In this document: positions 1 through 64,000 of the stretch, piece by piece
How positions within the stretch are numbered: the stretch's first letter is position 1
Layout of the letters: the number at the start of each line of letters is the position of its first letter
DNA from: a virus
Strand: one strand, 5' to 3'
IMG/VR virus record: IMGVR_UViG_3300023184_000039
Span: 1 to 64,000 of that record
DNA: 64,000 bases
Notes under the pieces: generated by a model
Told to the model about the DNA's origin: nothing
Seen by the model: only the letters and a program-made list of their open reading frames with translations
The model's database searches: none
Translations under genes and position numbers: made by a program

Positions 1-22
1 TTCTTGCAATGTTCTCTTTACA

Positions 23-469
23 TTGATGAAAGTAGGAAATAGAATGACGGTGGTGGAAGTCCCTCTAGAACTTGAGTTATTCCCGGCTCTGAAGACCGAA
101 GGTTTAAAAAAGATGGAAAAAGATAACAATTTGAAAACTCCCGCGGGGGACAAACCTCCACGTCGGACAAGAAAACCAAGTTTAAACCTAGTAGACCGGG
201 TTGATGCCGCTGAGATTATTAGAATTTTTGAATACTGGAAGATGCTTCACGACAAAAAGAGGGCAAAGCTTGATGACAACCGCTGCGCATATATCGCAAG
301 AGGCATCCTCGAATACGGAACTGAGGCTTGTATGGAGGCTATCAAAGGATGCTCCTTATCTGATTGGCACATGGGAACTAACCCAGGCAGCAAGTTCTAC
401 AACTCCATCGAACTCATCCTCCGAGACTCAGAGCATGTCGAACGGTTTAGGGATATAATCCATGATTAG
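23..469 (+). CDS. Putative replication initiator / replisome-organizer-like protein
   Basis: C-terminal helical segment IFEYW...CMEAIKGCSLSDWHMG.N...YNSIELILRD resembles conserved phage replication-protein C-termini; a G39P-like gene lies downstream. Start uncertain (23, 26 or 44). Confidence 0.45.
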   Translation: MMKVGNRMTVVEVPLELELFPALKTEGLKKMEKDNNLKTPAGDKPPRRTRKPSLNLVDRVDAAEIIRIFEYWKMLHDKKRAKLDDNRCAYIARGILEYGTEACMEAIKGCSLSDWHMGTNPGSKFYNSIELILRDSEHVERFRDIIHD

Positions 470-638
470 CAATGTATTTATTAATGACGGTGGTGGAAAG
501 GCCGGCACTTCAAAGAATCTCCAGATTATTGATGTGATTCAAGCAATGATGGAGTCTGAGCACTGCTTGTTTAACAATAAAGATGAGAATTTAATGCATC
601 CCGAACCGGTGGAGGACTGCAGTGACGACCAGCTCTGA
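462..638 (+). CDS. Small hypothetical protein (58 aa, below ORF-track cutoff)
   Basis: Read manually (MISNVFINDGGGKAG...DCSDDQL*); fills the gap between the 23..469 and 622..831 ORFs and overlaps both slightly. Confidence 0.4.
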   Translation: MISNVFINDGGGKAGTSKNLQIIDVIQAMMESEHCLFNNKDENLMHPEPVEDCSDDQL

Positions 639-831
639 AGACGGCGGCGACGAAATCATAGAAATTGAGAACAATGTTGGCTATACAATGGACGACCTAG
701 CTCGCGACATGGAGTATCTACGAGTTCAGGGTCTTATCGAAGTAGTCGGCATCACCCCAGATGGCGAAGCACTGTGGGGGATAACCCCTAAAGGTTCGGA
801 AGTATTTGATGACGGTGGGGGAAAGCCATGA
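622..831 (+). CDS. Hypothetical acidic protein, possible winged-helix fragment
   Basis: GGAGG RBS upstream of GTG; LARDMEYLRVQGLIEV...WGITPKG looks like a wHTH wing; stop overlaps next start (ATGA). Confidence 0.55.
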   Translation: MTTSSEDGGDEIIEIENNVGYTMDDLARDMEYLRVQGLIEVVGITPDGEALWGITPKGSEVFDDGGGKP

Positions 832-1286
832 CCTCAGACGAAACGCGCGCGCTAGTCAAGAAAGTATACGCAGCCTATAACCAGACTCTCTACAAGAACA
901 CCCAAGAGGATGTCTTTACTGTATGGGAAGACCTACTAGGCCATTATGACATGACGGTGGTGTATGACACCTTCAAAGAGTTAGCCACTCAGAGTGTTTA
1001 CATGCCCTCGCCCGGTCAGTTACGTAGACAAGTCCTCGACAAGTTAAGCGGCGACCGTATCCCAAGTGCTATGGAAGCATGGACCACCATACAGACCATG
1101 ACCCAACATGCCAATGCTGGCACCCCCTCGAAGATTCAGTTACACGAATGCATCCAAAGGACTATCACCAAGCTAGGTGACCAGGCTTACTCCCTGTCTA
1201 CTACCTACGACCGAACGTTCTTCGCCAATGAGTATGCCGTGACGGTGGGGGAATACGAGCGCGAGATGATGCAGAGGTTGGGATGA
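828..1286 (+). CDS. Helicase loader/inhibitor G39P-like protein
   Basis: MTSDETRALVKKVYAAY...W.DLL..YD...V......LA....YMPSPGQLR matches the SPP1 G39P-type pattern; ATGA coupling. Confidence 0.6.
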   Translation: MTSDETRALVKKVYAAYNQTLYKNTQEDVFTVWEDLLGHYDMTVVYDTFKELATQSVYMPSPGQLRRQVLDKLSGDRIPSAMEAWTTIQTMTQHANAGTPSKIQLHECIQRTITKLGDQAYSLSTTYDRTFFANEYAVTVGEYEREMMQRLG

Positions 1287-1507
1287 GCCACCCCTTCATG
1301 CCAGTTACAACTACAAAAATTCGGCAGAGTGAAAAAAGGCACACGCAGAAAAGCTTTTTCCCTATTCCTTACTCTTCATTATCGGTGGTTGCCTTCTCTC
1401 TCCTCCTTCTCACCCGTATTCCTCGGAAGTGGCTCTTGACATCCCTCATCTCTCTTGTCCTTGTGTTCCTGTCTCCCCTTCTCCTATTCATTGACGGTGG
1501 GGGATAG
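1283..1507 (+). CDS. Small membrane protein
   Basis: Two hydrophobic stretches; ATGA-coupled to the upstream gene; DNA is strongly pyrimidine-rich. Confidence 0.45.
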   Translation: MSHPFMPVTTTKIRQSEKRHTQKSFFPIPYSSLSVVAFSLLLLTRIPRKWLLTSLISLVLVFLSPLLLFIDGGG

Positions 1508-1509
1508 TA

Positions 1510-1728
1510 ATGACTGACGACCCCTTTCCACAACTCAAGACAATCCAGCACTTCGGGGAGTGTGGGAATTGCCGTTGGTTTGATTCCATTACACCTAATC
1601 CCATAGACAACAAAGGAATCTGTAAGCGATATCCCCCCTCGTCCTTCGTGATGTTCAATCGTCTGGAGTTCATGCAACCGGAAGTCTCTACTTACGACTA
1701 CTGTGGAGAGTATTGGGCAAAGGAGTAG
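1510..1728 (+). CDS. Small Cys-rich (CxxC...C...C) phage protein
   Basis: ECGNCRWF...GICKRYPP...P.V...DYCGEY is a common phage zinc-binding miniprotein pattern. Confidence 0.65.
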   Translation: MTDDPFPQLKTIQHFGECGNCRWFDSITPNPIDNKGICKRYPPSSFVMFNRLEFMQPEVSTYDYCGEYWAKE

Positions 1729-1730
1729 CC

Positions 1731-1898
1731 ATGAAAAAGCGAGCAGGTCGAAAAGCAGTTATCCCCACCAAGCCAGTAACTACCCTGACTTTACGCATCT
1801 CCCGTGAGGAGAAGGTAACGCTCATTGAGAAGTCATCCATATACGATATGTCATTGACCGAATACCTGATGATGTTGGTGGCTAGGGATGGGTCGTAG
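1731..1898 (+). CDS. Ribbon-helix-helix DNA-binding protein
   Basis: AGGAG RBS at 1721 before ATG 1731; TLTLRIS..EK..L.EKS....MSLTEYL is an Arc/CopG-type RHH signature. Confidence 0.7.
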   Translation: MKKRAGRKAVIPTKPVTTLTLRISREEKVTLIEKSSIYDMSLTEYLMMLVARDGS

Positions 1899-2232
1899 TC
1901 CTACTGTTCCTTCTCACCCCTCTAGGTATTACTCTCTCCTACTACGCTTAAAGGGAAGTCAGAAACAGACGATTCTTGAATATGCGCGCGCCCACGGCCT
2001 GAGCATGAACCAATTAATCCTGTATTCCGTACTTCGCTTCATTGATGAGAAGCAGGGGATTCCTCAGCCAGGTCCGTCCCAGTATTCTCTGGTAGAGGAA
2101 AAGTATAAAATTCAATCCCTTTTAGACGGCGAGCAGTTACTCACCCCTTGTGGTAAAACGAGATGCAAGATGGTTCTGGAAGATATTGACGGTTTGCAGT
2201 TCTGCACAACCTGTAACATACGAGTTCTATGA
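1888..2232 (+). CDS. Ribbon-helix-helix protein with C-terminal zinc ribbon
   Basis: LLLRL....KQTILEYARAHGLSMNQLI (RHH) plus CGKTRC...CTTC. Confidence 0.65.
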   Translation: MGRSPTVPSHPSRYYSLLLRLKGSQKQTILEYARAHGLSMNQLILYSVLRFIDEKQGIPQPGPSQYSLVEEKYKIQSLLDGEQLLTPCGKTRCKMVLEDIDGLQFCTTCNIRVL

Positions 2233-2428
2233 ACGCCCCTGTATCGGCTCACTCTTATAAGGTGTTGGAACCGTAGGGGTACACGTTGGTTCAATTCCAA
2301 CCAGGGGCACTATTAGTTGAAATGTCTTCGCAGTAAGTCAAGGTTCATTTGGTCTGACACATGAGTATCCGGCAGTAACCGTATTGTCAGTCCCAATAGT
2401 GTCCTCAATAGGAATCTTCTTACCCTCA

Positions 2429-2761
2429 TCAGTCTCCCCACATCTGTGCAAGGGTGGGTCTCACTGGTTTGATGAGGCGGCGCCGCTGTTCTGCAGCAAG
2501 CTGTCTACTTGTCAATCCCGCCCATACACCGTGCATATCGGCAGGTGGAAACTCGAGTGCGTACCTCAAACAAGGTGTTTTCACAGGGCACTCTTTACAT
2601 ATAGAACGGGCTACTGCGATGTATGTAATATCCTTATGTTCTTTGGGGAACATGAGGTTTGTTGAGCCCTTACAATTCGCTCTGTCCATCCATGCTTTAT
2701 TACCTGTTTTAGATTGTATAGCAACGAACTGAACCTGCTGAATTGGTTTTTTCTTAACCAT
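2429..2761 (-). CDS. whiB: WhiB family Fe-S transcription regulator
   Basis: WMDRANC...MFP...ARSICKECPVKTPCLRYAL...GVWAGLT: four Cys and the G(V/I)W(G/A)G turn. Confidence 0.95.
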   Translation of the reverse strand: MVKKKPIQQVQFVAIQSKTGNKAWMDRANCKGSTNLMFPKEHKDITYIAVARSICKECPVKTPCLRYALEFPPADMHGVWAGLTSRQLAAEQRRRLIKPVRPTLAQMWGD

Positions 2762-2845
2762 TAATAATCGGTAATTTCATATGTGTCATCCTTTGTTTGC
2801 GGACAACTTATATGATAAAAAAACCTCGCGCAAGTAGATTGCGAT

Positions 2846-3469
2846 TTATTTAGTCTTTTTTAAACCAGACTCTTGAATAAATGTGTGATAAGGGAATCCG
2901 GTGTATGGGTCAAACTTGGCAGCAATTGAGAGTGCCTTAAGAGCCATTGTCTTTGCTATTGCTGGGGTGATTTCCTTCTTGGGATACATTGCAGTCAAAC
3001 AGCCCAATGCATATTGCGCGCCCGTCCCTATGGAGTAGACCCCGCTTGCATCTGACATCCACGAGTAATCTCCGTCAATAATGTAGATAACGCCATTGAC
3101 CGCACAAACAATGACCGAACCCTGTTCGGCTGTATGGTCCTTATCCTCTTTGTCTGGTGTTGAATACCCGTGCATGTCAAAGCATTCTCTTAGTGCTGGT
3201 ATGAAACTGACAGTCATAAAGTGGTCAAGTTGCCTACCCTTGACACTCCCGGCAATTGGTGGGGGCTGGAATGCATGGTGCAATATATTGATTGCTCGTA
3301 CATCGCCAGCAGCACCCAGTAAATACTTACCGTTTGTTGCAATCTTGGACGACGACTCTTTGAGGGTATATATCTGTGTTGCTAGACCAGAATCACCCAT
3401 ATCGGAAACACGGGAGTCAACACACAATAAAGCAAAGTTGCCCCCCTGTATTCCGATAATGGTTGTCAT
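2846..3469 (-). CDS. Ntn-hydrolase (proteasome beta / HslV-like) protease
   Basis: N-terminal M-T-T-I-I-G nucleophile, DSR, a Lys before LLGAAG, SIGTGAQYALG, and D.YTG. Confidence 0.8.
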   Translation of the reverse strand: MTTIIGIQGGNFALLCVDSRVSDMGDSGLATQIYTLKESSSKIATNGKYLLGAAGDVRAINILHHAFQPPPIAGSVKGRQLDHFMTVSFIPALRECFDMHGYSTPDKEDKDHTAEQGSVIVCAVNGVIYIIDGDYSWMSDASGVYSIGTGAQYALGCLTAMYPKKEITPAIAKTMALKALSIAAKFDPYTGFPYHTFIQESGLKKTK

Positions 3470-4671
3470 TCTGCTGAGTATTCAATTCCACGGAAGAAGC
3501 CACGGCCGTCGTAAATCCACATTGGCTCGTAGTTAAACCACTCGTTGCCAACACCTGGTGGCTGGTACTGAACGACGCCAATTCCTTGTTGCCAGTTCTC
3601 TGCACCCATCATCATTGGACGACCAAATTCATCGGCTCCAGACTTTGTTGAAGGAACAGCGCCATCAATTCGACAGAGACAACCCGGACTAGCAGCCATA
3701 ACGATACGTGGACCGTTCTTCGATTGCCTTGTTCGGTATGCGTACTCAGAACGATGGATATGTCCGTATATAACCGACACATGAGCATCGTTCAGATACT
3801 TAGTTGTAGTAGTTCCGTTTGAAGTTACCTTGTTTCCATGGATAACCATGAGGTTCTCGTTCAAACTTACGAAAGACTCTGGGTAACCAGGTATATACGA
3901 GATACCAAAATCATCCATTCTGCAGAGATACGGCACGGACATTACTGGCCAGCCTGCTCGAAGTTCGTCGTTTAGTTTTCCCTGAGTGATTCCAAAAGCG
4001 GCTTCGGCATTTGTCTGTATATACCGAGCCATGCGTGCTTCGTGGTTGCCGGCAATCCATGAAATCTTTGCATTAGGTGCAGCCTCTCTCACCTGTTTGC
4101 ACAACAGTGTCGCTCTGTCAATTGCAGCCTGAATCATCATCTTGAACGGAGCAGCCGTTAAGAACTTACCAAACTCGGCGAAGTCAAGGTTGTCGCCAAC
4201 CATTACCACTTGGTCTGGGTTGAGGTCTTTGATTACATCTAATGCAACAGCAATTGCTCGCTCATCATGGATTGGTTCCAACTCTGGTGAGTCAATTGAT
4301 TTACGGTAAAAACCTATCTGTATATCAGGAACAATAACTGCTGTTTCCCATGCCTTGGGTTTTCCTGATTTTGTCTTTGGAATTTGTGGTTTAAATGCAG
4401 GTCCGCGTTCAACAACAGGCCATTCTGGTCCTTGGTCCCAACTAGGGGAAAACTGAATTGCTGTGAGGTCGTGGATTTCGGCATTTCCGTCGTCATCCTT
4501 CATCATGGCTTGATATAGGGAAACACGCTTGATGTCGCCTATTGAGTCAAGATTGATGTTCTTTTTTTCAAGCATGTCTGCAATATTTCCCAGCAATGCT
4601 TTGCGACTAGCCGACCTGTCGGTCTGTATGGCTAACTCTTTTATCTTTGAACCTTTTGGCATCTCTTTCAT
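3466..4671 (-). CDS. Calcineurin-like metallophosphoesterase
   Basis: PDIQ, GDNLD, GNHE, IHG and GHIHR motifs. Confidence 0.85.
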   Translation of the reverse strand: MKEMPKGSKIKELAIQTDRSASRKALLGNIADMLEKKNINLDSIGDIKRVSLYQAMMKDDDGNAEIHDLTAIQFSPSWDQGPEWPVVERGPAFKPQIPKTKSGKPKAWETAVIVPDIQIGFYRKSIDSPELEPIHDERAIAVALDVIKDLNPDQVVMVGDNLDFAEFGKFLTAAPFKMMIQAAIDRATLLCKQVREAAPNAKISWIAGNHEARMARYIQTNAEAAFGITQGKLNDELRAGWPVMSVPYLCRMDDFGISYIPGYPESFVSLNENLMVIHGNKVTSNGTTTTKYLNDAHVSVIYGHIHRSEYAYRTRQSKNGPRIVMAASPGCLCRIDGAVPSTKSGADEFGRPMMMGAENWQQGIGVVQYQPPGVGNEWFNYEPMWIYDGRGFFRGIEYSAE

Positions 4672-5018
4672 TTAACCATCCCCCTGCATGTGCAGTTTTT
4701 GTTTTCTAGGTAACACACGCGCTTTTCTGTGAATACTCCTCTGTCTATGGCGAAACCCTCAGCTCTCAGGGCTTTGGTAATTGACAGCGCAGATGCATTA
4801 CTTCCAATCACAGCATCAAGGGCACTCCGGCTCTCTTGATTCAATTCTTCAAAAACATTAGCTAGTGAGCACTTGTGCTTTCGTGCAGAACTGGCAAGGT
4901 TTAGCAATGTTGACGATAAGGACGAATCCGTTTCACTTGTTTTCATATACCCCCAAGGTTGATGGCTATTGGTGACTTGTGTAAACACTAGTATCACATT
5001 GGTGTGATTTGGGGTCAT
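4668..5018 (-). CDS. Hypothetical protein (start may be internal, MKTSE)
   Basis: ATGA-coupled to the phosphoesterase; short Cys-containing helical protein. Confidence 0.55.
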   Translation of the reverse strand: MTPNHTNVILVFTQVTNSHQPWGYMKTSETDSSLSSTLLNLASSARKHKCSLANVFEELNQESRSALDAVIGSNASALSITKALRAEGFAIDRGVFTEKRVCYLENKNCTCRGMVK

Positions 5019-5178
5019 CTGTGGATTTGTTTCTAAAATATACTTTTTTCGTAATCGCCTTTACCACAAAGGCTATTACAACAACAAAAGTCTCTGTACA
5101 AAATACGATTATTATGACTAATAAAATTAATCAAAAATCACATGATATACAAAACTTAAAACCCTTACGGGATAAGGT

Positions 5179-5403
5179 TTACCACTTTCCGATTGGACAC
5201 TCTGCAGTTTTTAGTTTTGTTTTGACGGGCATGTAGCAGCCACACTCCATGCAGGCTCGGAATTCTTTGTCAAACAACTCACAACCTAGGCATGCTTGAA
5301 ACCTCAAGGTGGCGACATCTGGGTCAGCCAACTCGTCTGAGCCAATTGCATCTAGGAAATCTTGGTAGTTTGGGTTGTCACTCATTGCGATATTCCCAAC
5401 CAT
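5179..5403 (-). CDS. Small zinc-finger protein (DUF6171-like)
   Basis: R..ACLGC...CMECGCYM..K.KL..AECPIGKW; paralogue at 13126. Confidence 0.7.
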   Translation of the reverse strand: MVGNIAMSDNPNYQDFLDAIGSDELADPDVATLRFQACLGCELFDKEFRACMECGCYMPVKTKLKTAECPIGKW

Positions 5404-5717
5404 GCACTGAATACATCATCATTGATTGGCATAAACCACAACTGCATTGCATCAATGTCCGATGTAGCCGGTCCTACGTTTGTCCAACAGATGGACATGT
5501 CACTAGTGGCTGGACAAACCCCCACATTGCAATCCAGTCCATATCGAAAGGCAAATTCCTCAACAAGGCATCCATGCTCTGGATGGGAACAAGGACTACT
5601 GGTATTACCCCTAAATGGGCAAGTAACCTCAATTATTTTCAGTTCAGACTTATTTATCTGAAGGTGCAGTATGTGACCATCATTGTGCCACATCATTTCT
5701 GCAGTTGTTTCTGCCAT
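5382..5717 (-). CDS. Hypothetical Cys-containing protein
   Basis: AGGAG RBS upstream of the start; in tandem with neighbours. Confidence 0.65.
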   Translation of the reverse strand: MAETTAEMMWHNDGHILHLQINKSELKIIEVTCPFRGNTSSPCSHPEHGCLVEEFAFRYGLDCNVGVCPATSDMSICWTNVGPATSDIDAMQLWFMPINDDVFSAWLGISQ

Positions 5718-5757
5718 TGTTTACTCCTAGTTAGATTTAGGAGATACTAGTCGTTTT

Positions 5758-5991
5758 TCAGATGGTTACGGGTTCCGACCAATGTTTAAACGACTTAACA
5801 CACCTGCGAGAGCAGTACATGTTCTCTTTGTACTGCCGAATCATTCCCTTACCAGTAATCTTCCCACACTCTGGGCAAGTGTGGTGAACCGATTTTGATG
5901 CCCCAATATAGAGAACTTGATATCCCTCGTCCACCTTGACGACCGGTGCCATGGTGTTGGTGATGTTCCTTTTTGCAGGTTTCTTTGCCAT
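5758..5991 (-). CDS. Small zinc-finger protein
   Basis: CPECG...YCSRRC. Confidence 0.65.
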   Translation of the reverse strand: MAKKPAKRNITNTMAPVVKVDEGYQVLYIGASKSVHHTCPECGKITGKGMIRQYKENMYCSRRCVKSFKHWSEPVTI

Positions 5992-6308
5992 TACACGTCT
6001 CCCTTTGCGTGGTCATTGATATGACCGTCCAGTTTTGTCTCAACCCTGTCTAGGGAATCGTTATTTCTGTCAATTGATTTACCGAGTCCTTTTGCCATTT
6101 GGTTAATCATGTTGACAACCGTTGCATGGTCTGCCTTGTTCTGTGCCCATTCGGCTTTGGCTTCTTCGCCGCGCCTTTTTCCAGCCTTATAAACAAACTG
6201 GAGATATGCAACAGCAACGAGACTGCTTGCCGTAATTACCGAAACGATAATGTTTTGCCAGTTGGTCATATCGACCGCTGGGGTTATGAGCGTTTCGGCG
6301 CCGAACAT
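5991..6308 (-). CDS. Membrane protein next to endolysin (holin-like / lysis accessory)
   Basis: One N-terminal TM segment plus coiled-coil ending LDGHINDH; directly downstream of the endolysin (TAATG coupling). Confidence 0.6.
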   Translation of the reverse strand: MFGAETLITPAVDMTNWQNIIVSVITASSLVAVAYLQFVYKAGKRRGEEAKAEWAQNKADHATVVNMINQMAKGLGKSIDRNNDSLDRVETKLDGHINDHAKGDV

Positions 6309-7066
6309 TAACTGATTCCGAGAATTTCTTTAACTTTTGGACCGACAACGGAATCTGCAGGAAGTTTGTTAGCAATTTTGAATGCCTTTATAGCCTCTGT
6401 AGTGCCCTGGTTCATCTGTCCATCAATATTGCCCTTGTAGAACCCTTTGGCCTTCAGAGCCTCTTGTAGGGCTTTGTGGTCGTGGATAGGCGGTGTTGTG
6501 TTTAGGTTGACAACTGGAGCAGCACCACCAGTAAATGCGATTACGGCTGGGGTTGGGTTGTCACCAGTTACTAGACGTAAATGCCATGGCTCGCTTGGAA
6601 CAACTTCCCAACTAAACCCAAAATCTTTGACGTTTGCTATAAGCCAGTTCAATCTTTTTGGTTCTGACGCGCTGGCAATATCTACGGCTAAACCGAGATT
6701 ATGGTTGGACTTACCTGGTGTCGCCAGCATGGCCATACCCTGTTTCAGGTACCAGGTTTTTCCTTCAAACGTCTTCGTGCTTGTTCCTGCAACTGGTTCC
6801 AAAACGTAGCGCTGCTTGAAGCCCGCCAGTTGGCTCTCGTATGTGCGATATAAATCGCCGGAACTCGTGGGTTTAAGTTCGACTCCGTCTGCTTTGGCTT
6901 TTGCGACCATTGCGTTCCAAGCGTCTGCGGCTCGGTGGTGGAGTTTTCCTCCAGATGGGATTGCTCGAAGCAATGATTCTGGCAGTTTTCCAGGTGTAAC
7001 CCCTTTCAGGTCTTTCGGCATAACAATCGGAACAATGTAATCCCATGCAAGTTTGCTCATAATCAA
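6308..7066 (-). CDS. Endolysin: M15 (VanY-like) peptidase plus peptidoglycan-binding domain
   Basis: YRTYESQ...ATPGKSNHNLGLAVD...EPWH zinc-peptidase motifs; C-terminal LQEALK..GFY.G.IDG...T..AIK.F...N.L.AD.VVGP (PG_binding_1). Confidence 0.9.
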   Translation of the reverse strand: MIMSKLAWDYIVPIVMPKDLKGVTPGKLPESLLRAIPSGGKLHHRAADAWNAMVAKAKADGVELKPTSSGDLYRTYESQLAGFKQRYVLEPVAGTSTKTFEGKTWYLKQGMAMLATPGKSNHNLGLAVDIASASEPKRLNWLIANVKDFGFSWEVVPSEPWHLRLVTGDNPTPAVIAFTGGAAPVVNLNTTPPIHDHKALQEALKAKGFYKGNIDGQMNQGTTEAIKAFKIANKLPADSVVGPKVKEILGIS

Positions 7067-7133
7067 AATCTCCCAAGATGTCCCTATTTGGAACTAGTTT
7101 ATTTTACAACACAAACGGGTTTATTTGTATCTA

Positions 7134-10100
7134 CTAACCCTCGTCTGGCTCTTTCATATGAAGATACATAGATGCAGTAAAGGCCAAGACCGTTCCCCAA
7201 AGAGCGACCTTTTGAGTTAATCCCGAAAGGGTGAAGTACATGACCGTGGCTCCAGCAAGAGTGAATCCAGATGCCATAATTCCGTAAACAAACTTTGTTG
7301 CAAATTTCTTCCAGTCCATAATCCTTACTCCATTTTCATATTTGTAAATAGATATCCGCTTAATCCACTCAGGACCTTCGCCCTCAATGGCTCCGCCTTC
7401 CTCAGCTTCCTCTTCTTCCTCTTTGCGGGCCGCAACGTCTTGTCTTGGACCAGATGGACTAGAACCTGGGGTTGGAATTGCACCAGCCGCCGAAGCAATA
7501 GCAACAGTGCTGGTTACCAAGTTTACAGCAATCACGCTTCTTCTTGTACCAACATTGAGGGTTGACCCCAACGGCATGTATGTGTCGAAGACTCCAGCGA
7601 ACACATTTATCTCTTCTTCAAAGGATTCCTTGACGCCTACCGGAGCATCGGCAAGAGCTTCTGAAATAGCAGCACCAGATTCTGCGGACACTTCTGATAC
7701 TACGATTGCGTTAAAGACTGCAGTTGCTTGTTCTGCATCAATGCTCTCAAGAACCTTGGCACTTGTTGCCAATTCAGTTGCTTGACTTGATTCAACTCCA
7801 TCGTCTTTGCCAATAATCAAGTCAACAACTTGAGCAACCTGGTCGCTTGTGATGCTTGCGTTTTCGAGCACGTTTACAACTTCCGCAAACTTTTCTGCAG
7901 TCAATGGGGTGTCAAGAACCGCACTAAATGTTCCAACCAAAATCTCGTCAGAGACTTTCTCATCAAATATTGCGTTAATTACTGTGCTGAACTCTTCTGT
8001 GCTCAATGGTTCTGCTAGAACTTCTCCAGCAAGAGCTACCGTGTCCGCTGCAGAAAGGTCTCCGTCAAAAACGCTATTGAATACAGCGGAAAGATTTTCG
8101 CCAGACAAATCACCAGAGAGTAGGTCCCCAAGAACAGCGCCAGCATCAGCGACGGATATGTCTTTGTCAAACACTGCATCCATTACTTTTGCTATATCTG
8201 ATGCACTAGCTGGTCCATTGAGGATTGTACCGAGTGCCGAAACCATTGCATCTGGTGACGCTGTATCCGAGAATGCTGCATCAAGAACTTTTGTTAGTTC
8301 AGCATCGCTCAAATCTGCGCCAAGCATCGTGGTCAGTGCGGCAGTGAATACTTCAGGTGAAACATCTTCTGTAAATACTGCATCTAGAATTTTTCCCAGT
8401 TGTTTATCTGTAATGTCCGCACCCAAAACGGAGTCAAGTACAGCCGTCACGTCCTCGGCGGAAGCGTCAGGAGTGAATGCATCATCAAGCACTTTGTCTA
8501 GTTCTTTGTTTGAAATAGGTTCTCCGACGATAAAGTCAGGGATAGATGTATCTACTGGAATTACCTCTTCAACTGCTGGCGGCTCTGTTGTCTCTGATGT
8601 TTCTGGCAGGGTCTCTGGTGTGGTTATTTCTACAGGCAGCGTCTCTGTTGTGGCAGGGATGGTTACTTCTGGCATTGTGGAGTCTGTCTCAGGCAATACG
8701 GGGACGACTATTACCGCTGGGATTGTGGTTATTGTCGTTATTGTTTCTGGCACCGTTGTTGAACTACTTGTAGTAGTTGTACTGCTTGTAGTAGTAGAAC
8801 CAGGGATGGTCGTAGAGGTAGTTGTAGTTGTAGTTGTAGTTGTTGTCGGCGCAACACTGACATTTGCTGATTGCGTAAACAAAGTTGTCTCTTGGTTGAA
8901 TCCAACATTTCCACCAACATTGGATGTTCCATTCCACAGGTAATAAGTAATCCATGTTCCATTTTCGTCAAAAGAGTTATTGGTTACTGTTGCCCATTTT
9001 GGGTCTTTGTGACCATTGTTATAGCCATCATCAAGATAGATAGCCATACTGTTGTTGGTAAATGTGTTTCCATTAATCAAACGGTTATCTGAACCCATAT
9101 TGAATGTTGTCGGAATCGAAGCATTGTGATAGATGGCTATTGAGTTGTGGTCAAATGTTGAGTTCAGGATTTGTGTGCGGTTTAAACCAGTAATGTTTGC
9201 TGCATAACTATTATAAGTAAATGTTGAATCAACAACTTTTGTAAAACGATAGTTGTAGATGCCAGCTCCGTTGTGGTCAAAAATGCAGTTGTTTACATAT
9301 GTTTTATTTCCAAAAACGGAGTCAGGTTCACTTGCCCATGTAGTTGTTCCAGCGGCTAACTGTGGGGTGGAGCCATAGTCACCAGCAATACCATTGTTCA
9401 AATAGTCAAAGGTGCAATTTGTGTATGTTGCAGTAGAGCCACCGTTATTATTCCAAACAGCACTACCGCCGTTCATACCCGTAAAGCGAATATTTGTTGC
9501 CGATACTGTTCCCTGTGAGTTATAAATCAAACCACCATTGGTTGCTTGACCCTGCTTAAGAGTCATGTCTGAAACAGTCAATGTTTTACCAGATTGAACA
9601 TAAAAAATACGATATGCATTGTTCCCATCAATAATTGTATTAGTGCGACCATTTCCGGTTATTGTCACACTTTGAGAAATTTGAGGAAGCGCACTTGTAA
9701 GAACAATTATTCCGTTTACATCAAAAGTAATTGAATCGTACATTCCTCCAGAATTAGCATTTGCTTGAGTTATTGCCCAGCGAAGAGTTCCAGATGAAGT
9801 CGTATCATCAAGACTGGTTACGACAAGTGAAGTAGGAGCAGGTGGAATTGTTGTAGTCGTTGTAGTAGAAGTCGTAGTGCTAGTTGAAGTAGTTGTAGTT
9901 GTCGCGGCAGTAGTTGTAGGGGCAACAGTAGGAGCAGTTTCATTATTTGGCTCAACACCACCGAAGGTCACGCATGAACCACCAGCTTGATTACACGAGA
10001 GTGTCGTTCCTATTTCATCGTCAACCATAAGAACTGGAGACAAGGCTGTGTCGTCGAGGTTGAATGCAACAAAGCCCATCTTGTAGGTTCCTGTTATGGA

Positions 10101-10871
10101 TACCTCGTAAGTTGATGTCTGCCAACCAGTTGAACCGTACGAGTTCGTTGAATAGTCACCAGTCCCAGGGTTAGTAAAACCAAGAAGCGCATAAGACTGG
10201 ACAAAGTTGTTAACTGTTATTACTGGATTTCCAGTCACGGTTACTGGGACTAAAGAAGTGATTGAGCCGTCGTTGTAAGGGATGTAGTCGGTTGCCATGT
10301 AGTTCCATGACATTGTGTAAGTAACTCCAGCGGTTAATTGAACTTCACGAGTAATCCACGCGGCATCAGTTGGGGTTCCACTGCCATAACCAGAAGCGCT
10401 CGCTTGACCAGAAAGCATTGTTGTAATTGCAGATGTTTGAGTTCCAGAAAGACCTAATGCAGCAGTTGCTTGGCTAAACGTTTGCTGACTTTTGGGTTGT
10501 AGGGCAACAGCATAAGTTCCGCCCTTTGGCGATAATGTCCAAGTACCAGAGGCAACAGCAGGTGCATAGTATGGATTGGGTTGACCATTGATGGTTGGGC
10601 TACCCATTGAGCCATGAGACCCATGACTAAACAGTCTTGAGCCATTAAAAACGGTTACACCAGTTCCGTTGCCATTGATTGAAGCACCAAGGTTCCCTGT
10701 TTGTGTCCCTATTGACCAACCAGTAAAGGAATTATCCTCAAACCCCGCCCCAGGTATGGTCGTGGCGGACACCGAAGTCGAAAAACCAAATATTGAGAAA
10801 AGCAAGAAAAATACCGAGGGCACAGCCATGATGGCTGCGGGTTTATTGATTCGGCGACGCCGTACGAACAT
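7134..10871 (-). CDS. Giant secreted, C-terminally membrane-anchored surface protein (beta-helix, Thr-rich linkers, acidic helical repeats)
   Basis: GGAGG RBS before ATG 10871; basic n-region plus hydrophobic signal peptide; GTLRWAITQAN beta-helix cap; poly-Thr linkers; ~16-17 aa acidic repeats; two C-terminal TM helices. Confidence 0.8.
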   Translation of the reverse strand: MFVRRRRINKPAAIMAVPSVFFLLFSIFGFSTSVSATTIPGAGFEDNSFTGWSIGTQTGNLGASINGNGTGVTVFNGSRLFSHGSHGSMGSPTINGQPNPYYAPAVASGTWTLSPKGGTYAVALQPKSQQTFSQATAALGLSGTQTSAITTMLSGQASASGYGSGTPTDAAWITREVQLTAGVTYTMSWNYMATDYIPYNDGSITSLVPVTVTGNPVITVNNFVQSYALLGFTNPGTGDYSTNSYGSTGWQTSTYEVSITGTYKMGFVAFNLDDTALSPVLMVDDEIGTTLSCNQAGGSCVTFGGVEPNNETAPTVAPTTTAATTTTTSTSTTTSTTTTTTIPPAPTSLVVTSLDDTTSSGTLRWAITQANANSGGMYDSITFDVNGIIVLTSALPQISQSVTITGNGRTNTIIDGNNAYRIFYVQSGKTLTVSDMTLKQGQATNGGLIYNSQGTVSATNIRFTGMNGGSAVWNNNGGSTATYTNCTFDYLNNGIAGDYGSTPQLAAGTTTWASEPDSVFGNKTYVNNCIFDHNGAGIYNYRFTKVVDSTFTYNSYAANITGLNRTQILNSTFDHNSIAIYHNASIPTTFNMGSDNRLINGNTFTNNSMAIYLDDGYNNGHKDPKWATVTNNSFDENGTWITYYLWNGTSNVGGNVGFNQETTLFTQSANVSVAPTTTTTTTTTTSTTIPGSTTTSSTTTTSSSTTVPETITTITTIPAVIVVPVLPETDSTMPEVTIPATTETLPVEITTPETLPETSETTEPPAVEEVIPVDTSIPDFIVGEPISNKELDKVLDDAFTPDASAEDVTAVLDSVLGADITDKQLGKILDAVFTEDVSPEVFTAALTTMLGADLSDAELTKVLDAAFSDTASPDAMVSALGTILNGPASASDIAKVMDAVFDKDISVADAGAVLGDLLSGDLSGENLSAVFNSVFDGDLSAADTVALAGEVLAEPLSTEEFSTVINAIFDEKVSDEILVGTFSAVLDTPLTAEKFAEVVNVLENASITSDQVAQVVDLIIGKDDGVESSQATELATSAKVLESIDAEQATAVFNAIVVSEVSAESGAAISEALADAPVGVKESFEEEINVFAGVFDTYMPLGSTLNVGTRRSVIAVNLVTSTVAIASAAGAIPTPGSSPSGPRQDVAARKEEEEEAEEGGAIEGEGPEWIKRISIYKYENGVRIMDWKKFATKFVYGIMASGFTLAGATVMYFTLSGLTQKVALWGTVLAFTASMYLHMKEPDEG

Positions 10872-10894
10872 GGAACCTCCTAACAGGACCTCTA

Positions 10895-10903
10895 ATTCTA
10901 GCA
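10895..10903 (-). promoter_or_regulatory. Putative extended -10 promoter (TGcTAGAAT)
   Basis: In the AT-rich divergent intergenic region, about 25 nt upstream of the surface-protein start. Confidence 0.45.
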
Positions 10904-11009
10904 TTTTTTAAAATTAATATAAAACAAAATGCTTAATCCCTTGGTGTGTTTCCATATCAAGTTACTTATGTGGGATACTATTTACGGTTAAGGGATTCAA
11001 GGAGACTCA

Positions 11010-12284
11010 ATGGCTGGCGCTGGCATCCGATTATTTACCGCGGGAGAAATCCTCACTGCGGATTTGGTCAATACATACCTCATGGACCAAGTTGTGCCTC
11101 GTTTTGCCTCGACCACAACTAGAAATGCATCTTTTGGTGGTGCTGGTCAACCAACACTTGGTGCCAGTGATGAGGGAAGACTTTGTTATCTTGACTCAAC
11201 AAACGAACTTCAATATTGGAACGGTAGTACATGGGTGTCAATTGGCGACCAAGCAGTAATCGGAATCATTGCAGCAAAAGGTGATTTGATAGTTGGCACG
11301 ACAGCAAACACCATTACAAATTTAAGTGTTGGTGCCAATGGAAAAGTTCTTACAGCAGATAGCGGTACGGGAACTGGTTTGGCATGGAGTTCTCCAACGG
11401 TTGATGATTTGGCTATTACAAGTGCAAAAATAGCCAACCTCACCATTGTTGACGGGAACATCTCTGCCTCAGCCGCCATCTCTCTTTCCAAGCTTGCCAC
11501 TGGAGCCCTGCCAACCGCAATCACGGTCACGTCGGCAAACATATCCGACCTATCTATTGTCAACGCCGACGTCAGTACTTCGGCTGCGATTGCGTACAGC
11601 AAGTTAAACCTAGGCACATCTATTGTTAATGCAGATATTGCAACTGGTGCCGCAATTGCCGCCTCAAAGATTTCTGGAACAGCGATAACCGCTGCCGACA
11701 CCGGCACTGTAACGAGCACAATGATTGCCGACGGAACCATCGTCAATGCTGATGTAAGCGCTTCTGCTGCGATTGCGCACACTAAATTAGCCGCTGCAAC
11801 TGCTGGTCAGGTGCTTTTGGGGACCACAACTACGGGAGTTGTCACCGCAACAACAGTTTCTGGCGATGTAACAATTACCGGCGCTGGGGTTACGGCAATT
11901 AGTTCTGGAGTGATTGTTGATGCCGATGTCAGTGCAACTGCGGCCATTAGCAGAGGCAAAATTGCCGATATGTCAATTGACACCAAGACAGGAAACTACA
12001 CGCTTGTCCTAACCGACGCCAACAAGTTGATAGAAATGAACCTTACAAGTACAGCGAATACTGTATCTGTACCAACAAATGCATCAGTGGCTTTTCCAAT
12101 CGGAACCCAAATCAACATCACCCAGTATGGAACTGGAAAAACTCAAATAGTTGCCGTAACATCTGGAACGACAAGCATTAGGTCAACACCAGGTTCCTAC
12201 CTACGTGACCGGTACTCATCGGCCACCCTTATCAAAAGGGCTACAGATGAGTGGTATCTGATTGGTGATTTGAGTGCATCGTGA
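11010..12284 (+). CDS. Tail fibre protein (module A)
   Basis: AAKGDLIVGT fibre motif; repeated IVNADVS.SAAIA.SKL units; C-terminal YTLVLTD...W.LIGDLS domain shared with 29245..31737. Confidence 0.8.
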   Translation: MAGAGIRLFTAGEILTADLVNTYLMDQVVPRFASTTTRNASFGGAGQPTLGASDEGRLCYLDSTNELQYWNGSTWVSIGDQAVIGIIAAKGDLIVGTTANTITNLSVGANGKVLTADSGTGTGLAWSSPTVDDLAITSAKIANLTIVDGNISASAAISLSKLATGALPTAITVTSANISDLSIVNADVSTSAAIAYSKLNLGTSIVNADIATGAAIAASKISGTAITAADTGTVTSTMIADGTIVNADVSASAAIAHTKLAAATAGQVLLGTTTTGVVTATTVSGDVTITGAGVTAISSGVIVDADVSATAAISRGKIADMSIDTKTGNYTLVLTDANKLIEMNLTSTANTVSVPTNASVAFPIGTQINITQYGTGKTQIVAVTSGTTSIRSTPGSYLRDRYSSATLIKRATDEWYLIGDLSAS

Positions 12285-12835
12285 TTCCTGGCAATACTTC
12301 TAGTCAGGGAAAGTTTGTCACTGAGCCGACATCTGTTTCGGCTAGTTCTGGTAATGGTGAAGCAACGGTCTCGTTTACATTGCCAACTCGCGTAGGCAAA
12401 GGTACTGCAACTTATTTGGTAACAGCATCGCCCGGCGGTGCTACTGCTAGTGGGGCTAGTTCACCAATAACCATTACTGGTTTAAGCAATGGGACCGCAT
12501 ATACATTTACGGTCACTACGGTTAGTAACTACGGAGTAACCAAGGTTTCCAGTGCTTCAAGTAGTGTTACTCCAGTTGCGCCACCATTCTTCCCACCATT
12601 CTTCCCACCATTCTTCCCACCATTCTTCCCACCACACTTCCCACCAGTATTTGACCCATGCGCTGGGTATACATGCGTTTCATGGCCAGCGGCTGGAATG
12701 TATTTGTACTCTTTTGTTGATTATTCTGGCAACTCAGTGGCCCAAGGTTGTTTCTTTGGTGGAAATTGGAATGCATTTGGCGATGCAAATTGCGGCTGCC
12801 CAGCCACCTATGCGCAGTTTGTATCCTGTGTATAA
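12281..12835 (+). CDS. Fn3-domain protein with (PPxF)6 tract and Cys-rich C-terminal domain (candidate fibre-tip adhesin)
   Basis: GTGA-coupled to the fibre gene; Fn3 (SPITITGLSNGTAYTFTV); PPFF x4, PPHF, PPVF; then a ~60 aa domain with 6 Cys. Confidence 0.8.
   Translation: MIPGNTSSQGKFVTEPTSVSASSGNGEATVSFTLPTRVGKGTATYLVTASPGGATASGASSPITITGLSNGTAYTFTVTTVSNYGVTKVSSASSSVTPVAPPFFPPFFPPFFPPFFPPHFPPVFDPCAGYTCVSWPAAGMYLYSFVDYSGNSVAQGCFFGGNWNAFGDANCGCPATYAQFVSCV
12581..12652 (+). repeat. 12-bp tandem repeat CCACCATTCTTC (4 exact plus 2 variant units)
   Basis: Read directly; encodes PPFF/PPHF/PPVF. Confidence 0.95.
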
Positions 12836-12888
12836 CTAGCTGTTAGTGTGCAAACCACGATTACAAACCGAATCAAAAGGATAAAACA

Positions 12889-13116
12889 ATGAGCGAAGCA
12901 ACAGGAACACCATTAACAGAAATGCCAGATTTAACTGGATTCCCAACATTTATTTTTGTCATAGATGGCGAAATTGCCGACGTACAAGTTTTACGTCCAA
13001 CCGATGAACGAAGGGTGGCTGTTCTTTCATCAAGTCCACAGGTTTATGTGCTTGATGGAGGTTTCCCAGCAGATGGAGTTCCGCCGCGAATAGGGTCGCA
13101 CTGGCCGTTGGTCTAA
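12889..13116 (+). CDS. Hypothetical protein
   Basis: RBS AAGGA; FIFVIDGEIA...AVLSSSP; follows the adhesin-like gene. Confidence 0.7.
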   Translation: MSEATGTPLTEMPDLTGFPTFIFVIDGEIADVQVLRPTDERRVAVLSSSPQVYVLDGGFPADGVPPRIGSHWPLV

Positions 13117-13125
13117 GATACCGTC

Positions 13126-13356
13126 ATGGCAAATCCATGGCAGGAGTATAAAAAAAAACTCGGTGACACACGCCCATGGGATATGATAAATCCCAACATA
13201 GAACATGCCTTAGCAGATGAAGCAACAAGACGAATGTCTATTTGTGAGGAGTGTCCAAGTCTTCTGAAATTGACACATCAATGCAAAGAGTGTGGATGTT
13301 TTATGAAACTAAAAGTCAAACTTGCCAATGCAAAATGCCCACTTGGAAAATGGTAA
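13126..13356 (+). CDS. Small zinc-finger protein (DUF6171-like)
   Basis: RMSICEEC...QCKECGCFM.LK.KL.NAKCPLGKW. Confidence 0.75.
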   Translation: MANPWQEYKKKLGDTRPWDMINPNIEHALADEATRRMSICEECPSLLKLTHQCKECGCFMKLKVKLANAKCPLGKW

Positions 13357-13428
13357 GGTTGAGGAAACTGATAGAAAATTCACCAGCTGTGGGTGGATAA
13401 GTATTTGGATGGCAATGATGACCATCAA

Positions 13429-14163
13429 CTATCTTTTGTTGCTAAAGCTAAGATACCCAGCTTTGAATCCACCCCCATACTCCTCTCGACCTTCTGTCAC
13501 GTTTGTGTAGTGTCCTATGACTGCTCGCCTTTCCACCCCACCTACCTGAGGGTGTGCCATATGAAACAACCTTCCATCCCAGTAGAGAACATCACCTTTT
13601 TTGGCATCAAACATAAGAGGGACTAGTTCTTTTGATTTTACTTTTTTGTCAATGTATGTTTTGAGAAATTCAAATAACTTCGTGTCATAGTTGATTCCAT
13701 CCGATTCGGAATTAATAAATTCCTTGATTTCTGGTTCTGATTGAACATCAAGATTGTGGGAACCAGGAATGTATGAGAACAACCCAGAATCAATTTTAAT
13801 ATCCTCTAAAGCCACCCATGCCCCCACACATCTAAAAGTAAGTTTTTCACCGTTGCGAAGCTCTGGGGCCATGTCGTAGTGCCAACTGACACCGTCTTGA
13901 TTCCAGGATATGAAAGATGCATGTATTGCTGGTGGTGAGTCAATCAATTCCAATATGTCTTGACAGATTTCGTCACATAATAATATTTCCAGAATTTCAT
14001 CTGCCTGTTTCCACACTTGGTCGCTATACCCATGCGCATGTTCAAGCAGGGATGCATCAAAAAACGACTGGTGATTGGCTAGGTGCCAATCTATATATTT
14101 ATTGATTTTATCGGCAGATATTCGCGCCTTTTTTATAACAAAACCATCTTCCGAAAAGCCCAT
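13429..14163 (-). CDS. PhyH-family Fe(II)/2OG dioxygenase
   Basis: WHYD, VGAWVALEDI, YIPGSH, KKGDVLYWDGRLFH, distal R. Confidence 0.9.
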   Translation of the reverse strand: MGFSEDGFVIKKARISADKINKYIDWHLANHQSFFDASLLEHAHGYSDQVWKQADEILEILLCDEICQDILELIDSPPAIHASFISWNQDGVSWHYDMAPELRNGEKLTFRCVGAWVALEDIKIDSGLFSYIPGSHNLDVQSEPEIKEFINSESDGINYDTKLFEFLKTYIDKKVKSKELVPLMFDAKKGDVLYWDGRLFHMAHPQVGGVERRAVIGHYTNVTEGREEYGGGFKAGYLSFSNKR

Positions 14164-14281
14164 AGGGATGCATTGTATATCACCAATATCCAGTTACTGG
14201 GCAAGTGCGATAATCCCATTGAACAAAAATGCACATACCGAGCGTTCACCCAACAAGCGGCAAATCATATATGCTGGAAAT

Positions 14282-15214
14282 ATGCTTAATCCTAGAGATA
14301 TCACCGAAACCGAAAAAATTGTAGTTGAAAAATATTCCAATCAGTTCCCAACTGCTATTTTTTTGGGATGGATTTTGGGGTTGTTCGCCTACGTTGGTTC
14401 AGTATTATCCTGCTTGTTTTTGAATTTTACAATCACTGGTGGGGTAATTGTTGCAATTCTTTCATCATTTCTCATGTTTCCATGTATGCATGGAGCCGCA
14501 CATGGGCATTTCAGAGGGAGGGATGGCAAGCACAAAATGCTTAACAATATCGTTGGGCATAGCGCAGCAAACACTGCACAATTTTCTTTTACGCAATATA
14601 AAAATCTACACATGGACCATCATAAATATACGAACATAAAGGGTTCCGACCCAGATTATGTTCAACTCAAAAGTTATTGGTCCCTTTTTGTGTATACGGT
14701 TTCTTCTTATGTCATCCAGGTATTGCTTGCAATTCCTGTAATTAATAAAATGGTAATGAAGAAAATACCAAGGTTTGCTCGTGAGAGAATCAAAAAATAT
14801 ACAACGAGTTTTTCTGTATGGCAAGTCCGAGTAACCTACATGGCTTTTCTTGCTTCCATCTATGCTGGGTATGGAAAATACATTTTTTGGCTATGGCTAT
14901 TTCCACATTTTATTAATAGGACGAGACTTATTATTCTATTTATGTGGTTGCCACATAGACATGGAGAAACTTCTGCTTTTAGGGATACAAGAATACAAAT
15001 AACTCCAATTTTGGGAAATGCAAAATATCATAGACTATGGAAAGCAACTCTATTTGCTAGAGAAATGGACTACCACTTAGTGCATCATCTATACCCCTCA
15101 ATAATACTTCCAAACCTAGAAAAAGCCTTTATAGAGTTGAGTGATATACTCATGGATAACCAAAGTATAATAGTCAAACGATTCACAGGAGCACCATGGC
15201 ATTCCATAAAATGA
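14282..15214 (+). CDS. Membrane di-iron fatty-acid desaturase / CrtR-like hydroxylase
   Basis: His boxes HGAAH, HMDHH and HLVHH; WLPH; TM segments. Start reassigned to ATG 14282 to avoid overlap with the opposite-strand gene. Confidence 0.85.
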   Translation: MLNPRDITETEKIVVEKYSNQFPTAIFLGWILGLFAYVGSVLSCLFLNFTITGGVIVAILSSFLMFPCMHGAAHGHFRGRDGKHKMLNNIVGHSAANTAQFSFTQYKNLHMDHHKYTNIKGSDPDYVQLKSYWSLFVYTVSSYVIQVLLAIPVINKMVMKKIPRFARERIKKYTTSFSVWQVRVTYMAFLASIYAGYGKYIFWLWLFPHFINRTRLIILFMWLPHRHGETSAFRDTRIQITPILGNAKYHRLWKATLFAREMDYHLVHHLYPSIILPNLEKAFIELSDILMDNQSIIVKRFTGAPWHSIK

Positions 15215-16119
15215 CAGAAGAAGAAGTTGGCATAGTTTCAAAGAATATTCCAAATTTTTCGTGGTTTTTGGCCACCACTGGTTTTGGTTTTATTATTGTT
15301 TTCATTGCCTCAACAATAATGACATTCTCTGGTGCCATTCCATTGTGGCTTGGCACACTTCTAAACCTATTGAGTTTTTATTCATTATTTGACACCCTCC
15401 ATGATTGCATGCATGGTCAAGTGCATGGAAAACACAAAAAACTTAAATGGATGAACAAGGCAATCGGGGTTCCTGCTGGTCTTATAGTGCAACAAGATTT
15501 TTACGGTTGGACACAGCAACACATGGCTCACCATAAATCCACAAATGTGAAGGGTTATGACCCAAACTGGAGCAATAACACTAGTGCTTTGGCGATGTGG
15601 AAGCAGACAATAATTGGATATGTGGTAATGCATATTTACTCAATACCTTTTATTGGGAAAAAAATATGTACGAAAATGTTTACACCACGTCAGTATCTAT
15701 ATTTTGTAAAAGTTTTTCCTCAACAATGGGCAATTCAGATTGTAATCAACTGGTCACTATTTTTTACTTTGGTGTTTATGGGATATGGTAAGTACACTTT
15801 TTGGTTATGGATGTTCCCTTCTTTTGTAAATAGGATTAGAATACATTATCTTTTTGTTTGGACTCCGCATAAAAATAACAAAAATACAGAATCGTACATT
15901 GATACAGCCATACACATAAGACCATTGGGAATTGACAGGATTTACTTTAGACAAGTTCTTGATTACCACCTAATACATCACCTATATCCATTGGTTCCAA
16001 GCAACAGACTCAGAAGGGTTTACAAGGATACGGAGCACATCCTAAGAAGAAATGGAACAGAATTCATTTACGGATGGGGTTGGAAAAATAAAACCGGATT
16101 AATCACCCGAAAAAAGTAA
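15196..16119 (+). CDS. Second membrane di-iron desaturase / CrtR-like hydroxylase
   Basis: HDCMH, HMAHH, WTPH, YHLIHHLYP; tandem paralogue of the upstream gene. Confidence 0.85.
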   Translation: MAFHKMTEEEVGIVSKNIPNFSWFLATTGFGFIIVFIASTIMTFSGAIPLWLGTLLNLLSFYSLFDTLHDCMHGQVHGKHKKLKWMNKAIGVPAGLIVQQDFYGWTQQHMAHHKSTNVKGYDPNWSNNTSALAMWKQTIIGYVVMHIYSIPFIGKKICTKMFTPRQYLYFVKVFPQQWAIQIVINWSLFFTLVFMGYGKYTFWLWMFPSFVNRIRIHYLFVWTPHKNNKNTESYIDTAIHIRPLGIDRIYFRQVLDYHLIHHLYPLVPSNRLRRVYKDTEHILRRNGTEFIYGWGWKNKTGLITRKK

Positions 16120-16128
16120 CCAGCCTAT

Positions 16129-17139
16129 ATGAGTAGGAATAGATATACAGCCACCACCCCGGTAATTAATGAAAAAACGATGCTGGAAATATCCAAGTAT
16201 GAAGTAATCAAACTGGGTGGGGGTGTACTTTGTTTTCGGGGTGCTGTAGATATTGACCAAGACATCGTGCTTCCGTGGATTGATAAGAATGCACAGAAAG
16301 CCCACGAAGGAAGATGGCGTTGGTTTACTGATGAAGATGGAAATAAGTATGCCTTAAACGAGGATGACAATAAATTTACATCAGAACAAATTGACGAAGT
16401 TCCAGTAAGAGTTCTTCAGCCAGTCGTCAACGACACAGAAGAACACATGGAAGTTATGTTTAGGGGTTGGGAAGACTCCATATACAAGTGCCTGATTCGA
16501 TACACGCAAGAGTATGCAATGGTGCTGGGAACAATTTGGTGGAGACAACGCGGTCATATACTTAGGTATGACAAGGGTGACTTACTCGGAATCCACAACG
16601 ACAATGACTCCAACTATCGTTCAACTGGAGGAGAAAGATTTATCCCACAAGGGCAGATGCAAATGAGACAGACGGTTGCCGCAATGCTTTACCTCAACGA
16701 TTGCATGGAGTCACCAGAACTTGTTACTGACAGAACATACTCTGGCGGTCAATTATTTTTTCCGTATTTAGATATTGAGCATCAGGCAAAAACTGGGGAC
16801 ATTTTAATATTCCCAACAAACTTTATTGCAACGCACGGAGTTCGACCCGTAACCGCAGGTGAGCGATACGGTTATCTGGAATTTTTTTCACAGGGTAGCC
16901 CTGACCCAGGGCACTACGTTGAAGTGTATGAACCAGACAAGGTTCCTAGTTGGTGTCCGGCGCACTGGCTGGATAATTACTTTGATGATTTTGCTAAATA
17001 CTCATATTGGAGTGCAAAAAATATGCCAACACCAAAAAACGAAAAAGTGGACAATCTGAATCCAGTTCTTCAAAATCGCTCCCTTGAAGGGAAAAACGGA
17101 TTAGCCAAACCCTACAAACACGCTCGGCCTGCTAGTTAA
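16129..17139 (+). CDS. Prolyl-4-hydroxylase-type Fe(II)/2OG dioxygenase
   Basis: HND, LYLND, GG.LFFP, GDILIFP, HGVRPVTAGERY. Confidence 0.9.
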   Translation: MSRNRYTATTPVINEKTMLEISKYEVIKLGGGVLCFRGAVDIDQDIVLPWIDKNAQKAHEGRWRWFTDEDGNKYALNEDDNKFTSEQIDEVPVRVLQPVVNDTEEHMEVMFRGWEDSIYKCLIRYTQEYAMVLGTIWWRQRGHILRYDKGDLLGIHNDNDSNYRSTGGERFIPQGQMQMRQTVAAMLYLNDCMESPELVTDRTYSGGQLFFPYLDIEHQAKTGDILIFPTNFIATHGVRPVTAGERYGYLEFFSQGSPDPGHYVEVYEPDKVPSWCPAHWLDNYFDDFAKYSYWSAKNMPTPKNEKVDNLNPVLQNRSLEGKNGLAKPYKHARPAS

Positions 17140-17756
17140 TCTAGGGTGTAAAAGTTCGTAACAGCATATTTTTCCCCATCAATCACGGGTGCCGCGGCAT
17201 GCCACTGAAGGGCATCAAAGAAAATAATTGTTCCAGCCTGGGGTTTTATGGACATGATGTCAGGGCTGTATCCGTCTATCTTCTTTGAATAAAAACACAA
17301 TTCCCCACCCGTATAGTTGTCGTTTATATAAAAAACCGAAGATAAATGAACCACTGGAAGATTGTTTTTTTTCACCCAATCGGTAATTGACCAATCTTGA
17401 TGGGCTGGAAGGCATTGCCCATTCTTGTACCTAGCAACACCGCCACCTTGCAGACCTATCATTTTACGGTCATATGTATCAAAAATAAGTTGCTTGCACA
17501 TTATGTTGATTGTTGAAATAATCGCATTAATTTCACCCGACAAATGACTGACCCTGTGAGTACGTAGGACTCCATTTGGTACTGGTGTCATGCCCATTTC
17601 GGCCACCTGTTCATCCGTTATTCCACCGCTTGGACTGAACTCATCAAAATTTCCATATGACGCATTTATGTAAAAGTCTGATTTTTTGAGATACTCGGTA
17701 ATTTTTACAAGGGTCTCACTATTAATAAAATTGGTTCTTATAACTGTGTCAAACAT
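17136..17756 (-). CDS. Prolyl-4-hydroxylase-type Fe(II)/2OG dioxygenase
   Basis: HQD, FYINDNYTGGEL, GTIIFF, HAAAPVIDGEKY. Confidence 0.9.
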   Translation of the reverse strand: MFDTVIRTNFINSETLVKITEYLKKSDFYINASYGNFDEFSPSGGITDEQVAEMGMTPVPNGVLRTHRVSHLSGEINAIISTINIMCKQLIFDTYDRKMIGLQGGGVARYKNGQCLPAHQDWSITDWVKKNNLPVVHLSSVFYINDNYTGGELCFYSKKIDGYSPDIMSIKPQAGTIIFFDALQWHAAAPVIDGEKYAVTNFYTLD

Positions 17757-18339
17757 CTAATCTTTTTCCGTAAAAATAGTTACGCGCAATCTGATGGTCA
17801 ACAACATTGCAGTCAATCCACCAGTCCTCATGTTGTTCTTTCCAAATTAATGTATACCCAAGTCCATCAAGTATTTCCCTTTGGGCATCTCTTGTTGACT
17901 CAAGTCTCCAGTACATATTTGCATCGTGCTCAAACACAATTACATTGAATCTGTACTGTGTTAGTGGAATAGATATAAGACCAAGTAGGGTTGAGTGAGG
18001 GGTGAGCGGCTTAATGTGCGTGTCGTATCCTGCATCAATATCAACTTGCAAATAGTCAATTTGCTTAGGGAAGTCATTCTCCTTGAAATATGATAAATAG
18101 TCAAAATCTAGGGCATCGCCAAAGCATGGGTTTGTTCGATTTGATTCAAATTCTTTTCGTTTTTCCTCAACAATCTCAAAAGAAACCCCACACCATTTAT
18201 AGTCCTTTTCAAGATGATAGGTATTACTACCAATCTTTGAGTCAAAGGCGCCAAGTTCTACATAGCAACCATTTTCTTTGTAGCCACTCATCTCAATTGC
18301 AAACTTTTCTTGACTACTCACCCCAAGATACTTATTCAT
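17749..18339 (-). CDS. FkbM-like SAM-dependent methyltransferase
   Basis: YVELGAFD...SNTYHLEK...W.GVSFE; IDYLQVDID; VIVFEH. Start reassigned to ATG 18339. Confidence 0.8.
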   Translation of the reverse strand: MNKYLGVSSQEKFAIEMSGYKENGCYVELGAFDSKIGSNTYHLEKDYKWCGVSFEIVEEKRKEFESNRTNPCFGDALDFDYLSYFKENDFPKQIDYLQVDIDAGYDTHIKPLTPHSTLLGLISIPLTQYRFNVIVFEHDANMYWRLESTRDAQREILDGLGYTLIWKEQHEDWWIDCNVVDHQIARNYFYGKRLDV

Positions 18340-18340
18340 A

Positions 18341-19114
18341 TCAATTGACAGTGACACTCTTTTGCAGTTGGTGACACTGGGACACGTCAATTCCAACATC
18401 TTTTCTAAATCCATCCACCCATTGGCGTTGGTTGTTTGTGCCATCCTCATTGGGTATGGCGACGGAATCACCATGGGTAAACCACCTAATAAACACCCAC
18501 CTATCTCCGTCCATCACTGGCGAAACTTCATGGCACCCAATGAAGGATGATGGATAAATAAGCATTGAACCATACTTTGGTTTTATTGTCAGACCCCACA
18601 TTCTGAATGCAACTTCACCACCTTCGTACTGGTCGTTTAAAAATAAAACAGATGTAAGCGTGTTTTTTATTGCGGCGAGTGATACTGGTTCAAGGGAGTC
18701 ACCCTGATAAGGAAGCGCCACATCGGAATGAGGGCCAATAGAATGTCCTGGAGAATATCTGAGCAAATGACCAGGTGTTCTGTTGGTTACACATGGGATT
18801 GCGGCTGGAAAAATTTTACAATATTCAAGTAGGCCAACATACGAACATTTATCAAACTCAGAAAACGGCCATTGGTTTTTGGAATTAACATTATACACGT
18901 ATGGCTTTGTGGGAATAATATCATTTTCAATTTCGTATCCACCTTTGTTTATTGATACATCCTTTTTTTCTCCTAGATTATTCAAACCCAAAGAGTAACC
19001 ATGTGGGAGTACCGAGTGACTAATAAAATTCAAAATAGACAAATATGTCCCTGGTTCACCATCCAGGATATCTTCAATGTAAATGATTCCGCCGCCAAGA
19101 TGTTCAGTATTCAC
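18341..19114 (-). CDS. Prolyl-4-hydroxylase-type Fe(II)/2OG dioxygenase
   Basis: HSD, FLNDQYEGGE, YPSSFIGCHEVSPVMDGDRW. Confidence 0.9.
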   Translation of the reverse strand: MNTEHLGGGIIYIEDILDGEPGTYLSILNFISHSVLPHGYSLGLNNLGEKKDVSINKGGYEIENDIIPTKPYVYNVNSKNQWPFSEFDKCSYVGLLEYCKIFPAAIPCVTNRTPGHLLRYSPGHSIGPHSDVALPYQGDSLEPVSLAAIKNTLTSVLFLNDQYEGGEVAFRMWGLTIKPKYGSMLIYPSSFIGCHEVSPVMDGDRWVFIRWFTHGDSVAIPNEDGTNNQRQWVDGFRKDVGIDVSQCHQLQKSVTVN

Positions 19115-20027
19115 TTTGATTATTTCTCACTATCTGAATTGCTCTCATGTTTTTGGTTGGGTTTTGATTTAGGTATTCAAGAAGGTCTTTTTTGAGTGTG
19201 GGCATATAAACATTGGTTGAGTACTGGGCAACATCTGGAAATTCGGCTGGGTCAATGACGGATTCATCATACTTTTCATTAGGCGAACCATAACAATACC
19301 AACCCAAATATGAGTATCTTGTTCCACTATTTACTGGTTTCACTTCATGGGCAGCCATATAATTTGATGGAAAAAATAGAATATCTCCACGGTTTGGCGA
19401 ATACTCAATATCTAGGTAGGTAAAATAGTGGTTTCCACCCATAAAATGTTCGCCAGAATTGTTGAAGTACACAATGCACGAAACATTATTTCTTTGAGCA
19501 AGTTGGTTTGCTGGATGTGGTTGTCCATATTCATAGTCGGCACTCGTGTCTGAATGTTCACCAAGAAACGATTTGTTTTTGTCAAGATATGCAACAACAT
19601 GCCCTTTTACTTTCCACCAAATACTTTTGTATGCAACTGGGTATTGTTCAATATATCTCAGCAAATAAAAATCTTTTACTTTTTCTATAAAATCAAGAGT
19701 TTTTATTGCTGTTTCATCTTTGTCAAGGTGTGGAGACGAAAAACGTTTAGGCATTTTCTCTACACCAGATGGACCAAATGCATACAAGCTTCTGTTTAGG
19801 TAATGTTTTATTTTGCCATTGTTGTCAAATACTGGTGTGTATGAAGAAGCAAACTCCGACATCACACCATTGGTGCAGAACAAATCACACCATTCCCAGT
19901 CAAGCTCAATTGCATTCCGAAACAAAATAACTCCACTACCAAGAATTTCTGCAGTGACATTATTATTCGCATTAATGTGTTCACCAGAAATATTTTGTTC
20001 AGTTTGACTAATTGTTGCATCATTCAT
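19104..20027 (-). CDS. Prolyl-4-hydroxylase-type Fe(II)/2OG dioxygenase
   Basis: HSD, VYFN, GDILFFPSNYMAAHEVKPVNSGTRY. Confidence 0.9.
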   Translation of the reverse strand: MNDATISQTEQNISGEHINANNNVTAEILGSGVILFRNAIELDWEWCDLFCTNGVMSEFASSYTPVFDNNGKIKHYLNRSLYAFGPSGVEKMPKRFSSPHLDKDETAIKTLDFIEKVKDFYLLRYIEQYPVAYKSIWWKVKGHVVAYLDKNKSFLGEHSDTSADYEYGQPHPANQLAQRNNVSCIVYFNNSGEHFMGGNHYFTYLDIEYSPNRGDILFFPSNYMAAHEVKPVNSGTRYSYLGWYCYGSPNEKYDESVIDPAEFPDVAQYSTNVYMPTLKKDLLEYLNQNPTKNMRAIQIVRNNQSEY

Positions 20028-20067
20028 GTTGCAACAGTATCACAAACAAATCATTCTCATCAATGAC

Positions 20068-20823
20068 TTAATCTTTAATAAATATGGTCTTTCCGTCCTG
20101 CACTGAATGGAAGACAAATCCATTCAGGGATAGTAAATATTTATGCATTTTCCAATAGGATTGATTGACAGTTGCAACACTATAAAGTCTTCTGGAATCA
20201 CTGCTGTTCTTCAATACTAGATACCCTCCATGTTTTAGAGAGTCAGTAAGTTTTTTCAACAATTTTGTATTTTGATGTACTTCCATTGCTTGAATTGATA
20301 TAAGTGAAAATTTCTCTGATTCATTTGCATTGGGGTCAATATCGTCATAAGATAATGCACTGTATGAATGATTCTTTGTCACATCGTACTCATCTCGAAT
20401 AAAGTTTTCATATACATACAACGAGTCATTGTTGATAAGACTCCATTTTGTATCTATATTTTTTGATTGCGCTAAAGCAAGAAATTGTATTTCGTGCATT
20501 ATGGACAAATGACCAGAAATCAAAATGTTACTTCTATCTGCGGCCAGGGTCTCAATGAAGTAAGACCTTGCACTTAATTCACCAACAGTAACAAATCCAA
20601 TATTTTTTGTGGCGAGCACATCGTAAAGCATCATCTCTGGGTCGTGGGGTGGGCGAGCAATAAGCCGCTTGTCAAGATTTAATGTATTTCTATGGTCAAC
20701 AACATTTTGACAAATTTCACCCTCTATTTCAACAAGATTCAAACCACTATATTTTGTTGTTGAATTTGTTGAAATTGCTACAGCAACACCAGCAGTAACA
20801 CTGTTCTTGGAGTTTTCAGCCAT
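20068..20823 (-). CDS. Hypothetical protein, possible degenerate class I SAM methyltransferase
   Basis: FSLISI...LLKKLTDSLKHGGYLVL resembles post-motif-IV MTase elements; no clear GxGxG. Confidence 0.4.
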   Translation of the reverse strand: MAENSKNSVTAGVAVAISTNSTTKYSGLNLVEIEGEICQNVVDHRNTLNLDKRLIARPPHDPEMMLYDVLATKNIGFVTVGELSARSYFIETLAADRSNILISGHLSIMHEIQFLALAQSKNIDTKWSLINNDSLYVYENFIRDEYDVTKNHSYSALSYDDIDPNANESEKFSLISIQAMEVHQNTKLLKKLTDSLKHGGYLVLKNSSDSRRLYSVATVNQSYWKMHKYLLSLNGFVFHSVQDGKTIFIKD

Positions 20824-21124
20824 TTTTTATACCTCTAGCAATACTTAACGACCAATTTGCCAATCGAATTTCTTGACTTAATCCAAGTCTTGTTTTAAGC
20901 AAATATGCTTTCGCGCTATGTAAATTACTTCCATAAACATTTACATCTCTTGCACCAGTAATTTCATCAATTTCATTTATGACAACATCAATGGCTGGAA
21001 GAGTGGATGAATCAATGTAGGCCCCAGAAGCCATAGCAATAACAATATATTTGTATGTTGATTGCTCTATGTCCGCATCAACATCGTAGATATTGGCATC
21101 TGTTGGCTCCCATGTTTTTATCAT
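20816..21124 (-). CDS. Hypothetical protein
   Basis: In a tightly coupled operon. Confidence 0.65.
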   Translation of the reverse strand: MIKTWEPTDANIYDVDADIEQSTYKYIVIAMASGAYIDSSTLPAIDVVINEIDEITGARDVNVYGSNLHSAKAYLLKTRLGLSQEIRLANWSLSIARGIKNG

Positions 21125-21330
21125 TACAAATCACCACCGGTAACATGTAGGCAATCAATAGATACATGATTCTTGCCGTCACCCGCAATTTTCCAAGAAC
21201 TTGTTTTTTTGTCAAAAGATACAACCTGTTGATTCAATTGTTCTTTTGAGTCTCTTGGCTGAAGGTAGGGGGCTGATTTTTCCACTTCTGGAATAATTGG
21301 AATATTGATTTCCATAAAATTACATCTCAT
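21124..21330 (-). CDS. Hypothetical protein
   Basis: Overlapping start/stop coupling. Confidence 0.55.
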   Translation of the reverse strand: MRCNFMEINIPIIPEVEKSAPYLQPRDSKEQLNQQVVSFDKKTSSWKIAGDGKNHVSIDCLHVTGGDL

Positions 21331-21568
21331 TCAATTTTGTTAATGCTGCAATTTGTTTTTTTAGGGAAGCATGGTTGTTGTAATCTGTTGCATTGTCATC
21401 CGTCAGGGCAAAAGGAATGTCGTAAGAATCTCCAATTGATGCAATATCAATGCCCAACAATGCACACAATGTATAAATTGAGTATTCAAGAAGGTCTGTG
21501 GCTTCTGCTTTTGCTTCAATTAATCTTTCTGCAGATAACAATGTTGTGCGCACCGTCATATTATTCAC
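21320..21568 (-). CDS. Hypothetical small helical protein
   Basis: GAGG RBS; similar architecture to 21561..21818. Confidence 0.65.
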   Translation of the reverse strand: MNNMTVRTTLLSAERLIEAKAEATDLLEYSIYTLCALLGIDIASIGDSYDIPFALTDDNATDYNNHASLKKQIAALTKLNEM

Positions 21569-21818
21569 CTCTCAAATTTGCAATTTGTTCTTCGAGTTTT
21601 TCAACTTGCAAACCCAAACTTTTGATATGTTCATGGTTTGGGAGGGGGGTGGAATCGGCACCAACTGCTGGGGTGAATGTTTTTGGTTCAAATGCATCTG
21701 TATCCATTTCTTCTGTGAGCAAAAGCAAAAATAGGCGATTTTTCAGTGTCGTAAGAGCGTCGTTATATATCGACAACTTTCGTGAGTCCGATAGGTTGAA
21801 TTCCATTGCATCTCCCAA
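21561..21818 (-). CDS. Hypothetical small helical protein
   Basis: Likely start MEFNL (GGAG RBS); C-terminal coiled coil. Confidence 0.65.
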   Translation of the reverse strand: MGDAMEFNLSDSRKLSIYNDALTTLKNRLFLLLLTEEMDTDAFEPKTFTPAVGADSTPLPNHEHIKSLGLQVEKLEEQIANLRGE

Positions 21819-21923
21819 TAATGTTAAAAATATTGTGTTCCTGTATTATACAGTACCACATAGAGAAATTGGGTAGTTGTGGTGTGCACCATCCCTACAC
21901 CCATGAGGGAATTGGTGCTGTGA

Positions 21924-22592
21924 TTACTCGTAGTGAAACAACCCATTGGACAGGGCTACTGGCGGGCACTCTTTGTGCCAAAGGTTGATTACAAGCACGC
22001 TTCTTTTTCCAGATACCACCGGTGTAGTCCCATGGACAGTGTGCCCAGCATCAAACATTATCAACCTATTGGGACTACAAAAGATTCTTTCGCGCTCCTC
22101 AATTGGTGACGGTTCTATTTTCTCAAGACCATCCTGGGTTCCATTTTTGACAATGGTTTTATGTATTTCCAGATAGCCACCTTCCACCCCAGTATTGGTG
22201 TTTGGATAATATACCGAACCCCAGTGTGGTCCGTTCAATATTTTTGTATTTGCATATTCAAAAGTATCCTCATCTAGATGGGGTGGCAAATTCTGACCAA
22301 CTTCAAAAGTCCGAGCCCAGTACTCAAACCCAAGAACATCCTCCTCAGCAAAAGGCATGTTGGGTCGCCAGATAGCCTCAATCAAAATTTTTGCAGTTGT
22401 ATTGGCGCTACCCTTCCACCAACCATCCCAAAACATGTATGGAGCAAATACCTTTGCACCAGGTTCGTGGTATTGATTTAACCTAGAACCAATGCCCTCT
22501 TCGTTCCCCATCGATTGAGGGAACAAATTCCTATCATTCTTAATCAAGGATAGTAATTTTTCATCTTTGATATAATTATCAATAACAAGCAT
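21924..22592 (-). CDS. Fe(II)/2OG dioxygenase (prolyl-hydroxylase-like)
   Basis: FEYW...PHLDED...GSVYY...GGYL...NRLIMFD...HGT.....G.RSVLVINLW. Confidence 0.85.
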   Translation of the reverse strand: MLVIDNYIKDEKLLSLIKNDRNLFPQSMGNEEGIGSRLNQYHEPGAKVFAPYMFWDGWWKGSANTTAKILIEAIWRPNMPFAEEDVLGFEYWARTFEVGQNLPPHLDEDTFEYANTKILNGPHWGSVYYPNTNTGVEGGYLEIHKTIVKNGTQDGLEKIEPSPIEERERIFCSPNRLIMFDAGHTVHGTTPVVSGKRSVLVINLWHKECPPVALSNGLFHYE

Positions 22593-22636
22593 AATTTCCT
22601 TAACTCATCATAAAAAACTAATATTTTAAACTAAAT

Positions 22637-23338
22637 TTATGTTGGTTCATTTAGCTTTGGGAGACCGGTAAACGATGGTCCAATTTTATTTCCATCAGCA
22701 TCAATTCCAGTCCTAATGCCCCTTGTCCATGTCCAGGGGTTATTCTTGTTGTTGGCCATTTTCATATTACCGTATTTTTGTCTACTTTTCATTAGTTCTG
22801 GTTTATCCCAAAGGTTTTCAACCACGAACTCAGTGTTTTCGTGAACCAAACTATCAAACATTGAAAAAAACATAAACGGCATTCCGGCCTCAAAGGTCAC
22901 TGGTTCTCCAACTTTGGTGATTGCCCAGTTCATCTGAAATTCGTCTGGCCACCAACTACTTGGGATTATCGCAGACAACGGTGATGCTCCATCAACTAGA
23001 TAGTTTGGTGAACCACCAATCCATGTCTCGTATCCATCTTCCGTACCAAAGGCCCATCCAGTCGAAAACGAAACCATTCCGATTATCCCGCCGTAGGCAA
23101 TTTGACGACCCTCATACTCCGCTCCAGAAATTATTGTTGGCACAGTGTTCCCACCGTCCCACTTCGCAACAACATCCTGCTGGAGGATTAACTCCCACCC
23201 ATAGACATTTGCATACGTCATCGGAAGACACTGGTATGCATGCTTGTTGTATGTGTTATCCATCCATTCACGCTTAATCCGTGATTGTTTTATCTCTGGT
23301 GGATTTTGTGTTGTTCTTGTTAATGTAAATTTAGGCAT
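22637..23338 (-). CDS. DUF6065-like protein
   Basis: REWMD.T..KHAY.CLP...AN..GWEL N-terminal signature; F.MNW....G.PV.F..G.PF. Confidence 0.75.
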   Translation of the reverse strand: MPKFTLTRTTQNPPEIKQSRIKREWMDNTYNKHAYQCLPMTYANVYGWELILQQDVVAKWDGGNTVPTIISGAEYEGRQIAYGGIIGMVSFSTGWAFGTEDGYETWIGGSPNYLVDGASPLSAIIPSSWWPDEFQMNWAITKVGEPVTFEAGMPFMFFSMFDSLVHENTEFVVENLWDKPELMKSRQKYGNMKMANNKNNPWTWTRGIRTGIDADGNKIGPSFTGLPKLNEPT

Positions 23339-23975
23339 TGTAACCAGAACTGGGCTTTATGTCGTGATTCCTGTCATTGTAGTCAAACATGGTGACCGCA
23401 ACATACTTCGTTCCGCTTGTTACTGGTTTTGATGCATGAGCATAGGTGTATGTTGATGGGAACATAATTATGTCACCAGCTTTTGGCGTGTATGTCAAGT
23501 CCATGAATGGAAACCATAATTCCCCACCATCATAACCATCATTAAGGTATAGAACGGAAGAAACGGTGCAGGTGTAGGAGAATCCATGGTCGGTGTGAAC
23601 CTGAAAATGCTGTCCAGTGTTATAGCGAACATAATTGATTGCCTCCATGTATTCCATGGTTATGTTGTAGCGCGACTGATAGTCGGATAAGCATTTTTGC
23701 AAACAAGTTTTCGTGTCCCCATAGATACTCCTCAGTCCTTCAAACTGAGGAGGGAGATGCTGCATGTGCATCTCACCAATTTTGCAGTCAACACAGTCTC
23801 GGTATTCTGGCATTTTTTGGCTATGCCCAACCAATGCCTCCATCCACATGTATGGGGATGTTTGGCTATTGCCGACTGCTTCCTCAAGTCTTTGGGGAAT
23901 GCTTAATTCCACGGGTATTGCATTCGTGTATACGATTATGGCCAACTTTGGGTCACCTAAAAAGTAATTTTCCAT
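23331..23975 (-). CDS. Prolyl-4-hydroxylase-type Fe(II)/2OG dioxygenase
   Basis: HTD, LYLNDGYDGGEL.F, GDIIMFPS...HASKPVTSGTKY. Confidence 0.9.
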   Translation of the reverse strand: MENYFLGDPKLAIIVYTNAIPVELSIPQRLEEAVGNSQTSPYMWMEALVGHSQKMPEYRDCVDCKIGEMHMQHLPPQFEGLRSIYGDTKTCLQKCLSDYQSRYNITMEYMEAINYVRYNTGQHFQVHTDHGFSYTCTVSSVLYLNDGYDGGELWFPFMDLTYTPKAGDIIMFPSTYTYAHASKPVTSGTKYVAVTMFDYNDRNHDIKPSSGYNA

Positions 23976-24057
23976 GCCTGGATGTTATCAGGCGTAATTT
24001 TAAAATATGGTTATGTGGTAACATTTTGGGTAATAGTCAAACAATACGGAGAACCAA

Positions 24058-24960
24058 ATGAGCATGATTCAAGAGGGTGTATCGGCGCAAAATGAAGTGA
24101 TTCTGCCGATATCCATATATGACATATCCGTGTCATCGGCTGATGGAAAGAAAAAAGATATCCTTTCTGGTCGACACGGCAAGGTGACTCTTATATTTAA
24201 TGTTGCGGCTGGTTGTGGGAATATCCCCCAACATTCAGTCCTTGAGGAACTACGACAAATCTACAAAGATGAAAAAGACTTTGACATTATTGCCATCACG
24301 GTTGATGACTTTACCTGCCACGGCTACCCAGAATTTCAAAACGGCTTAAAGGCTTACGCTGAGGCAAACAACCTAGACATGACCGAAGGACAGGTGGCCC
24401 AGTATTATGCCGAAACCAATTTTGGAACGACATTTGAATTCACCGAACTGACAAACGGAAGATACGACAAACACAATTACAGCGATGGGTATAGTCCGAC
24501 AAGGGATAAAATCCAAGAGATGCATCCATTGTGGTCCTACTTGACCGGTGCATATAGCGCAGATATGGGTGACAATGGGCTTCCGTATAGCGTTGAAGAA
24601 GTTCCATGGTCAGATGAAAAACCAAACTATCAACCCAACAAAAAGCCTTACGACCCACTAACGGGCAACTTCACCAAGTTTTTAATTGACAGAACTGGAA
24701 CAAAAGCTACACGCTATGCAAGTGGGTTCCTGCTTGGGGAGAGGGATATCAATAATCACACATTTCCTTGGGTCACAGAAAAATACCAACCCAATGGAAA
24801 GCGTGACTGGATGCCGGTAACAGAAGAAGGAAAAGACCTCAATGCACATTTAAAAGTTGAAAGTGATACAGGTGTGTGGCCAGCCAAATGGCAAAGGGAC
24901 GGAATTGACCACTCACTAGAAATAATCAAGACTGACATAGATAGGTATTTACTTTCATGA
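24058..24960 (+). CDS. Glutathione-peroxidase-like protein (Cys type)
   Basis: GKVTLIFNVAAGCG...Q...LEEL; HPLWSYL; NFTKFLIDRTG. Confidence 0.8.
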   Translation: MSMIQEGVSAQNEVILPISIYDISVSSADGKKKDILSGRHGKVTLIFNVAAGCGNIPQHSVLEELRQIYKDEKDFDIIAITVDDFTCHGYPEFQNGLKAYAEANNLDMTEGQVAQYYAETNFGTTFEFTELTNGRYDKHNYSDGYSPTRDKIQEMHPLWSYLTGAYSADMGDNGLPYSVEEVPWSDEKPNYQPNKKPYDPLTGNFTKFLIDRTGTKATRYASGFLLGERDINNHTFPWVTEKYQPNGKRDWMPVTEEGKDLNAHLKVESDTGVWPAKWQRDGIDHSLEIIKTDIDRYLLS

Positions 24961-25721
24961 CGTTGACCGAACAACATGTTTCCACAAAAACTGTGTTGAC
25001 CAATGAACAAATATTAGATTTCCAAACTAATGGATTTCTAGTTTTAGAAAAATTCATAACACCAGAATTGATTGATGCCCACATGAGCAACCCGAAACGA
25101 AACCATTCGGAAAAAGTTGACCATAAAGCAGATGGTTCAGTTCTAAATATACTCTGTGGGGATGAAGTTCAGGAAGTACTCAAACAACTGGATTACGGTG
25201 TTGCCCTCCATTCTGCCGTAACGTACGAAACCAGTTCGGAAAAACCGTGGCATCAAGACGTGGTTCTTACATCAAAATTTGGTGGTGCGCAATATGTTGG
25301 AGTTTGGGTTGCTTGTGAGGATATTTCCGAAGATAGTGGGCCGTTTCAATTAATCCCAGGTTCTCACAAGTGGGATATTGATTACAAGAATGTCTATGAT
25401 TTACCAGAAGAAGAATTGGCAGTGGGTTCACAGAAAAGAATAGAACTTGAAGTTGAGAAAAGAAAATTGGACTCAAGAGTGTTTAAGTTTCATGCAAAAA
25501 AGGGAGACATTATAGTCTGGCATGGACAATTATTCCATTCTGCAGCGACACCAACAAACAGAAATTCAACAAGAAAATCCTTAACTGGACATTATTGCAA
25601 TGCATATGCGCACAATCGGCAAAATGAAAGCCCCCCAACAGTGGATTTCATCTTAAAGCAGATGGATTCGTTAACCGAGATGTATGCTCGCAACAATAGT
25701 GGTGGTTACTACTTCCTTTAA
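24957..25721 (+). CDS. PhyH-family Fe(II)/2OG dioxygenase
   Basis: F..NGFLVL, WHQD, VGVWVACEDI, LIPGSHKW, KKGDIIVWHGQLFH, R.SL. Confidence 0.9.
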   Translation: MTLTEQHVSTKTVLTNEQILDFQTNGFLVLEKFITPELIDAHMSNPKRNHSEKVDHKADGSVLNILCGDEVQEVLKQLDYGVALHSAVTYETSSEKPWHQDVVLTSKFGGAQYVGVWVACEDISEDSGPFQLIPGSHKWDIDYKNVYDLPEEELAVGSQKRIELEVEKRKLDSRVFKFHAKKGDIIVWHGQLFHSAATPTNRNSTRKSLTGHYCNAYAHNRQNESPPTVDFILKQMDSLTEMYARNNSGGYYFL

Positions 25722-25728
25722 ACATCTT

Positions 25729-26289
25729 ATGGCAAATGTTGGAATAGTTTCCCTTGGCTCAATGGGCACATCATTGGCATACTCGTTATCTATTTCTGGG
25801 CATAACCTATTCTGGGCATCAGATGGTCGTTCAGAAAAAACGAAGATGAACAAAACACTGCTTGCAAATAACGATATTTTGGTATCTGATGTAGGTAATA
25901 TTTCGGAACTTTCCAAAAAGTGCGAATTCATATTCTGTGTTGGACGAGTGAATATCGCCGAAGAAACCGTGATTAGTCTGAAGGATGCTGATTACTCTGG
26001 GGTTCTCGTGGATTGCAACACCCTGTGGGACGAAGTTGAGGAGAATAGATACTACGAATTGCTGAATGATTCAAAAATTCAGTATGTAGATTGTGCCCTG
26101 AGGGGATATCCAATTAATATCGGTTCTTTGAGCGACGGACTTAAAAGGGTGATGCTATTGAGCGGCCAAAAATCCGACAATGTAGCCGAGTTGTTTTCCG
26201 ACGGAATATGGAAAACGGTTATCAGTGAGAATAAAGTAAAGAGTTACAATCGATGGATTACCGCAAATGCACCGGATATGGATTTATAA
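25729..26289 (+). CDS. NAD(P)-binding Rossmann protein (6PGD / 3-hydroxyisobutyrate dehydrogenase N-domain)
   Basis: NVGIVSLGSMGTSLA; LVDCNT; YVDCAL.G.P; appears to lack the C-terminal helical domain. Confidence 0.7.
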   Translation: MANVGIVSLGSMGTSLAYSLSISGHNLFWASDGRSEKTKMNKTLLANNDILVSDVGNISELSKKCEFIFCVGRVNIAEETVISLKDADYSGVLVDCNTLWDEVEENRYYELLNDSKIQYVDCALRGYPINIGSLSDGLKRVMLLSGQKSDNVAELFSDGIWKTVISENKVKSYNRWITANAPDMDL

Positions 26290-26296
26290 AAACAAA

Positions 26297-26923
26297 TCAA
26301 TCGTTTTGTATTACCGAGTAAAATGCAGGGGTGGTAAATCTCTCTCCAGACGTAACTATCTTTACTCCATGTAAATAATTTATATCACCTGGGTGGACTA
26401 CTGCTAGTCCTGGTTCTGGCTTTACGGTTATTCCATGCTGTGGGTAGTACAGTTCACCGCCGTCAAAATCATCGTTATAGTAAAAAAGGGAATTTATATC
26501 GTAGTCAGGAAATGGATTTGGCAGTCCGTTATTCATCTGCTTATCTGCGTGCGGCTTTTGTTCAATTCCCGGAAACCATCTGATTATGCACGGAGGCCGA
26601 TTTGACAGCGACACATTAAATAACTCACTTGCCAAAGAATTCATTTTTGCAATGTATGAATCAATCAATTCGTAAATGCCCAAATCAACTGATTTAAGAA
26701 TATCCCCTGGACACTGTCGGTCATTCCAGTAGGAGGCATCGTATGTGCAGGTTCCGTCCTCTGAATATATATTGACCGGGGATGGATTTTTCCATTGCTT
26801 ATTGGTTCTTGCGAATTGCTCTATTCTCTTGGCGTCATCAAGGTCAATAAAGTTTTTGACAATATGTATGTTTTCAGGACCAGTGCCAAAATGTCCAGGC
26901 GCAATCTTCCATGGGGATGTCAT
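26297..26923 (-). CDS. Prolyl-4-hydroxylase-type Fe(II)/2OG dioxygenase
   Basis: HAD, YYNDDFDGGELYY, HPG...YLHGVKIVTSGERF. Confidence 0.9.
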   Translation of the reverse strand: MTSPWKIAPGHFGTGPENIHIVKNFIDLDDAKRIEQFARTNKQWKNPSPVNIYSEDGTCTYDASYWNDRQCPGDILKSVDLGIYELIDSYIAKMNSLASELFNVSLSNRPPCIIRWFPGIEQKPHADKQMNNGLPNPFPDYDINSLFYYNDDFDGGELYYPQHGITVKPEPGLAVVHPGDINYLHGVKIVTSGERFTTPAFYSVIQND

Positions 26924-26935
26924 TGGAGAATGATA

Positions 26936-27784
26936 TCAGATGAAATTCTTGTACTTTTCCACCACGCTTGGGATGATTGTTCCAGTGCCATTTTCATTAA
27001 GATAAACATATGGACGCAGTAGTTTTCCATTCTGTTTACTTATTTCCGTCCATTCTTCAATTCCATATGTGGCAACATTTTTGTGCCATTCTTCTGTTCC
27101 AGCAAATGGATATTTAATAAAATTCCGTGCCATAATTTTATCTCCCCCAGTAACACATTTTACAGAATGAAAATACGGCTTTCCACCTGGGAATAATGGC
27201 GAACCAGACGGGAAAACTAAAATATCTCCAGATTTTGGTTTATATGTAAATACTTTATCCAAAACAAAAAATTGAATTTCTCCACCGTCATAGTCATCTC
27301 CTAGGTAGGTAATACAGGTTATAAGAAATTTTTCCCCAGGAGAACCCATTGATTCTATTTGAAAATCAGAATGATACCCCATTGCTAGATTTCCAAAAAG
27401 TGCATCATTGGAACGTTCTTGAATTATTTTATATCTGGCGAGGCTTGGAGTCGTAACAAAAGAACCATCCGGCAATGGGACGTTGTTTGATGTTACATAA
27501 TTTGACATAGCACAGGATGTTGCCAATCCCAGTGATTCGTGTAGGAAAAACTCATCCACAAATTCACCATTGACCGTAATTGTCTCACCTAGCAATTCTA
27601 CTTTTTCGCTTGAGTATTTACCAAATGAAAGCCAGTCTGTCCACTCTTCATATATATATTTACCTTTATGAATTTGTTCTGAGTTGCGTATTATATTAAG
27701 AAGGTGCTCGTGGTTTGGAAGTAGTTTTCGGTAGACACAAATCAAATCGTGAATGTATTCTTTTTCAAAATTTAACCCAAACAT
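26936..27784 (-). CDS. Prolyl-4-hydroxylase-type Fe(II)/2OG dioxygenase
   Basis: HSD, YLGDDYDGGEI.F, GDILVFPS...YFHSVK.V..GDK. Confidence 0.9.
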   Translation of the reverse strand: MFGLNFEKEYIHDLICVYRKLLPNHEHLLNIIRNSEQIHKGKYIYEEWTDWLSFGKYSSEKVELLGETITVNGEFVDEFFLHESLGLATSCAMSNYVTSNNVPLPDGSFVTTPSLARYKIIQERSNDALFGNLAMGYHSDFQIESMGSPGEKFLITCITYLGDDYDGGEIQFFVLDKVFTYKPKSGDILVFPSGSPLFPGGKPYFHSVKCVTGGDKIMARNFIKYPFAGTEEWHKNVATYGIEEWTEISKQNGKLLRPYVYLNENGTGTIIPSVVEKYKNFI

Positions 27785-28488
27785 AGTTCATTCTCCCTTA
27801 CTGTTTCGTAGAGTTCGTGGTCAATGCTATTCAATTTTAATATTTCAGAAATTTCGGATTTGCTCAATTCAAAACCAATACGAGGAGAAACATTAGAATG
27901 AATATTGGCAACTGGTGAACCTAGAATATTTTCTATTTTTGCAATTATCGCATTTCTGTTTTCTAGAGTAAAAATATCAATATTGTTATCACGTATTGAT
28001 TCAAAAACTTTTTCAATCGGCGGTGATTTTGGCAAATGTAGTAAACCATATTCATCTGTGTAGGTTTTTGTTGACAAATACGAACTTTGCATATTTTCTT
28101 CCCCATCAAATCCAGCAAATTCGTAATCTTTTATTTTTGGGTGTGTTCCATACACAAATTTTAAAAATAGTTTTTTATTGGATAGATTTTCCAAATTATG
28201 ACGATGGTGATATGCAAACAGACTCATAAGTCTAGAAACTGGTTCTCGAATAATTGAAAAAGAATAGTCAAACTGAAGATATTCAAATGGGTCTAAGGCA
28301 AAATGCCCGCAAAGATAGTACTTTGGGTGTTGTTGAAAGAGTAATTTTGGTTTTCCGCTCACACCCCAAAAATCTCTACCACCAGAAACTCGGGGAGCAG
28401 ATTTATTTTTTTGTATTTCTGTAGTTAGGGATGTACCAGAAGTTTTTGGTATGTGAAGAAAGTACACAGCACTGTATTCTTTTTCCAT
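27772..28488 (-). CDS. Sulfotransferase family protein
   Basis: FLHIPKTSGTS (5'-PSB loop) and REPVSRLMS (3'-PB) PAPS-binding motifs; D.ELYE at the C-terminus. Confidence 0.85.
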   Translation of the reverse strand: MEKEYSAVYFLHIPKTSGTSLTTEIQKNKSAPRVSGGRDFWGVSGKPKLLFQQHPKYYLCGHFALDPFEYLQFDYSFSIIREPVSRLMSLFAYHHRHNLENLSNKKLFLKFVYGTHPKIKDYEFAGFDGEENMQSSYLSTKTYTDEYGLLHLPKSPPIEKVFESIRDNNIDIFTLENRNAIIAKIENILGSPVANIHSNVSPRIGFELSKSEISEILKLNSIDHELYETVRENELCLG

Positions 28489-28509
28489 GCCACAAACATA
28501 CCATTCTTA

Positions 28510-29241
28510 TTATTTAAAAGATGGCGGAAAGTGTGGTGGGAAAAACGGGGGAAAAAACGGGGGAAAGAATGGAGGAAAGTGTGGAGGGAAGAATGGCGGA
28601 AAGAACGGTGGGAAGTGTGGGGGGAAAAACGGCGGGAAAAACGGCGGGAAGTGTGGTGGGAAGAACGGAGGAAAGAACGGAGGAGCAACTGGGGTAACTG
28701 AGTTTGATGCTGCCGATGTTGCCGTACCGTATGCCGTAGAAGCCGTGACGGTGAATGTATAAGCCTGGCCGTTAGTAAGACCCGTAATACTGATTGGCGA
28801 TGCCCCAGTGCCTGTGAGCCCGCCTGGTGACGACGTGGCAGTATATGTTGCAGACCCTGCTGTTCCGGTGGAGTTGGCAGTGTATGCAACGGTTGCCGTG
28901 GTGTTTCCTGCACTAGCAGAACCAATGGTTGGTGCTGTTGGTCCAACACCCATTACGAGCGATGGGCTTGCAGATGAAGCAGCAGACTCAACACCGCTTG
29001 AAGAAATTGCAACAACAGTGAAGGTTCTTGTTGTTCCTGCCGTCATTCCGGTTACGGTAATTGGGCTAGATGCACCAGTTGCTGTTTGTCCTGAATCGGA
29101 AGTTGCTCTATAGGTAAGGGTACCTTTACCTGTATACGCAGGGGCGGTAAAGAATACATCGGCAGAAGTTCCAGATTTAAGCGTGGGTGTACCAATGGTC
29201 GGTACACCTGGAATTTTCCCGCCTGAATCCTTTGTTGCCAT
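28510..29241 (-). CDS. Tandem-Fn3 protein with C-terminal (PPxF)14 tract (candidate fibre-tip adhesin)
   Basis: Two Fn3 repeats (SPITVTGMTAG..TFTV; SPISITGLTNGQAYTFTV) followed by 14 PPFF/PPHF/PPSF units; directly downstream of a fibre gene. Confidence 0.85.
   Translation of the reverse strand: MATKDSGGKIPGVPTIGTPTLKSGTSADVFFTAPAYTGKGTLTYRATSDSGQTATGASSPITVTGMTAGTTRTFTVVAISSSGVESAASSASPSLVMGVGPTAPTIGSASAGNTTATVAYTANSTGTAGSATYTATSSPGGLTGTGASPISITGLTNGQAYTFTVTASTAYGTATSAASNSVTPVAPPFFPPFFPPHFPPFFPPFFPPHFPPFFPPFFPPHFPPFFPPFFPPFFPPHFPPSFK
28516..28683 (-). repeat. Codon-diversified 12-bp repeat, 14 units, encoding PPxF
   Basis: Read directly; synonymous variation in Pro and Phe codons; higher-order period PPFF-PPFF-PPHF. 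Confidence 0.95.
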
Positions 29242-29244
29242 AAG

Positions 29245-31737
29245 TTATGCCGAAATGTCTCCCACCAATACCCATGTATCGGTTGCTCTCTTCACGAGAG
29301 TAGCATATGACCACTGTGTTCTCATCTTGAGCCCTGGGGCAGCGTTGATTGTCACCCCCGCACCAGCGGTGACCGTTGTTTGGCCAGCACCGGTTTGAAG
29401 GATGTTTATCTGCGAGCCAATCGCATAGGCAACAGACGCGTTTGGGGGCACTGTGAGCGTATTTGCCGTAGCGACACCCATTTCCACAATCTTGTTTTTG
29501 TCAGCCAATACAAGCGTATAGGAGGCTGTCTGGGCACTTGTTGAAACGTCGGCCAACTTACCAAGGTCAATTGCGGCAGTTGTTGAAATATCGGCATTAG
29601 CGATAGTTCCGTCAAGAATCATCGTACTTGTTACTGTGCCTGATGGGAGAGTTACCGTACCAGTGAATGTTGGTGATGCCAATTTGGCATAACCCTGACC
29701 CACGACATATGCGGTGGTTGCAATTTGCGTAGTGTTTGTATCAACAGCGGCAGTAGTTGATAGTGGTGTTCCTGTAAAAGTCGGTGAAGCAAGAGGTGCT
29801 TTCAGGCCGATACTTGTTGTCAGTGTTGTGGAAAGGTTTGCATCGTTTCCAAGTGCAGTAGCAATTTCCCCAAGAGTATCCAGCGTTGCGCCAGCAGTTC
29901 CGACGAGTGCTGCGACTTCTGCACGAACAAATGCCGTAGTAGCAACTTGCGTTGTATTCGTTGATGTTGCTGCTGTTGGTGCAGTTGGGGTTCCAGTCAG
30001 TGCTGGTGAAGCAAGTGGAGCAAAACCAGAAATTGAAGCACCAGAAGGAATTGTTACTGTGCCCGTAAAAGTTGGGCTTGCAAGATTCGCTTTCAGGTTA
30101 TCCGCCGTAGTAACAAAAGCGGTAGTAGCCACGGCGGTTGTGCTATTAGCAGCAGTTTGGGTGGTAGCAATGGTTCCTGTTGGAAGTGTTGGGGTTCCCG
30201 TGAAGGTGGGTGAAGCAAGTAATGCATAACCAGCAGCGTTCACCCATGCTGTACCGTTCCACTTAAGTAAATCACCACTGGTTGGAGTTGGTGCGGTTAC
30301 ATCGGAAAGGTCATCAAGTTGGTCAACCGTTGCGACACCCGCCGATACTGCTGCATCAACATATGCCGTAGTAGCAACTTGTGTTGTATTAGTAAGAGCA
30401 GAAGCGGTTGGTGCAGTTGGGGTTCCAGTCAGTGCTGGAGAAGCCAACGGCGCAAAACCCGAAATGGAAGCGCCAGAAGGAATTGTTACAGTTCCTGTGA
30501 ATGTCGGTGAAGCAAGGTTTGCTTTGAGGTCAAGCGCGGTCTGTGTTGCCGTAGAAATTGGCTTGTTTGCATCGGAAACATTATCAACAAGGTTCAAACC
30601 GACCATTGATGCCGTAATACCACTGACGGTTCCAGTGAAGGTCGGGCTGGCGATTGGTGCGGCATCGGTTATTCCAAAACCGCTTAGTGTTGTTGGATTT
30701 GTTCCACCAGTTACGCGGCCATAAGTATCTACTGTTACGGACTTGTATGTGCCAGTACTGGATACACCGCTTGCTAGGTCAATCGAATCTGCATTAACGA
30801 CAATTCTGCCAGATGATGCAGTTGCAACATTGACAGTATTACCACTAAACGAAAGTCCGTCGCCAGCAACAAATGTTGATGTACCAGTAAATTGGGTAAA
30901 TGTGATTGCGTCCGTATTTACGATGTGTGCATCGCCTGTTCCTGTTCCAGACGATGAAACAACAAATCCTTGTCCAGCATTTGTTGCGCCGTTTACAACA
31001 TAAACAGCCTCGCCTGAAGAAATTACGCCTACGCCGGCGCTTGAATCAAAGTCCGAGACTCTAGTGAGAACAAATGGAACGCTTACTGAGCCTTGGTTGG
31101 TTACTACATAGATTCCATTTTGAACACCAGATGCTTGGTTCTTTACAAGTACGCGCTGATTGGTAGTGGTGTTAATGCCATCAATCTGCAATCTTGCATT
31201 TGATGTTCCAGTCAATGTTGCACCAACACCAGCCGTTCCATTGCTGTATGTTGGCGTATACGGAAGAGCTGCAGTTGTGGCTTGATTAACCGAATCATGC
31301 CAGTTGAGACCAGAAGATGTTGCTTCAACATAGGCTCTTGTTGCTATAACCGAAGTGTTGACAGCAACCGTAGGTGATGCTTCTTCTCCAGAGTTGTTGG
31401 AAAGGGTAATTCCAGTTCCAGCCGTAAGTGATGCAACATAACTACCAACAGTGTCTGTCGCAAGGTTTACGGCATCATTAATCCAAGCCGTGCCGTTCCA
31501 ACGAAGGAAGTCTCCGTTGGCAGCACTAGTGATGGTGACATCTTTGAGGTCGTTGAGGTTTCCTTCACTCAATTCTGCCGTGATTGAGTAAGGCAGGGCA
31601 GTCCATGCATTGGTGTTGTTGCCAATCTTGAATTTGCCAGTGTCTGTTTCATAACCTAATTCACCAGTGGTGAGGGTTGGGTTGTTTGATGTCCAGTTGG
31701 CTGCTGTATCTCTTCTAAACCTAATTCGTGTTGACAT
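29245..31737 (-). CDS. Long tail fibre protein (module B) with Mtd_N-like N-terminus
   Basis: RIRFRRDTAANWTSNNPTL..GELGYETDTGKFKIG N-terminus; ASPTFTG repeats; internal duplication; C-terminal domain paralogous to 11010..12284. Confidence 0.85.
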   Translation of the reverse strand: MSTRIRFRRDTAANWTSNNPTLTTGELGYETDTGKFKIGNNTNAWTALPYSITAELSEGNLNDLKDVTITSAANGDFLRWNGTAWINDAVNLATDTVGSYVASLTAGTGITLSNNSGEEASPTVAVNTSVIATRAYVEATSSGLNWHDSVNQATTAALPYTPTYSNGTAGVGATLTGTSNARLQIDGINTTTNQRVLVKNQASGVQNGIYVVTNQGSVSVPFVLTRVSDFDSSAGVGVISSGEAVYVVNGATNAGQGFVVSSSGTGTGDAHIVNTDAITFTQFTGTSTFVAGDGLSFSGNTVNVATASSGRIVVNADSIDLASGVSSTGTYKSVTVDTYGRVTGGTNPTTLSGFGITDAAPIASPTFTGTVSGITASMVGLNLVDNVSDANKPISTATQTALDLKANLASPTFTGTVTIPSGASISGFAPLASPALTGTPTAPTASALTNTTQVATTAYVDAAVSAGVATVDQLDDLSDVTAPTPTSGDLLKWNGTAWVNAAGYALLASPTFTGTPTLPTGTIATTQTAANSTTAVATTAFVTTADNLKANLASPTFTGTVTIPSGASISGFAPLASPALTGTPTAPTAATSTNTTQVATTAFVRAEVAALVGTAGATLDTLGEIATALGNDANLSTTLTTSIGLKAPLASPTFTGTPLSTTAAVDTNTTQIATTAYVVGQGYAKLASPTFTGTVTLPSGTVTSTMILDGTIANADISTTAAIDLGKLADVSTSAQTASYTLVLADKNKIVEMGVATANTLTVPPNASVAYAIGSQINILQTGAGQTTVTAGAGVTINAAPGLKMRTQWSYATLVKRATDTWVLVGDISA

Positions 31738-31738
31738 A

Positions 31739-32161
31739 TTAAGCAGCGCCCCCATCTAGAACGTCACCGGCTCCATCGTAAATAGCGGTAGCACTTCCAC
31801 CATCAAGCGATGTTGGCACGGTTGTTACGGGGTTCCACGTTGAGTTTGACCTAAAGTAAAGTGCATCATTGGTTGTGTCAACGGCTAGAGCGCCGTTAGC
31901 AATTGATGTACTCGGTGCACCTGCGGTCGTAAGTGTTACTACGCCGGCAGCAGCCTGGAATACGTCATCTGTTTTGAGTGTATCAGCAGCGCTTCTATAA
32001 AGCGTTGTGTCTCCAACAGCAGCACCACTACCAAAAGTAAGTTTTCCACCAGCATCAACTTTTAGACGGGGTTCATCTTCAGCGGTTACGCCGACCTCAA
32101 CAGCAGAGGATGCCGCAGTAGCGAACTTGCGTGCTTTTATTTTGTCTAAAAATGCTGGCAT
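31739..32161 (-). CDS. Virion structural / fibre-associated protein
   Basis: DTTLYRSAADTLKTDD motif; GALAVDTTND.LYFR; located in the fibre cluster. Confidence 0.65.
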   Translation of the reverse strand: MPAFLDKIKARKFATAASSAVEVGVTAEDEPRLKVDAGGKLTFGSGAAVGDTTLYRSAADTLKTDDVFQAAAGVVTLTTAGAPSTSIANGALAVDTTNDALYFRSNSTWNPVTTVPTSLDGGSATAIYDGAGDVLDGGAA

Positions 32162-32205
32162 TGGCCTCGACCTTACCGATTATGAACCCCTCAGGGTTGT
32201 TTGGA

Positions 32206-33792
32206 TTATCCTATGATTACGACTCTGTACTGACTTGCTGATGGTGCAACACTGAATGACAGTGTCAAAGTATCCGCGGTTGTCAATTCTACATCAGTGA
32301 ACACCTGAGCGTATGGTGATGCTACTTCAAACAGTTGAACCTGCAAGTCACGGGTGTTGAGGTTGTGGGTAACAACAATTGATGTTGCCGAACCGTTACC
32401 GACGCTTGCAGATACCTTGGTTGTTGCACCGAGGTTGCTTCGGGCACCAGCGGCGGTTGTAGCACCAGTACCACCATTGGCTAGTGGAACCGAAGTGACG
32501 AAGGAAAGGTCACCAGCGCCGTTTGTGGAAAGAACCGCACCAGCGGCACCGTCGGCACCAACTGCAGAGATGATTGACGCTTCTGTCGTTCCAACAATCG
32601 TTGTGAAGTCAAGGACGCCAGAACCATTTGTTGTAATTGCTTGACCAGCGGTTCCGTCACCACCAGCGGCAGCAATTACTGCAGCAGCGGTTACTTGGGC
32701 GGCGGCAGTGTTGGTCGTGACGATGGCGTAATAGTTCGTACCATCATTAGTGGTTTCCCACTTATCGGTGGCTTCGTTCCAACGCAACACAACATTTGTT
32801 GATGTTCCACGCTCAATCTCGATACCAGCATTTGCTGACGGAGTGCCAGCCTCACCCGAGTTAAGGGTGATGATGTTATCTTCAAGCAGAATTTCGTTTG
32901 TATTAACCGTTGTGGTGGTTCCACTAACTGTCAAGTTTCCAGAAACCACCAAGTCATTGAAGGTTACGTTGCTTCCGGTTCCAACAGCCTGACCAATTGC
33001 AATGGTTGGGGTTGCACCCTCACCAGAGTTGTTGGTGATTGTTACACCAGTACCAGCAACAAGCGACTCTACGTAACTTCCACTTGTGTCCGTTCCGAGT
33101 GCTACCGAGTTGGCGGCAATGGTTGTGACGATGTTGATTGCGGCAGAACCATCAAAGTTTGCAGTACCAGTTACATCACCCGAAACCTGAATTGCTCGTG
33201 GTGTGGCAAGAGTTGTTGCAGTTGACGCATTGCCGGACAAAGCGGCGGTGATTGTTCCAGCAGCAAAGTTGCCAGAAGCATCACGGGCAACGATTGTGCT
33301 GTTGCCAGCAGTCGCTGTTGCCGTGGTTGCTGAGTTGGAAACTTTACCAGCAGTTGAAATTGTGGCAAGTTTGCTATCAACGATTCCTGCAGAGGAACTA
33401 ATGTCAGCGTTGACAATGGTGCCATCAAGAATCATCGCCGATGTGACGGTGCCAGAAGGCAGGGTTACGGTACCAGTGAAGGTTGGCGAAGCAAGAGGTG
33501 CTTTGGCATCCAATTGCGTCTGAATTGCAGAAGTTACACCGTCTACATAGTTGAGTTCTGTGGCACTTACATTGGTGCCCGAAAGAATGTTTATTTCGGC
33601 TGCGGTTGCAGTAACGCCACTGAGTGCGGAAGACTCCCACATCGTGCCATTCCATACCTTAAGGGCGTTTTCTACGGTATCAAAGTAAACCTGACCAGCA
33701 ACTGGGCTAGATGGAGCAGTGGCAAGGTTCTGAATTACCGCATTCTGTAATTCATTCTTGTTAAGATTTAAGTTATTTAAATGCTTGGCCAT
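32206..33792 (-). CDS. Tail fibre protein
   Basis: Ala/Thr/Gly-rich; GQVYFDT, TELNYVDGVTS.IQTQLD, GNLTVSGTTTTVN, GIEIERG and C-terminal THNL domain. Confidence 0.8.
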   Translation of the reverse strand: MAKHLNNLNLNKNELQNAVIQNLATAPSSPVAGQVYFDTVENALKVWNGTMWESSALSGVTATAAEINILSGTNVSATELNYVDGVTSAIQTQLDAKAPLASPTFTGTVTLPSGTVTSAMILDGTIVNADISSSAGIVDSKLATISTAGKVSNSATTATATAGNSTIVARDASGNFAAGTITAALSGNASTATTLATPRAIQVSGDVTGTANFDGSAAINIVTTIAANSVALGTDTSGSYVESLVAGTGVTITNNSGEGATPTIAIGQAVGTGSNVTFNDLVVSGNLTVSGTTTTVNTNEILLEDNIITLNSGEAGTPSANAGIEIERGTSTNVVLRWNEATDKWETTNDGTNYYAIVTTNTAAAQVTAAAVIAAAGGDGTAGQAITTNGSGVLDFTTIVGTTEASIISAVGADGAAGAVLSTNGAGDLSFVTSVPLANGGTGATTAAGARSNLGATTKVSASVGNGSATSIVVTHNLNTRDLQVQLFEVASPYAQVFTDVELTTADTLTLSFSVAPSASQYRVVIIG

Positions 33793-33810
33793 GTTTTTTT
33801 GTTCTTTCTT

Positions 33811-34266
33811 TTATGAAATGTATGCTTTTCCGCTAAAGGCACTTGAGAAGTTTATCACTAGTTCGTTATCTGATGAATGAACAATGTCGCCTATGACGAC
33901 ATTTTCTCCGCTGTCAATAACCGAGACACCACCTGGGCGATAACCGAGGTTATGTGTAACCGTCCATGCCGCTGAAGCACTTGCCTGCGTAAAGGTGAAA
34001 GTGGTTGCTTTGTTGACCCATGCCGAACCGTTGTATACCAATCCCTGACCAGAACTGGCACTAGTGATTGTTACGTCGCCAAGGTCATTAAGTGTGGATG
34101 AGGCTGCGGTCGTGAAGTAATAAAGAGCGCTCCATACAGATGTTCCGTCGCCAATTTTAAATTTCCCAGTGTCGGTTTCAAATCCAGCCTCACCAGCGAA
34201 AAGAATTGGGTTGGCAGCAGTCCATTGAGCCGCAGTTGAGCGCCTGAGTTTAATTCTGTATGACAT
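33811..34266 (-). CDS. Short fibre-associated protein (Mtd_N-like plus C-terminal THNLG domain)
   Basis: RIKLRRSTAAQWTAANPIL.AGEAGFETDTGKFKIGDG; start reassigned to ATG 34266. Confidence 0.75.
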   Translation of the reverse strand: MSYRIKLRRSTAAQWTAANPILFAGEAGFETDTGKFKIGDGTSVWSALYYFTTAASSTLNDLGDVTITSASSGQGLVYNGSAWVNKATTFTFTQASASAAWTVTHNLGYRPGGVSVIDSGENVVIGDIVHSSDNELVINFSSAFSGKAYIS

Positions 34267-34351
34267 CGCACCGTCTTTGCTAGTTGTATCCGAATACCAA
34301 CTTCGTTCTATTATGACATATGAGAAGGTTTGTTGTGGTAGGATTTTTACC

Positions 34352-34852
34352 ATGGCAACAAAAAAGAAGGTAACAGTAAAAAAAGCTGTAAATCCCAAGA
34401 AAAAGGCATCTGCCAAAGTCGTTACCCCTGTTTTGCTTGACCACCCAGATGACGATTTCTCAACAAATAGTGCAAAGTTTGCATTTAGTCACTCTGTTCA
34501 CGAAGATGGTGAGCCAGAACGAATATTGCCTATTGTTGAGCAATTGCAAGAAGAACCGATTGCAGAAGAAGTCATTGAGATATCCGTAGAGGAAGATGCC
34601 CCAACTGGTGGTGTTCACCATGTTGTTGCTACCCCCAATATTGAGCCAGCACGAGGTTCAGAATCTACCGAATTTTATGTTGATTATGGAATTTCCTTAG
34701 AATTAGCAAAATCAATTGCCGAAAAATTTGGAATCCACTACAAGCAAGTTGACATTGTACTTAGTGGGTCGGGCGAAGAAATTGAAATAAGTTTTGGCAG
34801 AATTTACCTGAGTGGAGAAGATGTCGCAAGGTTGTCAATAGGTTCGCAATAA
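34352..34852 (+). CDS. Hypothetical protein (Lys-rich N-terminus, acidic body)
   Basis: ATG 34352 after AGGA; fills the gap between minus-strand genes exactly. Confidence 0.6.
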   Translation: MATKKKVTVKKAVNPKKKASAKVVTPVLLDHPDDDFSTNSAKFAFSHSVHEDGEPERILPIVEQLQEEPIAEEVIEISVEEDAPTGGVHHVVATPNIEPARGSESTEFYVDYGISLELAKSIAEKFGIHYKQVDIVLSGSGEEIEISFGRIYLSGEDVARLSIGSQ

Positions 34853-34862
34853 AGCGCTTCTA

Positions 34863-35432
34863 TTAGGAGACGTAAACCTTCCCAGAAAAAGCAGTTGAAA
34901 AACTCACGGTAAATTGATTGATACTTGTGTGTGTTATATCACCAACCACTATGGACTCGCCACTGTCAATAACCGATATACCACCAGCAAAATAGCCAAG
35001 ATTATGGTTTACTGTCCACACCGATGCTGCTGCTGATTGATAATGAACATACGAACTACCAGCCGCCCCAGTTGCACCCTTGTCACCAGCTAGGTGAATG
35101 TTCCAGCTAGCAAAGAAACTGCTCCCACCAAAGCTGTCGCAGGTCATAGTCATGGTGGTTCCAGAGATTGTGACTATTCCCTCCATGTAGTTGGCTGGGT
35201 TAACGGCAGATGCTCTTACTCTGGCGCCAGTAGCAAATGCACTGGATGCCGTACTCAGTGTAAAAACCTTTGTTCCAGCACCAATGCTAAGACTTGTTGT
35301 GGATGTGACGCCACTATACCCAGCACCATCGGCGCCAGTTTTTGCAGTTCTAACCTGAAGTAAATTCGGCGAGTCCTGATTAATAAAAACTTGGTTGGCA
35401 GTGTCGGTAAGAACGGAAACTATTTCAGGCAT
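34863..35432 (-). CDS. Virion structural / fibre-associated protein
   Basis: C-terminal domain paralogous to that of 33811..34266; short Gly-X-Y segments. Confidence 0.7.
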   Translation of the reverse strand: MPEIVSVLTDTANQVFINQDSPNLLQVRTAKTGADGAGYSGVTSTTSLSIGAGTKVFTLSTASSAFATGARVRASAVNPANYMEGIVTISGTTMTMTCDSFGGSSFFASWNIHLAGDKGATGAAGSSYVHYQSAAASVWTVNHNLGYFAGGISVIDSGESIVVGDITHTSINQFTVSFSTAFSGKVYVS

Positions 35433-35463
35433 GGTTCAATCCTTTCGGTTAAATAGTTCTTTG

Positions 35464-35844
35464 TCATCGAGTCACCTCTAGCGATAATGTAACGGTCCCT
35501 TGAAGAAGCCTGCTCACAGCACCCGTTGAGGTTTTTATAATCTCAAGGTCGTAAACCCCGCTACTAGTGAGCGATGAGGTCAGCGTGTCTGTTATGTTGA
35601 TGCTTATTGCATTGTTTGCACCATCCATAACGGTTATTCCGTTACCACTGACGGTTGGGCTTGTGAGCGAAAGCATCGCCGTTGGAGAGTCAATTGTTCT
35701 TCGTATCTGCATTCGTGCCGTATACCCAGTCAGATTGAATGGGTCAAATTGGGTTGGGTCAAGAACATCTGGCTCCATCACATCAATAAGTCGATAGAAG
35801 GTTGTCCCCTGCTCTATCAATATGTTGTAAATTCCAGCAATCAT
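35464..35844 (-). CDS. Baseplate/fibre attachment protein (Ig-like, BppU/LtfC-like)
   Basis: I.IEQGTTF...NLTGYTARMQIR...GVYDLEI...V.RLLQG.VT...EVTR pattern typical of phage fibre anchors. Confidence 0.7.
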   Translation of the reverse strand: MIAGIYNILIEQGTTFYRLIDVMEPDVLDPTQFDPFNLTGYTARMQIRRTIDSPTAMLSLTSPTVSGNGITVMDGANNAISINITDTLTSSLTSSGVYDLEIIKTSTGAVSRLLQGTVTLSLEVTR

Positions 35845-35912
35845 GGACAGACTCTCCTAGGTAGATGCCTATTAGAGTTTAGGCTATTGGCTTCAAGTAA
35901 AACGGAACCTCT

Positions 35913-36128
35913 TTAAAGAACTGAACCAGAATCCTTGTTTGGTCCAACCTTCTTGAGACCCATTGCCATAGCAATTGAACCAGCAACAGCAACAACACCA
36001 ATTTTTAGATTTGCCGTATTTGTCAAACCATCAAAATTAGAACCGCCAACCACCCATGCCGCAAGATACGCCTGCACGAATGTTTTAACTGCACGCTCTG
36101 CTGTGTCCTTAATGAATTTTGTGCTCAT
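35913..36128 (-). CDS. Holin (r1t-like)
   Basis: KDTAERAVKTFVQA signature plus two TM segments. Confidence 0.8.
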   Translation of the reverse strand: MSTKFIKDTAERAVKTFVQAYLAAWVVGGSNFDGLTNTANLKIGVVAVAGSIAMAMGLKKVGPNKDSGSVL

Positions 36129-36165
36129 TTTTTCTCCTATATTTGGGATGTCCCAATAATATCAT

Positions 36166-37905
36166 TTATCCCAATACAGATTGGTCAAATACTCCAAAGT
36201 CAACATCACCCAAAATAAATGTAATTGCATCAATGGTTGCATGGGTGATGATAAAACCCTGTGGTCGCATTGGTTCAATGGCTGCTAAAACATTAGGGCT
36301 TGAATAGCCAGCATCTAGAGCACCCGGTGTTTCGGATGTTACCGTACGCACATGAATATGGAATGTTTCAGAATTCCAAAACGGAGTGCTTATTATTTTC
36401 TGAGCACCAACCAGCACTTGTTTTCCAGCACTACGTATAGATTTCAAACTACCCCTAGCGTATCCGTATGCCCTGCTCTCTAACTGCCATTTTTTGAATT
36501 CATTGGCAGTCAATGTTGATACAGCAAAAGACCGCACTGGGCGCACATAGTTTGTGCTTGTCAACTTGGTCGGAGTAGTTGTGGTGCCAGTAGAAAGATG
36601 TTGGGCTTTAGCCGTAGAAGCAGCCGTCTCAGTTGAACTCCAGTAAACACCAGAAGTAAAACCAGTACCTAGGGCAACACGATTTGTGTAAAGTTCGGCC
36701 AGTTCGTCTTGGGATGGCAAAAACCAATCAGACAGACCGCCAGATAGCGATGCAGTTCTACAGTACTTAGCGGCAGATGTAGATGTGCTTGAGTTTCCTT
36801 GGGCAATAATTTCTAAAGTGTTCTTGTACCCAGTTCCAATTGCTGTGCCGTCAGCACCAGTGACTGCGGTGCTTTGAAGTGATGTTTGCGCCCATCTCCT
36901 TTGAACCTCAGCGCCGATGGGAGCCACCTCAAAGTATCTACCCGTAGAGTTTCCGACCGTATTTGGAGTAATAAATATTTTTCCACCAGCGGGTCCGGTG
37001 TCGCCAATTTTGTAAGTTACTACATTGGAATCGCTTGATAACGAAGCAATAAAATCTGCCCCATTTGGAATATAAATTTCATTTCTTAACCTAGTTCCAA
37101 TGAACATGGATGCCCATTGACGATAAGAATCTGGCATTAATGCAGGGGTTGTCATTGTGCTTTTTGAAAATTCGTATTCATCACCTACATTTGATGTACG
37201 ACTTGATGCTGGTAGTTCTGATTCCTCATAGGGAAAAATTTTTAGATATTCTTTTATTACTTCATCTAAATTTGATGTAACAGAATGCCATAATTTAAAA
37301 AATGGATATGTTGGATTTGTTTCTTGGGAATCGTAGTCGCGAAAAAAATCAGGAAAGAGTGCCTTTCCTTCCGTGTAGAGAGAATTGTAAAGAAACGGCT
37401 TGTCCAGCGTCAATGTTGGAAATGTAAGATATATTGGCTTACTGTTGTGATTGTCAATATGCATCCGAATGCTCATTGGATGAGATGTAGAATTTTTATC
37501 TGCATATTCATTTATATTTGAATAGCATGCAGTCCATGTGTTTTGACGCAGTTCGTGAGAGTTTCCAGACACCGAGGTGTATGCAGAATCGCTGTCATAT
37601 AAAAAGGATGTGACGGTTACTGTGCTTGAACATTTAAGCACGCAGTGAAATATCCATTCGGCATCATTGATGAGAACCCCAACATCTTGGTTGGTGAGTT
37701 CCACGACAATTTGACTTGAGTTTCCAGGTGTTATTTTTAATGAATACCTATTAAGTTTATAAAAAACATCTGAAACATAGCTTATTGTTGCATAGGGTGT
37801 AATCATATTCCACGAAGAAGAATATGTACTTAACGGAATAACATTTCCCGAAATATCCGATGAGTACAGTCCGTTTTGGTCAGACAGTACATTGGAAGAA
37901 ATCAT
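36166..37905 (-). CDS. Baseplate wedge protein with inserted DUF1566-like (C-type-lectin fold) domain
   Basis: Follows baseplate J; C-terminal ..MRPQGFIITH; insert YKIGDTGPAGG...DWFLPSQDEL...YWSSTE...YVRPVRSF. Confidence 0.7.
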   Translation of the reverse strand: MISSNVLSDQNGLYSSDISGNVIPLSTYSSSWNMITPYATISYVSDVFYKLNRYSLKITPGNSSQIVVELTNQDVGVLINDAEWIFHCVLKCSSTVTVTSFLYDSDSAYTSVSGNSHELRQNTWTACYSNINEYADKNSTSHPMSIRMHIDNHNSKPIYLTFPTLTLDKPFLYNSLYTEGKALFPDFFRDYDSQETNPTYPFFKLWHSVTSNLDEVIKEYLKIFPYEESELPASSRTSNVGDEYEFSKSTMTTPALMPDSYRQWASMFIGTRLRNEIYIPNGADFIASLSSDSNVVTYKIGDTGPAGGKIFITPNTVGNSTGRYFEVAPIGAEVQRRWAQTSLQSTAVTGADGTAIGTGYKNTLEIIAQGNSSTSTSAAKYCRTASLSGGLSDWFLPSQDELAELYTNRVALGTGFTSGVYWSSTETAASTAKAQHLSTGTTTTPTKLTSTNYVRPVRSFAVSTLTANEFKKWQLESRAYGYARGSLKSIRSAGKQVLVGAQKIISTPFWNSETFHIHVRTVTSETPGALDAGYSSPNVLAAIEPMRPQGFIITHATIDAITFILGDVDFGVFDQSVLG

Positions 37906-37907
37906 TT

Positions 37908-39104
37908 TTAAAATCCATAATTCGGTATTAGTGTTATTGTTACAAGCGTAGAATCATAATTTGGTAAATCGCCTTTATATAAAATTTCTCTTCCAGCAGC
38001 ATTGGATGCACTTCGCTCCAATGCCGACAGGGTGAGCGAGTCAACATAATCAACACCAGCAGTATTTTGAACTAAAGTTTTTAATTTGTCTGTTCTCAGG
38101 AGCGACTCAAGTTTTGGAAATTTTTGCGGGCTTAGATAAGACTTTAAGTTTGTCCTAATATACGACTCAACCGAATCAACAATATACGATGTTCCAACAT
38201 AAACGGTCATTGATATTGTCGGTCGTATCAAGGTAATACTTTTTATAAAAATTGATAATCCAGCATGCGATTTTGCAACCACATCCCGAAGAATTGCCTG
38301 TTGTTCCAAAACGGTAAGAGCGCGATTAAACCCATAAACAAAAATTGCAATATACCCAGCAACATCTGCACCACCGCGCTCAAGAGTGCCTTCGGCATTT
38401 GTTAAATCATAAACAATACACCTTGATACAGATGCATATGTGGATATAATGTATTTCTCAATTTGTTCGGCGGTAACAAAGTTTTCACTGAGCGACTGGA
38501 GATAGGTTGCCCCGCGAGAAAGATATTCAGAATCGCTTTCTGCATCTGTTCCTTGCACAAAATTACTACTAGCAATAACCGTTCCGATAAGAGATGAAAA
38601 TTGTATGTAATTAAATACATCACCAGAATTAACTTCTGGAACAATTCCCTCTGTTCTGGCAGAAACAAATATTGTTAGCGATGGTGGGTAAGCAGTGTCT
38701 GATGCGGGGATTTCATAGGAAATTGATGTTTCGTAATAGGTTGTGACGACTTCATCAAAAATCAAGGATTCGTGAGCGAATACTGTTCCAGCCGGTATGG
38801 ATGCACCGTCCACGGTGAGCAGTGTTACCACAAGACTAACCGTTGCCCTCTGACCAACATTTCTTCCCACGCCCATAAATGAAAGCATGCCCTCCATCAG
38901 TCTGTTGGGCAATGTATTGATGTGTGTTGTAGCAATTGACGTCATGTATGCCATCGCTTGGAACATTGCATCCTCTACCGTTCCAGTTCTAAGATTAAAA
39001 TCAGGAATTGTCATCTGGGCAACTTCAATTGCATTTGAGTAAATATCCCCAGGCTGTTTATCATAAATTCTGAGGTTTATATATTGTGAAAAATCTGCTG
39101 CCAT
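37908..39104 (-). CDS. Baseplate J-like protein
   Basis: G+.R..G.RAT, IPAGT.F, GTDAESDSEYLSR, GVDYV. Confidence 0.9.
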   Translation of the reverse strand: MAADFSQYINLRIYDKQPGDIYSNAIEVAQMTIPDFNLRTGTVEDAMFQAMAYMTSIATTHINTLPNRLMEGMLSFMGVGRNVGQRATVSLVVTLLTVDGASIPAGTVFAHESLIFDEVVTTYYETSISYEIPASDTAYPPSLTIFVSARTEGIVPEVNSGDVFNYIQFSSLIGTVIASSNFVQGTDAESDSEYLSRGATYLQSLSENFVTAEQIEKYIISTYASVSRCIVYDLTNAEGTLERGGADVAGYIAIFVYGFNRALTVLEQQAILRDVVAKSHAGLSIFIKSITLIRPTISMTVYVGTSYIVDSVESYIRTNLKSYLSPQKFPKLESLLRTDKLKTLVQNTAGVDYVDSLTLSALERSASNAAGREILYKGDLPNYDSTLVTITLIPNYGF

Positions 39105-39400
39105 TAGTTAATCCTAAACTCAATATTAAGGGACATAGAACTTGTTTGAGAGTTTAATGAAAGGTTAACTGCCCCAATGGTAACTTCCGGAACGAACCTA
39201 GATGCATGAACCATGAACACCCCAGAATCAATCAATCTATAGGAAGGGTCAAACACACCATACTTGGGGGTCAGTCGGAACTGACCTGGTTCGGTAAGGG
39301 CGGCAAAACTCAGCAGTTGTTTAAAGTAATCCGATGTCCCTTCGGTTAATTTTGACAAGCCAGTTGATGTGAATTTAATTGGAAATTTAATTGTGTCCAT
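39104..39400 (-). CDS. Baseplate wedge subunit (gp25/W-like)
   Basis: IKFP; LTEPGQFRLTPKYGV.D; positioned immediately before J. Confidence 0.75.
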   Translation of the reverse strand: MDTIKFPIKFTSTGLSKLTEGTSDYFKQLLSFAALTEPGQFRLTPKYGVFDPSYRLIDSGVFMVHASRFVPEVTIGAVNLSLNSQTSSMSLNIEFRIN

Positions 39401-39407
39401 GTCTCAC

Positions 39408-39755
39408 CTAGTGCGTGTGGTCTCTTGATTCGAGGAATACAACACGTGCCGTCAGGGCCGCCAATGCGGCCTGTGTTGCAAATACATCTGTTGTTGTATT
39501 AATTCTACCAATTATAACAGCATTAAAAACATCGTTGTCTAAAAATGCAACAACCACGGAATCACCAATGGTTGGTCGGTTTGCGGCTGTTACGCCCAAA
39601 AAATCAAGATTTGGAACAATTGTGGAAAACGAAGGAATATTGACATTTGCCCTTCCAGTGGAACTGACCGAAACAACCTTTCCTAGGTGCAAACCGCCAC
39701 CCTCTCTTGGTGCTTGCGCGCCACCGGTGGGATTAACGTATCTTCGCTGCGTCAC
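39408..39755 (-). CDS. Baseplate central spike (gpV-like OB fold)
   Basis: GKVVSV...RANVNIP...PTIGDSVVVAFLDND...AVIIG; terminal HTH (His-Thr-His) metal-binding motif. Confidence 0.8.
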   Translation of the reverse strand: MTQRRYVNPTGGAQAPREGGGLHLGKVVSVSSTGRANVNIPSFSTIVPNLDFLGVTAANRPTIGDSVVVAFLDNDVFNAVIIGRINTTTDVFATQAALAALTARVVFLESRDHTH

Positions 39756-40894
39756 AATCTGTCCTTACCTTTCTCTGTTCCTGGGATGCTCCATGGGGCA
39801 CCAGACTCTGGTTTTTCCTGTCCATAAGCAAAATATGGAAGAAGCACATCTGGCCCAACTTCGTCATCCGTGGCTGGATATCTTGTTCCAACTGGTAGCG
39901 GTTTGATGCGGTCTCTCCAATCTTTTGGATTTCTTTCTGGAGTAACAAAAGTTATCGAAACTGGGTCTGGGGATAGTTCCTTAAAATCAACTTGAGTAAT
40001 AAGGTAATAACCAGTAAATGTTGGAATCCCACCAATAAAAACGGTCATACCCGGACGAAGAACCTGACCGCTTGTACGACTAATATTTGCAGTACCATCA
40101 GCTTCCATTGGGTCGTTGTCGCCTTTATGCATATCTGGTATGTGCATCAAGGGAAAATCTTCCCCCATTCTGCCTGGTATCAATGGAATGAAACGTCTTT
40201 CAACTTTTCGTGTTTTTTTAGCCTTGGTTACTGGGTCTATTGTGTGTTTATCCAATATCATTCCATGAGAACCCCACCTATGCATCAACCATTTCATTGA
40301 TGCAAAATATAAAGTACCATCAACCTCAAAACACTCAAAATGCGCAGAGGAGGCAAGGTTTGTTATGACACTCCAAAGTGAGTCTGCTTGTTGCGCTCCA
40401 CTTGCCTGAGTTACGTGTTGAACCTTGTTGGTTTTTTCTCCAACAAACTTTAAACCATATTTTGTTGCTGCTTGATGAACAAACTCAAAACCAGAAGCCT
40501 GTGGAAAACTTCCTGGTTTCTTATCTCGTTTCATTTGCTGAATGGCTTTTGTTCTGCATTTAATCGTCCAAATTGGATTTATTCCCTGGCTTTGAGAAAC
40601 CGATATATCTGCCACCTCCATGAGCAGTGTAACAAAAACAAATTTAGCAGTTCCACCACCGAGGTCCTGTGCATCATCTAGTGATTTTGTTGTATAGGTA
40701 ACATCTCTTCCAATATTGAAATAGTTATTGGCACCAAAAAGAAAATCAGTATCAAATATTTCAAGACTAATTTCTGTGCATAATTTAGTTGAGTAACTTA
40801 CCGAACATGAAAGTATTGACTTATTCATTGTTTCATTTATTTTTGCATCAAGGTCACCAAATGTAACCCTAAATGGGTCGGCTTCAGCAAGCAT
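39752..40894 (-). CDS. Baseplate hub protein (gpD/gp27-like)
   Basis: AATKYGLKF, SLWSVITNLA...FE.DGTLYF, LRPGMTV.I.G...F.GYYLIT.V; synteny. Confidence 0.75.
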   Translation of the reverse strand: MLAEADPFRVTFGDLDAKINETMNKSILSCSVSYSTKLCTEISLEIFDTDFLFGANNYFNIGRDVTYTTKSLDDAQDLGGGTAKFVFVTLLMEVADISVSQSQGINPIWTIKCRTKAIQQMKRDKKPGSFPQASGFEFVHQAATKYGLKFVGEKTNKVQHVTQASGAQQADSLWSVITNLASSAHFECFEVDGTLYFASMKWLMHRWGSHGMILDKHTIDPVTKAKKTRKVERRFIPLIPGRMGEDFPLMHIPDMHKGDNDPMEADGTANISRTSGQVLRPGMTVFIGGIPTFTGYYLITQVDFKELSPDPVSITFVTPERNPKDWRDRIKPLPVGTRYPATDDEVGPDVLLPYFAYGQEKPESGAPWSIPGTEKGKDRL

Positions 40895-43548
40895 TATTTT
40901 CCCTCAATAACCAAAGTTGACAAAAGTAAATTTGATGTGTTATTGGTACAAGGAACTTTTGCACAAATACGTGGTGGCGGGCACGATTTCTTGGTACACG
41001 GGGTTATTGGACGCATATAAACAATGTTTGCATTCTCTATGGGAATTTCCTGAAGTGTTATTGAGCAGGTTGCTCGAGATATCTTTGACCCAAGATTTTT
41101 GGACTCATCAGTTCTTTGTATTGATGTTATAGAAAAATCGTTGATGACAAACTCAACCCCACGTCCTTTCGTGAACAAAGGGTATCGCAGTTCTTTTGAC
41201 ATTATTTCGTCCATGTTCAAAAACGAAACAGGGTATGGGGCTAATGCCATTTTGCGAAGCACATTTAACTGTTCGTCAACGGGATAATCCATACCAAACC
41301 CCTCACTCCCTCGTGAAATAGTTGTATCAACAACATCAAAATTAAATGAGATTTTTAACAATTGGTAAGATTGCCAATCAACTATAGGAAAATTTCCGGC
41401 TCGCGCTACCTCTGTCCATGTTGAACCAAGACCAGAGTATTGAACTTCTCTTGGTGTAAACGGAAACTCGTAAATTAGCGGGTCAATTTCAACCTGTTTT
41501 GATACCGACTGTCTTCCGTCGGCAGAATAAACTGTGTCCGTATATCTGTACTGCTGGACCAATTGGGGCCTTGTTGACCGACCAGCGGGTGGGGGCATAT
41601 ACCCAATAAGTCCGCGGGTAATTGTAATTTTTTGAGTTGCTTTTTGATTTGACTTACTGTCAGCTGGTAATTGGGTATTTCCATTTCCATTTGTTCCGCT
41701 ATTCGTACCGCTTGCTACGGGTTTGGCCATAGTTGTGATGAGTGCATTCTTCATAATCTCATCAACCCTTTTTTTTGCTTCTGGAAGAGGGGTTCCTTTT
41801 GCGACTAGGTCTGCAACACGCGCTTTGTTTATTGATAGTATTAATTGCTGTTTTGTTAAATCCCAATTTTGACCTAGGTCTTTTGTAAGGGTTACCAGTA
41901 CATTTTTTGCAAATGCTCCAGTTTGTCTTTCGTCCCATAATAGTGCTGTTGCATTAGCGATGGTTAGTCGAACACCGGGACCTAAACCAAACGGGTCATA
42001 TGTTAAGGGGTCTTGTGTAACATCTGGCTCGGGTGGATTTGAACCACCAATGGTCGTGGTCTGTTGTTGAGACCCAGTAGAACTTGCAAACGGTTGCCAG
42101 GAAGAATCGGGTATTCCATTTAGTCCAATCGGGTTGAATTGAATGTCTTGTGCAATATTTACGCTGTCATACAGGTAAATTTTTCCACTAACTGATGCAA
42201 CGCGAGCTTTTGCATAAACATCAACAATGTCATTAATATAAGTTGCCCATGCTGTTGCTTTTGCTGAATCTTCAAAAATACCCAAATGCTGCCCTTTTCC
42301 AAAAATGACACCAGTGGTGGGTCCATTGAACCTAGTCATTGCTTGGTCAAAAGTTTGGTCGGTAAAATTTGATTTGGTTATTACGGAACCAGGATGACTA
42401 GATGGTTCGGAAACACTTGATGTTGTAAAAACACCAGGAAGAACAATATATTTTCCTTGCAAATATGCAAAATGACCAGCATTGCCACTAGTCATCAATC
42501 CTGCACGGGCATCAATCTTATAAGTTGTGCCGTTATCTTTATAGAAACCATTAGCCAATTTAGCAATGGCATAATAATTATTACTGTTAGTGTCGCTAAC
42601 TGTGACAGGAGAATAATTAATAGGTCCTTCGGGGGGAGATGGAAATGATGATGCCGCCATCCAATTTTGGATGCGTTCGTTATCAGTTTTTTCAACCGAT
42701 ATGGGCGTATCTTTTCCAGCAAATCTAATATAAAATCCTGACCAATACTGTGATGAATTATCTGCAACCAAATTGCCTCGGGTTACTGCCTTCTTGTTTG
42801 GTCCCATTATTGGAAGATTGGAAGAATACAGCGTATATGGAATTGATTTGTTTTTGTCGTAAACCAACAATGGGTCTACGGCATAAGTGGAAACTTCCTT
42901 ACCACCCACAATAGCAACGGCTGGTTCAAGACTTTTTGCACTACCAGAGACAACTACTGGGGAGCTGGAGTCATCTTTCCAGTAATATCCATATTGTTCA
43001 TCAGAGGATATTAGGTAACCATTTCCCGTTGACCCTAGTTCGGTATCACCAACAGCAACTTTATCCGACAACCATAGGAACGAGGTGGGTGACCCAGATG
43101 TATTCACACTTTTTGTAATCCACAAAATTCCTTTTTCTAATGAACTGCTATTTGCAAAAGTGGTAGACAGGGATGTTCCACGTCCAGAATTGGCATGCAC
43201 AATAAGTGAATCGTTTTTTTTCTCTTTGTATGCATAGTAATTAATTGGGTCAAGTTCCCTATACACATCAACCCAAAACGAACTTTGCGAAAGTACATTT
43301 GAAGTGCCAGCCGCAACAACTGTTTGTATAATTTTCTTTTTAAATCCAATTGCCTGAAGGGTGAGTGGCAAGCGACTTGCATCAAGCCCCCATTTTTCGG
43401 TATATGGAGACGTGTATGTTCCGTGAATTCTGGTATTTCCACCATTAATTGAAAGAATGGGTTGGCCTGATAGTGATGGTATTGCAAGTTGAAAAACACT
43501 TCCCTTCATTGGCATGTTGTAACCAGTTGATGGGATTGGGGAAGTCAT
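40894..43548 (-). CDS. Large tail protein with C-terminal tube-initiator-like domain
   Basis: C-terminal FPFTP.EV.YS...W.EV.R.G..PIV...RATCSITLQE; lies between tape measure and hub. Confidence 0.6.
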   Translation of the reverse strand: MTSPIPSTGYNMPMKGSVFQLAIPSLSGQPILSINGGNTRIHGTYTSPYTEKWGLDASRLPLTLQAIGFKKKIIQTVVAAGTSNVLSQSSFWVDVYRELDPINYYAYKEKKNDSLIVHANSGRGTSLSTTFANSSSLEKGILWITKSVNTSGSPTSFLWLSDKVAVGDTELGSTGNGYLISSDEQYGYYWKDDSSSPVVVSGSAKSLEPAVAIVGGKEVSTYAVDPLLVYDKNKSIPYTLYSSNLPIMGPNKKAVTRGNLVADNSSQYWSGFYIRFAGKDTPISVEKTDNERIQNWMAASSFPSPPEGPINYSPVTVSDTNSNNYYAIAKLANGFYKDNGTTYKIDARAGLMTSGNAGHFAYLQGKYIVLPGVFTTSSVSEPSSHPGSVITKSNFTDQTFDQAMTRFNGPTTGVIFGKGQHLGIFEDSAKATAWATYINDIVDVYAKARVASVSGKIYLYDSVNIAQDIQFNPIGLNGIPDSSWQPFASSTGSQQQTTTIGGSNPPEPDVTQDPLTYDPFGLGPGVRLTIANATALLWDERQTGAFAKNVLVTLTKDLGQNWDLTKQQLILSINKARVADLVAKGTPLPEAKKRVDEIMKNALITTMAKPVASGTNSGTNGNGNTQLPADSKSNQKATQKITITRGLIGYMPPPAGRSTRPQLVQQYRYTDTVYSADGRQSVSKQVEIDPLIYEFPFTPREVQYSGLGSTWTEVARAGNFPIVDWQSYQLLKISFNFDVVDTTISRGSEGFGMDYPVDEQLNVLRKMALAPYPVSFLNMDEIMSKELRYPLFTKGRGVEFVINDFSITSIQRTDESKNLGSKISRATCSITLQEIPIENANIVYMRPITPCTKKSCPPPRICAKVPCTNNTSNLLLSTLVIEGK

Positions 43549-43550
43549 GA

Positions 43551-46500
43551 CTACGACCTCTGTCTTTCGTTATTGTTCATATCTTTTATCTTCCTCACAA
43601 CCATGCTGGCAATTTCTTGAACATTTGCATTTGCTCCACTGACATTTACTGTGTAGCTATTTGATATTGATGTTCCACCACCGCCACTGGTTCGTGCTGC
43701 CCCAAATGAAATTGGGGACATTGTGTCACCAATAGCACCACTACCGGGTCCAGGAACAACATGGAGATGCCTGTCGCCACCTCTGCCGTGAAACTCGGCA
43801 AACCCACCACCGTCACGAACAAGACCCGCATATGCCCCCAGTTGCTGTCCTGTAAGGTCATAGGCGCGACCCATTACATGGTCAGAACTCGGTGAACCAA
43901 GACCAGTTGTTCTAAATGCCGATGTCATGGTTCGTGAACCACCAAGTTGTGAGTTAATACTTGCATGCCTAGCCATCGTTGTTTCAAGACGAGACGATGT
44001 TGTGTCGCCGATTCCCTTGCCACGAGGGCTTGATGTATCTCCGTGTAGTTTGTCAATAAGTTTTTGAAATGCTTCTGTAGTAAACCATTCTGGACCCTGT
44101 TTATCGCTTGCAAAAAATGCACTGAAGTCTGCGGTAAAATCTTTGAGTGCCGTTGCCATGTCGCCAGTAGAACCTTTTATATCCTCAAGGTTTGTTATCA
44201 TTTGTTCGTCAGTGGCCACTCGTTGTAACCCGACATCAGCGGGCTGAAGTCCATAGGAACTCAATGCCTTGGTTACCGCATCCTGATTAGACATATCCAC
44301 ACCCTGAAACATTGTTCCTTGCTCAATTGCTGAATTTAGGGCTTTTGCATTTGCCTGTTGGGATGCATCACCATTGCTCATTTGTATGAGTTTTGAACTC
44401 ATTAAATCAGCATTTACGCTATAACGATTACCCGCTTTTCCGTTACCTGCCAAAAGGGTATTATTAAGGTTACTTGCGGTTATTGCAGTTGCCCCTTTTG
44501 TTGCATCATCTAGGTACTTGGTAAGTACTTGACCTGCACTTGTTGGAGCAGCATCTGTTCCATAAATTTTTTCCTGCTGACCGTATAGGTAACCCTTCAC
44601 ACCAGTCTTTGCGTCTATTTGTGAAAATGCCGACCCACCCTTGCCAAACATTGATTTTGCACTTAGTATTCCATTAAAGCCTCCACCAGCAAGGGTTGCA
44701 ATATCCGGAATGGCACTTTTGAAAAATTCAAGTATGTCTTTGTCCTTAATACCTGCTGTTGCATTAAGTTTTGAATTAAAAACCGCTCCTTTTTCATCAA
44801 GTATTTGCGGTGCTTCAATATTGTTAATAGCTTTATCAAAGACATCCAAATTATTAACAAGGTTGTCAATTTGCATTCCCTGCATTTGTGCAGTTGTTTT
44901 TACTGCAGCAATACCGAGCCCATCAATAACATCGGTAAAACTTTTCATTGGGTCCATGAGGTTGAAGTCCATGCTTCTGGCAAGATTTTCAACCCCCATT
45001 TCTGACAACCCAGTAATTTTTGTTAATTCCTTAAGCCTCTTTTTATATTGGTCGTCCATCGCACGATTTGCTCGATTTTCAGGACTGTTCATATCCCCCA
45101 ATTTTCCAAGGAATACATCTTTTTGTTTTAATGCATTCTTGTAGTCATCCTCGGTCATTCCTTGTGTGCCATTGCCTTGTTTGTTCTTGTACAAATCTGT
45201 AATAAATTTTGTTTTTTCATCCGTTGTTGCAAATTGTAAAGAGTTTGCCCTATTGGCAAGTTCTTGCTGAGATGCTTGAGTGTTGCTCAAAACATCCTTG
45301 ATTGAGGATTGACCAATCCCATTTTGATTTGCAATTTTTACTCCAGCGATTTTCATCTGTTTTGAATAAACATCTTTGGTGATGTCGGATACGGCTTTTC
45401 TTGCACCGGTTTTCTCATTATTAATTCTGTTGAAATACCCCTTAACCCCACCAGCAATTGCTCCAACGACTGTTCCGATGGCCGTTCCAATACCAGGGGC
45501 AATCATTGTTCCGATTGCCGCACCAGCAGCAGCACCCAAAACGGCACCACCTTTACCGGTTTTTGAATTCAATGCAGCGCCGCCAAATCCAATACCAAGT
45601 CCGAGCAGTGGGTTTGTTGATGCAAGCCCTGCACCCAAAGCCATTGAACCCTGTGCCGATTCGTCCATTTTTGAACTAAGCAAACCCATTCCGAGTGAGG
45701 TTCCGATTCCAGCGGTTGCACTGTTGTTGAAACCCCTTTTGGTTTTTGAGCCAAATATATTTTGACCCATTCTGCTTTGCCGTGAATTTCTAAAACCGGC
45801 TTTCATGTTGGTAATTCCTCTACCAAGTTTTGTCCTATTTACTGGACCCTGATTATCTGGGTCACCAGATTGGGCAGAAAAATAATTGTTATACATCCCA
45901 CCTTGGTAAAATCTATTAACTCTTTTACCAATAAATCCCTTTGGATTAAAAACGCTTGAGGTCGTATTATTGACCCTTAACCTAAATCCTGCATTATCAC
46001 TTGTTCCGTCACTGCCTACTGTTGGGTCAATGTAATTTCTATTACGCATTAGCCTCTGGGTGTATCGTGTTCCAGCCCCTTGCAGTCCTTGACCAAATCT
46101 AGTATCTCTTATTTTTCTATCGTAGAAATTCTTAAACCCAGTATCACCCTGAAATCCAGATTCGCCGTGTCTTTGTGATTCGCCAAAAAATCTAGACACA
46201 CTTTCTCGTCGGGAAATTATTCTTCCGTTAGCCGTTAGGGTCTTTCTTCCATTTACTGGGTTAACTCTTGATTCCTTGGGAACAAACACGCCAGTGCTTG
46301 GCCCGGTTGTTTTTTCACCATTTACCGTGATTGGGTCAGCAAGGTCTCTTGCGGTGTAATTTACTTTTCTCCCCTTGTAGTAGAAATCGTCTCCACGTTT
46401 TCTTCCAGTTTTTGCTTCGTGTGCAGAAAGTGCTGCTTCTTTTTCTGCAGCAATATCTGCTGCGGAACCCCTATGTTTCCAATCCTTTAGGGCATCACCC

Positions 46501-48464
46501 CTATCTTTTCTTCCAAGTTCAGAGCCAGAACCAAGCGCTTCCCGTGTTGCTTCTGATTCCAAAAATGATTCAGATGCCGTTGTGGTTGAGTCGTAGGCAC
46601 TAAGTGGTTTGGTGGTGGTCAGGGTATTTTTGTTTTTCTCTATAATTAATCCTGGGGCATTAGGGTCGCCATAGTGTGCAATACCTTTTCCGTCAATGGT
46701 GACGACCCCAGCGGTAACTGACATATTTGCGGTCTCTCGAATACCGTTTGCATTTTGTTCTTGAATCCATCCACCCTTATGGTTTGCTAATCCACGACCA
46801 GCACCAAAGAGCGCACTAAACAAACCAAAAGAACCCATTCCTGAGCCAGCACCACCAATACCTTTTGTGAATTTCTGAACAAATCCAACAAGGCTCGTGA
46901 ACTGTTCAACCAAAACTGTTACACCAGCAATTACTTTGTTTATAAATGGAAGTGCTTGGAAGAATACTTTACGTACCTCGCCACCGTATTCCATAACCTT
47001 TCCAATCAAAACTCCAACCTTCGTACCAAATTCCTCTACGGCTGGTTTCATGTCAAGAAGTTCTTGTCTGAAAGAACCAAACTTTTCTTTTAATTGCGCC
47101 CATATTGGTGAAAAAACATTTTTGAGCATCTGCTCAATAACCCTTGCTCCGTCAATCATCGGTTTTATTTCATCCATTACATTTTTAAAACCCATTTTGA
47201 ACGAGTGCCACCAGTCGCCCATTTTTTTGAACATTCCGATTGTTCCAGGTAGGTAGTTCCTCATTAACCCTACAAAAAAATTGGAAATCTTGTCAACAAC
47301 AACGGAAATCTTGTCAATAAAACCCCCGTTTTGACCAAACCCCATAATTTGTCCCTGCATTCTTAAAATTGTCTTTGAAACAATCTTAAAAACTTGGTCT
47401 AATTCTTTTTTGACGGGAGCCAAGAACGATTGACCAAAATCACCAAATTGCATTTTTAGGCGATTGAAATAGCCTTTAGCCATATTTAGCAATGTTCCAT
47501 TGACTGCCTCAAACTGACCAGTCACACCGCCCAACTCGGCAAGGTGTCCAGACGTGATTGCATTCATTAGGGCTTCTTTACCCTTTTTTCCCGTACCAAG
47601 CTTTTTGTTTTCAAGATTAAATTTACGCATGGCTTCCACCATTGCTGGACCCATTGCTTTTGCTGCCGAACTTATTGAACCAAAAGTTGAACCAGCTTGC
47701 CCACCAGCTTGTTTGACTCTTGTCAATTCCCCAACCAGTGTTGCTGCAGCCTTTGAACCAGCCTTTATGTCCTGGCCAGCGGCAGCAAAATCCATCAAAC
47801 CTTTAAAAAGATTTGAACTATTAGCATCAAATTTTTTAGACTTATTATATATTTCTCCATACGCAGCACCAAGTTCATTCGCTCCAAGAACTGCTAGGTC
47901 GGTATCGCCAGTAAGTAGTCGCATATTTACGCGAGCACTATTCAGATTGGTTTTAAATTCTGTTCTTTGTGCAAAAGCACTTGTATATGCATACATCGCC
48001 GCCTGTTGTTCCCTCATGGCCGCGGCGGCGGTTCCGAGTGCAATGACTAGCCCAGCGACACCCCCAGCGGCCATATGCATGGTTCCCCTGTATGCCTTCA
48101 TAATAAACCCACCAGCAGCAAATGCCGCATGAGCCGCAAGCATCGCAGCAGATAGACCAGCAATCTCAAGTGCTGCCATCTTGGCGCTTGTGGCAACAAA
48201 CTTAATTAAACTTTTTCCGTAACCAACAATCATTTTGTCTACGCTGTCAAAATGATGTTTCCATTTTCGGCTTGTATTTGTTATTAATTTGCTTTCTTCT
48301 TTTCCGTAGTCCTCAAGTTTTGTTGACCTGCTTGCTAGTGCTTTTTCATTCCGACTATGATTTGTCCCCTCGGTTTTTCCCATTGCCTTGAGTTTGGCGG
48401 TGGTTTTGTCAATAGCAGAATCATCTGAGACAACTTTTATTTTTATTAATACATCTTCAGACAT
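43551..48464 (-). CDS. Tape measure protein with C-terminal M15-like peptidase domain
   Basis: 1637 aa, Ala/Gly-rich and helical; follows the tail chaperone; TSAFR...SDHVMGRAYD...HLHV near the C-terminus. Confidence 0.9.
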   Translation of the reverse strand: MSEDVLIKIKVVSDDSAIDKTTAKLKAMGKTEGTNHSRNEKALASRSTKLEDYGKEESKLITNTSRKWKHHFDSVDKMIVGYGKSLIKFVATSAKMAALEIAGLSAAMLAAHAAFAAGGFIMKAYRGTMHMAAGGVAGLVIALGTAAAAMREQQAAMYAYTSAFAQRTEFKTNLNSARVNMRLLTGDTDLAVLGANELGAAYGEIYNKSKKFDANSSNLFKGLMDFAAAGQDIKAGSKAAATLVGELTRVKQAGGQAGSTFGSISSAAKAMGPAMVEAMRKFNLENKKLGTGKKGKEALMNAITSGHLAELGGVTGQFEAVNGTLLNMAKGYFNRLKMQFGDFGQSFLAPVKKELDQVFKIVSKTILRMQGQIMGFGQNGGFIDKISVVVDKISNFFVGLMRNYLPGTIGMFKKMGDWWHSFKMGFKNVMDEIKPMIDGARVIEQMLKNVFSPIWAQLKEKFGSFRQELLDMKPAVEEFGTKVGVLIGKVMEYGGEVRKVFFQALPFINKVIAGVTVLVEQFTSLVGFVQKFTKGIGGAGSGMGSFGLFSALFGAGRGLANHKGGWIQEQNANGIRETANMSVTAGVVTIDGKGIAHYGDPNAPGLIIEKNKNTLTTTKPLSAYDSTTTASESFLESEATREALGSGSELGRKDRGDALKDWKHRGSAADIAAEKEAALSAHEAKTGRKRGDDFYYKGRKVNYTARDLADPITVNGEKTTGPSTGVFVPKESRVNPVNGRKTLTANGRIISRRESVSRFFGESQRHGESGFQGDTGFKNFYDRKIRDTRFGQGLQGAGTRYTQRLMRNRNYIDPTVGSDGTSDNAGFRLRVNNTTSSVFNPKGFIGKRVNRFYQGGMYNNYFSAQSGDPDNQGPVNRTKLGRGITNMKAGFRNSRQSRMGQNIFGSKTKRGFNNSATAGIGTSLGMGLLSSKMDESAQGSMALGAGLASTNPLLGLGIGFGGAALNSKTGKGGAVLGAAAGAAIGTMIAPGIGTAIGTVVGAIAGGVKGYFNRINNEKTGARKAVSDITKDVYSKQMKIAGVKIANQNGIGQSSIKDVLSNTQASQQELANRANSLQFATTDEKTKFITDLYKNKQGNGTQGMTEDDYKNALKQKDVFLGKLGDMNSPENRANRAMDDQYKKRLKELTKITGLSEMGVENLARSMDFNLMDPMKSFTDVIDGLGIAAVKTTAQMQGMQIDNLVNNLDVFDKAINNIEAPQILDEKGAVFNSKLNATAGIKDKDILEFFKSAIPDIATLAGGGFNGILSAKSMFGKGGSAFSQIDAKTGVKGYLYGQQEKIYGTDAAPTSAGQVLTKYLDDATKGATAITASNLNNTLLAGNGKAGNRYSVNADLMSSKLIQMSNGDASQQANAKALNSAIEQGTMFQGVDMSNQDAVTKALSSYGLQPADVGLQRVATDEQMITNLEDIKGSTGDMATALKDFTADFSAFFASDKQGPEWFTTEAFQKLIDKLHGDTSSPRGKGIGDTTSSRLETTMARHASINSQLGGSRTMTSAFRTTGLGSPSSDHVMGRAYDLTGQQLGAYAGLVRDGGGFAEFHGRGGDRHLHVVPGPGSGAIGDTMSPISFGAARTSGGGGTSISNSYTVNVSGANANVQEIASMVVRKIKDMNNNERQRS

Positions 48465-48507
48465 TTACAACCCCATTGGAAAGGAAGACCAGCAATAAAG
48501 TTCTAAA

Positions 48508-48695
48508 TTAGGCTTTTTTTGCTTCAGCCTCGCGGTCGTTCTGTATAACTTTACCACAAGCAAGCCGTATCATCCACTCGTCTTCAGTGCAGTTAAGTAA
48601 CTGAATGGGGTCTGTGCCGAACAATTCTCCCAACCGAGCAGCCGCAACCACTCGGTTGTCGTCAACTAGTTCGTCGAAGACCCCTTCGAGGGGTC
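48508..48695 (-). CDS. Tail assembly chaperone extension (-1 frame, probable programmed frameshift product)
   Basis: Open -1 frame EGVFDELVDDNRVVAAARLGELFGTDPIQLL...EAKKA* overlaps the chaperone 3' end and ends 43 nt before the TMP start. Confidence 0.65.
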
Positions 48696-49220
48696 CGTTG
48701 CCTCAATTGTGTCTGAATATCCAGACGCGTCAAGAATTGCAAGTGCTGCTGATTCAACGTGTGGGTCAAGAGCAAAGAACGAACGAACCGCATCTGGAAT
48801 TGGTCTTGTTTGGCTTGTCATTGACAAAACAGCAGGTGATGCAAAATTTAATTCGTAACCGTCTTCATCATAGACTTCTGTATCGTCAAAAATGATTCCT
48901 TGTGTTGTATTTCCGATTACCCATGCTGCGAATTTTGTTGCATCCATTCCAGCGCGAGTGTCATCGCCAGCGCTTTTACGCCAGTTCTTAATCTGCTGCT
49001 GGGTGATATTTGGGCTGATTCGCAGTTTTACACCCTTGCGCTCTGGGACATCAATGTAGACATCTGGGCGAGAAACTTTTTCCCTAATGGTTGCGGTCAG
49101 TTTTCCAAGAACGGTGGGTTCTAAATCAGCGGCAGTTTTTGCCTTTTGTGCAATGCTCTTTGATTCCTTTGGTTCTACTGGAACCACGGGTGTATCTTCT
49201 GAGTAAATTTCATTTGCCAT
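48666..49220 (-). CDS. Tail assembly chaperone
   Basis: Lies between tail tube and tape measure. Confidence 0.75.
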   Translation of the reverse strand: MANEIYSEDTPVVPVEPKESKSIAQKAKTAADLEPTVLGKLTATIREKVSRPDVYIDVPERKGVKLRISPNITQQQIKNWRKSAGDDTRAGMDATKFAAWVIGNTTQGIIFDDTEVYDEDGYELNFASPAVLSMTSQTRPIPDAVRSFFALDPHVESAALAILDASGYSDTIEATDPSKGSSTN

Positions 49221-49324
49221 TAGGGTTATTCCTTTGTTGTTGGGTGACTATGCACGAAACTAGCACGATACATACACCATTCAGGGGAACTCCCTATATA
49301 ACAAAACCCTACAATTAAGGGGTA

Positions 49325-49810
49325 TTAGGCGTTTGCGCCACCTGGTGCAGTTGGAGGACTCACATCACTGATTGAGAATGTAAGAGCAAATGTTGCTGGG
49401 GCACCAGAAGATGAATCACCATCTGGTTCAGTCAAACCAACAAGAAGGGCATTGCCGTAAACACGGTCGGTTCCCTTGACCTCAATATTGCAATCATAGG
49501 TCTTAATGTTGACATTGTAGAAGGCTGAGCCAACAAGCGGACGCAATTGACGAATCTTCCTTGCAAGACCATCACGACCGCCCTCGGCTGATTCAATGTC
49601 ATCGTAATGAGCAGTCAGGGTCACATCGCCAATTTCTGATGGAGCACAAAGCACCGTTGGTCTTTTTTGTCCACCCTCGTAAATTTTTTCAACAGACGCA
49701 GTAATTTCGCCACCAGAAACTTGAGCAAATCTAAATAACTCAAATTGTGGATGCGTTGTATCAACTGGTGCGATGTCGGCAAGAATTTGCCTTTGGGCTA
49801 CTTTGGCCAT
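49325..49810 (-). CDS. Tail tube protein
   Basis: FAQVSGGEI...YEGG......GDVTLT...D.SS...A...LTF (T4 gp19-like); follows the sheath. Confidence 0.85.
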   Translation of the reverse strand: MAKVAQRQILADIAPVDTTHPQFELFRFAQVSGGEITASVEKIYEGGQKRPTVLCAPSEIGDVTLTAHYDDIESAEGGRDGLARKIRQLRPLVGSAFYNVNIKTYDCNIEVKGTDRVYGNALLVGLTEPDGDSSSGAPATFALTFSISDVSPPTAPGGANA

Positions 49811-49829
49811 TTTGTTGCTCCTCTATTGC

Positions 49830-51299
49830 TTAGATTACTGATGTTGTCAGGTTGGACTTGATGATGTTTACTTCAATTTTGTCGCCAACACTGGAGACAC
49901 GAACACCAACTCTTGCCTTGACGAGTCCAGTTGCCAATTGTGACACTGGGTTTAGGGATGCATCGCACTTAACCGTGTACCCAAAGTCAATGCGCCTACC
50001 ATTGGCATCAAATGCCTCGTATAGGGCACCAGCAATGCGTGCTTGCTCAAGAACTGCAATGAGTTTTGCTTCAACACTGGCGAACGAATTGTTGCGACCG
50101 TCAATAGTCGAGAATACCACAGACTCCAATGCCTTGTAACCATCAACAACAATTCCGTTGACAATATCTTGTGCATTGATGTATCGGAAGTTACTGGAAT
50201 CTGGTGAGAGCGAACGTGCTCCATAGATTCTCACACTGTTTGAAATTACGCGAATGGCATTAACACATTCGTCGTCAAGTAGGTCTCCAGCAGTTTTGTC
50301 AATGTCGGTTACGACACCAGTAATAAAACGGGCAGTTGAATGCAAACCAGCATATGGTTGATGTGCACCCGTTGCATTTACCGCAGCCGAGCGCTTTCCA
50401 CAAGCATAACCATCTGGTGGAATGAGGCGATTCACGCCAGCAACCGATGTTGGTGCATATACCCATGGGTAGTACAATGCGGCATGCTCTGTGTTTGCAA
50501 CATCCGCTGTAATAGCACGAGCAAATGTTTTAATCGTAGAAATGCTTGCATCTGATGCTCCGTGAAGAATCGCAATACGATTAGTTGCATTTGCATGTGT
50601 GACAAGTGCGGTGTTTACTTCAGTACCCGTGCCATCTGGGCATGAAACTGCACCAGTTCCGAACGAGTCGTTGAAAAGGTCCAACGCAGTAGCAATTTGT
50701 GTTTGTGTGGAAGCAGAACCATTTGCACCAGTTGCTAGGGTTCGTGTTGCCGGTGCAGCGATAAGGGCGGCGCTTACACCGATGGTTGCAATGATGTACT
50801 TGCTTGCAACCAAGCTGGAGTTAATCTTGCCGACAATTTGCTCGTTTGTGTCGCAGTTGAATGTGTTGAACAACAGTGTTCCAGCATAATAAATTTTTGC
50901 AGTGACAGAACCAGTTTTTGTTCCAGCAGCAACAACACAAGAAAGGTCGTTGCCCCAAGTACCAGGGCCGTTTGCGGTAAGGGTAAAGGCAACGAGTGGA
51001 ACGCTGGGTGTCGCATCAAGAACCGTAATGGTTGCCGATACAGCAGACGTTTGAGCCGAACGAGCGATATAACATTGAGTGCCACCCTCTTCAAAAAATG
51101 CCTCAACCGTTGGATACATCATTGATGCTGATGTGTATGGGCCATAGATAGCCGAAAATTCCTCAAGGCTCGTTACGAGTCTTGCACCAGACACCGGACC
51201 ACGCGGACAAATCCCAGCAAAGAATGCCTGTGATGCTTCTCGTGCGGTCGGTGTTGACGGACCAGTTCTTACTGCAGTGTTGATTATTACGCCTGGCAT
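49830..51299 (-). CDS. Tail sheath protein
   Basis: MPGV, GPV..ARLVTS..EF...YG, FFEEGG..CYI.R, GPGTWGN, ALYYPWV, IPPDG, IYGARSL. Confidence 0.95.
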   Translation of the reverse strand: MPGVIINTAVRTGPSTPTAREASQAFFAGICPRGPVSGARLVTSLEEFSAIYGPYTSASMMYPTVEAFFEEGGTQCYIARSAQTSAVSATITVLDATPSVPLVAFTLTANGPGTWGNDLSCVVAAGTKTGSVTAKIYYAGTLLFNTFNCDTNEQIVGKINSSLVASKYIIATIGVSAALIAAPATRTLATGANGSASTQTQIATALDLFNDSFGTGAVSCPDGTGTEVNTALVTHANATNRIAILHGASDASISTIKTFARAITADVANTEHAALYYPWVYAPTSVAGVNRLIPPDGYACGKRSAAVNATGAHQPYAGLHSTARFITGVVTDIDKTAGDLLDDECVNAIRVISNSVRIYGARSLSPDSSNFRYINAQDIVNGIVVDGYKALESVVFSTIDGRNNSFASVEAKLIAVLEQARIAGALYEAFDANGRRIDFGYTVKCDASLNPVSQLATGLVKARVGVRVSSVGDKIEVNIIKSNLTTSVI

Positions 51300-51308
51300 G
51301 ACACCTCG

Positions 51309-51722
51309 CTAGTTTTTCGTCAATGACGATTTTTCGTCATTGGTTTCAATAGATTGTACCCAATCTTTGGGTTGTGCTGGTGCAACTTCTACAAATTGAT
51401 TATCTGGCGATGCAATAACAGCTGATGGCTCATCCACTGCTGGATTATTGTCTTTTGCAACAACAGAACCCTTCTTCGTTTTTTCGCACTGAACAGATGA
51501 TGCATCAACCGAGGATGTGAGTATTCCACTCTCCAAAAACGGCTTTGTATAGATTGAGCAGCATAGGTCGTTGGCATCCATGAGGACAGAACCGTGTGCT
51601 GGTATGACATGACCCTCATCGCAGGCAGTGACCGAATGCTCTGAAATATTGTGCACGACGACGAGAGACTTGTCCGCACTTGGCGTTTGTCCCTTTTCAA
51701 ACCACTCAAATTTTTTGCACAT
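51309..51722 (-). CDS. Hypothetical protein
   Basis: GAGG RBS; in the tail operon. Confidence 0.6.
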   Translation of the reverse strand: MCKKFEWFEKGQTPSADKSLVVVHNISEHSVTACDEGHVIPAHGSVLMDANDLCCSIYTKPFLESGILTSSVDASSVQCEKTKKGSVVAKDNNPAVDEPSAVIASPDNQFVEVAPAQPKDWVQSIETNDEKSSLTKN

Positions 51723-51765
51723 GCACTACCTCTTGCTGTTGGATGTTCAATTATACACAATTATT

Positions 51766-52377
51766 TTAATTATCAAGCAAAAGAGGGTCCTGCTGAATCT
51801 TGTTCTGTTTTACTTTCAGGTCAATCTCTGAAACTGTTCCGAGTGACTCCCTAGCAACTATTTCATCAATCGTAATATCGTAAGAAAGGTATGCTCCAGC
51901 CAAAAATCGGTCGCCCTTGAGCGGGGTTAGGTCGGAAAATTCTTCCCTTAATGAGGTTGCATCTATTCTTGCTAGCCATGATTCCCGAGCATCTGATGCT
52001 TTCATTGATGGGTAATCCAGCAGAGCCGAACGAACAACAGTCGTTAATCTGTCGCGCATTTGAGTTACCAATTTTGCCGAATCTGCTCGCGCCCATACAT
52101 ACGTTCTCATGGAATACGTAACCCTAAAAATTGGGTCAAGTCTGTCGTAGTCAATTCCATCAAATTTTGTAGTAGATATCGCTACGGTTATGAGTGTTGG
52201 CCACTCATCAAGGGCAATCGGCTCGTGCGTTAGAAATTTAATGGGTGTTGGCAACTGTATGTCATCCAGTGACCAACCATTCCTGTAAGAAACCATTCGA
52301 TTCGGAATATCCGACATGAGATAGGAGTTCACATAGTCTTTGGCAAATTGCGGGCCATGCATTAGGTCAATGGTCAT
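51766..52377 (-). CDS. Tail terminator / completion protein (putative)
   Basis: Position between neck gene and sheath; alpha/beta pattern. Confidence 0.55.
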   Translation of the reverse strand: MTIDLMHGPQFAKDYVNSYLMSDIPNRMVSYRNGWSLDDIQLPTPIKFLTHEPIALDEWPTLITVAISTTKFDGIDYDRLDPIFRVTYSMRTYVWARADSAKLVTQMRDRLTTVVRSALLDYPSMKASDARESWLARIDATSLREEFSDLTPLKGDRFLAGAYLSYDITIDEIVARESLGTVSEIDLKVKQNKIQQDPLLLDN

Positions 52378-52379
52378 AA

Positions 52380-52868
52380 CTAACCAGCCATCATACTAAA
52401 TGGGCCAAATTTTCCATTTGTTTGGTAGGCGGCGGCGGTATTGGCAAGCCTTCTGGCAAATAGTGGCGGCTCAAATACAATTTTTCTTTTTGGCATTTTA
52501 GTGGTTCCGTATTGATGAAATTTTGCATATTCAACAGATGTTCCGAATTGTGCATGATGTGTTCCAATAACATTTGGGCTACCTTGCAGACTAGACAAAC
52601 TTCTAAACAAACGACCAGTTCTTACCATTGTAGGCATACCGGGGAAGTGTGTCATTTTCCACGAACCATAGCCTGCATCAAGGGCATTCCAAACAGAACC
52701 AGATGGAAGTCCGTTCTGTGCGAAGTTTGCAGCATTCCATGCTCTCATCGCAAGTTTGGCTTCTTCAAAAACGGGTGTAAAATTCTTTCCTCTTTTTTTT
52801 ATTTCATCTAAAGATAAAACGACTTTTTTCTCGTGAACTTCAATTTTGACCTTCGTATAGCGAGCCAT
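52380..52868 (-). CDS. Virion morphogenesis (neck / tail completion) protein
   Basis: NF...G.P....W..L; L.RTGRL..SL; GT.VEYA.FHQYGT.KMPKR. Confidence 0.85.
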   Translation of the reverse strand: MARYTKVKIEVHEKKVVLSLDEIKKRGKNFTPVFEEAKLAMRAWNAANFAQNGLPSGSVWNALDAGYGSWKMTHFPGMPTMVRTGRLFRSLSSLQGSPNVIGTHHAQFGTSVEYAKFHQYGTTKMPKRKIVFEPPLFARRLANTAAAYQTNGKFGPFSMMAG

Positions 52869-53740
52869 TAGGAAATACGGTTTCTTCTAAATTTCTTCAA
52901 TGCCATTAGTTCAGACTCAAGGAATCCCGTGGTTAGTGGAGCAACATCTCTTGGGTTAAGTTCCTTTATACCAACAACATCATCATGCATGTTTTGTATT
53001 TCACGGCTTACTGCCCTCAGAATCATTAATTTAAAAACTGGAAGCGCCACCCCATCAAGCCCAGCGGTGTAGGTGATTGTCAACAGGTCGTCGGCAGCAC
53101 CCATGAAAAAGTCAATTCCAAATTTTCTCACTACGTAATCAGAACCGTTGACCATGGTCTTTCCTAGCGTGATAACGGTTCCCGACGTATTCGCAGTAAG
53201 ACCAATATTGGCATTTGTTTTTGCATAAGAGATTGTTGATTGTGTTCTAGCAGTAACCACAAATTGACCGTTAAATACGGAGTTCGTACAATCCGAAACC
53301 TTTATCGTGTCTCCGACCACAACTGGGTGGAGTCCAGAAACTGTCAATGTTGCAACATTTGACGTCAGTTGGATATGTGTGGTCGTCATTGTCTTGCGAA
53401 GTGGGGTGTAGAGAACTTTACTCACTGAGACAACTGGGGAATTGGTCAGGTATACAGTCCGTGGCGGTTCGACCCACGACTGCTGGGGGACACTGGATGA
53501 ACTGTAATAAGATGTTCCCCATGCCGTTGAGTTTTGGAAAAATGAGCCTTGCGGGACACCAAGATGGTCGGATGGAACTCGCACCATCTCTGTAAATTCC
53601 GAGACCTCTATGGGGCGACGCAGATATGCCTCAAGTTCTCCTTGGACACCATTGATGATGAGTTCGGCCGCATCCATCTGCCTATTGCTCAATGCAATAT
53701 CCATATATGTCTTTACTTCAGATACAGTAACTAAAGCCAT
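52868..53740 (-). CDS. Head-tail connector (adaptor) with inserted beta-domain
   Basis: LVTVSEVKTYM...E.E.YLRR; PVVSVS; ITYTAG; internal insert at about 53165-53389. Confidence 0.8.
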   Translation of the reverse strand: MALVTVSEVKTYMDIALSNRQMDAAELIINGVQGELEAYLRRPIEVSEFTEMVRVPSDHLGVPQGSFFQNSTAWGTSYYSSSSVPQQSWVEPPRTVYLTNSPVVSVSKVLYTPLRKTMTTTHIQLTSNVATLTVSGLHPVVVGDTIKVSDCTNSVFNGQFVVTARTQSTISYAKTNANIGLTANTSGTVITLGKTMVNGSDYVVRKFGIDFFMGAADDLLTITYTAGLDGVALPVFKLMILRAVSREIQNMHDDVVGIKELNPRDVAPLTTGFLESELMALKKFRRNRIS

Positions 53741-53754
53741 TTAAGCCTCCCCAA

Positions 53755-53970
53755 TTACAATACGCTTGGTGGGCCACCAAGTGTATTTTGTACTGAGCGA
53801 CGTCCTGCCCTAAAGTCCCCACGCCTTGAACGAGCAGATTTCCTAGGTTTCATCAAATCCCTGGTTCCCATTCGGAATTTACCCTTTTGGAAAAATTGCG
53901 AAGCCCTGCCGATGCGCTTGAGTAGACTGGTTCCTTCTTCTCCGCCAATTCCTGGGGTGGGCATGAACAT
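53755..53970 (-). CDS. Small Arg/Lys-rich protein
   Basis: GGAG RBS; KPRKSARSRRGDFRAGRRS. Confidence 0.6.
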   Translation of the reverse strand: MFMPTPGIGGEEGTSLLKRIGRASQFFQKGKFRMGTRDLMKPRKSARSRRGDFRAGRRSVQNTLGGPPSVL

Positions 53971-54029
53971 TCTCCAAACTGTAAGTAATTACAGGTTAGA
54001 TTTTACCATCTAATCAACCTACGGGGTTA

Positions 54030-54575
54030 TCACCTATCTGGGTTGGGTGGAACCTCAACGGAAATATCATTAACCACGGCCGCTGAAATCTCAATTGGAA
54101 CCCAAGCACGAGAGTATGTGTGTTGAGAAATTTTCCTTATTTTGATGAGTGTTCCCTCAAGTAGCAATTCTAGTTCGTCGTGTTTCATGCAAAAAATTCT
54201 TTCAAACTCCGAGGTCGTAATGGCTCCAGAAAACGATAATTTTTTTACTATTCCAGAAAGCCTCTTGGCAACAAGGCTCCCCCGACCACGATTCATTTGG
54301 ACATGAAGCACCATGGCTTGAAGCGCGCCGCAGTCCATGTAGACAACAGGAACGACACCACCAAGTTTTAGTTTGATATGCGGGTTTTGCGATGCCAAAT
54401 AGAATCTTTGATGACCGTCAATTATTTCCCCGGTAGATTTCCTAATCAATAACGGCGAAAGTATTCCATTGTCAAATATTGATGCCGATAAGACCAGTAG
54501 GTCTGGCCGGAGTATGTAGTTTGCTGCCCATTCGGATGGTTTAATTTTGGTAATCTCAACCATTTCAACTTTCAT
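54030..54575 (-). CDS. ParB/Srx N-terminal domain protein (IbrB-like)
   Basis: SI...GI..P+++......EIIDGHQR; +NR.RG; coupled to the PAPS-reductase-family gene. Confidence 0.8.
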   Translation of the reverse strand: MKVEMVEITKIKPSEWAANYILRPDLLVLSASIFDNGILSPLLIRKSTGEIIDGHQRFYLASQNPHIKLKLGGVVPVVYMDCGALQAMVLHVQMNRGRGSLVAKRLSGIVKKLSFSGAITTSEFERIFCMKHDELELLLEGTLIKIRKISQHTYSRAWVPIEISAAVVNDISVEVPPNPDR

Positions 54576-55704
54576 CTAATACAACCTCAATCATTTCTGT
54601 TTGTCTGACTGTGTGCGCTCTTGTCCCTGGGCCTATCGGCGATGCTGATGTCACATTGATTTCATTAAGCAAGAGGTTCCTGATGAGCCAATTAATTGGA
54701 TATGAATGTGGGTCCATGTTGTGTTTACTTCTAAACTGTGAAACAAAAGCTCGCGCACGACGTTGCTTTGTTTCCCCCATTATGAATTCATCTATAAATC
54801 TTCCAGCACCAGAAAAACCTTCAGATGAATACATTGATATCAAACCCTCCACATCAAATTCCGACCACATTCTTCTTTGGGAATCAATTCGTGGATACAC
54901 CTCAACCAACCTGTCATAAAATTCTGGCTCCGTAGCAACGACATCACCTATCCTGCGAATCGCCACAGAATGTAGGGGTATACCAACCCTCGTGTTGCTC
55001 CCAGTGATTGCAGCCAAATCGTAGTACTCGCAATATTCTGCCCCATGTTCTTCCGTAATAAATTTGAGGACATCGTCCATCTGCCAGTCGTAAATAACTT
55101 TTGCAAACCTTAAGGGTATTCCCTTTTTCATTTTGAACGGTATGACAATGTAATTTTCGTGCAACTTCTGCACACACGAGCGATACCGAATCATTGATTC
55201 GTTTGCCCTTACTCCGGTAATAAATGCAACTCGCCCAGTTTTTCCTTGCATTGTGTAGTAGTCAACAGATTCAGGAAGAGCCTTCTCGTGCGTCAATCCA
55301 AAATGGTTTGCATTGATTGCAAAATCCGGCATTGGTCTAATCCACTCACCGGAAAGCCTTCTTCTCTCGCTCCACAGAATTGCCGATTCCCTTCGACCAA
55401 GAATCCATATTTCTGCACCGTACGGGAGGCAGTACCACTCCATGTCAACCCAGTCGTAGTCACGAACCTTCATTACATAGTCAATGACCGTTGGACTCAC
55501 CATTTCCTCGTCACGAAAAATTACCTTTACCGGACCCAGACCGCGTTCTTCGTGAATCTCTTTGGCAAGATATAAAACAGCAGTTGAATCTTTCCCTCCA
55601 GAGAACTGAACACAGACTGTGTCAAATGTGTCGTAAACATGCCTCATTCGTGCGCGAGCCGCATCAACGCATGACATGTCCAGAAACATTCGCTGTCTTG
55701 TCAT
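54565..55704 (-). CDS. PAPS reductase family protein (IbrA / DUF3440-like)
   Basis: AARARM....DTFD..CV.FSGGKDS PP-loop; F.DEE; W.CLP; GVRANES..R; IYDW...DV; RV..P. Confidence 0.85.
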   Translation of the reverse strand: MTRQRMFLDMSCVDAARARMRHVYDTFDTVCVQFSGGKDSTAVLYLAKEIHEERGLGPVKVIFRDEEMVSPTVIDYVMKVRDYDWVDMEWYCLPYGAEIWILGRRESAILWSERRRLSGEWIRPMPDFAINANHFGLTHEKALPESVDYYTMQGKTGRVAFITGVRANESMIRYRSCVQKLHENYIVIPFKMKKGIPLRFAKVIYDWQMDDVLKFITEEHGAEYCEYYDLAAITGSNTRVGIPLHSVAIRRIGDVVATEPEFYDRLVEVYPRIDSQRRMWSEFDVEGLISMYSSEGFSGAGRFIDEFIMGETKQRRARAFVSQFRSKHNMDPHSYPINWLIRNLLLNEINVTSASPIGPGTRAHTVRQTEMIEVVLDES

Positions 55705-55713
55705 TGTTGTTTA

Positions 55714-56481
55714 CTAAACCTCGCAGTGTTCGTCAATAAAATTCATTAGTCGCTCAGATGTTGTGTTCCCATCAATCCCTGGGTCATTGCGCAACCATCT
55801 TACGAAGTTGTACCAACGCGACTGCTGTTCAATATTGTCAAACACAATCGTGTATTGAACAATTGCATTTGCTGACTTTGAGCCAGTTGCAACAGTGCTT
55901 CCTCGTGCTGCTAATTCCTCGTGAGGAATGTCGTCGTTTGCTTCTAGGTCTCCGTCAGAATTAATATCACCAACAGACTTCTTGGCTTCGTTTGTCGTCC
56001 GTATTATTTCTGGGGGAGTGAATGTTGTGCTTGTGGCAAGAGTGCTTTCCTCAATTGAGGATATTTCATGCATTGCCGCCATATCAAATTCATCCCACCC
56101 AAGACCAGCAAACAGTTCTGAGAACTCATCAGAAATTTCTAAAAGGATTTCAGAAAGGATGGAGTCATCGGTTCTTCCGAGTTCAACAGTCTTGTTGTCG
56201 GCAATAGCAAATGCAAGTGCACGCGATTCATTTCCGTCAAAAAATATGCAAGCAATTTCATCCCACCCAAGTTTTTTTGCGGCAAGAAGTTGGTGATTGC
56301 CAGCAATAACGGTTGCCGTTCCATCGTCGTTCTTCCTTGCAACAATGGGCTTTACTTGACCGAACTCATAGTAGGAAGCAACGATTGCATCCACATCGCC
56401 ATGTCGTGGGTTTCTCTCAAGGGCAACAAGTGAGTCAATCGGAACTCTAAGTTGCGATAGGGATTTGTGAATATTTGTCAT
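55714..56481 (-). CDS. ParB N-terminal domain protein
   Basis: NPRHGDVDAIVASY.EFGQVKPIV; VIAGNH.L.AAKKLGW; IADNK. Confidence 0.85.
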   Translation of the reverse strand: MTNIHKSLSQLRVPIDSLVALERNPRHGDVDAIVASYYEFGQVKPIVARKNDDGTATVIAGNHQLLAAKKLGWDEIACIFFDGNESRALAFAIADNKTVELGRTDDSILSEILLEISDEFSELFAGLGWDEFDMAAMHEISSIEESTLATSTTFTPPEIIRTTNEAKKSVGDINSDGDLEANDDIPHEELAARGSTVATGSKSANAIVQYTIVFDNIEQQSRWYNFVRWLRNDPGIDGNTTSERLMNFIDEHCEV

Positions 56482-56813
56482 ACCTGAACCCTAACATTCG
56501 CATTCAATGTCCTCAATGCATCTATTGACGTGCGAAGCGAAAACAACTTCTCCCTCTTCGCTTTAACCAATGCCTCGGCAATTTTGTGTTCAAAATTTTG
56601 GTCTGCAAGCTTGTAGTCTGCCCATGCTTCACGTTCACGAATGGAACCCTTTGCAGATAGATATTCTTTTGCCCACTCTGCTTTCATTCGTGCTTCTTTT
56701 TTTGCACCATCCTCAGCAAGGGTTTCAAATGCCTCGGTGTGTTCTTCTAATTGGTCTAGTAGGTGTAATAGGTCTTGTTCAATTTGAACCTGGCTAATCG
56801 GTGTGTTTCTCAT
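56478..56813 (-). CDS. Coiled-coil protein (possibly a UvsY-like recombination mediator)
   Basis: Helical, with the pattern ...EREAWAD...IDALRT..AN.R; located in the recombination cluster. Confidence 0.45.
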   Translation of the reverse strand: MRNTPISQVQIEQDLLHLLDQLEEHTEAFETLAEDGAKKEARMKAEWAKEYLSAKGSIREREAWADYKLADQNFEHKIAEALVKAKREKLFSLRTSIDALRTLNANVRVQV

Positions 56814-56816
56814 GGT

Positions 56817-57344
56817 CTAATTGTCCTTCCTTAGAGAATCAAGTATCGTCCAATCTACTTTCTCCAGCGCCGACAAATTCACTTTTGGCCAATCAATTAG
56901 ACTTGTACCCAAATATGTTTTTGCCATTTCTAGAAGTATCCATGCATCGCATTGGTCATCTGCCCCAGGGTTGCGAAATGTGATTCCGGTTTTTGCCGAT
57001 ATTGAAGATACAACCTCATTCTTTGAGGCGTTCCCTCTGCCTGTGGCAAATTTTGCTCGGCAGGTTGGGGGGATTTCAATGAACGGAATATTCATTTTGT
57101 AGAGAACCGTTCTCACAACTCCACCCAATTCACCAATTGAAAATGCTTGACCGCTGCGAGATGCAAAGGAGTAGCCCTCAATTATGACGGCATCAATTTT
57201 TTCCTCTGTTGCCATACTGGACACAACTGAAGATATTAGGTCAAGCCTCTTTACACCTTTTTCCGTAGTTGCAATTATCCCCATTTTGTTATCGCAGCAA
57301 AACCCAGTTGAGACAAGCGACAGGTCAAGGGCCAATAGATTCAC
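56817..57344 (-). CDS. ruvC: RuvC-like Holliday junction resolvase
   Basis: LALDLSL..TG, VIIEGYS, GELGGV, KFATGRGNASK, DDQCDA. Confidence 0.9.
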   Translation of the reverse strand: MNLLALDLSLVSTGFCCDNKMGIIATTEKGVKRLDLISSVVSSMATEEKIDAVIIEGYSFASRSGQAFSIGELGGVVRTVLYKMNIPFIEIPPTCRAKFATGRGNASKNEVVSSISAKTGITFRNPGADDQCDAWILLEMAKTYLGTSLIDWPKVNLSALEKVDWTILDSLRKDN

Positions 57345-57361
57345 AATCAGAGTCTAATGGA

Positions 57362-57409
57362 ATAGACGCAAAAGCCGAGTGAGTCTCCCCACCCGACTTT
57401 TGCGCCTAT
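57362..57409 (-). terminator. 20-bp RNA hairpin (terminator or part of an sRNA)
   Basis: Minus strand ATAGGCGCAAAAGTCGGGTG-gggagact-CACTCGGCTTTTGCGTCTAT; all three non-Watson-Crick positions are G-U on this strand only; no long U-tract follows. Confidence 0.7.
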
Positions 57410-57484
57410 AACGGTCCTAAGGATTATAAGTGTACCTTTAGTGAAAAACATAATAAAGCAAGTATTCAAAATACTAGAGATATA

Positions 57485-57790
57485 TCACTGTTCCCAACCA
57501 TGCTTCGCTAATCCCAAATCAAAAGCAAGTTGTGGGTAGTTTCCGATGCGTGTATGGCATTTTCTGCACACGGCAATAACATTCTCTTCGTCCAGAATTG
57601 AGCCACCCTGTGAGCGTCGCTTGAGTTCGTGTACATCGCGTGATGGTTGTTGCACATAGGTGACAAGACCATCGTGTTTGGCAAACACAGGACAGGCAAC
57701 GCAGTAAGGAAACCTTTCCAGAATGTCCTTTACGAAAGGTCTACGCAATTCGTACTCTGCTTCTTTTTTTGCGCTTCTTTTTCTAATCAC
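57485..57790 (-). CDS. HNH endonuclease
   Basis: CVAC...DVHE...RSQGG.......N...VCRKCH. Confidence 0.85.
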   Translation of the reverse strand: MIRKRSAKKEAEYELRRPFVKDILERFPYCVACPVFAKHDGLVTYVQQPSRDVHELKRRSQGGSILDEENVIAVCRKCHTRIGNYPQLAFDLGLAKHGWEQ

Positions 57791-58290
57791 GAGAGGGTCA
57801 TTGATATTTTATCAAAATCCCATTTTTTCTCAAGAGCAGCCCAAAGTGCTTTGTCAATTGGAGTTTCTTCTAAGTCGTATTCTCGCATCAGAACTTTATG
57901 CTCATGGATTGCGCGACGATAGAAATTCACTTCGTCCCAACCGTCGCTTTCGGTGGCTACTCCACTCTCAATCATTTTTGTTACATCGTCAAGTCGACGC
58001 TCAACATGAAACTTGAATCTGTCAATTTTGCTCGCCCTGTTTGCATAGGCCGCTGATGACCTCATTGCCAGACCATCGCCATCACCACCGAGAGATGTGT
58101 AGCGGTCGTGTTCAATCTTTTCTTCTTCTTTTATTTGCCTAATTTGCAACTCTAGGTTTTCAGCAAGGGCCACTAGTGCTTCTTGCCATCGACTCCAGTT
58201 TTGCTCTTCAAGCAGTGTTTCTTTTTGTGACGGGGAGAGTTTGTTCTTGACTTCCTCTGCAACCATTTTTGCAAATGTTTCGTTTATCAT
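57787..58290 (-). CDS. Hypothetical coiled-coil protein
   Basis: AAGGA RBS; GTGA coupling to the HNH gene. Confidence 0.7.
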   Translation of the reverse strand: MINETFAKMVAEEVKNKLSPSQKETLLEEQNWSRWQEALVALAENLELQIRQIKEEEKIEHDRYTSLGGDGDGLAMRSSAAYANRASKIDRFKFHVERRLDDVTKMIESGVATESDGWDEVNFYRRAIHEHKVLMREYDLEETPIDKALWAALEKKWDFDKISMTLS

Positions 58291-58301
58291 CTTAATTTCC
58301 T

Positions 58302-59096
58302 TTATTTATTGAATGCCGGACAGATGGTTTTAAATGAGCACCAAGGACAAAGTTTCGTCACTGTTGTTGGGAAATCAACAGTTTGGCAAGCAGAGAGAAT
58401 CTCTCCATAAACTTTTTCTATGTCTGCAATTATTGCATCAATATCTTTTTGCTTTGGTCGCTGAGTGAACTTGACGGCCTCCTTTAGATAGAGAAGTTCC
58501 AATTCTTCAATTGGTTTATCTATCTGCTGTTGTAGCAAAATCCCATAAATAGAAAGTTGGTACCACTTGTCTTTTAGCCATGCTGGATTACGTGGACTTT
58601 TCCCAGTTTTGTAATCGCTGATTTTCATTGCCCCACCATCGGTCAATGAATATCTGTCAACAAAACCCTTTACTGGAACATTTGCTCCGATAATCCCATT
58701 GACCTCATTTTCCACACCAGACGGTGTGATGGTTTGAGGGTTCTCAAGAACCCAAAGGTTCTCAACGCACCACCAAGAGTTCCACCTGAATTGCCGTACC
58801 TGGTCATCCTTTGGGAGAATGTTTCTTACTTGTTCTTCCCAGTTTGATTTAGTCCAAACAAACGATGAGATTGATTTTGCATTTATGAGGTTTCTTTCCT
58901 CAATGGGTCGTTTGTACAAATGCTCTAAAATTTCATGCACAAAAGAACCCATGAGGAGAGCCTCTGATGTTCCCTCTGGGATTTTATCAAGCCTGCTGAA
59001 CTTGTATTTAAGTCTGCATTGCTTCCATGTTGAAATGGAAGATGCAGACAAATACGGTGGAGGTGTTATCGGCTCACTTTGTTGTTGTAGCACCAT
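58302..59096 (-). CDS. PD-(D/E)xK RecB/Cas4-like exonuclease
   Basis: YLSAS.I....QC; G..VHE.LE; KGFVDR; ISDYKTGK; QL.IY; C.WC.F...CP. Confidence 0.9.
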   Translation of the reverse strand: MVLQQQSEPITPPPYLSASSISTWKQCRLKYKFSRLDKIPEGTSEALLMGSFVHEILEHLYKRPIEERNLINAKSISSFVWTKSNWEEQVRNILPKDDQVRQFRWNSWWCVENLWVLENPQTITPSGVENEVNGIIGANVPVKGFVDRYSLTDGGAMKISDYKTGKSPRNPAWLKDKWYQLSIYGILLQQQIDKPIEELELLYLKEAVKFTQRPKQKDIDAIIADIEKVYGEILSACQTVDFPTTVTKLCPWCSFKTICPAFNK

Positions 59097-59712
59097 TAAA
59101 GGACAACCTTACTGCTTCAGAGTGAAGTGCTGTAAGCATTTCCACAGGGGCGTCGGTTGCTTTTCTTGGCTTGGGCAAGGTTCCTGCAATTTCAATCCAC
59201 TTGCTGTTCAATTGCGATTTCTGTTCATCGCTGAATGTCTTGCTGATTGAGACAATGTTGTTGAATGCGGCATTTGCTTCTTGCGATGCAACTGGGGCAT
59301 CCATGATTTGTTCAATTTCCATTGCATCGTCTGAACGTGCAAGGTACAAACCAACACCGAGTGTCTGCACTGCTTTTTTAAGAGCATCAGATACGGCACC
59401 TTTGACTTCGTCACCGTAGTCAACGGCAAGACCAGTTGCTTTAATTCGTTTGATTTTCTGTCCACCGACACCATCTCGACTGACTTCTTTTCCGTCAATC
59501 ATGGCGGCAACGGTTACATGGGCAACGATTGAATCGCCAATTTCGGTGTAACCCTTAATTGAGAACGACCAGTTTTCAACACCAAGAACTTTGTTCATGC
59601 GATTGATGACTTCGCTCACTGGAATATAGGTGAGGTTTGTTCCACCCTTGTTGAGGGTGCGCTCCATCTCTTGTGGAAACTGCTCTGTTAATTGTGGGTA
59701 TAGTTCATTCAC
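59074..59712 (-). CDS. Rad52/Rad22-like single-strand annealing protein (Sak-type)
   Basis: LTYI....VINRMNKVLG..NWS; K.AVSDALKKA...LGVGLYL. Confidence 0.9.
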   Translation of the reverse strand: MNELYPQLTEQFPQEMERTLNKGGTNLTYIPVSEVINRMNKVLGVENWSFSIKGYTEIGDSIVAHVTVAAMIDGKEVSRDGVGGQKIKRIKATGLAVDYGDEVKGAVSDALKKAVQTLGVGLYLARSDDAMEIEQIMDAPVASQEANAAFNNIVSISKTFSDEQKSQLNSKWIEIAGTLPKPRKATDAPVEMLTALHSEAVRLSFNGATTTK

Positions 59713-60205
59713 TTTCGGTTCCTCCCTTTCGGACGATGATGCTTACTTTTGTTTCTCCTGCAATGCAATAATTATCAGCATTGAGACCTAATTTGCTAAG
59801 TTCGCCAACCTTCCAATAAGAGGGTTGGACGTAGTTGAGCAACTGTGTGATTAGGTCGTGTTGATTAACCATGACCTCACCAGTGTCCATGTCAATGGCT
59901 CGTTGCATAAGTTTTTCAGCAACAACATTGGCTAGGTCTTTATGTTGCCAGCCAGTTCTTTTTGTGTTGTACGACTTTTCAACCTCGCCGTTTTGGAGCA
60001 TGATGTTTGATGCTTCACCCATAACTTGTCCAACCCCAAAGGCGAATGATTCATAGACAACTCGCATTTCAGACTTGACTAGGTTTAGGTCTAGAAGCAG
60101 GCCGCATGCCTCTTCTACCGACGGAGAAGATTCTACATAGGTATCAAATTCGCGTTGAAGTTCTAATAGGGTTTGATGTAAACCTGTAATTCTGTCTTTT
60201 AACAT
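59705..60205 (-). CDS. Hypothetical protein
   Basis: Conserved-looking phage ORF (DMDTGEV, PSYWKV..L..LG...D.YC); GAGG RBS. Confidence 0.7.
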   Translation of the reverse strand: MLKDRITGLHQTLLELQREFDTYVESSPSVEEACGLLLDLNLVKSEMRVVYESFAFGVGQVMGEASNIMLQNGEVEKSYNTKRTGWQHKDLANVVAEKLMQRAIDMDTGEVMVNQHDLITQLLNYVQPSYWKVGELSKLGLNADNYCIAGETKVSIIVRKGGTESE

Positions 60206-60237
60206 ACGACCTCTTCTAGTATGGTTTTGTAACTTGC

Positions 60238-61542
60238 CTAGCAGACGATACTAACTCTTTTCCTCTGAGGCAACCCCAAGCCTGCCAAATGTGTAAAAGC
60301 TCCAGTGGCAGAGTCAACTTGGTCATCGTGGTCAGCAGCCTCCGGAAAAGATGACAATTCGTCCATCCACCCCGTTAGCCATGCACCCCTTAGTATGCGA
60401 ACATTGCCATTCGCCACGGCTGCGGCAAATGGTCGTGCACGGGTGAGTTTATCGCCAGTTGACCTCATTCCACCAAAGTCATACCCAGCAAGGATATAGC
60501 GAGCATACTGGTCAATTAATGCCTTGCCAGACGACCCTGGTTCTTGCTCCATTCTGATTGGCACTGCCTTCCCGTCCTCGTAGGCAGTCTGGGAGATGAG
60601 TTGCTCAACCTTTTCAGCCTTGACCCGTGCTCGTTTGACATCGAGAACATAGGCTACCCCTTGGTCAAATAACATAAGGGTTCCAACGGTCCAGTCGGGA
60701 TTAGGGTTGGATGAGGATGGCTCGGTTGCCGCAAGGTCCCAGAAGCGAACGGTTCTAGCCGAGGATGTAATTGGTGGAAGTTCGTGTGCATCAATGATAA
60801 TCATGGATGTTCGGTCAAATAGGCTACCGAGGGTAGTTGCCCACCAGTCGCCTTCCTCAAGTCGGCGCCTTTCAACTGGGTCAAGTGCAGAAAGTGCTTG
60901 TCGGTACGATGCGGCATCAATTCCAGGGTTGTCTGTCAGTTTTGATGGTACAAAAATCCGGTTCTCCTGAACCCCCTCAACGATGAATCTCTGCCTAACC
61001 CAATTGGGCGCTGGGTTTGAGGCGCATCGCATTCTTAGTGGAACCTGAGAAAGTGGTCCACCTGCTGGACGACGGAGACGAGAAAACAGGTATCTGTAGT
61101 CAGACTCCCGAATTTCGGTTACCTCATCCATTCCTATGAACTGAAATTCCGAACCTTTATATCGGAGGTAGTCCCCAGCATTATTGAGGTATCCGAAAGA
61201 GATTCTTGCCCCAGACGGGAATGTTGCAATGAAACTATTGTTATTCCAATGGATGTCATCGTAGTTTGAAATCCAACTTTTGAATCTGTCCATCAAGGCT
61301 CCAGGGAGCGACAAGTCGGCGAATGTTCGACGAAAAAGAATTGCCGAATAATTTGGAACATCAACATACTGGAGTGCGGCCATGAGCAGTGCACTTGATT
61401 TACCACCACCAGCAGCACCTCCGAAAAGCGCCTCTAATGCATAACACCTTAGAAACACGCGCTGATTAAGCGATGCTTCTTCTGGGCAAAACGGCGGGGC
61501 CTTCGGTTCCAGATATTCTAGAATTTTTTCCCAGTCGGCCAT
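60238..61542 (-). CDS. terL: Terminase large subunit
   Basis: Walker A GGAAGGGKS, Walker B FIGMDE, ASNP coupling motif, nuclease FWDLA...DWTVG...HDDQVDS. Confidence 0.95.
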   Translation of the reverse strand: MADWEKILEYLEPKAPPFCPEEASLNQRVFLRCYALEALFGGAAGGGKSSALLMAALQYVDVPNYSAILFRRTFADLSLPGALMDRFKSWISNYDDIHWNNNSFIATFPSGARISFGYLNNAGDYLRYKGSEFQFIGMDEVTEIRESDYRYLFSRLRRPAGGPLSQVPLRMRCASNPAPNWVRQRFIVEGVQENRIFVPSKLTDNPGIDAASYRQALSALDPVERRRLEEGDWWATTLGSLFDRTSMIIIDAHELPPITSSARTVRFWDLAATEPSSSNPNPDWTVGTLMLFDQGVAYVLDVKRARVKAEKVEQLISQTAYEDGKAVPIRMEQEPGSSGKALIDQYARYILAGYDFGGMRSTGDKLTRARPFAAAVANGNVRILRGAWLTGWMDELSSFPEAADHDDQVDSATGAFTHLAGLGLPQRKRVSIVC

Positions 61543-61609
61543 TATCGCTCCAGTTGAATGTGTTGTTCTAGATTAGACAATATAAATGAACTACAGTGGA
61601 GGAAGCACC

Positions 61610-61792
61610 ATGAAACATATTTTTACCAAACTCAGAGAGTTTTTTACAAATCGCCGTTATGTGGCTAATTTATTAATGATTTCATTTATACTGTTTACGG
61701 CGATAGGTGCTGGTCTCGTATTCCCTCCAGCAGGTTTTATCGTTGCAGGCATCACATGTGGGATTCTCGGATATTTGTTAGGTCTTGAATAA
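61610..61792 (+). CDS. Small two-TM membrane protein preceding portal
   Basis: GGAGGA RBS before ATG 61610; two hydrophobic helices; a common position in actinophages. Confidence 0.7.
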   Translation: MKHIFTKLREFFTNRRYVANLLMISFILFTAIGAGLVFPPAGFIVAGITCGILGYLLGLE

Positions 61793-61794
61793 TT

Positions 61795-63819
61795 ATGGCA
61801 TGGAACACAACTAATAATAAATCTCTTAATCCAAATAGCGTCAAATCGCTTATTGGTCCAGGAGCCCCCGTTTCCGGAAACCCAGGTTTAACAACTGGTC
61901 ACGGGTACAAGGACTCATGGGATATTGAGCGAGCCTACAAAGAAGGCATGCAGAGGGTCACATGGGTTGCTAGATGTATTGATGTCATTGCAGGAAACCA
62001 AGCGCGCCTGCCAATCATTTTGCGAAAGGATAACTCCCCAGATGGAGAAATCGTTACTGGTAGCAAAGCAAAGAAATCAAGCCTCTTAGAAGTACTAAAC
62101 ACCAAATCAAACATTGGTGAAAATTCTTTTATATTTAGGTACAGGCTTTCCGCACAGTTGCTTCTTGGAACCCGTGGCGTATTTATTGAAAAGGTACGCG
62201 GACGTGATGGGAGCATCGTCGGGTTGAACCTTCTGCCACCACAGCACACTGCACCAATTCCTGATGTTAAAAAATTTGTTTCTGGCTACGAAGTTACTAT
62301 GCCAACTGGCGAAATAGTAGTTATGAAACCAGAAGATGTTTGCTGGATTCGACGCCCACACCCACTTGACCCATATCTTTCACTAACACCAATGGAGTCT
62401 GCTGGTGTTGCTATTGAAATTGAGAATTTTGCAAAATTATATAATAGAAACTTTTTAATGAACGACGGAAGACCCGGTGGAATACTTGTTGTCAAGGGCG
62501 AAATTGCCGACGACGATAAAGAAGAATTAAGAAATAGATTTAGAGGAAACCTGTCTCGCGCAGGATTGACGACAGTACTGTCTGCTGATGATGGTGCCGA
62601 ATACGTTGATACGAGTTCGTCTCCTAGGGATGCTGCGTATATTCAAATGCGACAGATTACCAAAGAGGAAATTCTTGCATCGTTTGGTGTTCCAGAAACA
62701 GTAATTGGCAATGCATCTGGAAGAACATTTAGTAATGCATCAGAGGAGATTCGGGTGTTTTGGATGGAGACAATGCTTCCCCATCTTGAGCCACTTGCCC
62801 GAGCACTTGATGAATTGGACGAAGAGAATTATGTTGATTTTGATTTGTCCGAAGTTCCAGTCCTTCAGTTGTACAAGCAAGAACGAGAAAGATACCTTAA
62901 AGATGAATTGTCGCAGGGTTTGATTTCCGTTAATGAGTACAGAATTTCAAGCGGAAGAAAAGAAGTTGATGCTGACCTTGCTGACTCACTTCTAATGAAT
63001 CCAAACTTGACACCGATTGCAAATACGAAAAAGAAAATGGAAGAACCACCAGTGATGGCGCCAGGGGCACCAGGGGCACCAGGCGCACCAGGTGAACCAC
63101 CACCACCGGGGATGGAAGGTATGCCACCAAGCGAACCACCACCATCGGGTCTAGACCCAAATACAATGGCTGGCGCTCTTGCTGCTGCATCCGCAGGTGG
63201 ACCACCAGCAGATGCTGGATTTCCGGCAAGTGCCCCACCACCGCCAATCGGTGTAACGGCAAATGCTATGGCCCCAGTCCCCGCAGGAGCCGCCTCAGCA
63301 GACACGATGCTTGCCTACAAGACAGAAGAAATGAACAATGCCCTAGAGCGATGGACGCAAATTCTTGACCGTTCGCTAGAGCGAGTTCTTGAGCGCCAAC
63401 AACGAGTCGTTTTGGAAAAAGCTGGTGGTGCAAAATCCAAGAAGGCACTATATGCAGGAACCATGCAGCCAGATTCCATCTACGGTATTGACATTTGGGA
63501 AAAACAAATGGACGAGGACATCAAGCCAGTTGTGACGGCAATAATTAGGGATTCTGCAGAAATGAATAGCCTTGAAATTTCGTCAATGGAGATATTTGAA
63601 AAAGCCACACGTCATATGAACAGAATCAAAATAGTCAATCACAACATTGGCGAGCAGATAAAGTCGGCAATATCAGATTCCCTGAATGTCGCTGGGGAAG
63701 AACCAAGACACGAATTTCTTCGCAATGAACTAGTGCAAGTTTATACAAATGCACTTGGGAAAATTCGCTATCAGGTCGCATCTGATGAGGCTCGTCGTGC
63801 TTGGGAGAACAGTTTTTAA
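61795..63819 (+). CDS. Portal protein (HK97-like) with Pro-rich linker and C-terminal helical extension
   Basis: V.RCI..IA...ARLP, LLGTRG, N.GRPGGIL, I...FGVP...IG, INEYR. Confidence 0.92.
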   Translation: MAWNTTNNKSLNPNSVKSLIGPGAPVSGNPGLTTGHGYKDSWDIERAYKEGMQRVTWVARCIDVIAGNQARLPIILRKDNSPDGEIVTGSKAKKSSLLEVLNTKSNIGENSFIFRYRLSAQLLLGTRGVFIEKVRGRDGSIVGLNLLPPQHTAPIPDVKKFVSGYEVTMPTGEIVVMKPEDVCWIRRPHPLDPYLSLTPMESAGVAIEIENFAKLYNRNFLMNDGRPGGILVVKGEIADDDKEELRNRFRGNLSRAGLTTVLSADDGAEYVDTSSSPRDAAYIQMRQITKEEILASFGVPETVIGNASGRTFSNASEEIRVFWMETMLPHLEPLARALDELDEENYVDFDLSEVPVLQLYKQERERYLKDELSQGLISVNEYRISSGRKEVDADLADSLLMNPNLTPIANTKKKMEEPPVMAPGAPGAPGAPGEPPPPGMEGMPPSEPPPSGLDPNTMAGALAAASAGGPPADAGFPASAPPPPIGVTANAMAPVPAGAASADTMLAYKTEEMNNALERWTQILDRSLERVLERQQRVVLEKAGGAKSKKALYAGTMQPDSIYGIDIWEKQMDEDIKPVVTAIIRDSAEMNSLEISSMEIFEKATRHMNRIKIVNHNIGEQIKSAISDSLNVAGEEPRHEFLRNELVQVYTNALGKIRYQVASDEARRAWENSF

Positions 63820-63924
63820 TTTCAGTATTTAGATATAGTGAAATGAGCCCGTAAAAGGCATTAGTTGCACTGAAGGCAAGTAAAACTGGATTACTATTTA
63901 TATCAATCCTAACGATTGGTCTTT

Positions 63925-64000
63925 ATGAATAGTGATTTTAAATTCAAATCAAACCCTGGCGTTGTCAACATTGACGAAGCACAGGGCATTGTTGAATGTT
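63925..64000 (+). CDS. Probable prohead protease (5' end only, truncated by window edge)
   Basis: MNSDFKFKSNPGVVNIDEAQGIVEC resembles HK97-type protease N-termini; follows the portal. Confidence 0.55.
   Translation, partial: MNSDFKFKSNPGVVNIDEAQGIVEC

Follow-up and report, generated by a model that had tools for sequence, protein, structure and literature searches.

The early/replication block at the start of the window

The window analysed here is a stretch of 64,000 nucleotides from an uncultured lake phage of ~140 kb, whose genome is a single 140,645-bp contig. The last 127 bp of the contig repeat its first 127 bp, giving a circular assembly, and the window begins inside a cluster of short repeated words that crosses the contig join. 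We annotated the following genes, promoter-like sites and motif copies in this part of the early/replication block.

17..45, plus strand: sigmaA-type promoter-like site, TTTACA-17 nt-TAGAAT, the best match of a sigma70 scan (10/12)
23..469, plus strand: initiator-like protein with a C-terminal lambda O-like part (phrog_16167, E 4.6e-12; phrog_18020, O-like)
43..61, plus strand: motif copy, score 26.6, the T of its TGACGG falling at 45; overlaps the initiator-like ORF at its ATG (44), directly 3′ of the -10-like TAGAAT
483..501, plus strand: motif copy, score 28.7, 16 nt past the stop of the initiator-like ORF, with TATTAA just before it
808..826, plus strand: motif copy, score 23.9, at the 3′ end of ORF 622..831 and 18 nt 5′ of the helicase-loader ATG
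828..1286, plus strand: G39P-like helicase loader (PF11417 just under the cut-off; phrog_2289)
950..968, plus strand: motif copy, score 24.2, within the helicase-loader gene, with a GTA variant in place of GGA
1238..1256, plus strand: motif copy, score 17.1, near the 3′ end of the helicase-loader gene and 43 nt 5′ of the start of ORF 1283
1490..1508, plus strand: motif copy, score 23.0, at the end of ORF 1283..1507 and 18 nt 5′ of the ATG at 1510
1731..1898, plus strand: RHH1, a putative ribbon-helix-helix protein of 55 aa (NikA-like, E 0.035, sub-threshold), candidate reader of the motif
1888..2232, plus strand: RHH2-Zn, a putative RHH protein of 114 aa with a C-terminal four-Cys zinc ribbon (sub-threshold RHH-family matches), candidate reader of the motif
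2429..2761, minus strand: WhiB-family protein (PF02467, E 8e-14), adjoining the block

The open frame of the initiator-like ORF extends upstream over the contig join to genome position 140397, and the WhiB-family match points to what is probably an actinobacterial host. A blastn search of the first 6 kb against GenBank phages gave no match, an exact look-up of a 504-aa protein returned no record and a literature search for the 9-mer TGACGGTGG, which lies within the motif, recovered primer coincidences only. No integrase of the tyrosine or serine recombinase type was found in the phage and no immunity-repressor family among the block proteins; ParB_N-domain proteins are present, but are not diagnostic.

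A polar 18-bp motif confined to one block

An earlier note on this DNA had reported six exact copies of TGACGGTGG at 45, 485, 810, 952, 1240 and 1492, all on the plus strand, irregularly spaced and falling in different reading frames (MTVV, DGGG, VTVG), and a direct search confirmed all of this. Its 14-bp consensus proved too short, the conserved span in 92 non-redundant instances from many phages running from -2 to +16, and what it had taken for a partial copy near 606 is a match to the 3′ half alone, with a matrix score below threshold. The full element is ~18 bp long and reads aT-TGACGGTGG-Y-GGA-W-R-R around the core GACGGTGG, with +9 as its most variable position. The matrix built from the 92 sites is asymmetric, a conserved island of ~28 bits between flanks near zero, and holds no conserved position downstream of +16. 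Where the motif varies, transitions prevail (Y at +9, R at +14 and +15). The 5′ part of the motif carries a -35-like TTGACG with an A/T-rich 5′ flank; in the relatives L175 and L177 this half has drifted to TTACGG while ACGGTGGTGGAA is retained. We found no excess of inverted partners (15 upstream against 19 in the downstream control) and no RNA structure or hairpin at the motif, and with neither a dyad partner nor RNA structure its identity as a hairpin, dyad or terminator was dropped. Resemblances by eye to a DnaA box, an ECF-sigma site and a G-quadruplex were contradicted by the variable +9 or by a missing second block.

The window holds eight matches to TGACGGTGG where 0.29 are expected from dinucleotide-preserving shuffles; minus-strand matches at 27290 and 43815 lack the 3′ extension. 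The earlier note had proposed a genome-wide scan that would include sequence upstream of the window, and this yielded seven further plus-strand copies, at genome positions 133420, 135386, 137694, 138957, 139386, 139779 and 140302. In all, 13 unique copies of TGACGGTGG lie on a single strand within ~8.7 kb across the join, 12 of them with the full motif. A matrix scan of the whole genome likewise returned 12 strong sites (score ≥ 17), all on the plus strand and all within the early/replication block, the best match after these scoring 15.7 and shuffled genomes giving 0-3 matches at a score ≥ 14. The motif is thus limited to ~8.7 kb of 140.5 kb rather than evenly spread. Copies in the source genome are 142-2,300 bp apart, and the whole-genome matrix scan revealed no closely spaced degenerate copies. 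GC skew, which the same note had put forward as a check, shows no inflection across the block.

Conservation and placement of the motif in relatives

To sample relatives independently of the motif we selected 52 loci via a protein, the ATPase; a single-protein search with the helicase loader had given two loci only. Across the 52 loci, 277 occurrences of the core 9-mer are on the strand of the block and nine on the opposite strand; for the 3′ half GGTGGNGGA the strand counts are 361 and 20. The seven distinct opposite-strand 9-mer matches all lack the GGA extension, as do the four that were checked in relatives' complete genomes and that lie off the block or opposite to its strand, and such matches are truncated chance matches. 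In four relatives' genomes the motif is confined to the block and ranges over 10-23 kb. It is found exact in syntenic blocks whose proteins are 28-80 % identical to those of the source phage, and is conserved far beyond its flanking sequence and more than any surrounding protein. As the block is one-directional, it offers no oppositely transcribed genes by which a motif that follows transcription could be separated from one that keeps to one absolute strand.

The sites favour gene junctions. Only 18 % are found deep within a long ORF, where 61 % of random positions fall, and the next long ORF starts less than 100 nt away at 53 % of sites against 24 % of random positions. The distance from motif to start codon is not fixed, varying from -1 to more than 100 nt; by independent gene calls the distances in the source genome run from -1 to +282 and include 18, 18, 24, 41, 43, 78, 91, 95 and 282. 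Three of its 12 copies are in the range of a ribosome site, with starts at +18, +18 and +24 after the copies at 810, 1492 and 138957, and one copy sits within a gene, the helicase-loader gene, an internal position also found in the relative L035. The TGA of the motif is the stop codon of the upstream ORF at 12 of 131 sites, with starts seen at -1, +12 and +18. An ATG stands exactly at +12 in 20 of 92 copies and is the true helicase-loader start in L046 and L061. In a cassette-exchange test among the relatives, homology breakpoints could not be tied to motif copies, the nucleotide identity of the relatives (65-87 %) being too low to place them.

Two registers of the motif at promoters

At 13 % of sites (22/173, or 23/174 by another count) the TTGACG of the motif forms a -35 located 17 nt before TAnnnT. 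TAnnnT was found at +21 to +23 in 15/92 and 22/173 sites, with a sharp enrichment at +22, and the sites concerned are mostly two conserved promoters 5′ of the initiator gene. An in-register -10 is absent from all 12 copies of the source genome, and the residual signal elsewhere is at background. In every lineage one motif copy overlaps the initiator promoter, in differing registers. In the source genome and its two closest lineages, L133 and L134, the motif lies at the start site, 3′ of a separate canonical promoter: the -10 of promoter 17..45 ends at the first T of motif copy 45, so that this copy spans the predicted transcription start, and the orthologous promoters read TTGACA-18-TACTAT (L133) and TTGACA-17-TAGTAT (L134). 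The motif therefore keeps its association with the initiator promoter while its register shifts between the -35/spacer and the transcription start, a flexibility more in keeping with a repressor operator than with an activator site or core promoter.

The corresponding region of motif-free sister lineages carries repeated canonical sigmaA promoters, 9-11 in number. The source genome also has a second promoter class of 24 copies, GTCTCA/GTCCCA-N6-TAnnnT, with a long conserved upstream element, showing that this phage group does use long promoter words. A generic sigma70/terminator scan was at chance level overall. Multisubunit RNA polymerase and sigma regions 2 and 4 are absent from the phage, while a search for the T7-type RNA polymerase family gave no signal with its controls silent too; by sequence, no phage RNA polymerase or sigma factor able to read a single-block promoter appears recognisable.

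Candidate readers of the motif

Co-occurrence was scored in 25 motif-positive loci against only three motif-negative ones. The initiator-like protein and the G39P-like helicase loader were each present in 25/25 motif-positive and 0/3 motif-negative loci. RHH1 and RHH2-Zn, put forward as possible binders in the earlier note, accompany the motif in 25/25 and 24/25 loci respectively; RHH2-Zn was found in 0/3 motif-negative loci, and RHH1 occurs in a motif-free lineage too, where its strand residues are unchanged (the strand TLTLR is invariant in the alignment). A T-to-A change among the RHH1 strand residues was seen once. A strong matrix match in the motif-negative locus L183 was discounted, lying inside a coding gene and far from the RHH1 homologue. 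The RHH folds of both proteins are putative, with sub-threshold family matches and, for RHH2-Zn, an AlphaFold model of pLDDT 54 that is too poor for a fold search. The WhiB-family protein occurs in 24/25 motif-positive loci. An HTH_3 protein is unlikely to be the reader, as it is missing from 7/25 motif-positive loci.

Comparison with known repeated sites

Of the parallels drawn in the earlier note, that with L5-type stoperators survives best. Like the operators and stoperators of Cluster A phages (L5 gp71, Bxb1, TipsytheTRex), the motif is a short site without a dyad, present in many copies oriented with transcription, a few of them in promoters and most off-promoter in short intergenic spaces, in phages with an actinobacterial host, and its overlap with promoters in two registers extends the likeness. 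The L5 operator at Pleft also covers a TTGACA-like -35. The analogy does not hold throughout, as the motif is confined to one block of a phage with no sign of lysogeny. Cluster A stoperators are 13-14 bp long and spread throughout the genome, on both arms, whereas the motif is 18 bp and restricted to a 9-23 kb early/replication block. Cluster A phages are temperate and encode an immunity repressor of the gp71 type, with an HTH and a stoperator domain, which binds its sites as a monomer and blocks elongation depending on their orientation, whereas the phage studied here has a 140-kb genome with no integrase and no immunity-repressor family among the block proteins. The words of Cluster A diverge with immunity specificity, whereas that of the motif is invariant across lineages at 28-80 % protein identity. 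The layout of the motif nevertheless matches that published for the operators and stoperators of the L5 clade (PMC9283540, PMC6550527).

The start-associated sequences (SAS) of Cluster K mycobacteriophages, nearly all of whose copies lie 3-7 bp upstream of a start codon (Pope et al. 2011, PMC3203893), are alike in being asymmetric, in one orientation and restricted to non-structural genes, in their purine/G Shine-Dalgarno-like core, in being kept across subgroups before unrelated genes, in sometimes including the upstream stop and in that any function is putative. The motif however stands at -1 to >100 nt from starts, and a subset of its copies forms the -35 of real promoters. Middle promoters of T4 (a MotA box plus -10) and the 24-copy class described above also place a long, gene-oriented word, repeated in the early region, in the -35/spacer, a geometry seen in 13 % of motif copies. 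Such promoters always keep the -10, which 87 % of motif copies lack, and the register of the motif to promoters is variable. Iterons of lambdoid/SPP1-type phages and of iteron plasmids resemble the motif as asymmetric direct repeats of 17-22 bp that are initiator-linked, one lying over the initiator's promoter. Origin iterons form a tight, phased tandem array next to or inside the initiator gene, with an adjacent unwinding region and the compositional signature of an origin; the motif has neither such an array nor an adjacent unwinding region, and its copies are hundreds of bp apart at junctions of many unrelated genes.

A proposed operator or roadblock site and its alternatives

We tentatively favour, at a probability of roughly 45 %, the interpretation that a conserved phage protein travelling with the replication module uses the motif as its operator or roadblock site. 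The motif would act in cis as DNA, and a sequence-specific protein would read it in one orientation; candidates are the initiator and the RHH-like pair at 1731-2232. Where it accompanies the initiator promoter, the site overlaps the footprint of RNA polymerase, and its occupancy would be expected to repress initiation, making it an operator that lies on the -35 and spacer in many relatives and on the transcription start in the source genome and its two closest lineages. The other copies, in tiny gaps and gene ends of a one-directional block, may, like stoperators, act as polar roadblocks or regulatory tags on through-transcription, and one protein could thereby switch off the whole early/replication block, or time it. 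The sequences show the motif itself, its polarity, its preference for junctions, its conservation and its two registers at promoters; that a protein binds, which protein this is and that binding represses are what we infer. Several points tell against the operator interpretation: the RHH folds are putative, RHH1 occurs in a motif-free lineage, the HTH_3 protein is missing from 7/25 motif-positive loci, the motif-negative loci number only three, the sites keep to one block whose genes all point the same way, a role at the RNA level would predict the same polarity, and the motif is invariant across lineages, unlike stoperator words, which diverge with their repressors. Prophage silencing, the purpose of stoperators, does not apply because the phage shows no sign of lysogeny.

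A broader version of the operator and roadblock interpretation, which we consider speculative and fairly unlikely in all its parts, is that a large, apparently lytic group of actinophages uses a polar roadblock network not for lysogeny but to time or shut off early/replication genes. Reading would fall to a small RHH-type protein, or to an RHH1/RHH2 heterodimer, encoded at the end of the block and thus providing delayed negative feedback, and the word would double as -35, operator, stop codon and ribosome site.

It is rather unlikely that every copy is a phage-specific promoter of a middle or replication class, read by host RNA polymerase in a modified form or by a phage factor that escaped recognition, and starting at or near the invariant A at +12 to give leaderless or short-leader mRNAs. 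Such a class would account for a word in a single conserved block, upstream of gene starts and co-oriented with the genes, with a -35-like TTGACG and an A/T-rich 5′ flank. It would also suit the 22/173 copies that are textbook -35/-10 promoters, the ATG at +12 in 20/92 copies (the real loader start in L046 and L061), the canonical promoters that motif-free sister lineages carry in the same region and the existence of the 24-copy class. Yet 87 % of copies, including all in the source genome, lack an in-register -10 and nothing is conserved past +16, the region that would need to melt is G/C-rich, the -35-like half is the part that drifted in L175 and L177, and a phage RNA polymerase or sigma factor is undetectable. 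In the lineage of the source genome, the copy at the initiator gene has a complete promoter of its own just upstream and would be redundant as a promoter there. A word acting as RNA on a polycistronic transcript, either as a translation-initiation or coupling tag or as the binding or cleavage site of an RNA-binding protein, comparable to the SAS of Cluster K, seems unlikely too. Its strict restriction to the sense strand, its variable positions being mostly transitions, its G-richness and the spacing of starts and stops speak for this: anti-Shine-Dalgarno pairing reaches -7.5 to -9.8 kcal/mol, equal to ordinary ribosome sites in the source genome, the TGA serves as upstream stop, and starts stand at -1 and +12 as well as at the +18, +18 and +24 noted behind copies 810, 1492 and 138957. 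That pairing is in the top few percent of random 18-mers and not exceptional, however, and being ordinary it removes an extended Shine-Dalgarno sequence as the identity of the motif. The conserved 5′ TTGAC half adds nothing to it, the start distance varies too widely with only three of 12 copies in range, no structure was found, and the motif precedes the transcription start at the two conserved promoters.

The origin proposed in the earlier note, with the copies as iterons of the replication initiator that define or control it and autoregulate the initiator gene, is improbable. The initiator-like protein does follow the motif (25/25 against 0/3 loci), copy density is highest around the initiator and loader genes and one copy lies on the initiator promoter in every lineage. 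Autoregulated iteron plasmids have an iteron copy that overlaps the initiator promoter, and iterons bound by monomeric Rep proteins are asymmetric and similar to a ~18 bp site. The copies form no tight phased array, however, being spaced at 142-2,300 bp, extending over 9-23 kb in relatives and standing at junctions far from the initiator. The skew has no inflection, and of O-like initiators the protein matches the C-terminal part alone, which binds the partner. That the copies keep to junctions and run strictly with the genes speaks for a role in gene expression. Least probable of all is that the motif works in recombination, as a Chi-like signal or simply as a repeated boundary sequence favouring the exchange of gene cassettes. 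The motif is polar and G-rich, contains GGTGG, as does E. coli Chi, and stands at boundaries in a mosaic stretch where relatives differ in their genes. Chi sites are words of 5-8 nt over-represented genome-wide in one orientation, and the comparison fails on length (18 bp) and on confinement to one block, the remaining genome being free of the motif; homology breakpoints could not be linked to copies. We find no support for an origin, for Chi sites or for a fixed ribosome-site element.

Implications for actinophage gene regulation

To our knowledge, experiments have revealed transcription-polar repeated words almost only in Cluster A of the mycobacteriophages, which use them to silence the prophage. 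The word described here differs but has the same layout, and is conserved across a widespread group of uncultured freshwater actinophages of ~130-170 kb that show no lysogeny genes. Our analysis suggests that this 18-letter, one-directional word, which marks gene junctions of an early/replication block, is most likely the docking site of a transcription regulator. It is a simple sequence marker for the replication module of this phage group, and annotation calls for care where a regulatory word takes in start and stop codons and ribosome sites. If a protein reads the word, the result would be a compact, portable switch of an entire gene block, and a way into gene timing in phages whose hosts are difficult to culture.

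Copies of the word and the block that holds them

The nine-mer TGACGGTGG occurs exactly on the + strand at 45, 485, 810, 952, 1240 and 1492, and rechecking the sequence bore out both these six copies and their reading frames as described in an earlier note, an observation that is confirmed and extended here. The window covers the initial 64 kb of one 140,645-bp contig and contains 8 copies against 0.29 expected. Because the last 127 bp of the contig (genome 140519-140645; L001:12519-12645, L001 being this genome) repeat the first 127 bp (window 1-127), the placing of coordinate 1 in this circular assembly is arbitrary; the repeat itself is the overlap left by assembling a circular or permuted genome. 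With its ends joined, the genome carries 13 unique TGACGGTGG copies on the + strand, from 133420 through the join and on to 1492, and just two matches on the opposite strand, both incomplete. The genome-wide scan including upstream sequence that the note had proposed was run using a matrix made solely from other phages' sites; it returned 12 sites scoring 17-31 in a cluster that crosses the contig join, every one on the + strand and inside the block, with no comparable site elsewhere in this genome.

The copies sit in approximately 11 kb of + strand genes with minus-strand genes on both flanks.

Genes of the block and its surroundings
In block, +, Xre-type HTH protein
In block, +, AAA ATPase
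Genome 139857-140282 (L001:11857-12282), +, K+ channel of 141 aa between two motif copies (PF07885, E 2.9e-12)
23..469, +, lambda-O-like initiator part, frame open upstream to genome 140397 (196 aa)
In block, +, G39P-like helicase loader
In block, +, two small proteins whose sequences show a ribbon-helix-helix pattern (putative RHH1 and zinc-ribbon-bearing RHH2-Zn)
After block, -, WhiB gene
2846-3469, -, proteasome-subunit-like protein adjoining the WhiB gene (PF00227, E 1.3e-7)
54384-56445, -, two ParB_N-domain proteins

The WhiB and proteasome-like genes after the block point to an actinobacterial host. The block's last gene is followed immediately by a tRNA-like element (window 2235-2308, +) with a 7-bp acceptor-like stem, a GGTTCAATTCCAACC T-arm and an MFE of -28.4 kcal/mol (z -2.0). 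ARAGORN makes no tRNA call there, and Rfam gives only sub-threshold matches, to tRNA-Sec (21.9 bits) and, on the other strand, to a tRNA-like plastid UTR family.

A composite element conserved in syntenic relatives

Scanning IMG/VR with part of the word retrieved many contigs with co-oriented clusters of their own (at most 8 copies in 3 kb), which are syntenic relatives since their proteins match those of the block at 28-80 % identity. Across 92 non-redundant instances conservation spans -2 to +16 relative to the word, as aT-TGACGGTGG-Y-GGA-(A/T)-(G/A)-(A/G)-(C/G), with an A/T-rich 5′ flank and no conservation past +16. A search with the 3′ half GGTGGNGGA alone found 361 matches on the block strand versus 20 opposite, almost all of them with (T/A)TGAC or a close variant in front; as each half searched alone leads to the other, the sequences show the two to be halves of one composite element. 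The 5′ half ATTGACGG (-2..+8) appears to resemble, in sense orientation, the universal 16S rRNA segment at about 915-925 (AAUUGACGGGGG); on a rough estimate, an 18-mer would find such a 9-mer match by chance in some 4.5 kb of rRNA about 1 time in 6. The first two copies in the block (genome 133388-133436 and 135360-135402; L001:5388-5436 and 7360-7402) each have an inverted, imperfect version of the word 12-14 nt ahead of them, CCCACCACTGTCAA ... TTGACGGTGGTGG, a feature not general to the motif (15 upstream versus 19 in the downstream control).

In an unbiased set of 52 loci, retrieved through the AAA ATPase of the block with no selection on the motif, there are 277 core 9-mers on the gene strand versus 9 on the opposite strand, and 45 of the loci have several copies. 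The opposite-strand matches reduce to 7 distinct ones, all without the GGA extension, as are four checked matches lying off-block or on the opposite strand in whole genomes of relatives. Absence from relatives or an even genome-wide spread, which the note had named, alongside a lack of protein binding, as grounds for refuting its reading, was not found: in these whole genomes of relatives the word forms one cluster of 10-23 kb, and the reversed word gives 0-2 matches. A GGA-less nine-mer at the same site of a conserved 504-aa gene in three lineages (genome 137694, or L001:9694; L013:6288; L175:3804), 217 nt short of the stop, is probably there because the peptide is conserved and not as a regulatory copy.

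Placement relative to genes and promoters

The sites avoid gene interiors, with 18 % deep inside long ORFs versus 61 % of positions drawn at random from the same loci, and favour junctions, 37 % (versus 16 %) being near the stop of the upstream ORF and 53 % (versus 24 %) within 100 nt of the next long ORF start. The TGA of the motif itself is the upstream stop codon at 12 of 131 sites, and an ATG at -1 or +12 is in some cases the downstream start. Distances to the next long-ORF start are broad; in this genome, using independent gene calls on near-identical contigs, they run from -1 to +282, with one copy within a gene. The word is therefore not a member of the Cluster K start-associated sequences, virtually all copies of which are 3-7 bp away from the start (PMC3203893).

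A subset of sites serves as the -35 element of real sigmaA-type promoters. The -10 pattern TAnnnT peaks sharply at +22, leaving a 17-nt spacer behind TTGACG (11 versus a background of 0.9 per offset among the 92 sites), and a T at -1, completing TTGAC, is present at 22/22 TAnnnT-bearing sites versus 58 % of others. TAnnnT falls at +21..+23 in 15/92 sites and in 22/173 of the unbiased set, mostly at a conserved pair 300-380 bp apart upstream of the initiator gene, often with an ATG 6-7 nt past the -10. No residual -10 signal accompanies the remaining 87 % of sites, and none of the 12 copies in this genome has a -10 in register. The copy at 45 is instead preceded by a separate predicted promoter, TTTACA-17-TAGAAT, with the last base of its -10 coinciding with the word's first T, and orthologous initiator copies in the two closest lineages follow TTGACA-18-TACTAT and TTGACA-17-TAGTAT. 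As initiator copies lie either on a -35 or after separate promoters, the association is kept while its register shifts between lineages, from the -35 and spacer to the start site. In L104-type lineages the initiator gene, which this genome has as a single open frame, is divided at the motif (L104:12901-13467 versus genome 140397..469): the N-terminal part stops at the motif, next comes a promoter with a -10, TAGGAT, that contributes a TAG in frame, and the C-terminal O-like part begins anew from a leaderless ATG.

Upstream of the block and outside the window, a second word, tGTCTCAnnaGCGTCCCA-N6-TAnnnT, is present in 24 copies on both strands (genome 111659-135611), with TAnnnT always 6 nt downstream, always co-oriented with the next gene, and accompanied either by a leaderless ATG, which is frequent, or by a conserved CACCTACTA...AGGAG leader. 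Its final copies are at L001:5461, 5975 and 7611, the last + strand promoter being at genome 135611, and one copy begins about 30 nt past motif copy 133420; the 7 kb after 135611 contain zero such promoters and ten copies of the motif. Relatives without the motif have other repeated words in the same region. These include 9-11 textbook sigmaA promoters in L183 and L180, a palindromic 12-mer CTAATCATTAG just ahead of ribosome sites in L184 (6482-13393), and, in L177 (303-9963), 16 copies of TTACAGGCAATAAT, a word that reads on the opposite strand as a TTGnCn-17-TAAGGT promoter and a leaderless ATG. Within this phage group the repeated regulatory word or words are thus particular to each lineage. 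In the L104 lineage (L104/L055, e.g. the L055:9768 region) several motif copies are followed, 20-40 nt further on, by CTAGATAAGTC.

Candidate readers and interpretation

Among 28 loci with enough flank, 25 motif-positive and only three motif-negative, the motif is accompanied by the initiator, loader and RHH1 in 25/25, and by RHH2-Zn and WhiB in 24/25 motif-positive loci, with the HTH protein present in only 18/25; the three negatives have a different replication module altogether. The RHH fold is a candidate assignment, based on sub-threshold family matches and a poor structure model. Predicted DNA-facing residues of RHH1 are kept in motif-positive lineages, and a T to A change is confined to two lineages with an altered 5′ word edge, TTACGG. 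A motif-free lineage also has an RHH1-like protein with the usual DNA-facing residues.

The best-supported mechanism is a predicted polar protein-binding site, which would serve as an operator at its overlap with the initiator promoter and, at other gene junctions, as a roadblock or regulatory tag. A factor-dependent promoter at every copy remains an alternative; family searches of this phage detected neither a sigma factor nor a multisubunit RNA polymerase, and no recombinase either. So does an RNA-level junction signal: as RNA the word would base-pair to the 3′ end of 16S at -7.5 to -9.8 kcal/mol, a strength typical of ordinary ribosome sites in this genome and one that places it among the top few percent of random 18-mers, and the word has no inverted partner or excess RNA structure. 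Initiator iterons are less likely. GC skew follows gene strand with no inflection at the block and so offers no compositional support for an origin, leaving the origin proposed in the note unsupported.

The stoperator analogy drawn in the same note is the best reading available for such a binding site. Operators and stoperators of the L5 clade have a published layout equal to that of the word (PMC9283540, PMC6550527), being polar sites of which some lie at a promoter and others at gene junctions. Unlike them the word is confined to one block and has not diverged between lineages, and this phage shows no lysogeny genes, nor did family searches of the block proteins find a gp71-like repressor; these differences rule out membership of the L5-clade family.

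Follow-up and report, generated by a model that had tools for sequence, protein, structure and literature searches.

Among published systems, the nearest counterpart is a dioxygenase array in cyanophage Syn9, where the tandem genes gp41-gp54 include 10 dioxygenases and a dUTPase-fold protein with a conserved Cys (Iyer, Abhiman, de Souza, Aravind 2010, PMC2938197). That array was interpreted as serving secondary-metabolite synthesis, and no protein substrate was named (PMC2938197). Like the island described below, it belongs to an aquatic myovirus and places many classical 2-oxoglutarate (2OG) oxygenases directly after fibre genes, together with a small dUTPase-fold protein; Syn9 gp43 weakly matches the DUF6065 profile. 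In contrast to the island, Syn9 has no PPxF tract and no sulfotransferase-like, GPx-like, or di-iron genes, whereas it does encode two tryptophan halogenases as well as a JmjC-type enzyme. The sequence similarity between the oxygenases of the two systems is only marginal.

Two further systems combine hydroxylases with repetitive proteins. Bacterial hydroxylation-sulfation operons containing collagen-like or phage tail-collar proteins have been predicted (Iyer et al. 2010, PMC2938197). In these operons, 2OG hydroxylases, PhyH, and a sulfotransferase lie beside a repetitive structural protein, for which hydroxylation followed by sulfation has been proposed. They differ from the island in being bacterial, in their Gly-rich or collagen-like substrates, and in using enzymes of the beta-hydroxylase family; they are predictions only and have never been tied to PPxF repeats. 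According to PMC9301287, which cites Eriksson et al. 1999, chlorovirus PBCV-1 has a prolyl 4-hydroxylase (P4H; vCPH, PDB 5c5t) and proteins with short Pro-rich repeats. On that account, one virus encodes both a P4H and Pro-rich repeat proteins, and vCPH is among the best structural matches of an island enzyme (ox6). However, PBCV-1 belongs to the eukaryotic giant viruses and encodes a single such enzyme, compared with eight to ten in the island, and it has neither a fibre-adjacent cassette nor a DUF6065 partner. The PBCV-1 repeats have PAPK-type units rather than aromatic ones. Repeats rich in both Pro and aromatic residues occur in plant extensins and mussel foot proteins, in which hydroxylated prolines give rise to stiff or adhesive extracellular material. 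Their resemblance to the PPxF tract would be an analogy only; they are eukaryotic, secreted proteins with no homology to the putative phage substrate.

We analyzed a 64,000-nucleotide stretch of DNA (the window) from the complete 140.6-kb genome of an uncultured lake myovirus. The edges of the island are formed by two inward-facing pairs, each consisting of a tail fibre gene followed by an Fn3-PPxF gene, with transcription directed toward the interior. Between them lie 8 prolyl-hydroxylase-type and 2 PhyH-type 2OG oxygenases, 2 membrane di-iron hydroxylases, and one gene each for sulfotransferase-like, GPx-like, Rossmann, and DUF6065 proteins. Open reading frames, profile searches, and a motif alignment confirmed this layout, both gene pairs and the enzyme set between them, as it had been proposed in the initial annotation. 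No PF13640 gene of the 140.6-kb genome lies outside the island. Its features are as follows.

fibA, 11010-12284, + strand: tail fibre, 424 aa (PHROG minor tail protein 8780, E 3e-18)
fn3A, 12281-12835, + strand: Fn3 domain (Pfam fn3, 30.5 bits), 6 PPxF units, and a Cys-rich C-terminal domain
g75, 12889-13116, + strand: small conserved gene
g76, 13126-13356, + strand: CxxC...CxxC zinc-ribbon-like protein (phrog_13558, E 6e-17)
PhyH-type 2OG oxygenase 1, 13429-14163, - strand: PF05721, 62 bits; HxD visible in the sequence
First membrane di-iron hydroxylase/desaturase, 14282-15214, + strand: PF00487, 90 bits; His boxes visible
Second membrane di-iron hydroxylase/desaturase, 15196-16119, + strand: PF00487, 90 bits; His boxes visible
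ox1, 16129-17139, + strand: PF13640, 35.8 bits; HxD...H with a basic residue at +10
ox2, 17136-17756, - strand: PF13640, 50.7 bits; catalytic motifs present
Possible FkbM-like methyltransferase, 17749-18474, - strand: likely true start M46, ~18339
ox3, 18341-19114, - strand: PF13640, 47.1 bits; catalytic motifs present
ox4, 19104-20027, - strand: PF13640, 46.8 bits; catalytic motifs present
g251 and four small ORFs (g102, g68, g82, g85), 20068-21818, - strand: only a weak TPP_enzyme_C match, in g251
ox5, 21924-22592, - strand: divergent 2OG oxygenase; aligns with its paralogues and keeps H, D, H, R
DUF6065 protein, 22637-23338, - strand: PF19541, 146 bits; always directly after an ox6-type gene
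ox6, 23331-23975, - strand: core P4H-like oxygenase; PF13640, 49.5 bits
GPx-like thiol peroxidase homologue, 24058-24960, + strand: PF00255 (GSHPx), 30.6 bits; NCBIfam glutathione peroxidase, E 4e-10
PhyH-type 2OG oxygenase 2, 24957-25721, + strand: PF05721, 78 bits
Rossmann NAD(P)-binding protein, 25684-26289, + strand: PF03446, 23 bits; weak NCBIfam matches
ox7, 26297-26923, - strand: PF13640, 25.2 bits, just below the cut-off
ox8, 26936-27784, - strand: PF13640, 30.6 bits
Sulfotransferase-like protein, 27772-28488, - strand: directly downstream of fn3B; PKTSGTS motif
fn3B, 28510-29241, - strand: two Fn3-like domains (Pfam fn3, 24.4 bits, borderline) and 14 PPxF units
fibB, 29245-31755, - strand: long tail fibre, 836 aa (Mtd_N, 48.6 bits; PHROG tail fiber 454, E 3e-44)

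The fibres at both ends indeed have a common C-terminal YTLVL...GD.S domain (144 aa, 51% identity, E 4e-36), and the Fn3 domains of fn3A and fn3B are 62% identical. The fibA and fn3A genes overlap by 4 nt, and at least 2948 unnamed protein clusters are related to fn3B. The PPxF tracts are real coding repeats, and the 6 units reported earlier on the + strand and the 14 on the - strand were both present. In fn3A, the units run PPFF four times, then PPHF and PPVF, and are encoded by a tandem 12-nt repeat with 96% matches (12581-12652). The fn3B tract (28516-28683; protein end ...PPSFK) is only 72-80% repetitive in DNA while the peptide repeat is kept, indicating synonymous variation within it. 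With 46% Pro and 42% Phe, the tail is extremely hydrophobic.

In an alignment of ox1-ox8, HxD...H was invariant and K/R was present at +10 in 8/8, in agreement with the number of prolyl-hydroxylase-type enzymes first counted. PF13640 scored above the cut-off in six of them, with ox7 just under it; ox5, which gave no match in the Pfam search, is conserved in at least 13 related loci. In a PDB sequence search, ox6 matched the Bacillus anthracis P4H (E 4e-7). Its AF2 model (pLDDT 92) had as best Foldseek matches Chlamydomonas P4H (Cr-P4H, including its (Ser-Pro)5 complex), PBCV-1 vCPH, PHD2, and bacterial P4Hs, with E values of 5e-10 to 5e-8, suggesting a fold like that of algal, chlorovirus, and HIF prolyl hydroxylases. 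For ox7 and ox8, the PDB sequence matches were P3H1 and BaP4H. The ox enzymes keep the catalytic motifs and a predicted prolyl-hydroxylase fold. The DUF6065 protein is likewise predicted to adopt a dUTPase-like fold: its AF2 model (pLDDT 92) gave a VIA Z of 10.1 against dUTPases, and the best 22 matches all belonged to the dUTPase/dCTP deaminase superfamily.

The initial annotation had suggested testing whether PPxF tracts co-occur with oxygenase clusters, and an association was borne out across viral loci. A DNA pattern coding PPFFPP[FHYL]FPP matched at least 120 viral loci, and oxygenase homologues were scored in flanks of ~5 kb. They were found in 76 of 120 loci chosen by the PPFF-coding pattern alone, compared with 6 of 120 control loci chosen by a (PT)n pattern and scored alike. 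Where at least 6 kb of flank was available, an oxygenase lay within 2 kb of the tract in 39/60 loci. Among 23 tract records without a flanking oxygenase, 14 had PF13640 elsewhere on the record, mostly in 5-11 copies, and the remaining 9 were fragments, 4-31% complete. In the reverse direction, 40 loci spanning 12 kb or more were found via ox6, and 38 of them had a tract. The usual order was fibre, tract gene, then ox7, ox6, DUF6065, and others, and the oxygenase nearest the tract gene was usually of the ox7 type. Tract carriers were diverse: Fn3 proteins, short non-Fn3 proteins, proteins with the tract before Cys-rich or Hint-like domains, and 900-aa proteins with the tract inside. Records of every carrier class still bore oxygenases; it is the tract, rather than the carrier protein, that goes with the enzymes.

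We then compared near-complete genomes of close relatives (TerL 79-100% identical), a small sample of 4 versus 6. Four (G000, G003, G040, G043) had the tract, DUF6065, and 6-10 Pfam-detected PF13640 genes, whereas the other six (G001, G002, G004, G041, G042, G056) had no tract, no DUF6065, and only 1-2 PF13640 genes. The TerL tree implied about 4 presence/absence changes, at least 2 of them on well-supported branches, with the caveat that the history of TerL may differ from that of the mosaic genome as a whole. Other linkers replaced the tract in fn3A orthologues: the island-less relatives retained the fibre and the Fn3 gene with the tail swapped for (PPVT)n or with no Pro-rich tail, indicating that the loss was not just a block deletion. 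Fibres of both groups had the same repeats and the same C-terminal domain, and only the aromatic tract, DUF6065, and cluster size changed together. Taken together, sequence comparisons in both search directions and among close relatives link PPxF tracts to the prolyl-hydroxylase-type cluster far beyond chance. As the tract gene and the enzymes are contiguous, one insertion or deletion can move both, and the conserved order may partly reflect descent.

We consider it somewhat better than an even prospect that the island is a dispensable lake-myovirus cassette that makes and tailors a fibre-associated protein with a hydroxylated PPxF tail. In such a cassette, each tail-fibre gene would be followed by a small Fn3 protein whose C-terminal tail consists of consecutive Pro-Pro-aromatic-Phe units, and the adjoining P4H-type Fe(II)/2OG oxygenases would hydroxylate the tail prolines inside the infected cell. 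The ox7 type and the ox6 type with its dUTPase-fold DUF6065 partner would form the core set, and the many paralogues could serve different positions or stereochemistries, perhaps other residues. The GPx-like, Rossmann, PhyH, di-iron, sulfotransferase-like, and methyltransferase-like proteins would be lineage-specific helpers or carry out further tailoring. The modified tail would end up with the fibre in the virion, where it might influence adsorption; the Fn3 protein is a putative virion adhesin by gene position and Fn3 domain only. The contexts preferred by known P4Hs are X-Pro-Gly, poly-Pro, or Ser-Pro, and we know of no precedent for Pro-Pro-Phe-Phe as a P4H substrate. Judging from these sequences, the phage itself probably hydroxylates the proteins that accompany its fibres. 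Of the interpretation first offered, the tie between the tract and the hydroxylase cluster is supported. No homology lies behind the comparison with gp37/gp38, and "RiPP-like" is an analogy, with no leader peptide, peptidase, or exporter seen.

The array might instead be a small-molecule or host-directed metabolic island in the variable region beside the fibre genes, producing hydroxylated amino acids, peptides, or lipids or shifting the host 2OG/succinate balance, with the PPxF tail an unmodified stiff hydrophobic spacer. The homologous Syn9 array was read as secondary-metabolite genes (Iyer et al. 2010, PMC2938197), and the island does contain PhyH-type enzymes and members of the FA_desaturase family whose closest named relatives have carotenoids or free arginine as substrates. 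Relatives without the PPxF tract still have 1-2 P4H-type genes near their fibre genes, and cyanophages Syn9, P-SSM2, and S-SCSM2R have such oxygenases without the tract, indicating that phage enzymes of this class also have substrates other than the tract. However, a metabolic role leaves unexplained the 12-fold enrichment that follows a peptide motif, the tract gene as immediate neighbour in most loci, and the loss of the aromatic tract from the Fn3 orthologue exactly where the cluster is absent. Inspection of gene calls and Pfam matches revealed no NRPS, ATP-grasp, precursor-peptide, or export genes in the island, and few related islands have desaturase or PhyH genes. We regard this explanation as unlikely.

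Somewhat less likely still is that the hydroxylases act on other proteins, such as fibre shafts, Fn3 or Cys-rich domains, or other virion or host envelope proteins, the tract serving in docking or recruitment or just being inherited alongside. Fold and motifs do point to protein prolyl hydroxylases, (PPVx)n or poly-Pro linkers are found with single oxygenases, and in Syn9, too, the array comes after fibre genes, its neighbour there being a Gly-rich protein and not one with PPxF. Yet the fibres are alike with and without the island, only the aromatic tract and DUF6065 vary with cluster size, and no Pro-rich low-complexity element other than the tract follows the cluster through such dissimilar carriers. 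The Fn3-PPxF protein could also be a fibre assembly factor or a lysis- or envelope-interacting protein outside the virion, its tail being modified or used only in the cell. Genes for fibre assembly chaperones typically sit directly after the fibre gene, as this one does, and the hydrophobicity of the tail would suit such a role. Fn3/Ig-like domains, however, are typical of exposed virion decorations, and in some carriers, multi-domain proteins of 900-1000 aa, the tract forms an internal linker. We regard this role as rather improbable.

The remaining genes are largely accessory. The sulfotransferase assigned initially was detected as PHROG 3347 galactose-3-O-sulfotransferase (E 2e-9), while Pfam Sulfotransfer_2 fell below the cut-off (E 0.009). 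The proposed methyltransferase gave no match in Pfam, NCBIfam, or PHROG searches; a language-model lead, an Atlas feature score of 0.97 to a cluster with PF05050 in 52% of its members, is what speaks for it. Sulfotransferase, methyltransferase-like, PhyH, and di-iron genes occurred in a minority of related loci only. As the sulfotransferase and methyltransferase-like genes are thus accessory rather than core, sulfation or methylation of the tract is a conjecture. The di-iron genes had weak NCBIfam matches to CrtR and the GntB arginine hydroxylase, and only the N-terminal part of the GPx-like gene matched its family. In related loci, the GPx-like gene was often the first after the tract gene, g76 in many cases again lay between tract gene and oxygenases, and homologues of g251, g82, and g85 recurred in related islands.

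The source virus record is complete, 140,645 bp long and bounded by direct terminal repeats, and the window covers its first 64 kb. The virus is a myovirus, with tail sheath, baseplate wedge, large terminase and portal genes all located downstream of the island (11010-31755). At least three studies contributed metagenomes, from lake water and freshwater, in which DNA of the window was found. Among cultured phages, the island gave no DNA-level match by megablast, fn3B and the DUF6065 protein gave no match by tblastn, and the oxygenase ox6 shared only 24-41% identity with cyanophage oxygenases. The genes listed in the initial annotation, including two pairs of a tail fibre gene and a gene for a small Fn3 protein with a PPxF (Pro-Pro-x-Phe) tail, were all present in the window.

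Genes of the island referred to in the text
11010-12284 (+), fibA, tail fibre, with a 4-nt overlap with fn3A
12281-12835 (+), fn3A, an Fn3 domain, then six PPxF units, then a Cys-rich tail
17749-18474 (-), possible FkbM-like gene
22637-23338 (-), DUF6065 gene
23331-23975 (-), ox6, prolyl-hydroxylase-type oxygenase
26297-26923 (-), ox7, prolyl-hydroxylase-type oxygenase
27772-28488 (-), sulfotransferase-like gene
28510-29241 (-), fn3B, two Fn3-like domains, 14 PPxF units and Lys as the last residue
29245-31755 (-), fibB, tail fibre, with fn3B as the next gene

The fibres share a C-terminal domain of 144 aa (51% identity), and the Fn3 parts of fn3A and fn3B are 62% identical. The Fn3 profile matched fn3A at 30.5 bits (cut-off 25) and fn3B at a borderline 24.4 bits; homologues carry PF00041. 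In the long tract of fn3B the peptide repeat is exact despite a DNA repetitiveness of 72-80%, which indicates selection on the reading frame. In fn3A the short tract, a 12-nt repeat with 96% repetitiveness, is young. No Pfam or PHROG profile match to the fibre-Fn3 pair named T-even gp37 or gp38; the resemblance to those proteins lies in gene order alone. Directly upstream of the island, a 1256-aa ORF (7134-10904, -) had only weak, sub-threshold Pfam matches. It combines an N-terminal signal-like segment, long Thr-rich linkers, acidic helical repeats, an Asn-rich repeat region that looks beta-helix-like by eye, and a C-terminal hydrophobic segment.

Profile, motif and fold evidence agreed with the assignment of eight prolyl-hydroxylase-type 2OG oxygenases (ox1-ox8), a predicted activity, to the island. 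PF13640 (cut-off 27) matched ox1, ox2, ox3, ox4, ox6 and ox8 at 30.6-50.7 bits and ox7 at 25.2 bits, just under the cut-off, while ox5 had no match and was recognised only by alignment with its paralogues. Throughout the genome, PF13640 genes were confined to the island. The iron triad (H127, D129 and H180 in ox6 numbering) was invariant in all eight paralogues, as was a Lys or Arg ten residues past the distal His, the basic residue for the 2OG C5 carboxylate; the HxD...H and basic positions were also invariant across 34 ox6 homologues. By sequence, ox6 matched the Bacillus anthracis P4H (E 4e-7). The AlphaFold model of ox6, the one paralogue folded (pLDDT 92), showed a double-stranded beta-helix whose best Foldseek matches were prolyl hydroxylases (2jig/3gze, 5c5t, PHD2, 4iw3 and 5hv0; E 5e-10 to 5e-8; TM 0.55-0.70), namely Chlamydomonas P4H, including its (Ser-Pro)5 complex, PBCV-1 vCPH, PHD2 and bacterial P4Hs. 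When ox6 was co-folded with residues 175-243 of fn3B, using a 34-row alignment, the score was 0.01, which counts neither for nor against the pairing. Two further dioxygenases are of PhyH type (PF05721, 62.1 and 78.1 bits, cut-off 22), as initially annotated, and keep an HxD motif (WHYD, WHQD), the predicted signature of a hydroxylase rather than a halogenase.

The expected association between PPxF tracts and oxygenase clusters was borne out in both directions. A DNA pattern for PPFFPP[FHYL]FPP, run over 2.9 million viral contigs, yielded at least 120 tract loci. Using the window's proteins as probes, oxygenase homologues were detected in the ~5-kb flanks of 76 of 120 tract loci among the matches listed, compared with 6 of 120 control loci of similar length that were chosen by a (PT)n linker motif and evaluated identically. 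Where at least 6 kb of flank was available (n=60), an oxygenase was found at 44 loci, and within 2 kb at 39. Among 23 tract records without a flanking oxygenase, 14 carried PF13640 genes outside the flank, usually 5-11 copies, and the other nine were fragments of 4-31% completeness. Conversely, a search through ox6 found 70 loci (43-72% identical), and a tract gene was present, in the same gene order, in 38 of the 40 that were at least 12 kb long. The usual order was fibre, tract protein, ox7-type gene, ox6-type gene, DUF6065 gene and more oxygenases. Enzyme-rich loci that seemed to lack a tract had the long tract at the opposite end of the cluster, within the same record, and records with only (PPVx)n or poly-Pro had a single oxygenase.

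We also compared close relatives, sampled by terminase (79-100% identical), of which ten near-complete genomes were kept. In every one of these, tract and cluster were either together or both absent.

Cassette in near-complete relatives
Present: G000, G003, G040, G043; PPxF tract, yes; DUF6065, yes; PF13640 genes, 6-10
Absent: G001, G002, G004, G041, G042, G056; PPxF tract, no; DUF6065, no; PF13640 genes, 1-2

On the terminase tree the cassette was scattered, with about four changes, at least two of them on well-supported branches. Relatives without the island retained the fibre and the following Fn3 gene. The fn3A orthologue of G001 had (PPVT)3 at the position of PPxF in the source phage, and the Fn3 proteins of G002 and G004 had no Pro-rich tail. 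A search anchored on the fibre C-terminal domain recovered a conserved ...SVTPVA followed by a linker of PPxF units, (PPVx)n, poly-Thr or poly-Pro. In G001 (L271:3308-4396 with L272:1198-2607) and G056 (C1, ~131.4 kb), a (PPVT)n/(PPVx)n Fn3 protein was accompanied by a single two-domain oxygenase of ~450-470 aa with a C-terminal P4H domain; this combination may represent a minimal form of the system.

Taken from comparative genomics only, the best-supported reading is that the PPxF tract would be the substrate of the hydroxylases, and we lean slightly towards it. The joint loss of tract and enzymes is partly trivial, because their genes are contiguous, and the reading is weakened by the presence of the P4H-type enzyme class in phages without a tract. 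The dioxygenase array of cyanophage Syn9 was proposed to function in secondary-metabolite synthesis (Iyer et al. 2010, PMC2938197), and no substrate has been named for it since; the same study also predicted that bacteria hydroxylate and sulfate collagen-like or tail-collar proteins (PMC2938197). As in the source phage, the Syn9 array follows fibre genes, and gp43 weakly matched the DUF6065 profile; unlike the source phage, Syn9 has no PPxF tract, nor do P-SSM2 and S-SCSM2R. Among its fibre genes, Syn9 encodes a 316-aa Gly-rich, Cys-containing low-complexity protein, gp36 (positions 3856-4806 of its record, L487), upstream of the array with gp37-gp40 in between; this is a possible counterpart of the PPxF protein. 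PBCV-1 provides a precedent for a viral P4H together with viral Pro-rich repeats, as cited in a passage of PMC9301287. The module is akin to aquatic-phage dioxygenase arrays and to viral P4H with Pro-rich repeats. Literature searches on PPFF repeats, DUF6065 and phage hydroxyproline returned no description of the module, PPxF tails or DUF6065.

The DUF6065 gene always lay directly after an ox6-type gene, and its product matched PF19541 at 146.3 bits (cut-off 26.6). In its model (pLDDT 92) the protein is predicted to adopt a dUTPase fold (best VIA Z 10.1, rmsd 2.6-5.6 A, 115-130 residues aligned), and the top 22 structural matches were all chains of dUTPase or dCTP deaminase. Sequence identity was 10-16%, and we do not class the protein as a dUTPase enzyme. 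Residues conserved in the family include R23, W25, H33, C37, P39 and N44. The protein is not a cupin. Bacterial DUF6065 genes on large MAG contigs (30-32% identical) had no oxygenase neighbour when probed with the window's proteins, and 'MAG' matches of 57-74% identity belonged to the same phage module. Five loci (L399-L403) carried the fibre, tract and oxygenase module on contigs binned as Cyclobacteriaceae, Acidibacter, Gammaproteobacteria and Verrucomicrobiales MAGs; these are probably phage contigs swept into bacterial bins, so the MAG names are no guide to the host.

Both annotated membrane di-iron enzymes were supported by PF00487 (desaturase/hydroxylase, ~90 bits each) and by three His boxes (HGAAHGH, HMDHH, HLVHH and equivalents). 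The sulfotransferase-like protein scored 16.5 bits for Pfam Sulfotransfer_2, under the cut-off of 22, matched PHROG 3347 over residues 3-110 (E 2e-9) and contains a 5'-PSB-like motif, PKTSGTS. Across the two scans, 15 loci with a tract contained its gene. A PAPS-reductase-family gene (54565-55704, -; phrog_2302, E 3e-76) lies in the same genome. The gene annotated as an FkbM-like methyltransferase exists and has a language-model lead (Atlas feature score 0.97 to a cluster with PF05050 in half of its members), but searches of Pfam, NCBIfam, PHROGs and PDB sequences gave no match for it, PF05050 included. The GPx-like gene was often the first after the tract gene in related loci, and methyltransferase-like, Rossmann, PhyH and desaturase genes were rarer there than the sulfotransferase-like gene. 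We regard all six types as accessories rather than core components. Tract composition (His, Tyr and end motif) showed no convincing relation to the presence of sulfotransferase, GPx, PhyH, ox8, methyltransferase-like or Rossmann genes, apart from a weak trend between His content and the Rossmann gene. The proposed likeness to a RiPP cluster did not hold up: no genes for a short leader-core precursor, a leader peptidase or a released peptide were found among the island ORFs, small island ORFs were unlike precursor peptides, and the putative substrate forms the tail of a protein with a folded domain.

Sulfation and methylation of the tract, which the initial annotation had placed after hydroxylation, are conjecture, as are virion location and an adhesive role of the tract protein. 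A bolder and rather improbable scenario is that lake and other aquatic myoviruses make a tailored fibre-tip polymer, in which regio-specific hydroxylases would turn (Pro-Pro-aromatic-Phe)n into poly-hydroxyproline, possibly with hydroxylated Phe, His or Tyr. After sulfation or methylation in some lineages, it would serve as an extensin- or mussel-glue-like adhesive or as a hydrated rod setting host recognition or virion stability. Surveys of aquatic viromes count few auxiliary metabolic genes more often than 2OG-Fe(II) oxygenase and P4HA genes, which are abundant and long unexplained; if this polymer exists, they would encode virion-maturation rather than metabolic enzymes. A 2022 virome study called their use by phages cryptic (PMC9301287). 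This analysis names a specific candidate substrate, encoded alongside the enzymes and accessible as a synthetic peptide, for example (PPFF)3 or (PPFFPPFFPPHF)2, and the substrate question is testable because tract and cluster were together or both absent in all sampled near-complete genomes. If hydroxylation of the tract is confirmed, it would be the first case of a phage encoding a system to hydroxylate one of its structural proteins, and it would change the scoring of oxygenase genes in virome surveys. The fn3B family is large, with at least 2948 related metagenomic protein clusters, nearly all called 'hypothetical protein' where named; one NCBI record reads 'fibronectin type III domain-containing protein', and a few clusters have unrelated automatic JGI names.

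Across 153 distinct tract ORFs, tracts consisted of 46% Pro, 42% Phe, 5% Tyr and 1.4% His, the x of PPxF was Phe (66%), Tyr (20%) or His (7%), and the median length was 51 aa (maximum 333 aa). Some tracts were internal linkers in proteins of 900-1000 aa. In 72 of the 153, no more than eight residues followed the tract, and 54 of the 72 had a lone Lys as the last residue (...PPSFK, ...GPGFK, ...FK), including that at 28510-28515 in the window. A Cys-rich domain followed the tract in 22 of the 153. In nine others (including L007, L031, L032, L044, L086, L094, L095 and L102) the tract ran straight into a Cys-initiated domain starting C[IV]..DT..[IV], with weak Hint_2, intein-splicing and PT-HINT matches, all below cut-off. 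Should the domain cleave itself, the tract would be left as a free end in these nine as well, similar to the 72. No insertion or deletion in tract length was seen in contigs of four lake runs, whose assemblies often break inside the tract. In one lake metagenome (runs X1-X3), summed contig depth over tract bins at 28516-28717 reached up to ~1000x that of the flank. Similar PPFF-coding repeats are present there on contigs of many other organisms and are evidently a very frequent feature of lake samples.

Follow-up and report, generated by a model that had tools for sequence, protein, structure and literature searches.

What is a piece of 23S rRNA sequence doing between two genes of a phage? We analysed the first 64 kb (hereafter the window) of a 140,645-bp IMG/VR virus record that is rated complete by CheckV and comes from an uncultured lake phage of 140 kb. 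The plus strand at 57406-57422 reads CTATAACGGTCCTAAGG, which is identical to positions 1914-1930 of E. coli 23S rRNA (rrlB). The matched rRNA segment takes in the 3' half of the loop of helix 69 (H69), continues along the 3' strand of the helix and reaches into the H69-H70 junction. The original prediction had singled out this match to H69, and the identity to E. coli 1914-1930 bears it out. It had offered two readings: a small RNA composed of a promoter, a seed and a hairpin, or a decoy target for a nuclease. On the comparative evidence presented below, we consider it probable (about 0.6) that the minus strand encodes a trans-acting sRNA of ~65 nt whose 5' end pairs with 23S 1914-1930.

The ORFs that neighbor the element all lie on the minus strand and an HNH gene adjoins it, as had been stated; the latter assignment is backed by a match to PF01844. 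In the direction of transcription, the genes encode a large terminase (3 kb from the element), an unknown protein, a Rad52-like annealase, a PD-(D/E)XK exonuclease, a second unknown and the 101-aa HNH protein. These are followed by a spacer of 140 nt and then by genes for a 175-aa RuvC-like resolvase, an unknown, a ParB, a PAPS-reductase-like protein and another ParB. The RuvC-like protein belongs to an ordinary Rad52/exonuclease/resolvase recombination module. Downstream of this module, the trio of ParB-like, PAPS-reductase-like and ParB-like genes (54030-56481, minus strand) is conserved clade-wide, and we take it to be a pairing of the IbrA/IbrB type. The features of the spacer and its two flanking genes are as follows.

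57485..57790, minus strand: HNH endonuclease, 101 aa, upstream of the RNA element (Pfam PF01844, E = 1.1e-4, 22.7 bits, cut-off 21.4)
57429..57434, minus strand: predicted -10 box TACACT (TAnnnT); T, A and last T unchanged in all 33 distinct relatives aligned
57423-57428, minus strand: second hexamer, TATAAT, adjoining the antisense 17-mer; not kept as a -10 box in relatives
57406..57422, minus strand: seed CCUUAGGACCGUUAUAG, exact complement of 23S 1914-1930 (sequence match, conservation)
57362..57409, minus strand: terminator-like stem-loop of 22 bp (folding and covariation)
56817..57344, minus strand: RuvC-like resolvase, 175 aa, downstream of the hairpin (Pfam PF02075, E = 4e-5)

The number of exact 17-mer matches to 23S rRNA that is expected by chance is 2 x 64000 x 2888 / 4^17 = 0.02 for the window, which reproduces the earlier estimate of about 0.02, and ~0.05 for the genome. 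The genome does contain a second exact 17-mer, TGGTGCCGTAACTTCGG (E. coli 1680-1696), at 97134-97150 on the plus strand and outside the window (L234:1635-1651). This second match sits in the variable part of a 146-aa ORF and is kept in none of four relatives; being coding and not conserved, it was rejected as a functional site and attributed to chance. It serves as an internal control: because the same genome holds an unconserved 23S 17-mer, the raw match at 57406 is not significant by itself. Its conservation is.

The spacer element and its conservation among relatives

Read on the minus strand, the spacer consists of GGTACACTTATAAT, CCUUAGGACCGUUAUAG and the hairpin, in this order. The 17-mer is single-copy in the 140,645-bp genome even when up to 4 mismatches are permitted. 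The hairpin has 22 bp with four G.U pairs, and its conserved core of 16 bp is formed by 57390-57405 and 57366-57381. It folds with -36 to -38 kcal/mol on the minus strand (z = -7.4) compared to -21.6 on the plus strand, where the G.U pairs turn into A.C mismatches. The original prediction of a stem whose G-U pairs exist on one strand only was therefore right in kind, but its counts (20 bp, three G-U) were not. In the predicted fold, nucleotides 1-13 of the seed have a mean unpaired probability of 0.72. No U-tract follows the hairpin in the window copy, where the tail reads CUAUUCCAUU, and no match to a -35 element was found upstream of TACACT.

To follow the element in other viruses, we scanned IMG/VR for the exact 17-mer and obtained at least 118 contigs. 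Among the matches listed, one is a true 23S gene and nearly all others have the 17-mer beside a hairpin of variable sequence; ~85 of the contigs listed are syntenic with the window, and in these the element always lies between HNH and RuvC. The neighboring proteins of these syntenic relatives are down to 36-60% identical. We aligned 33 distinct copies. Since these were chosen by the exact 17-mer, invariance of the seed in this alignment follows from the choice of sequences; apart from the seed, the columns without variation are a few stem bases and, in TAnnnT, the T, the A and the last T. The spacing from TAnnnT to the seed is 6 nt, except in two of the 33 copies, where it is 7 nt. Both -10-like hexamers that had been reported are present, TACACT at 57434-57429 and TATAAT at 57428-57423, but only the first is conserved: the position of TATAAT in relatives reads GGAATT, AGAGAG or TAATTG. 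With TACACT as the -10 box, the predicted start of transcription is base 1 or 2 of the 17-mer.

All 527 cells of the 16-bp stem are paired in the alignment (RNAalifold and a direct count of pairs). Compensatory changes were found in 10 of the 16 stem pairs, and none of 500 shuffles was as good. About a fifth of the stem cells are G.U, and the closing pair is G.U in 33/33 copies. Full pairing, compensatory pairs and G.U pairs, the closing one included, together indicate that the hairpin is selected as an RNA of the minus strand.

For a sample in which the seed was free to vary, we drew relatives by terminase alone and considered the 53 that keep both HNH and RuvC. The element was present in 26 of these, and the 16-nt core was exact in 22 of the 26. 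Twelve carry the exact 17-mer, ten are changed at nucleotide 1 only (U or A) and four read CCUUAGGAUCGUUACAG, which has two changes relative to the seed, one of them keeping a G.U pair with G1922. Among the 12 distinct sequences from this sample, nucleotides 2-17 are invariant in 11; nucleotide 1 varies between C, U and A. The predicted start of transcription thus coincides with the sole variable position of the 17-mer. These data point to the 16-mer CUUAGGACCGUUAUAG, complementary to 23S 1914-1929, as the functional core. The sRNA reading holds up in this comparison: the 16-17-mer is fixed while its flanks and the hairpin diverge and covary. A start downstream of the complementary segment had been named as evidence that would speak against it, and the conserved -10 box puts the predicted start at the first base of that segment.

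The remaining 27 of the 53 relatives have no element; between HNH and RuvC they have either 9-28 nt or other inserts. When presence was mapped onto the TerL tree, two changes sufficed, for example one gain and one loss. As only two changes are needed, the element is a vertically inherited accessory gene.

The spacer of some relatives holds further elements. A second structured RNA of ~150-200 nt occurs in the same HNH-RuvC spacer in L135 (11217-11577), L148, L165, L173 and L167, with conserved GGTGGTC...CCACGGCA motifs and a terminator of its own, and with or without the anti-23S RNA alongside. The window does not contain this second RNA, for which Rfam gave no match. In L187 (11266-11886) and L191 (8809-9418), an extra small ORF in the spacer is followed by UACCUUAGGAGUCAC and a hairpin; these copies may be a diverged form of the element with a shorter seed, ~10 nt antisense to 23S 1923-1932.

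The strongest alternative to an sRNA acting in trans is that the element is a cis-acting part of the HNH-RuvC mRNA, as the 3' UTR of HNH or the leader of RuvC, where it would tether or position ribosomes or give rise to a short RNA by processing. The arrangement in the window lends itself to this idea. The hairpin is without a U-tract, and the GTG start of RuvC lies ~18 nt past it; as this leaves no room for a promoter of its own, RuvC is probably expressed by read-through of the hairpin. The close, operon-like apposition of the two genes in relatives without the element fits as well, as does the finding that in L008 and L004 the -10-like box starts directly after the HNH stop codon. On the other hand, TAnnnT is invariant and fixed in its spacing, like a promoter. 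A U-rich tail, as in a terminator, follows the stem in 14 of the 33 relatives, many relatives have 200-300 nt plus another RNA before RuvC, and the neighboring genes in other phage groups are quite different. We therefore consider the cis-acting explanation unlikely.

Recurrence of the antisense stretch in unrelated phages

The remaining viral contigs and a metagenome scan yielded at least four further phage groups that have no detectable proteins in common with the window. They carry the same antisense stretch in the same orientation before a terminator, on different scaffolds.

Group 1: TATACT box, small GAAA-capped 5' hairpin, seed, long covarying terminator with U-tract
Group 2: 5' hairpin, seed, spacer, terminator with seven U
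Group 3: 5' hairpin, 23-nt complementarity, terminator
Group 4 (AT-rich phages): three hairpins; seed partly paired; invariant UCGCUAC in the loop of a covarying terminator

The UCGCUAC of Group 4 is complementary to 23S 1930-1936, and the three-hairpin scaffold (L249, L282, L288, L297 and 12 more metagenome loci, alignment A3) thus presents two complementary stretches, in swapped order relative to 23S rRNA. Where complementarity continues past the 17-mer, it tracks 23S rRNA: it extends to 23 nt in L069 and to 28 nt with one mismatch in L062. Extensions of this kind would be very hard to explain unless 23S rRNA is the reference.

Matches of another kind occur in other large phages (L027:10982-10998, L066, L104, L002, L006), where 22-25 nt of 23S sequence lie inside tRNA arrays in the same orientation as the tRNAs, so that the sense strand would be transcribed, and show no strong fold. 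One of these, the 25-nt match in L002 (2624-2640), is co-oriented with tRNA genes and its sense strand may be transcribed; it was excluded from the support for an antisense RNA.

Searches beyond viral contigs gave no counterpart. Among 185,579 species-representative genomes, none matched the seed followed by RYGC, the start of the hairpin in this family. When the next base was only required to differ from the T of 23S rRNA, the same genomes gave 34 matches. Most of these were variant 23S genes, 23S genes interrupted right here by an insertion, or a protein gene of Prevotella/Bacteroides; the seed-plus-hairpin pattern was in none of the 34 (short MAG contigs L204 and L205 aside). The protein gene is a conserved Bacteroidales coding gene that contains the 16-mer in a ..YNGPKCG.. 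frame (L203, L206, L207, L211-L213, L222, L223, L227, L228), and in Myxococcus 23S genes (L224, L231) the insertion begins directly beside the 16-mer. Rfam returned 0 matches at the gathering score for the whole window and sub-threshold chance matches only in a local search of 57250-57550 (E <= 10). In a body of 8.4 million papers, keyword and exact-sequence searches retrieved primers, probes and I-CeuI sites only, and no phage RNA.

A nucleotide search of the isolated phages in INPHARED with 1.5 kb around the site gave no match. The nearest isolates by terminase protein are Gordonia phages at ~42% identity; there is accordingly no cultured model, and the host is likely actinobacterial.

A protein could in principle be the agent, with the 16-17 nt leading a nuclease, methyltransferase or other protein of phage or host to the 23S rRNA or its gene, which it would cut or modify. 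An invariant 16-nt stretch beside a structured handle is laid out like a guide RNA, and nucleases are at hand: genes for HNH and RuvC-type nucleases flank the element, and a homologue of staphylococcal nuclease adjoins it in another group. Elsewhere the neighbors are a ribonucleotide reductase, a lysozyme or unknowns, and no protein is common to the neighborhoods of the different groups. As the neighboring genes differ in this way, the RNA is not accompanied by a conserved protein partner. From group to group the hairpin handle changes completely, in shape as well as in sequence, which speaks against a dedicated protein. Moreover, HNH and RuvC persist in relatives without the RNA, and for this reason HNH is probably context and not a partner of the RNA. 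The RuvC-like protein, at 175 aa, sits in its ordinary recombination module, and no RNase III gene was found in the phage genome. We regard guidance of a protein as quite unlikely.

The element might also act as DNA: as an att site within 23S, as a homing target of the I-CeuI type or a decoy for one, as a cos or pac site, or as the promoter of a single-subunit RNA polymerase. The 17-mer is indeed the core of the I-CeuI site, with HNH adjacent and the terminase 3 kb away; the record is a circular map whose ends were introduced by the assembly; and TATAG-G followed by a 5' hairpin recalls promoters of the T7 type (SP6/T7). Against this, pairing by G.U on one strand only and compensatory changes are marks of selection on one RNA strand, and four unrelated groups share one orientation to the terminator. 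The absence of the element from about half of the clade indicates that it is not an essential packaging or replication site. The null result for the seed joined to a phage-side hairpin in the 185,579 species genomes means that there are no lysogen junctions, and the presence of a single copy per genome is unlike the promoters of phage RNA polymerases. We consider any role as a DNA site very unlikely.

Three candidates of this class were rejected individually. An attP core in the 23S gene was discarded as there were no hybrid junctions and no integrase among the ten neighboring genes scanned. A T7/SP6-type promoter was discarded because the sequence is single-copy with <=4 mismatches; a search of the genome for a T7-like RNA polymerase (PF00940) found none, and its control gave no signal either. 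A homing target of the I-CeuI type was discarded on the strand-specific G.U pairs, the fixed orientation to the terminator and the presence of HNH without the site in 27/53 relatives. The nuclease decoy or HNH cleavage site of the original prediction fares no better and is not supported: the constraint is on the minus-strand RNA, unrelated phages carry the stretch beside genes other than HNH, and about half of the clade has HNH without the element. An sRNA antisense to H69, on the other hand, is supported by the sequence comparisons.

Finally, the chance occurrence of a 17-mer beside an ordinary terminator, for which the expected numbers per window and genome and the one clear chance match at 97134 might be cited, is almost certainly wrong given a stretch that does not vary over >100 viral contigs, is found again in unrelated phages and has extensions that follow 23S rRNA.

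Possible action on the ribosome and comparison with known systems

For the preferred reading, an sRNA acting in trans, we propose the following course of events. Host RNA polymerase would start at the -10-only promoter TACACT, at or within one base of CCUUAGGACCGUUAUAG, and the transcript would end in the long stem-loop with its G.U pairs, or partly read through it, to give an RNA of ~65 nt. Its 5' end would be mostly unpaired and under selection for perfect complementarity to 23S 1914-1930. This RNA would pair in trans wherever the target is accessible. Free 50S subunits are one possible place, late pre-50S particles with H68-H71 unfolded the more likely one, and the consequence during infection would be impaired subunit joining or impaired 50S maturation. 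Alternatively, the 23S rRNA might be marked for cleavage and its nucleotides recycled. We infer each of these steps, from transcription and the RNA ends to 23S binding and the physiological effect, from sequence and structure.

The structure of the ribosome sets limits on such pairing. H69 forms bridge B2a and contacts the decoding site, and the target region functions in this bridge, in decoding and in contacts made during recycling. In the mature 70S ribosome, H69 itself holds 1919-1924 in base pairs and B2a occupies the loop, so that pairing would need a free or immature 50S subunit. Since the H68-H71 block is one of the last to fold as the 50S subunit matures, access to the target stretch is to be expected on free 50S and particularly in late intermediates. 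A value of -28 kcal/mol was calculated for the duplex of seed and 23S rRNA. Compared to the separate folds, the cofold with a 23S fragment is more stable by ~16 kcal/mol, enough in this model to open the short H69 stem.

No 10-mer from the target word is found a second time in the phage genome, which thus offers no other site of >=10 nt for seed pairing, and phage mRNAs are not near-perfect targets. Words from the 23S-sense 17-mer are rarer in the genome than expected (3 vs 9.7 for 9-mers, 0 vs 2.1 for 10-mers); this could reflect avoidance of self-targets or mere base composition.

Several points count against an sRNA of this kind. Ribosomal RNA vastly outnumbers a typical sRNA; to act stoichiometrically, the RNA would have to be highly expressed, unless a catalytic step is involved. 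The phage itself needs working ribosomes, and about half of the clade manages without the element. The window copy has neither a -35 element nor a U-tract, and RuvC begins shortly downstream. Given these last two features, the RNA may be mainly part of a longer HNH-RuvC mRNA, or may arise by partial termination or processing.

Phages are known to take over translation by means of proteins (S21 homologues, ribosome-binding proteins, nucleases) and of tRNA sets. A scan for tRNA and tmRNA found none. In the genome analysed here we found no gene for ribosomal protein S21, and a partner RNA directed against the 16S tail was absent. On one scaffold or another, the anti-H69 stretch is present in hundreds of aquatic phage contigs. 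We tentatively suggest, as a possibility that is less likely than not, that unrelated lineages have independently evolved or have exchanged RNAs that seize 23S H69-H70 and trap pre-50S or 50S particles or mark 23S rRNA for cleavage. If this is true, trapping late pre-50S or free 50S would reset ribosome production or subunit joining in favor of the phage, and this would be the first case of a virus that attacks bacterial rRNA by means of an RNA. An RNA perfectly complementary to a central and highly conserved piece of 23S rRNA would represent a new mode of interaction between virus and host. Because the target is universal, the RNA could be tried in any model bacterium and, should it work, would provide a compact natural means to block 50S assembly or subunit joining.

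How does the element compare with systems already described? The I-CeuI site in 23S rDNA has the same 17-bp core (PMC2790883). In contrast to that site, the phage element is constrained as an antisense RNA and lies in phages, outside rDNA, with no intron or LAGLIDADG gene, and it is missing in half of the clade. The antisense pairs CopA/CopT of R1 and RNA I/RNA II of ColE1 have complementary bases partly in loops, as does the three-hairpin scaffold of the other phages. The seed in the window differs in being linear and 5', not in a loop, and it would act in trans on a host rRNA, where those antisense RNAs target a replication RNA encoded in cis.

H69 carries pseudouridines at 1911, 1915 and 1917, and bacteria make H69 modifications by stand-alone enzymes (RluD, RlmH). 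The C/D and H/ACA guides of archaea and eukaryotes (PMC4644070, PMC2377435) resemble the phage RNA in being small RNAs with conserved rRNA-antisense stretches. The phage RNA is distinguished from them by having neither those boxes nor a pseudouridylation pocket nor a match in Rfam.

The closest likeness in layout is to sRNAs of the RybB, OmrA/B and MicC type, which have their own promoter (predicted for the phage RNA), a single-stranded 5' end of ~16 nt and a terminator-like hairpin, and in which the seed is far more conserved than the remainder. To our knowledge, Actinobacteria, the likely host phylum, are without Hfq, and the bacterial and phage sRNAs that we know of pair with mRNAs. Unlike RNAs of the RybB type, the copy in the window is without a U-tract, and the phage RNA has 16-17 nt of perfect complementarity instead of a seed of 7-10 nt. 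Its partner would be 23S rRNA and not an mRNA. The element is thus best described, on the comparisons made here, as a candidate antisense RNA of the seed-plus-terminator kind with an unprecedented partner, the 23S rRNA of the host.
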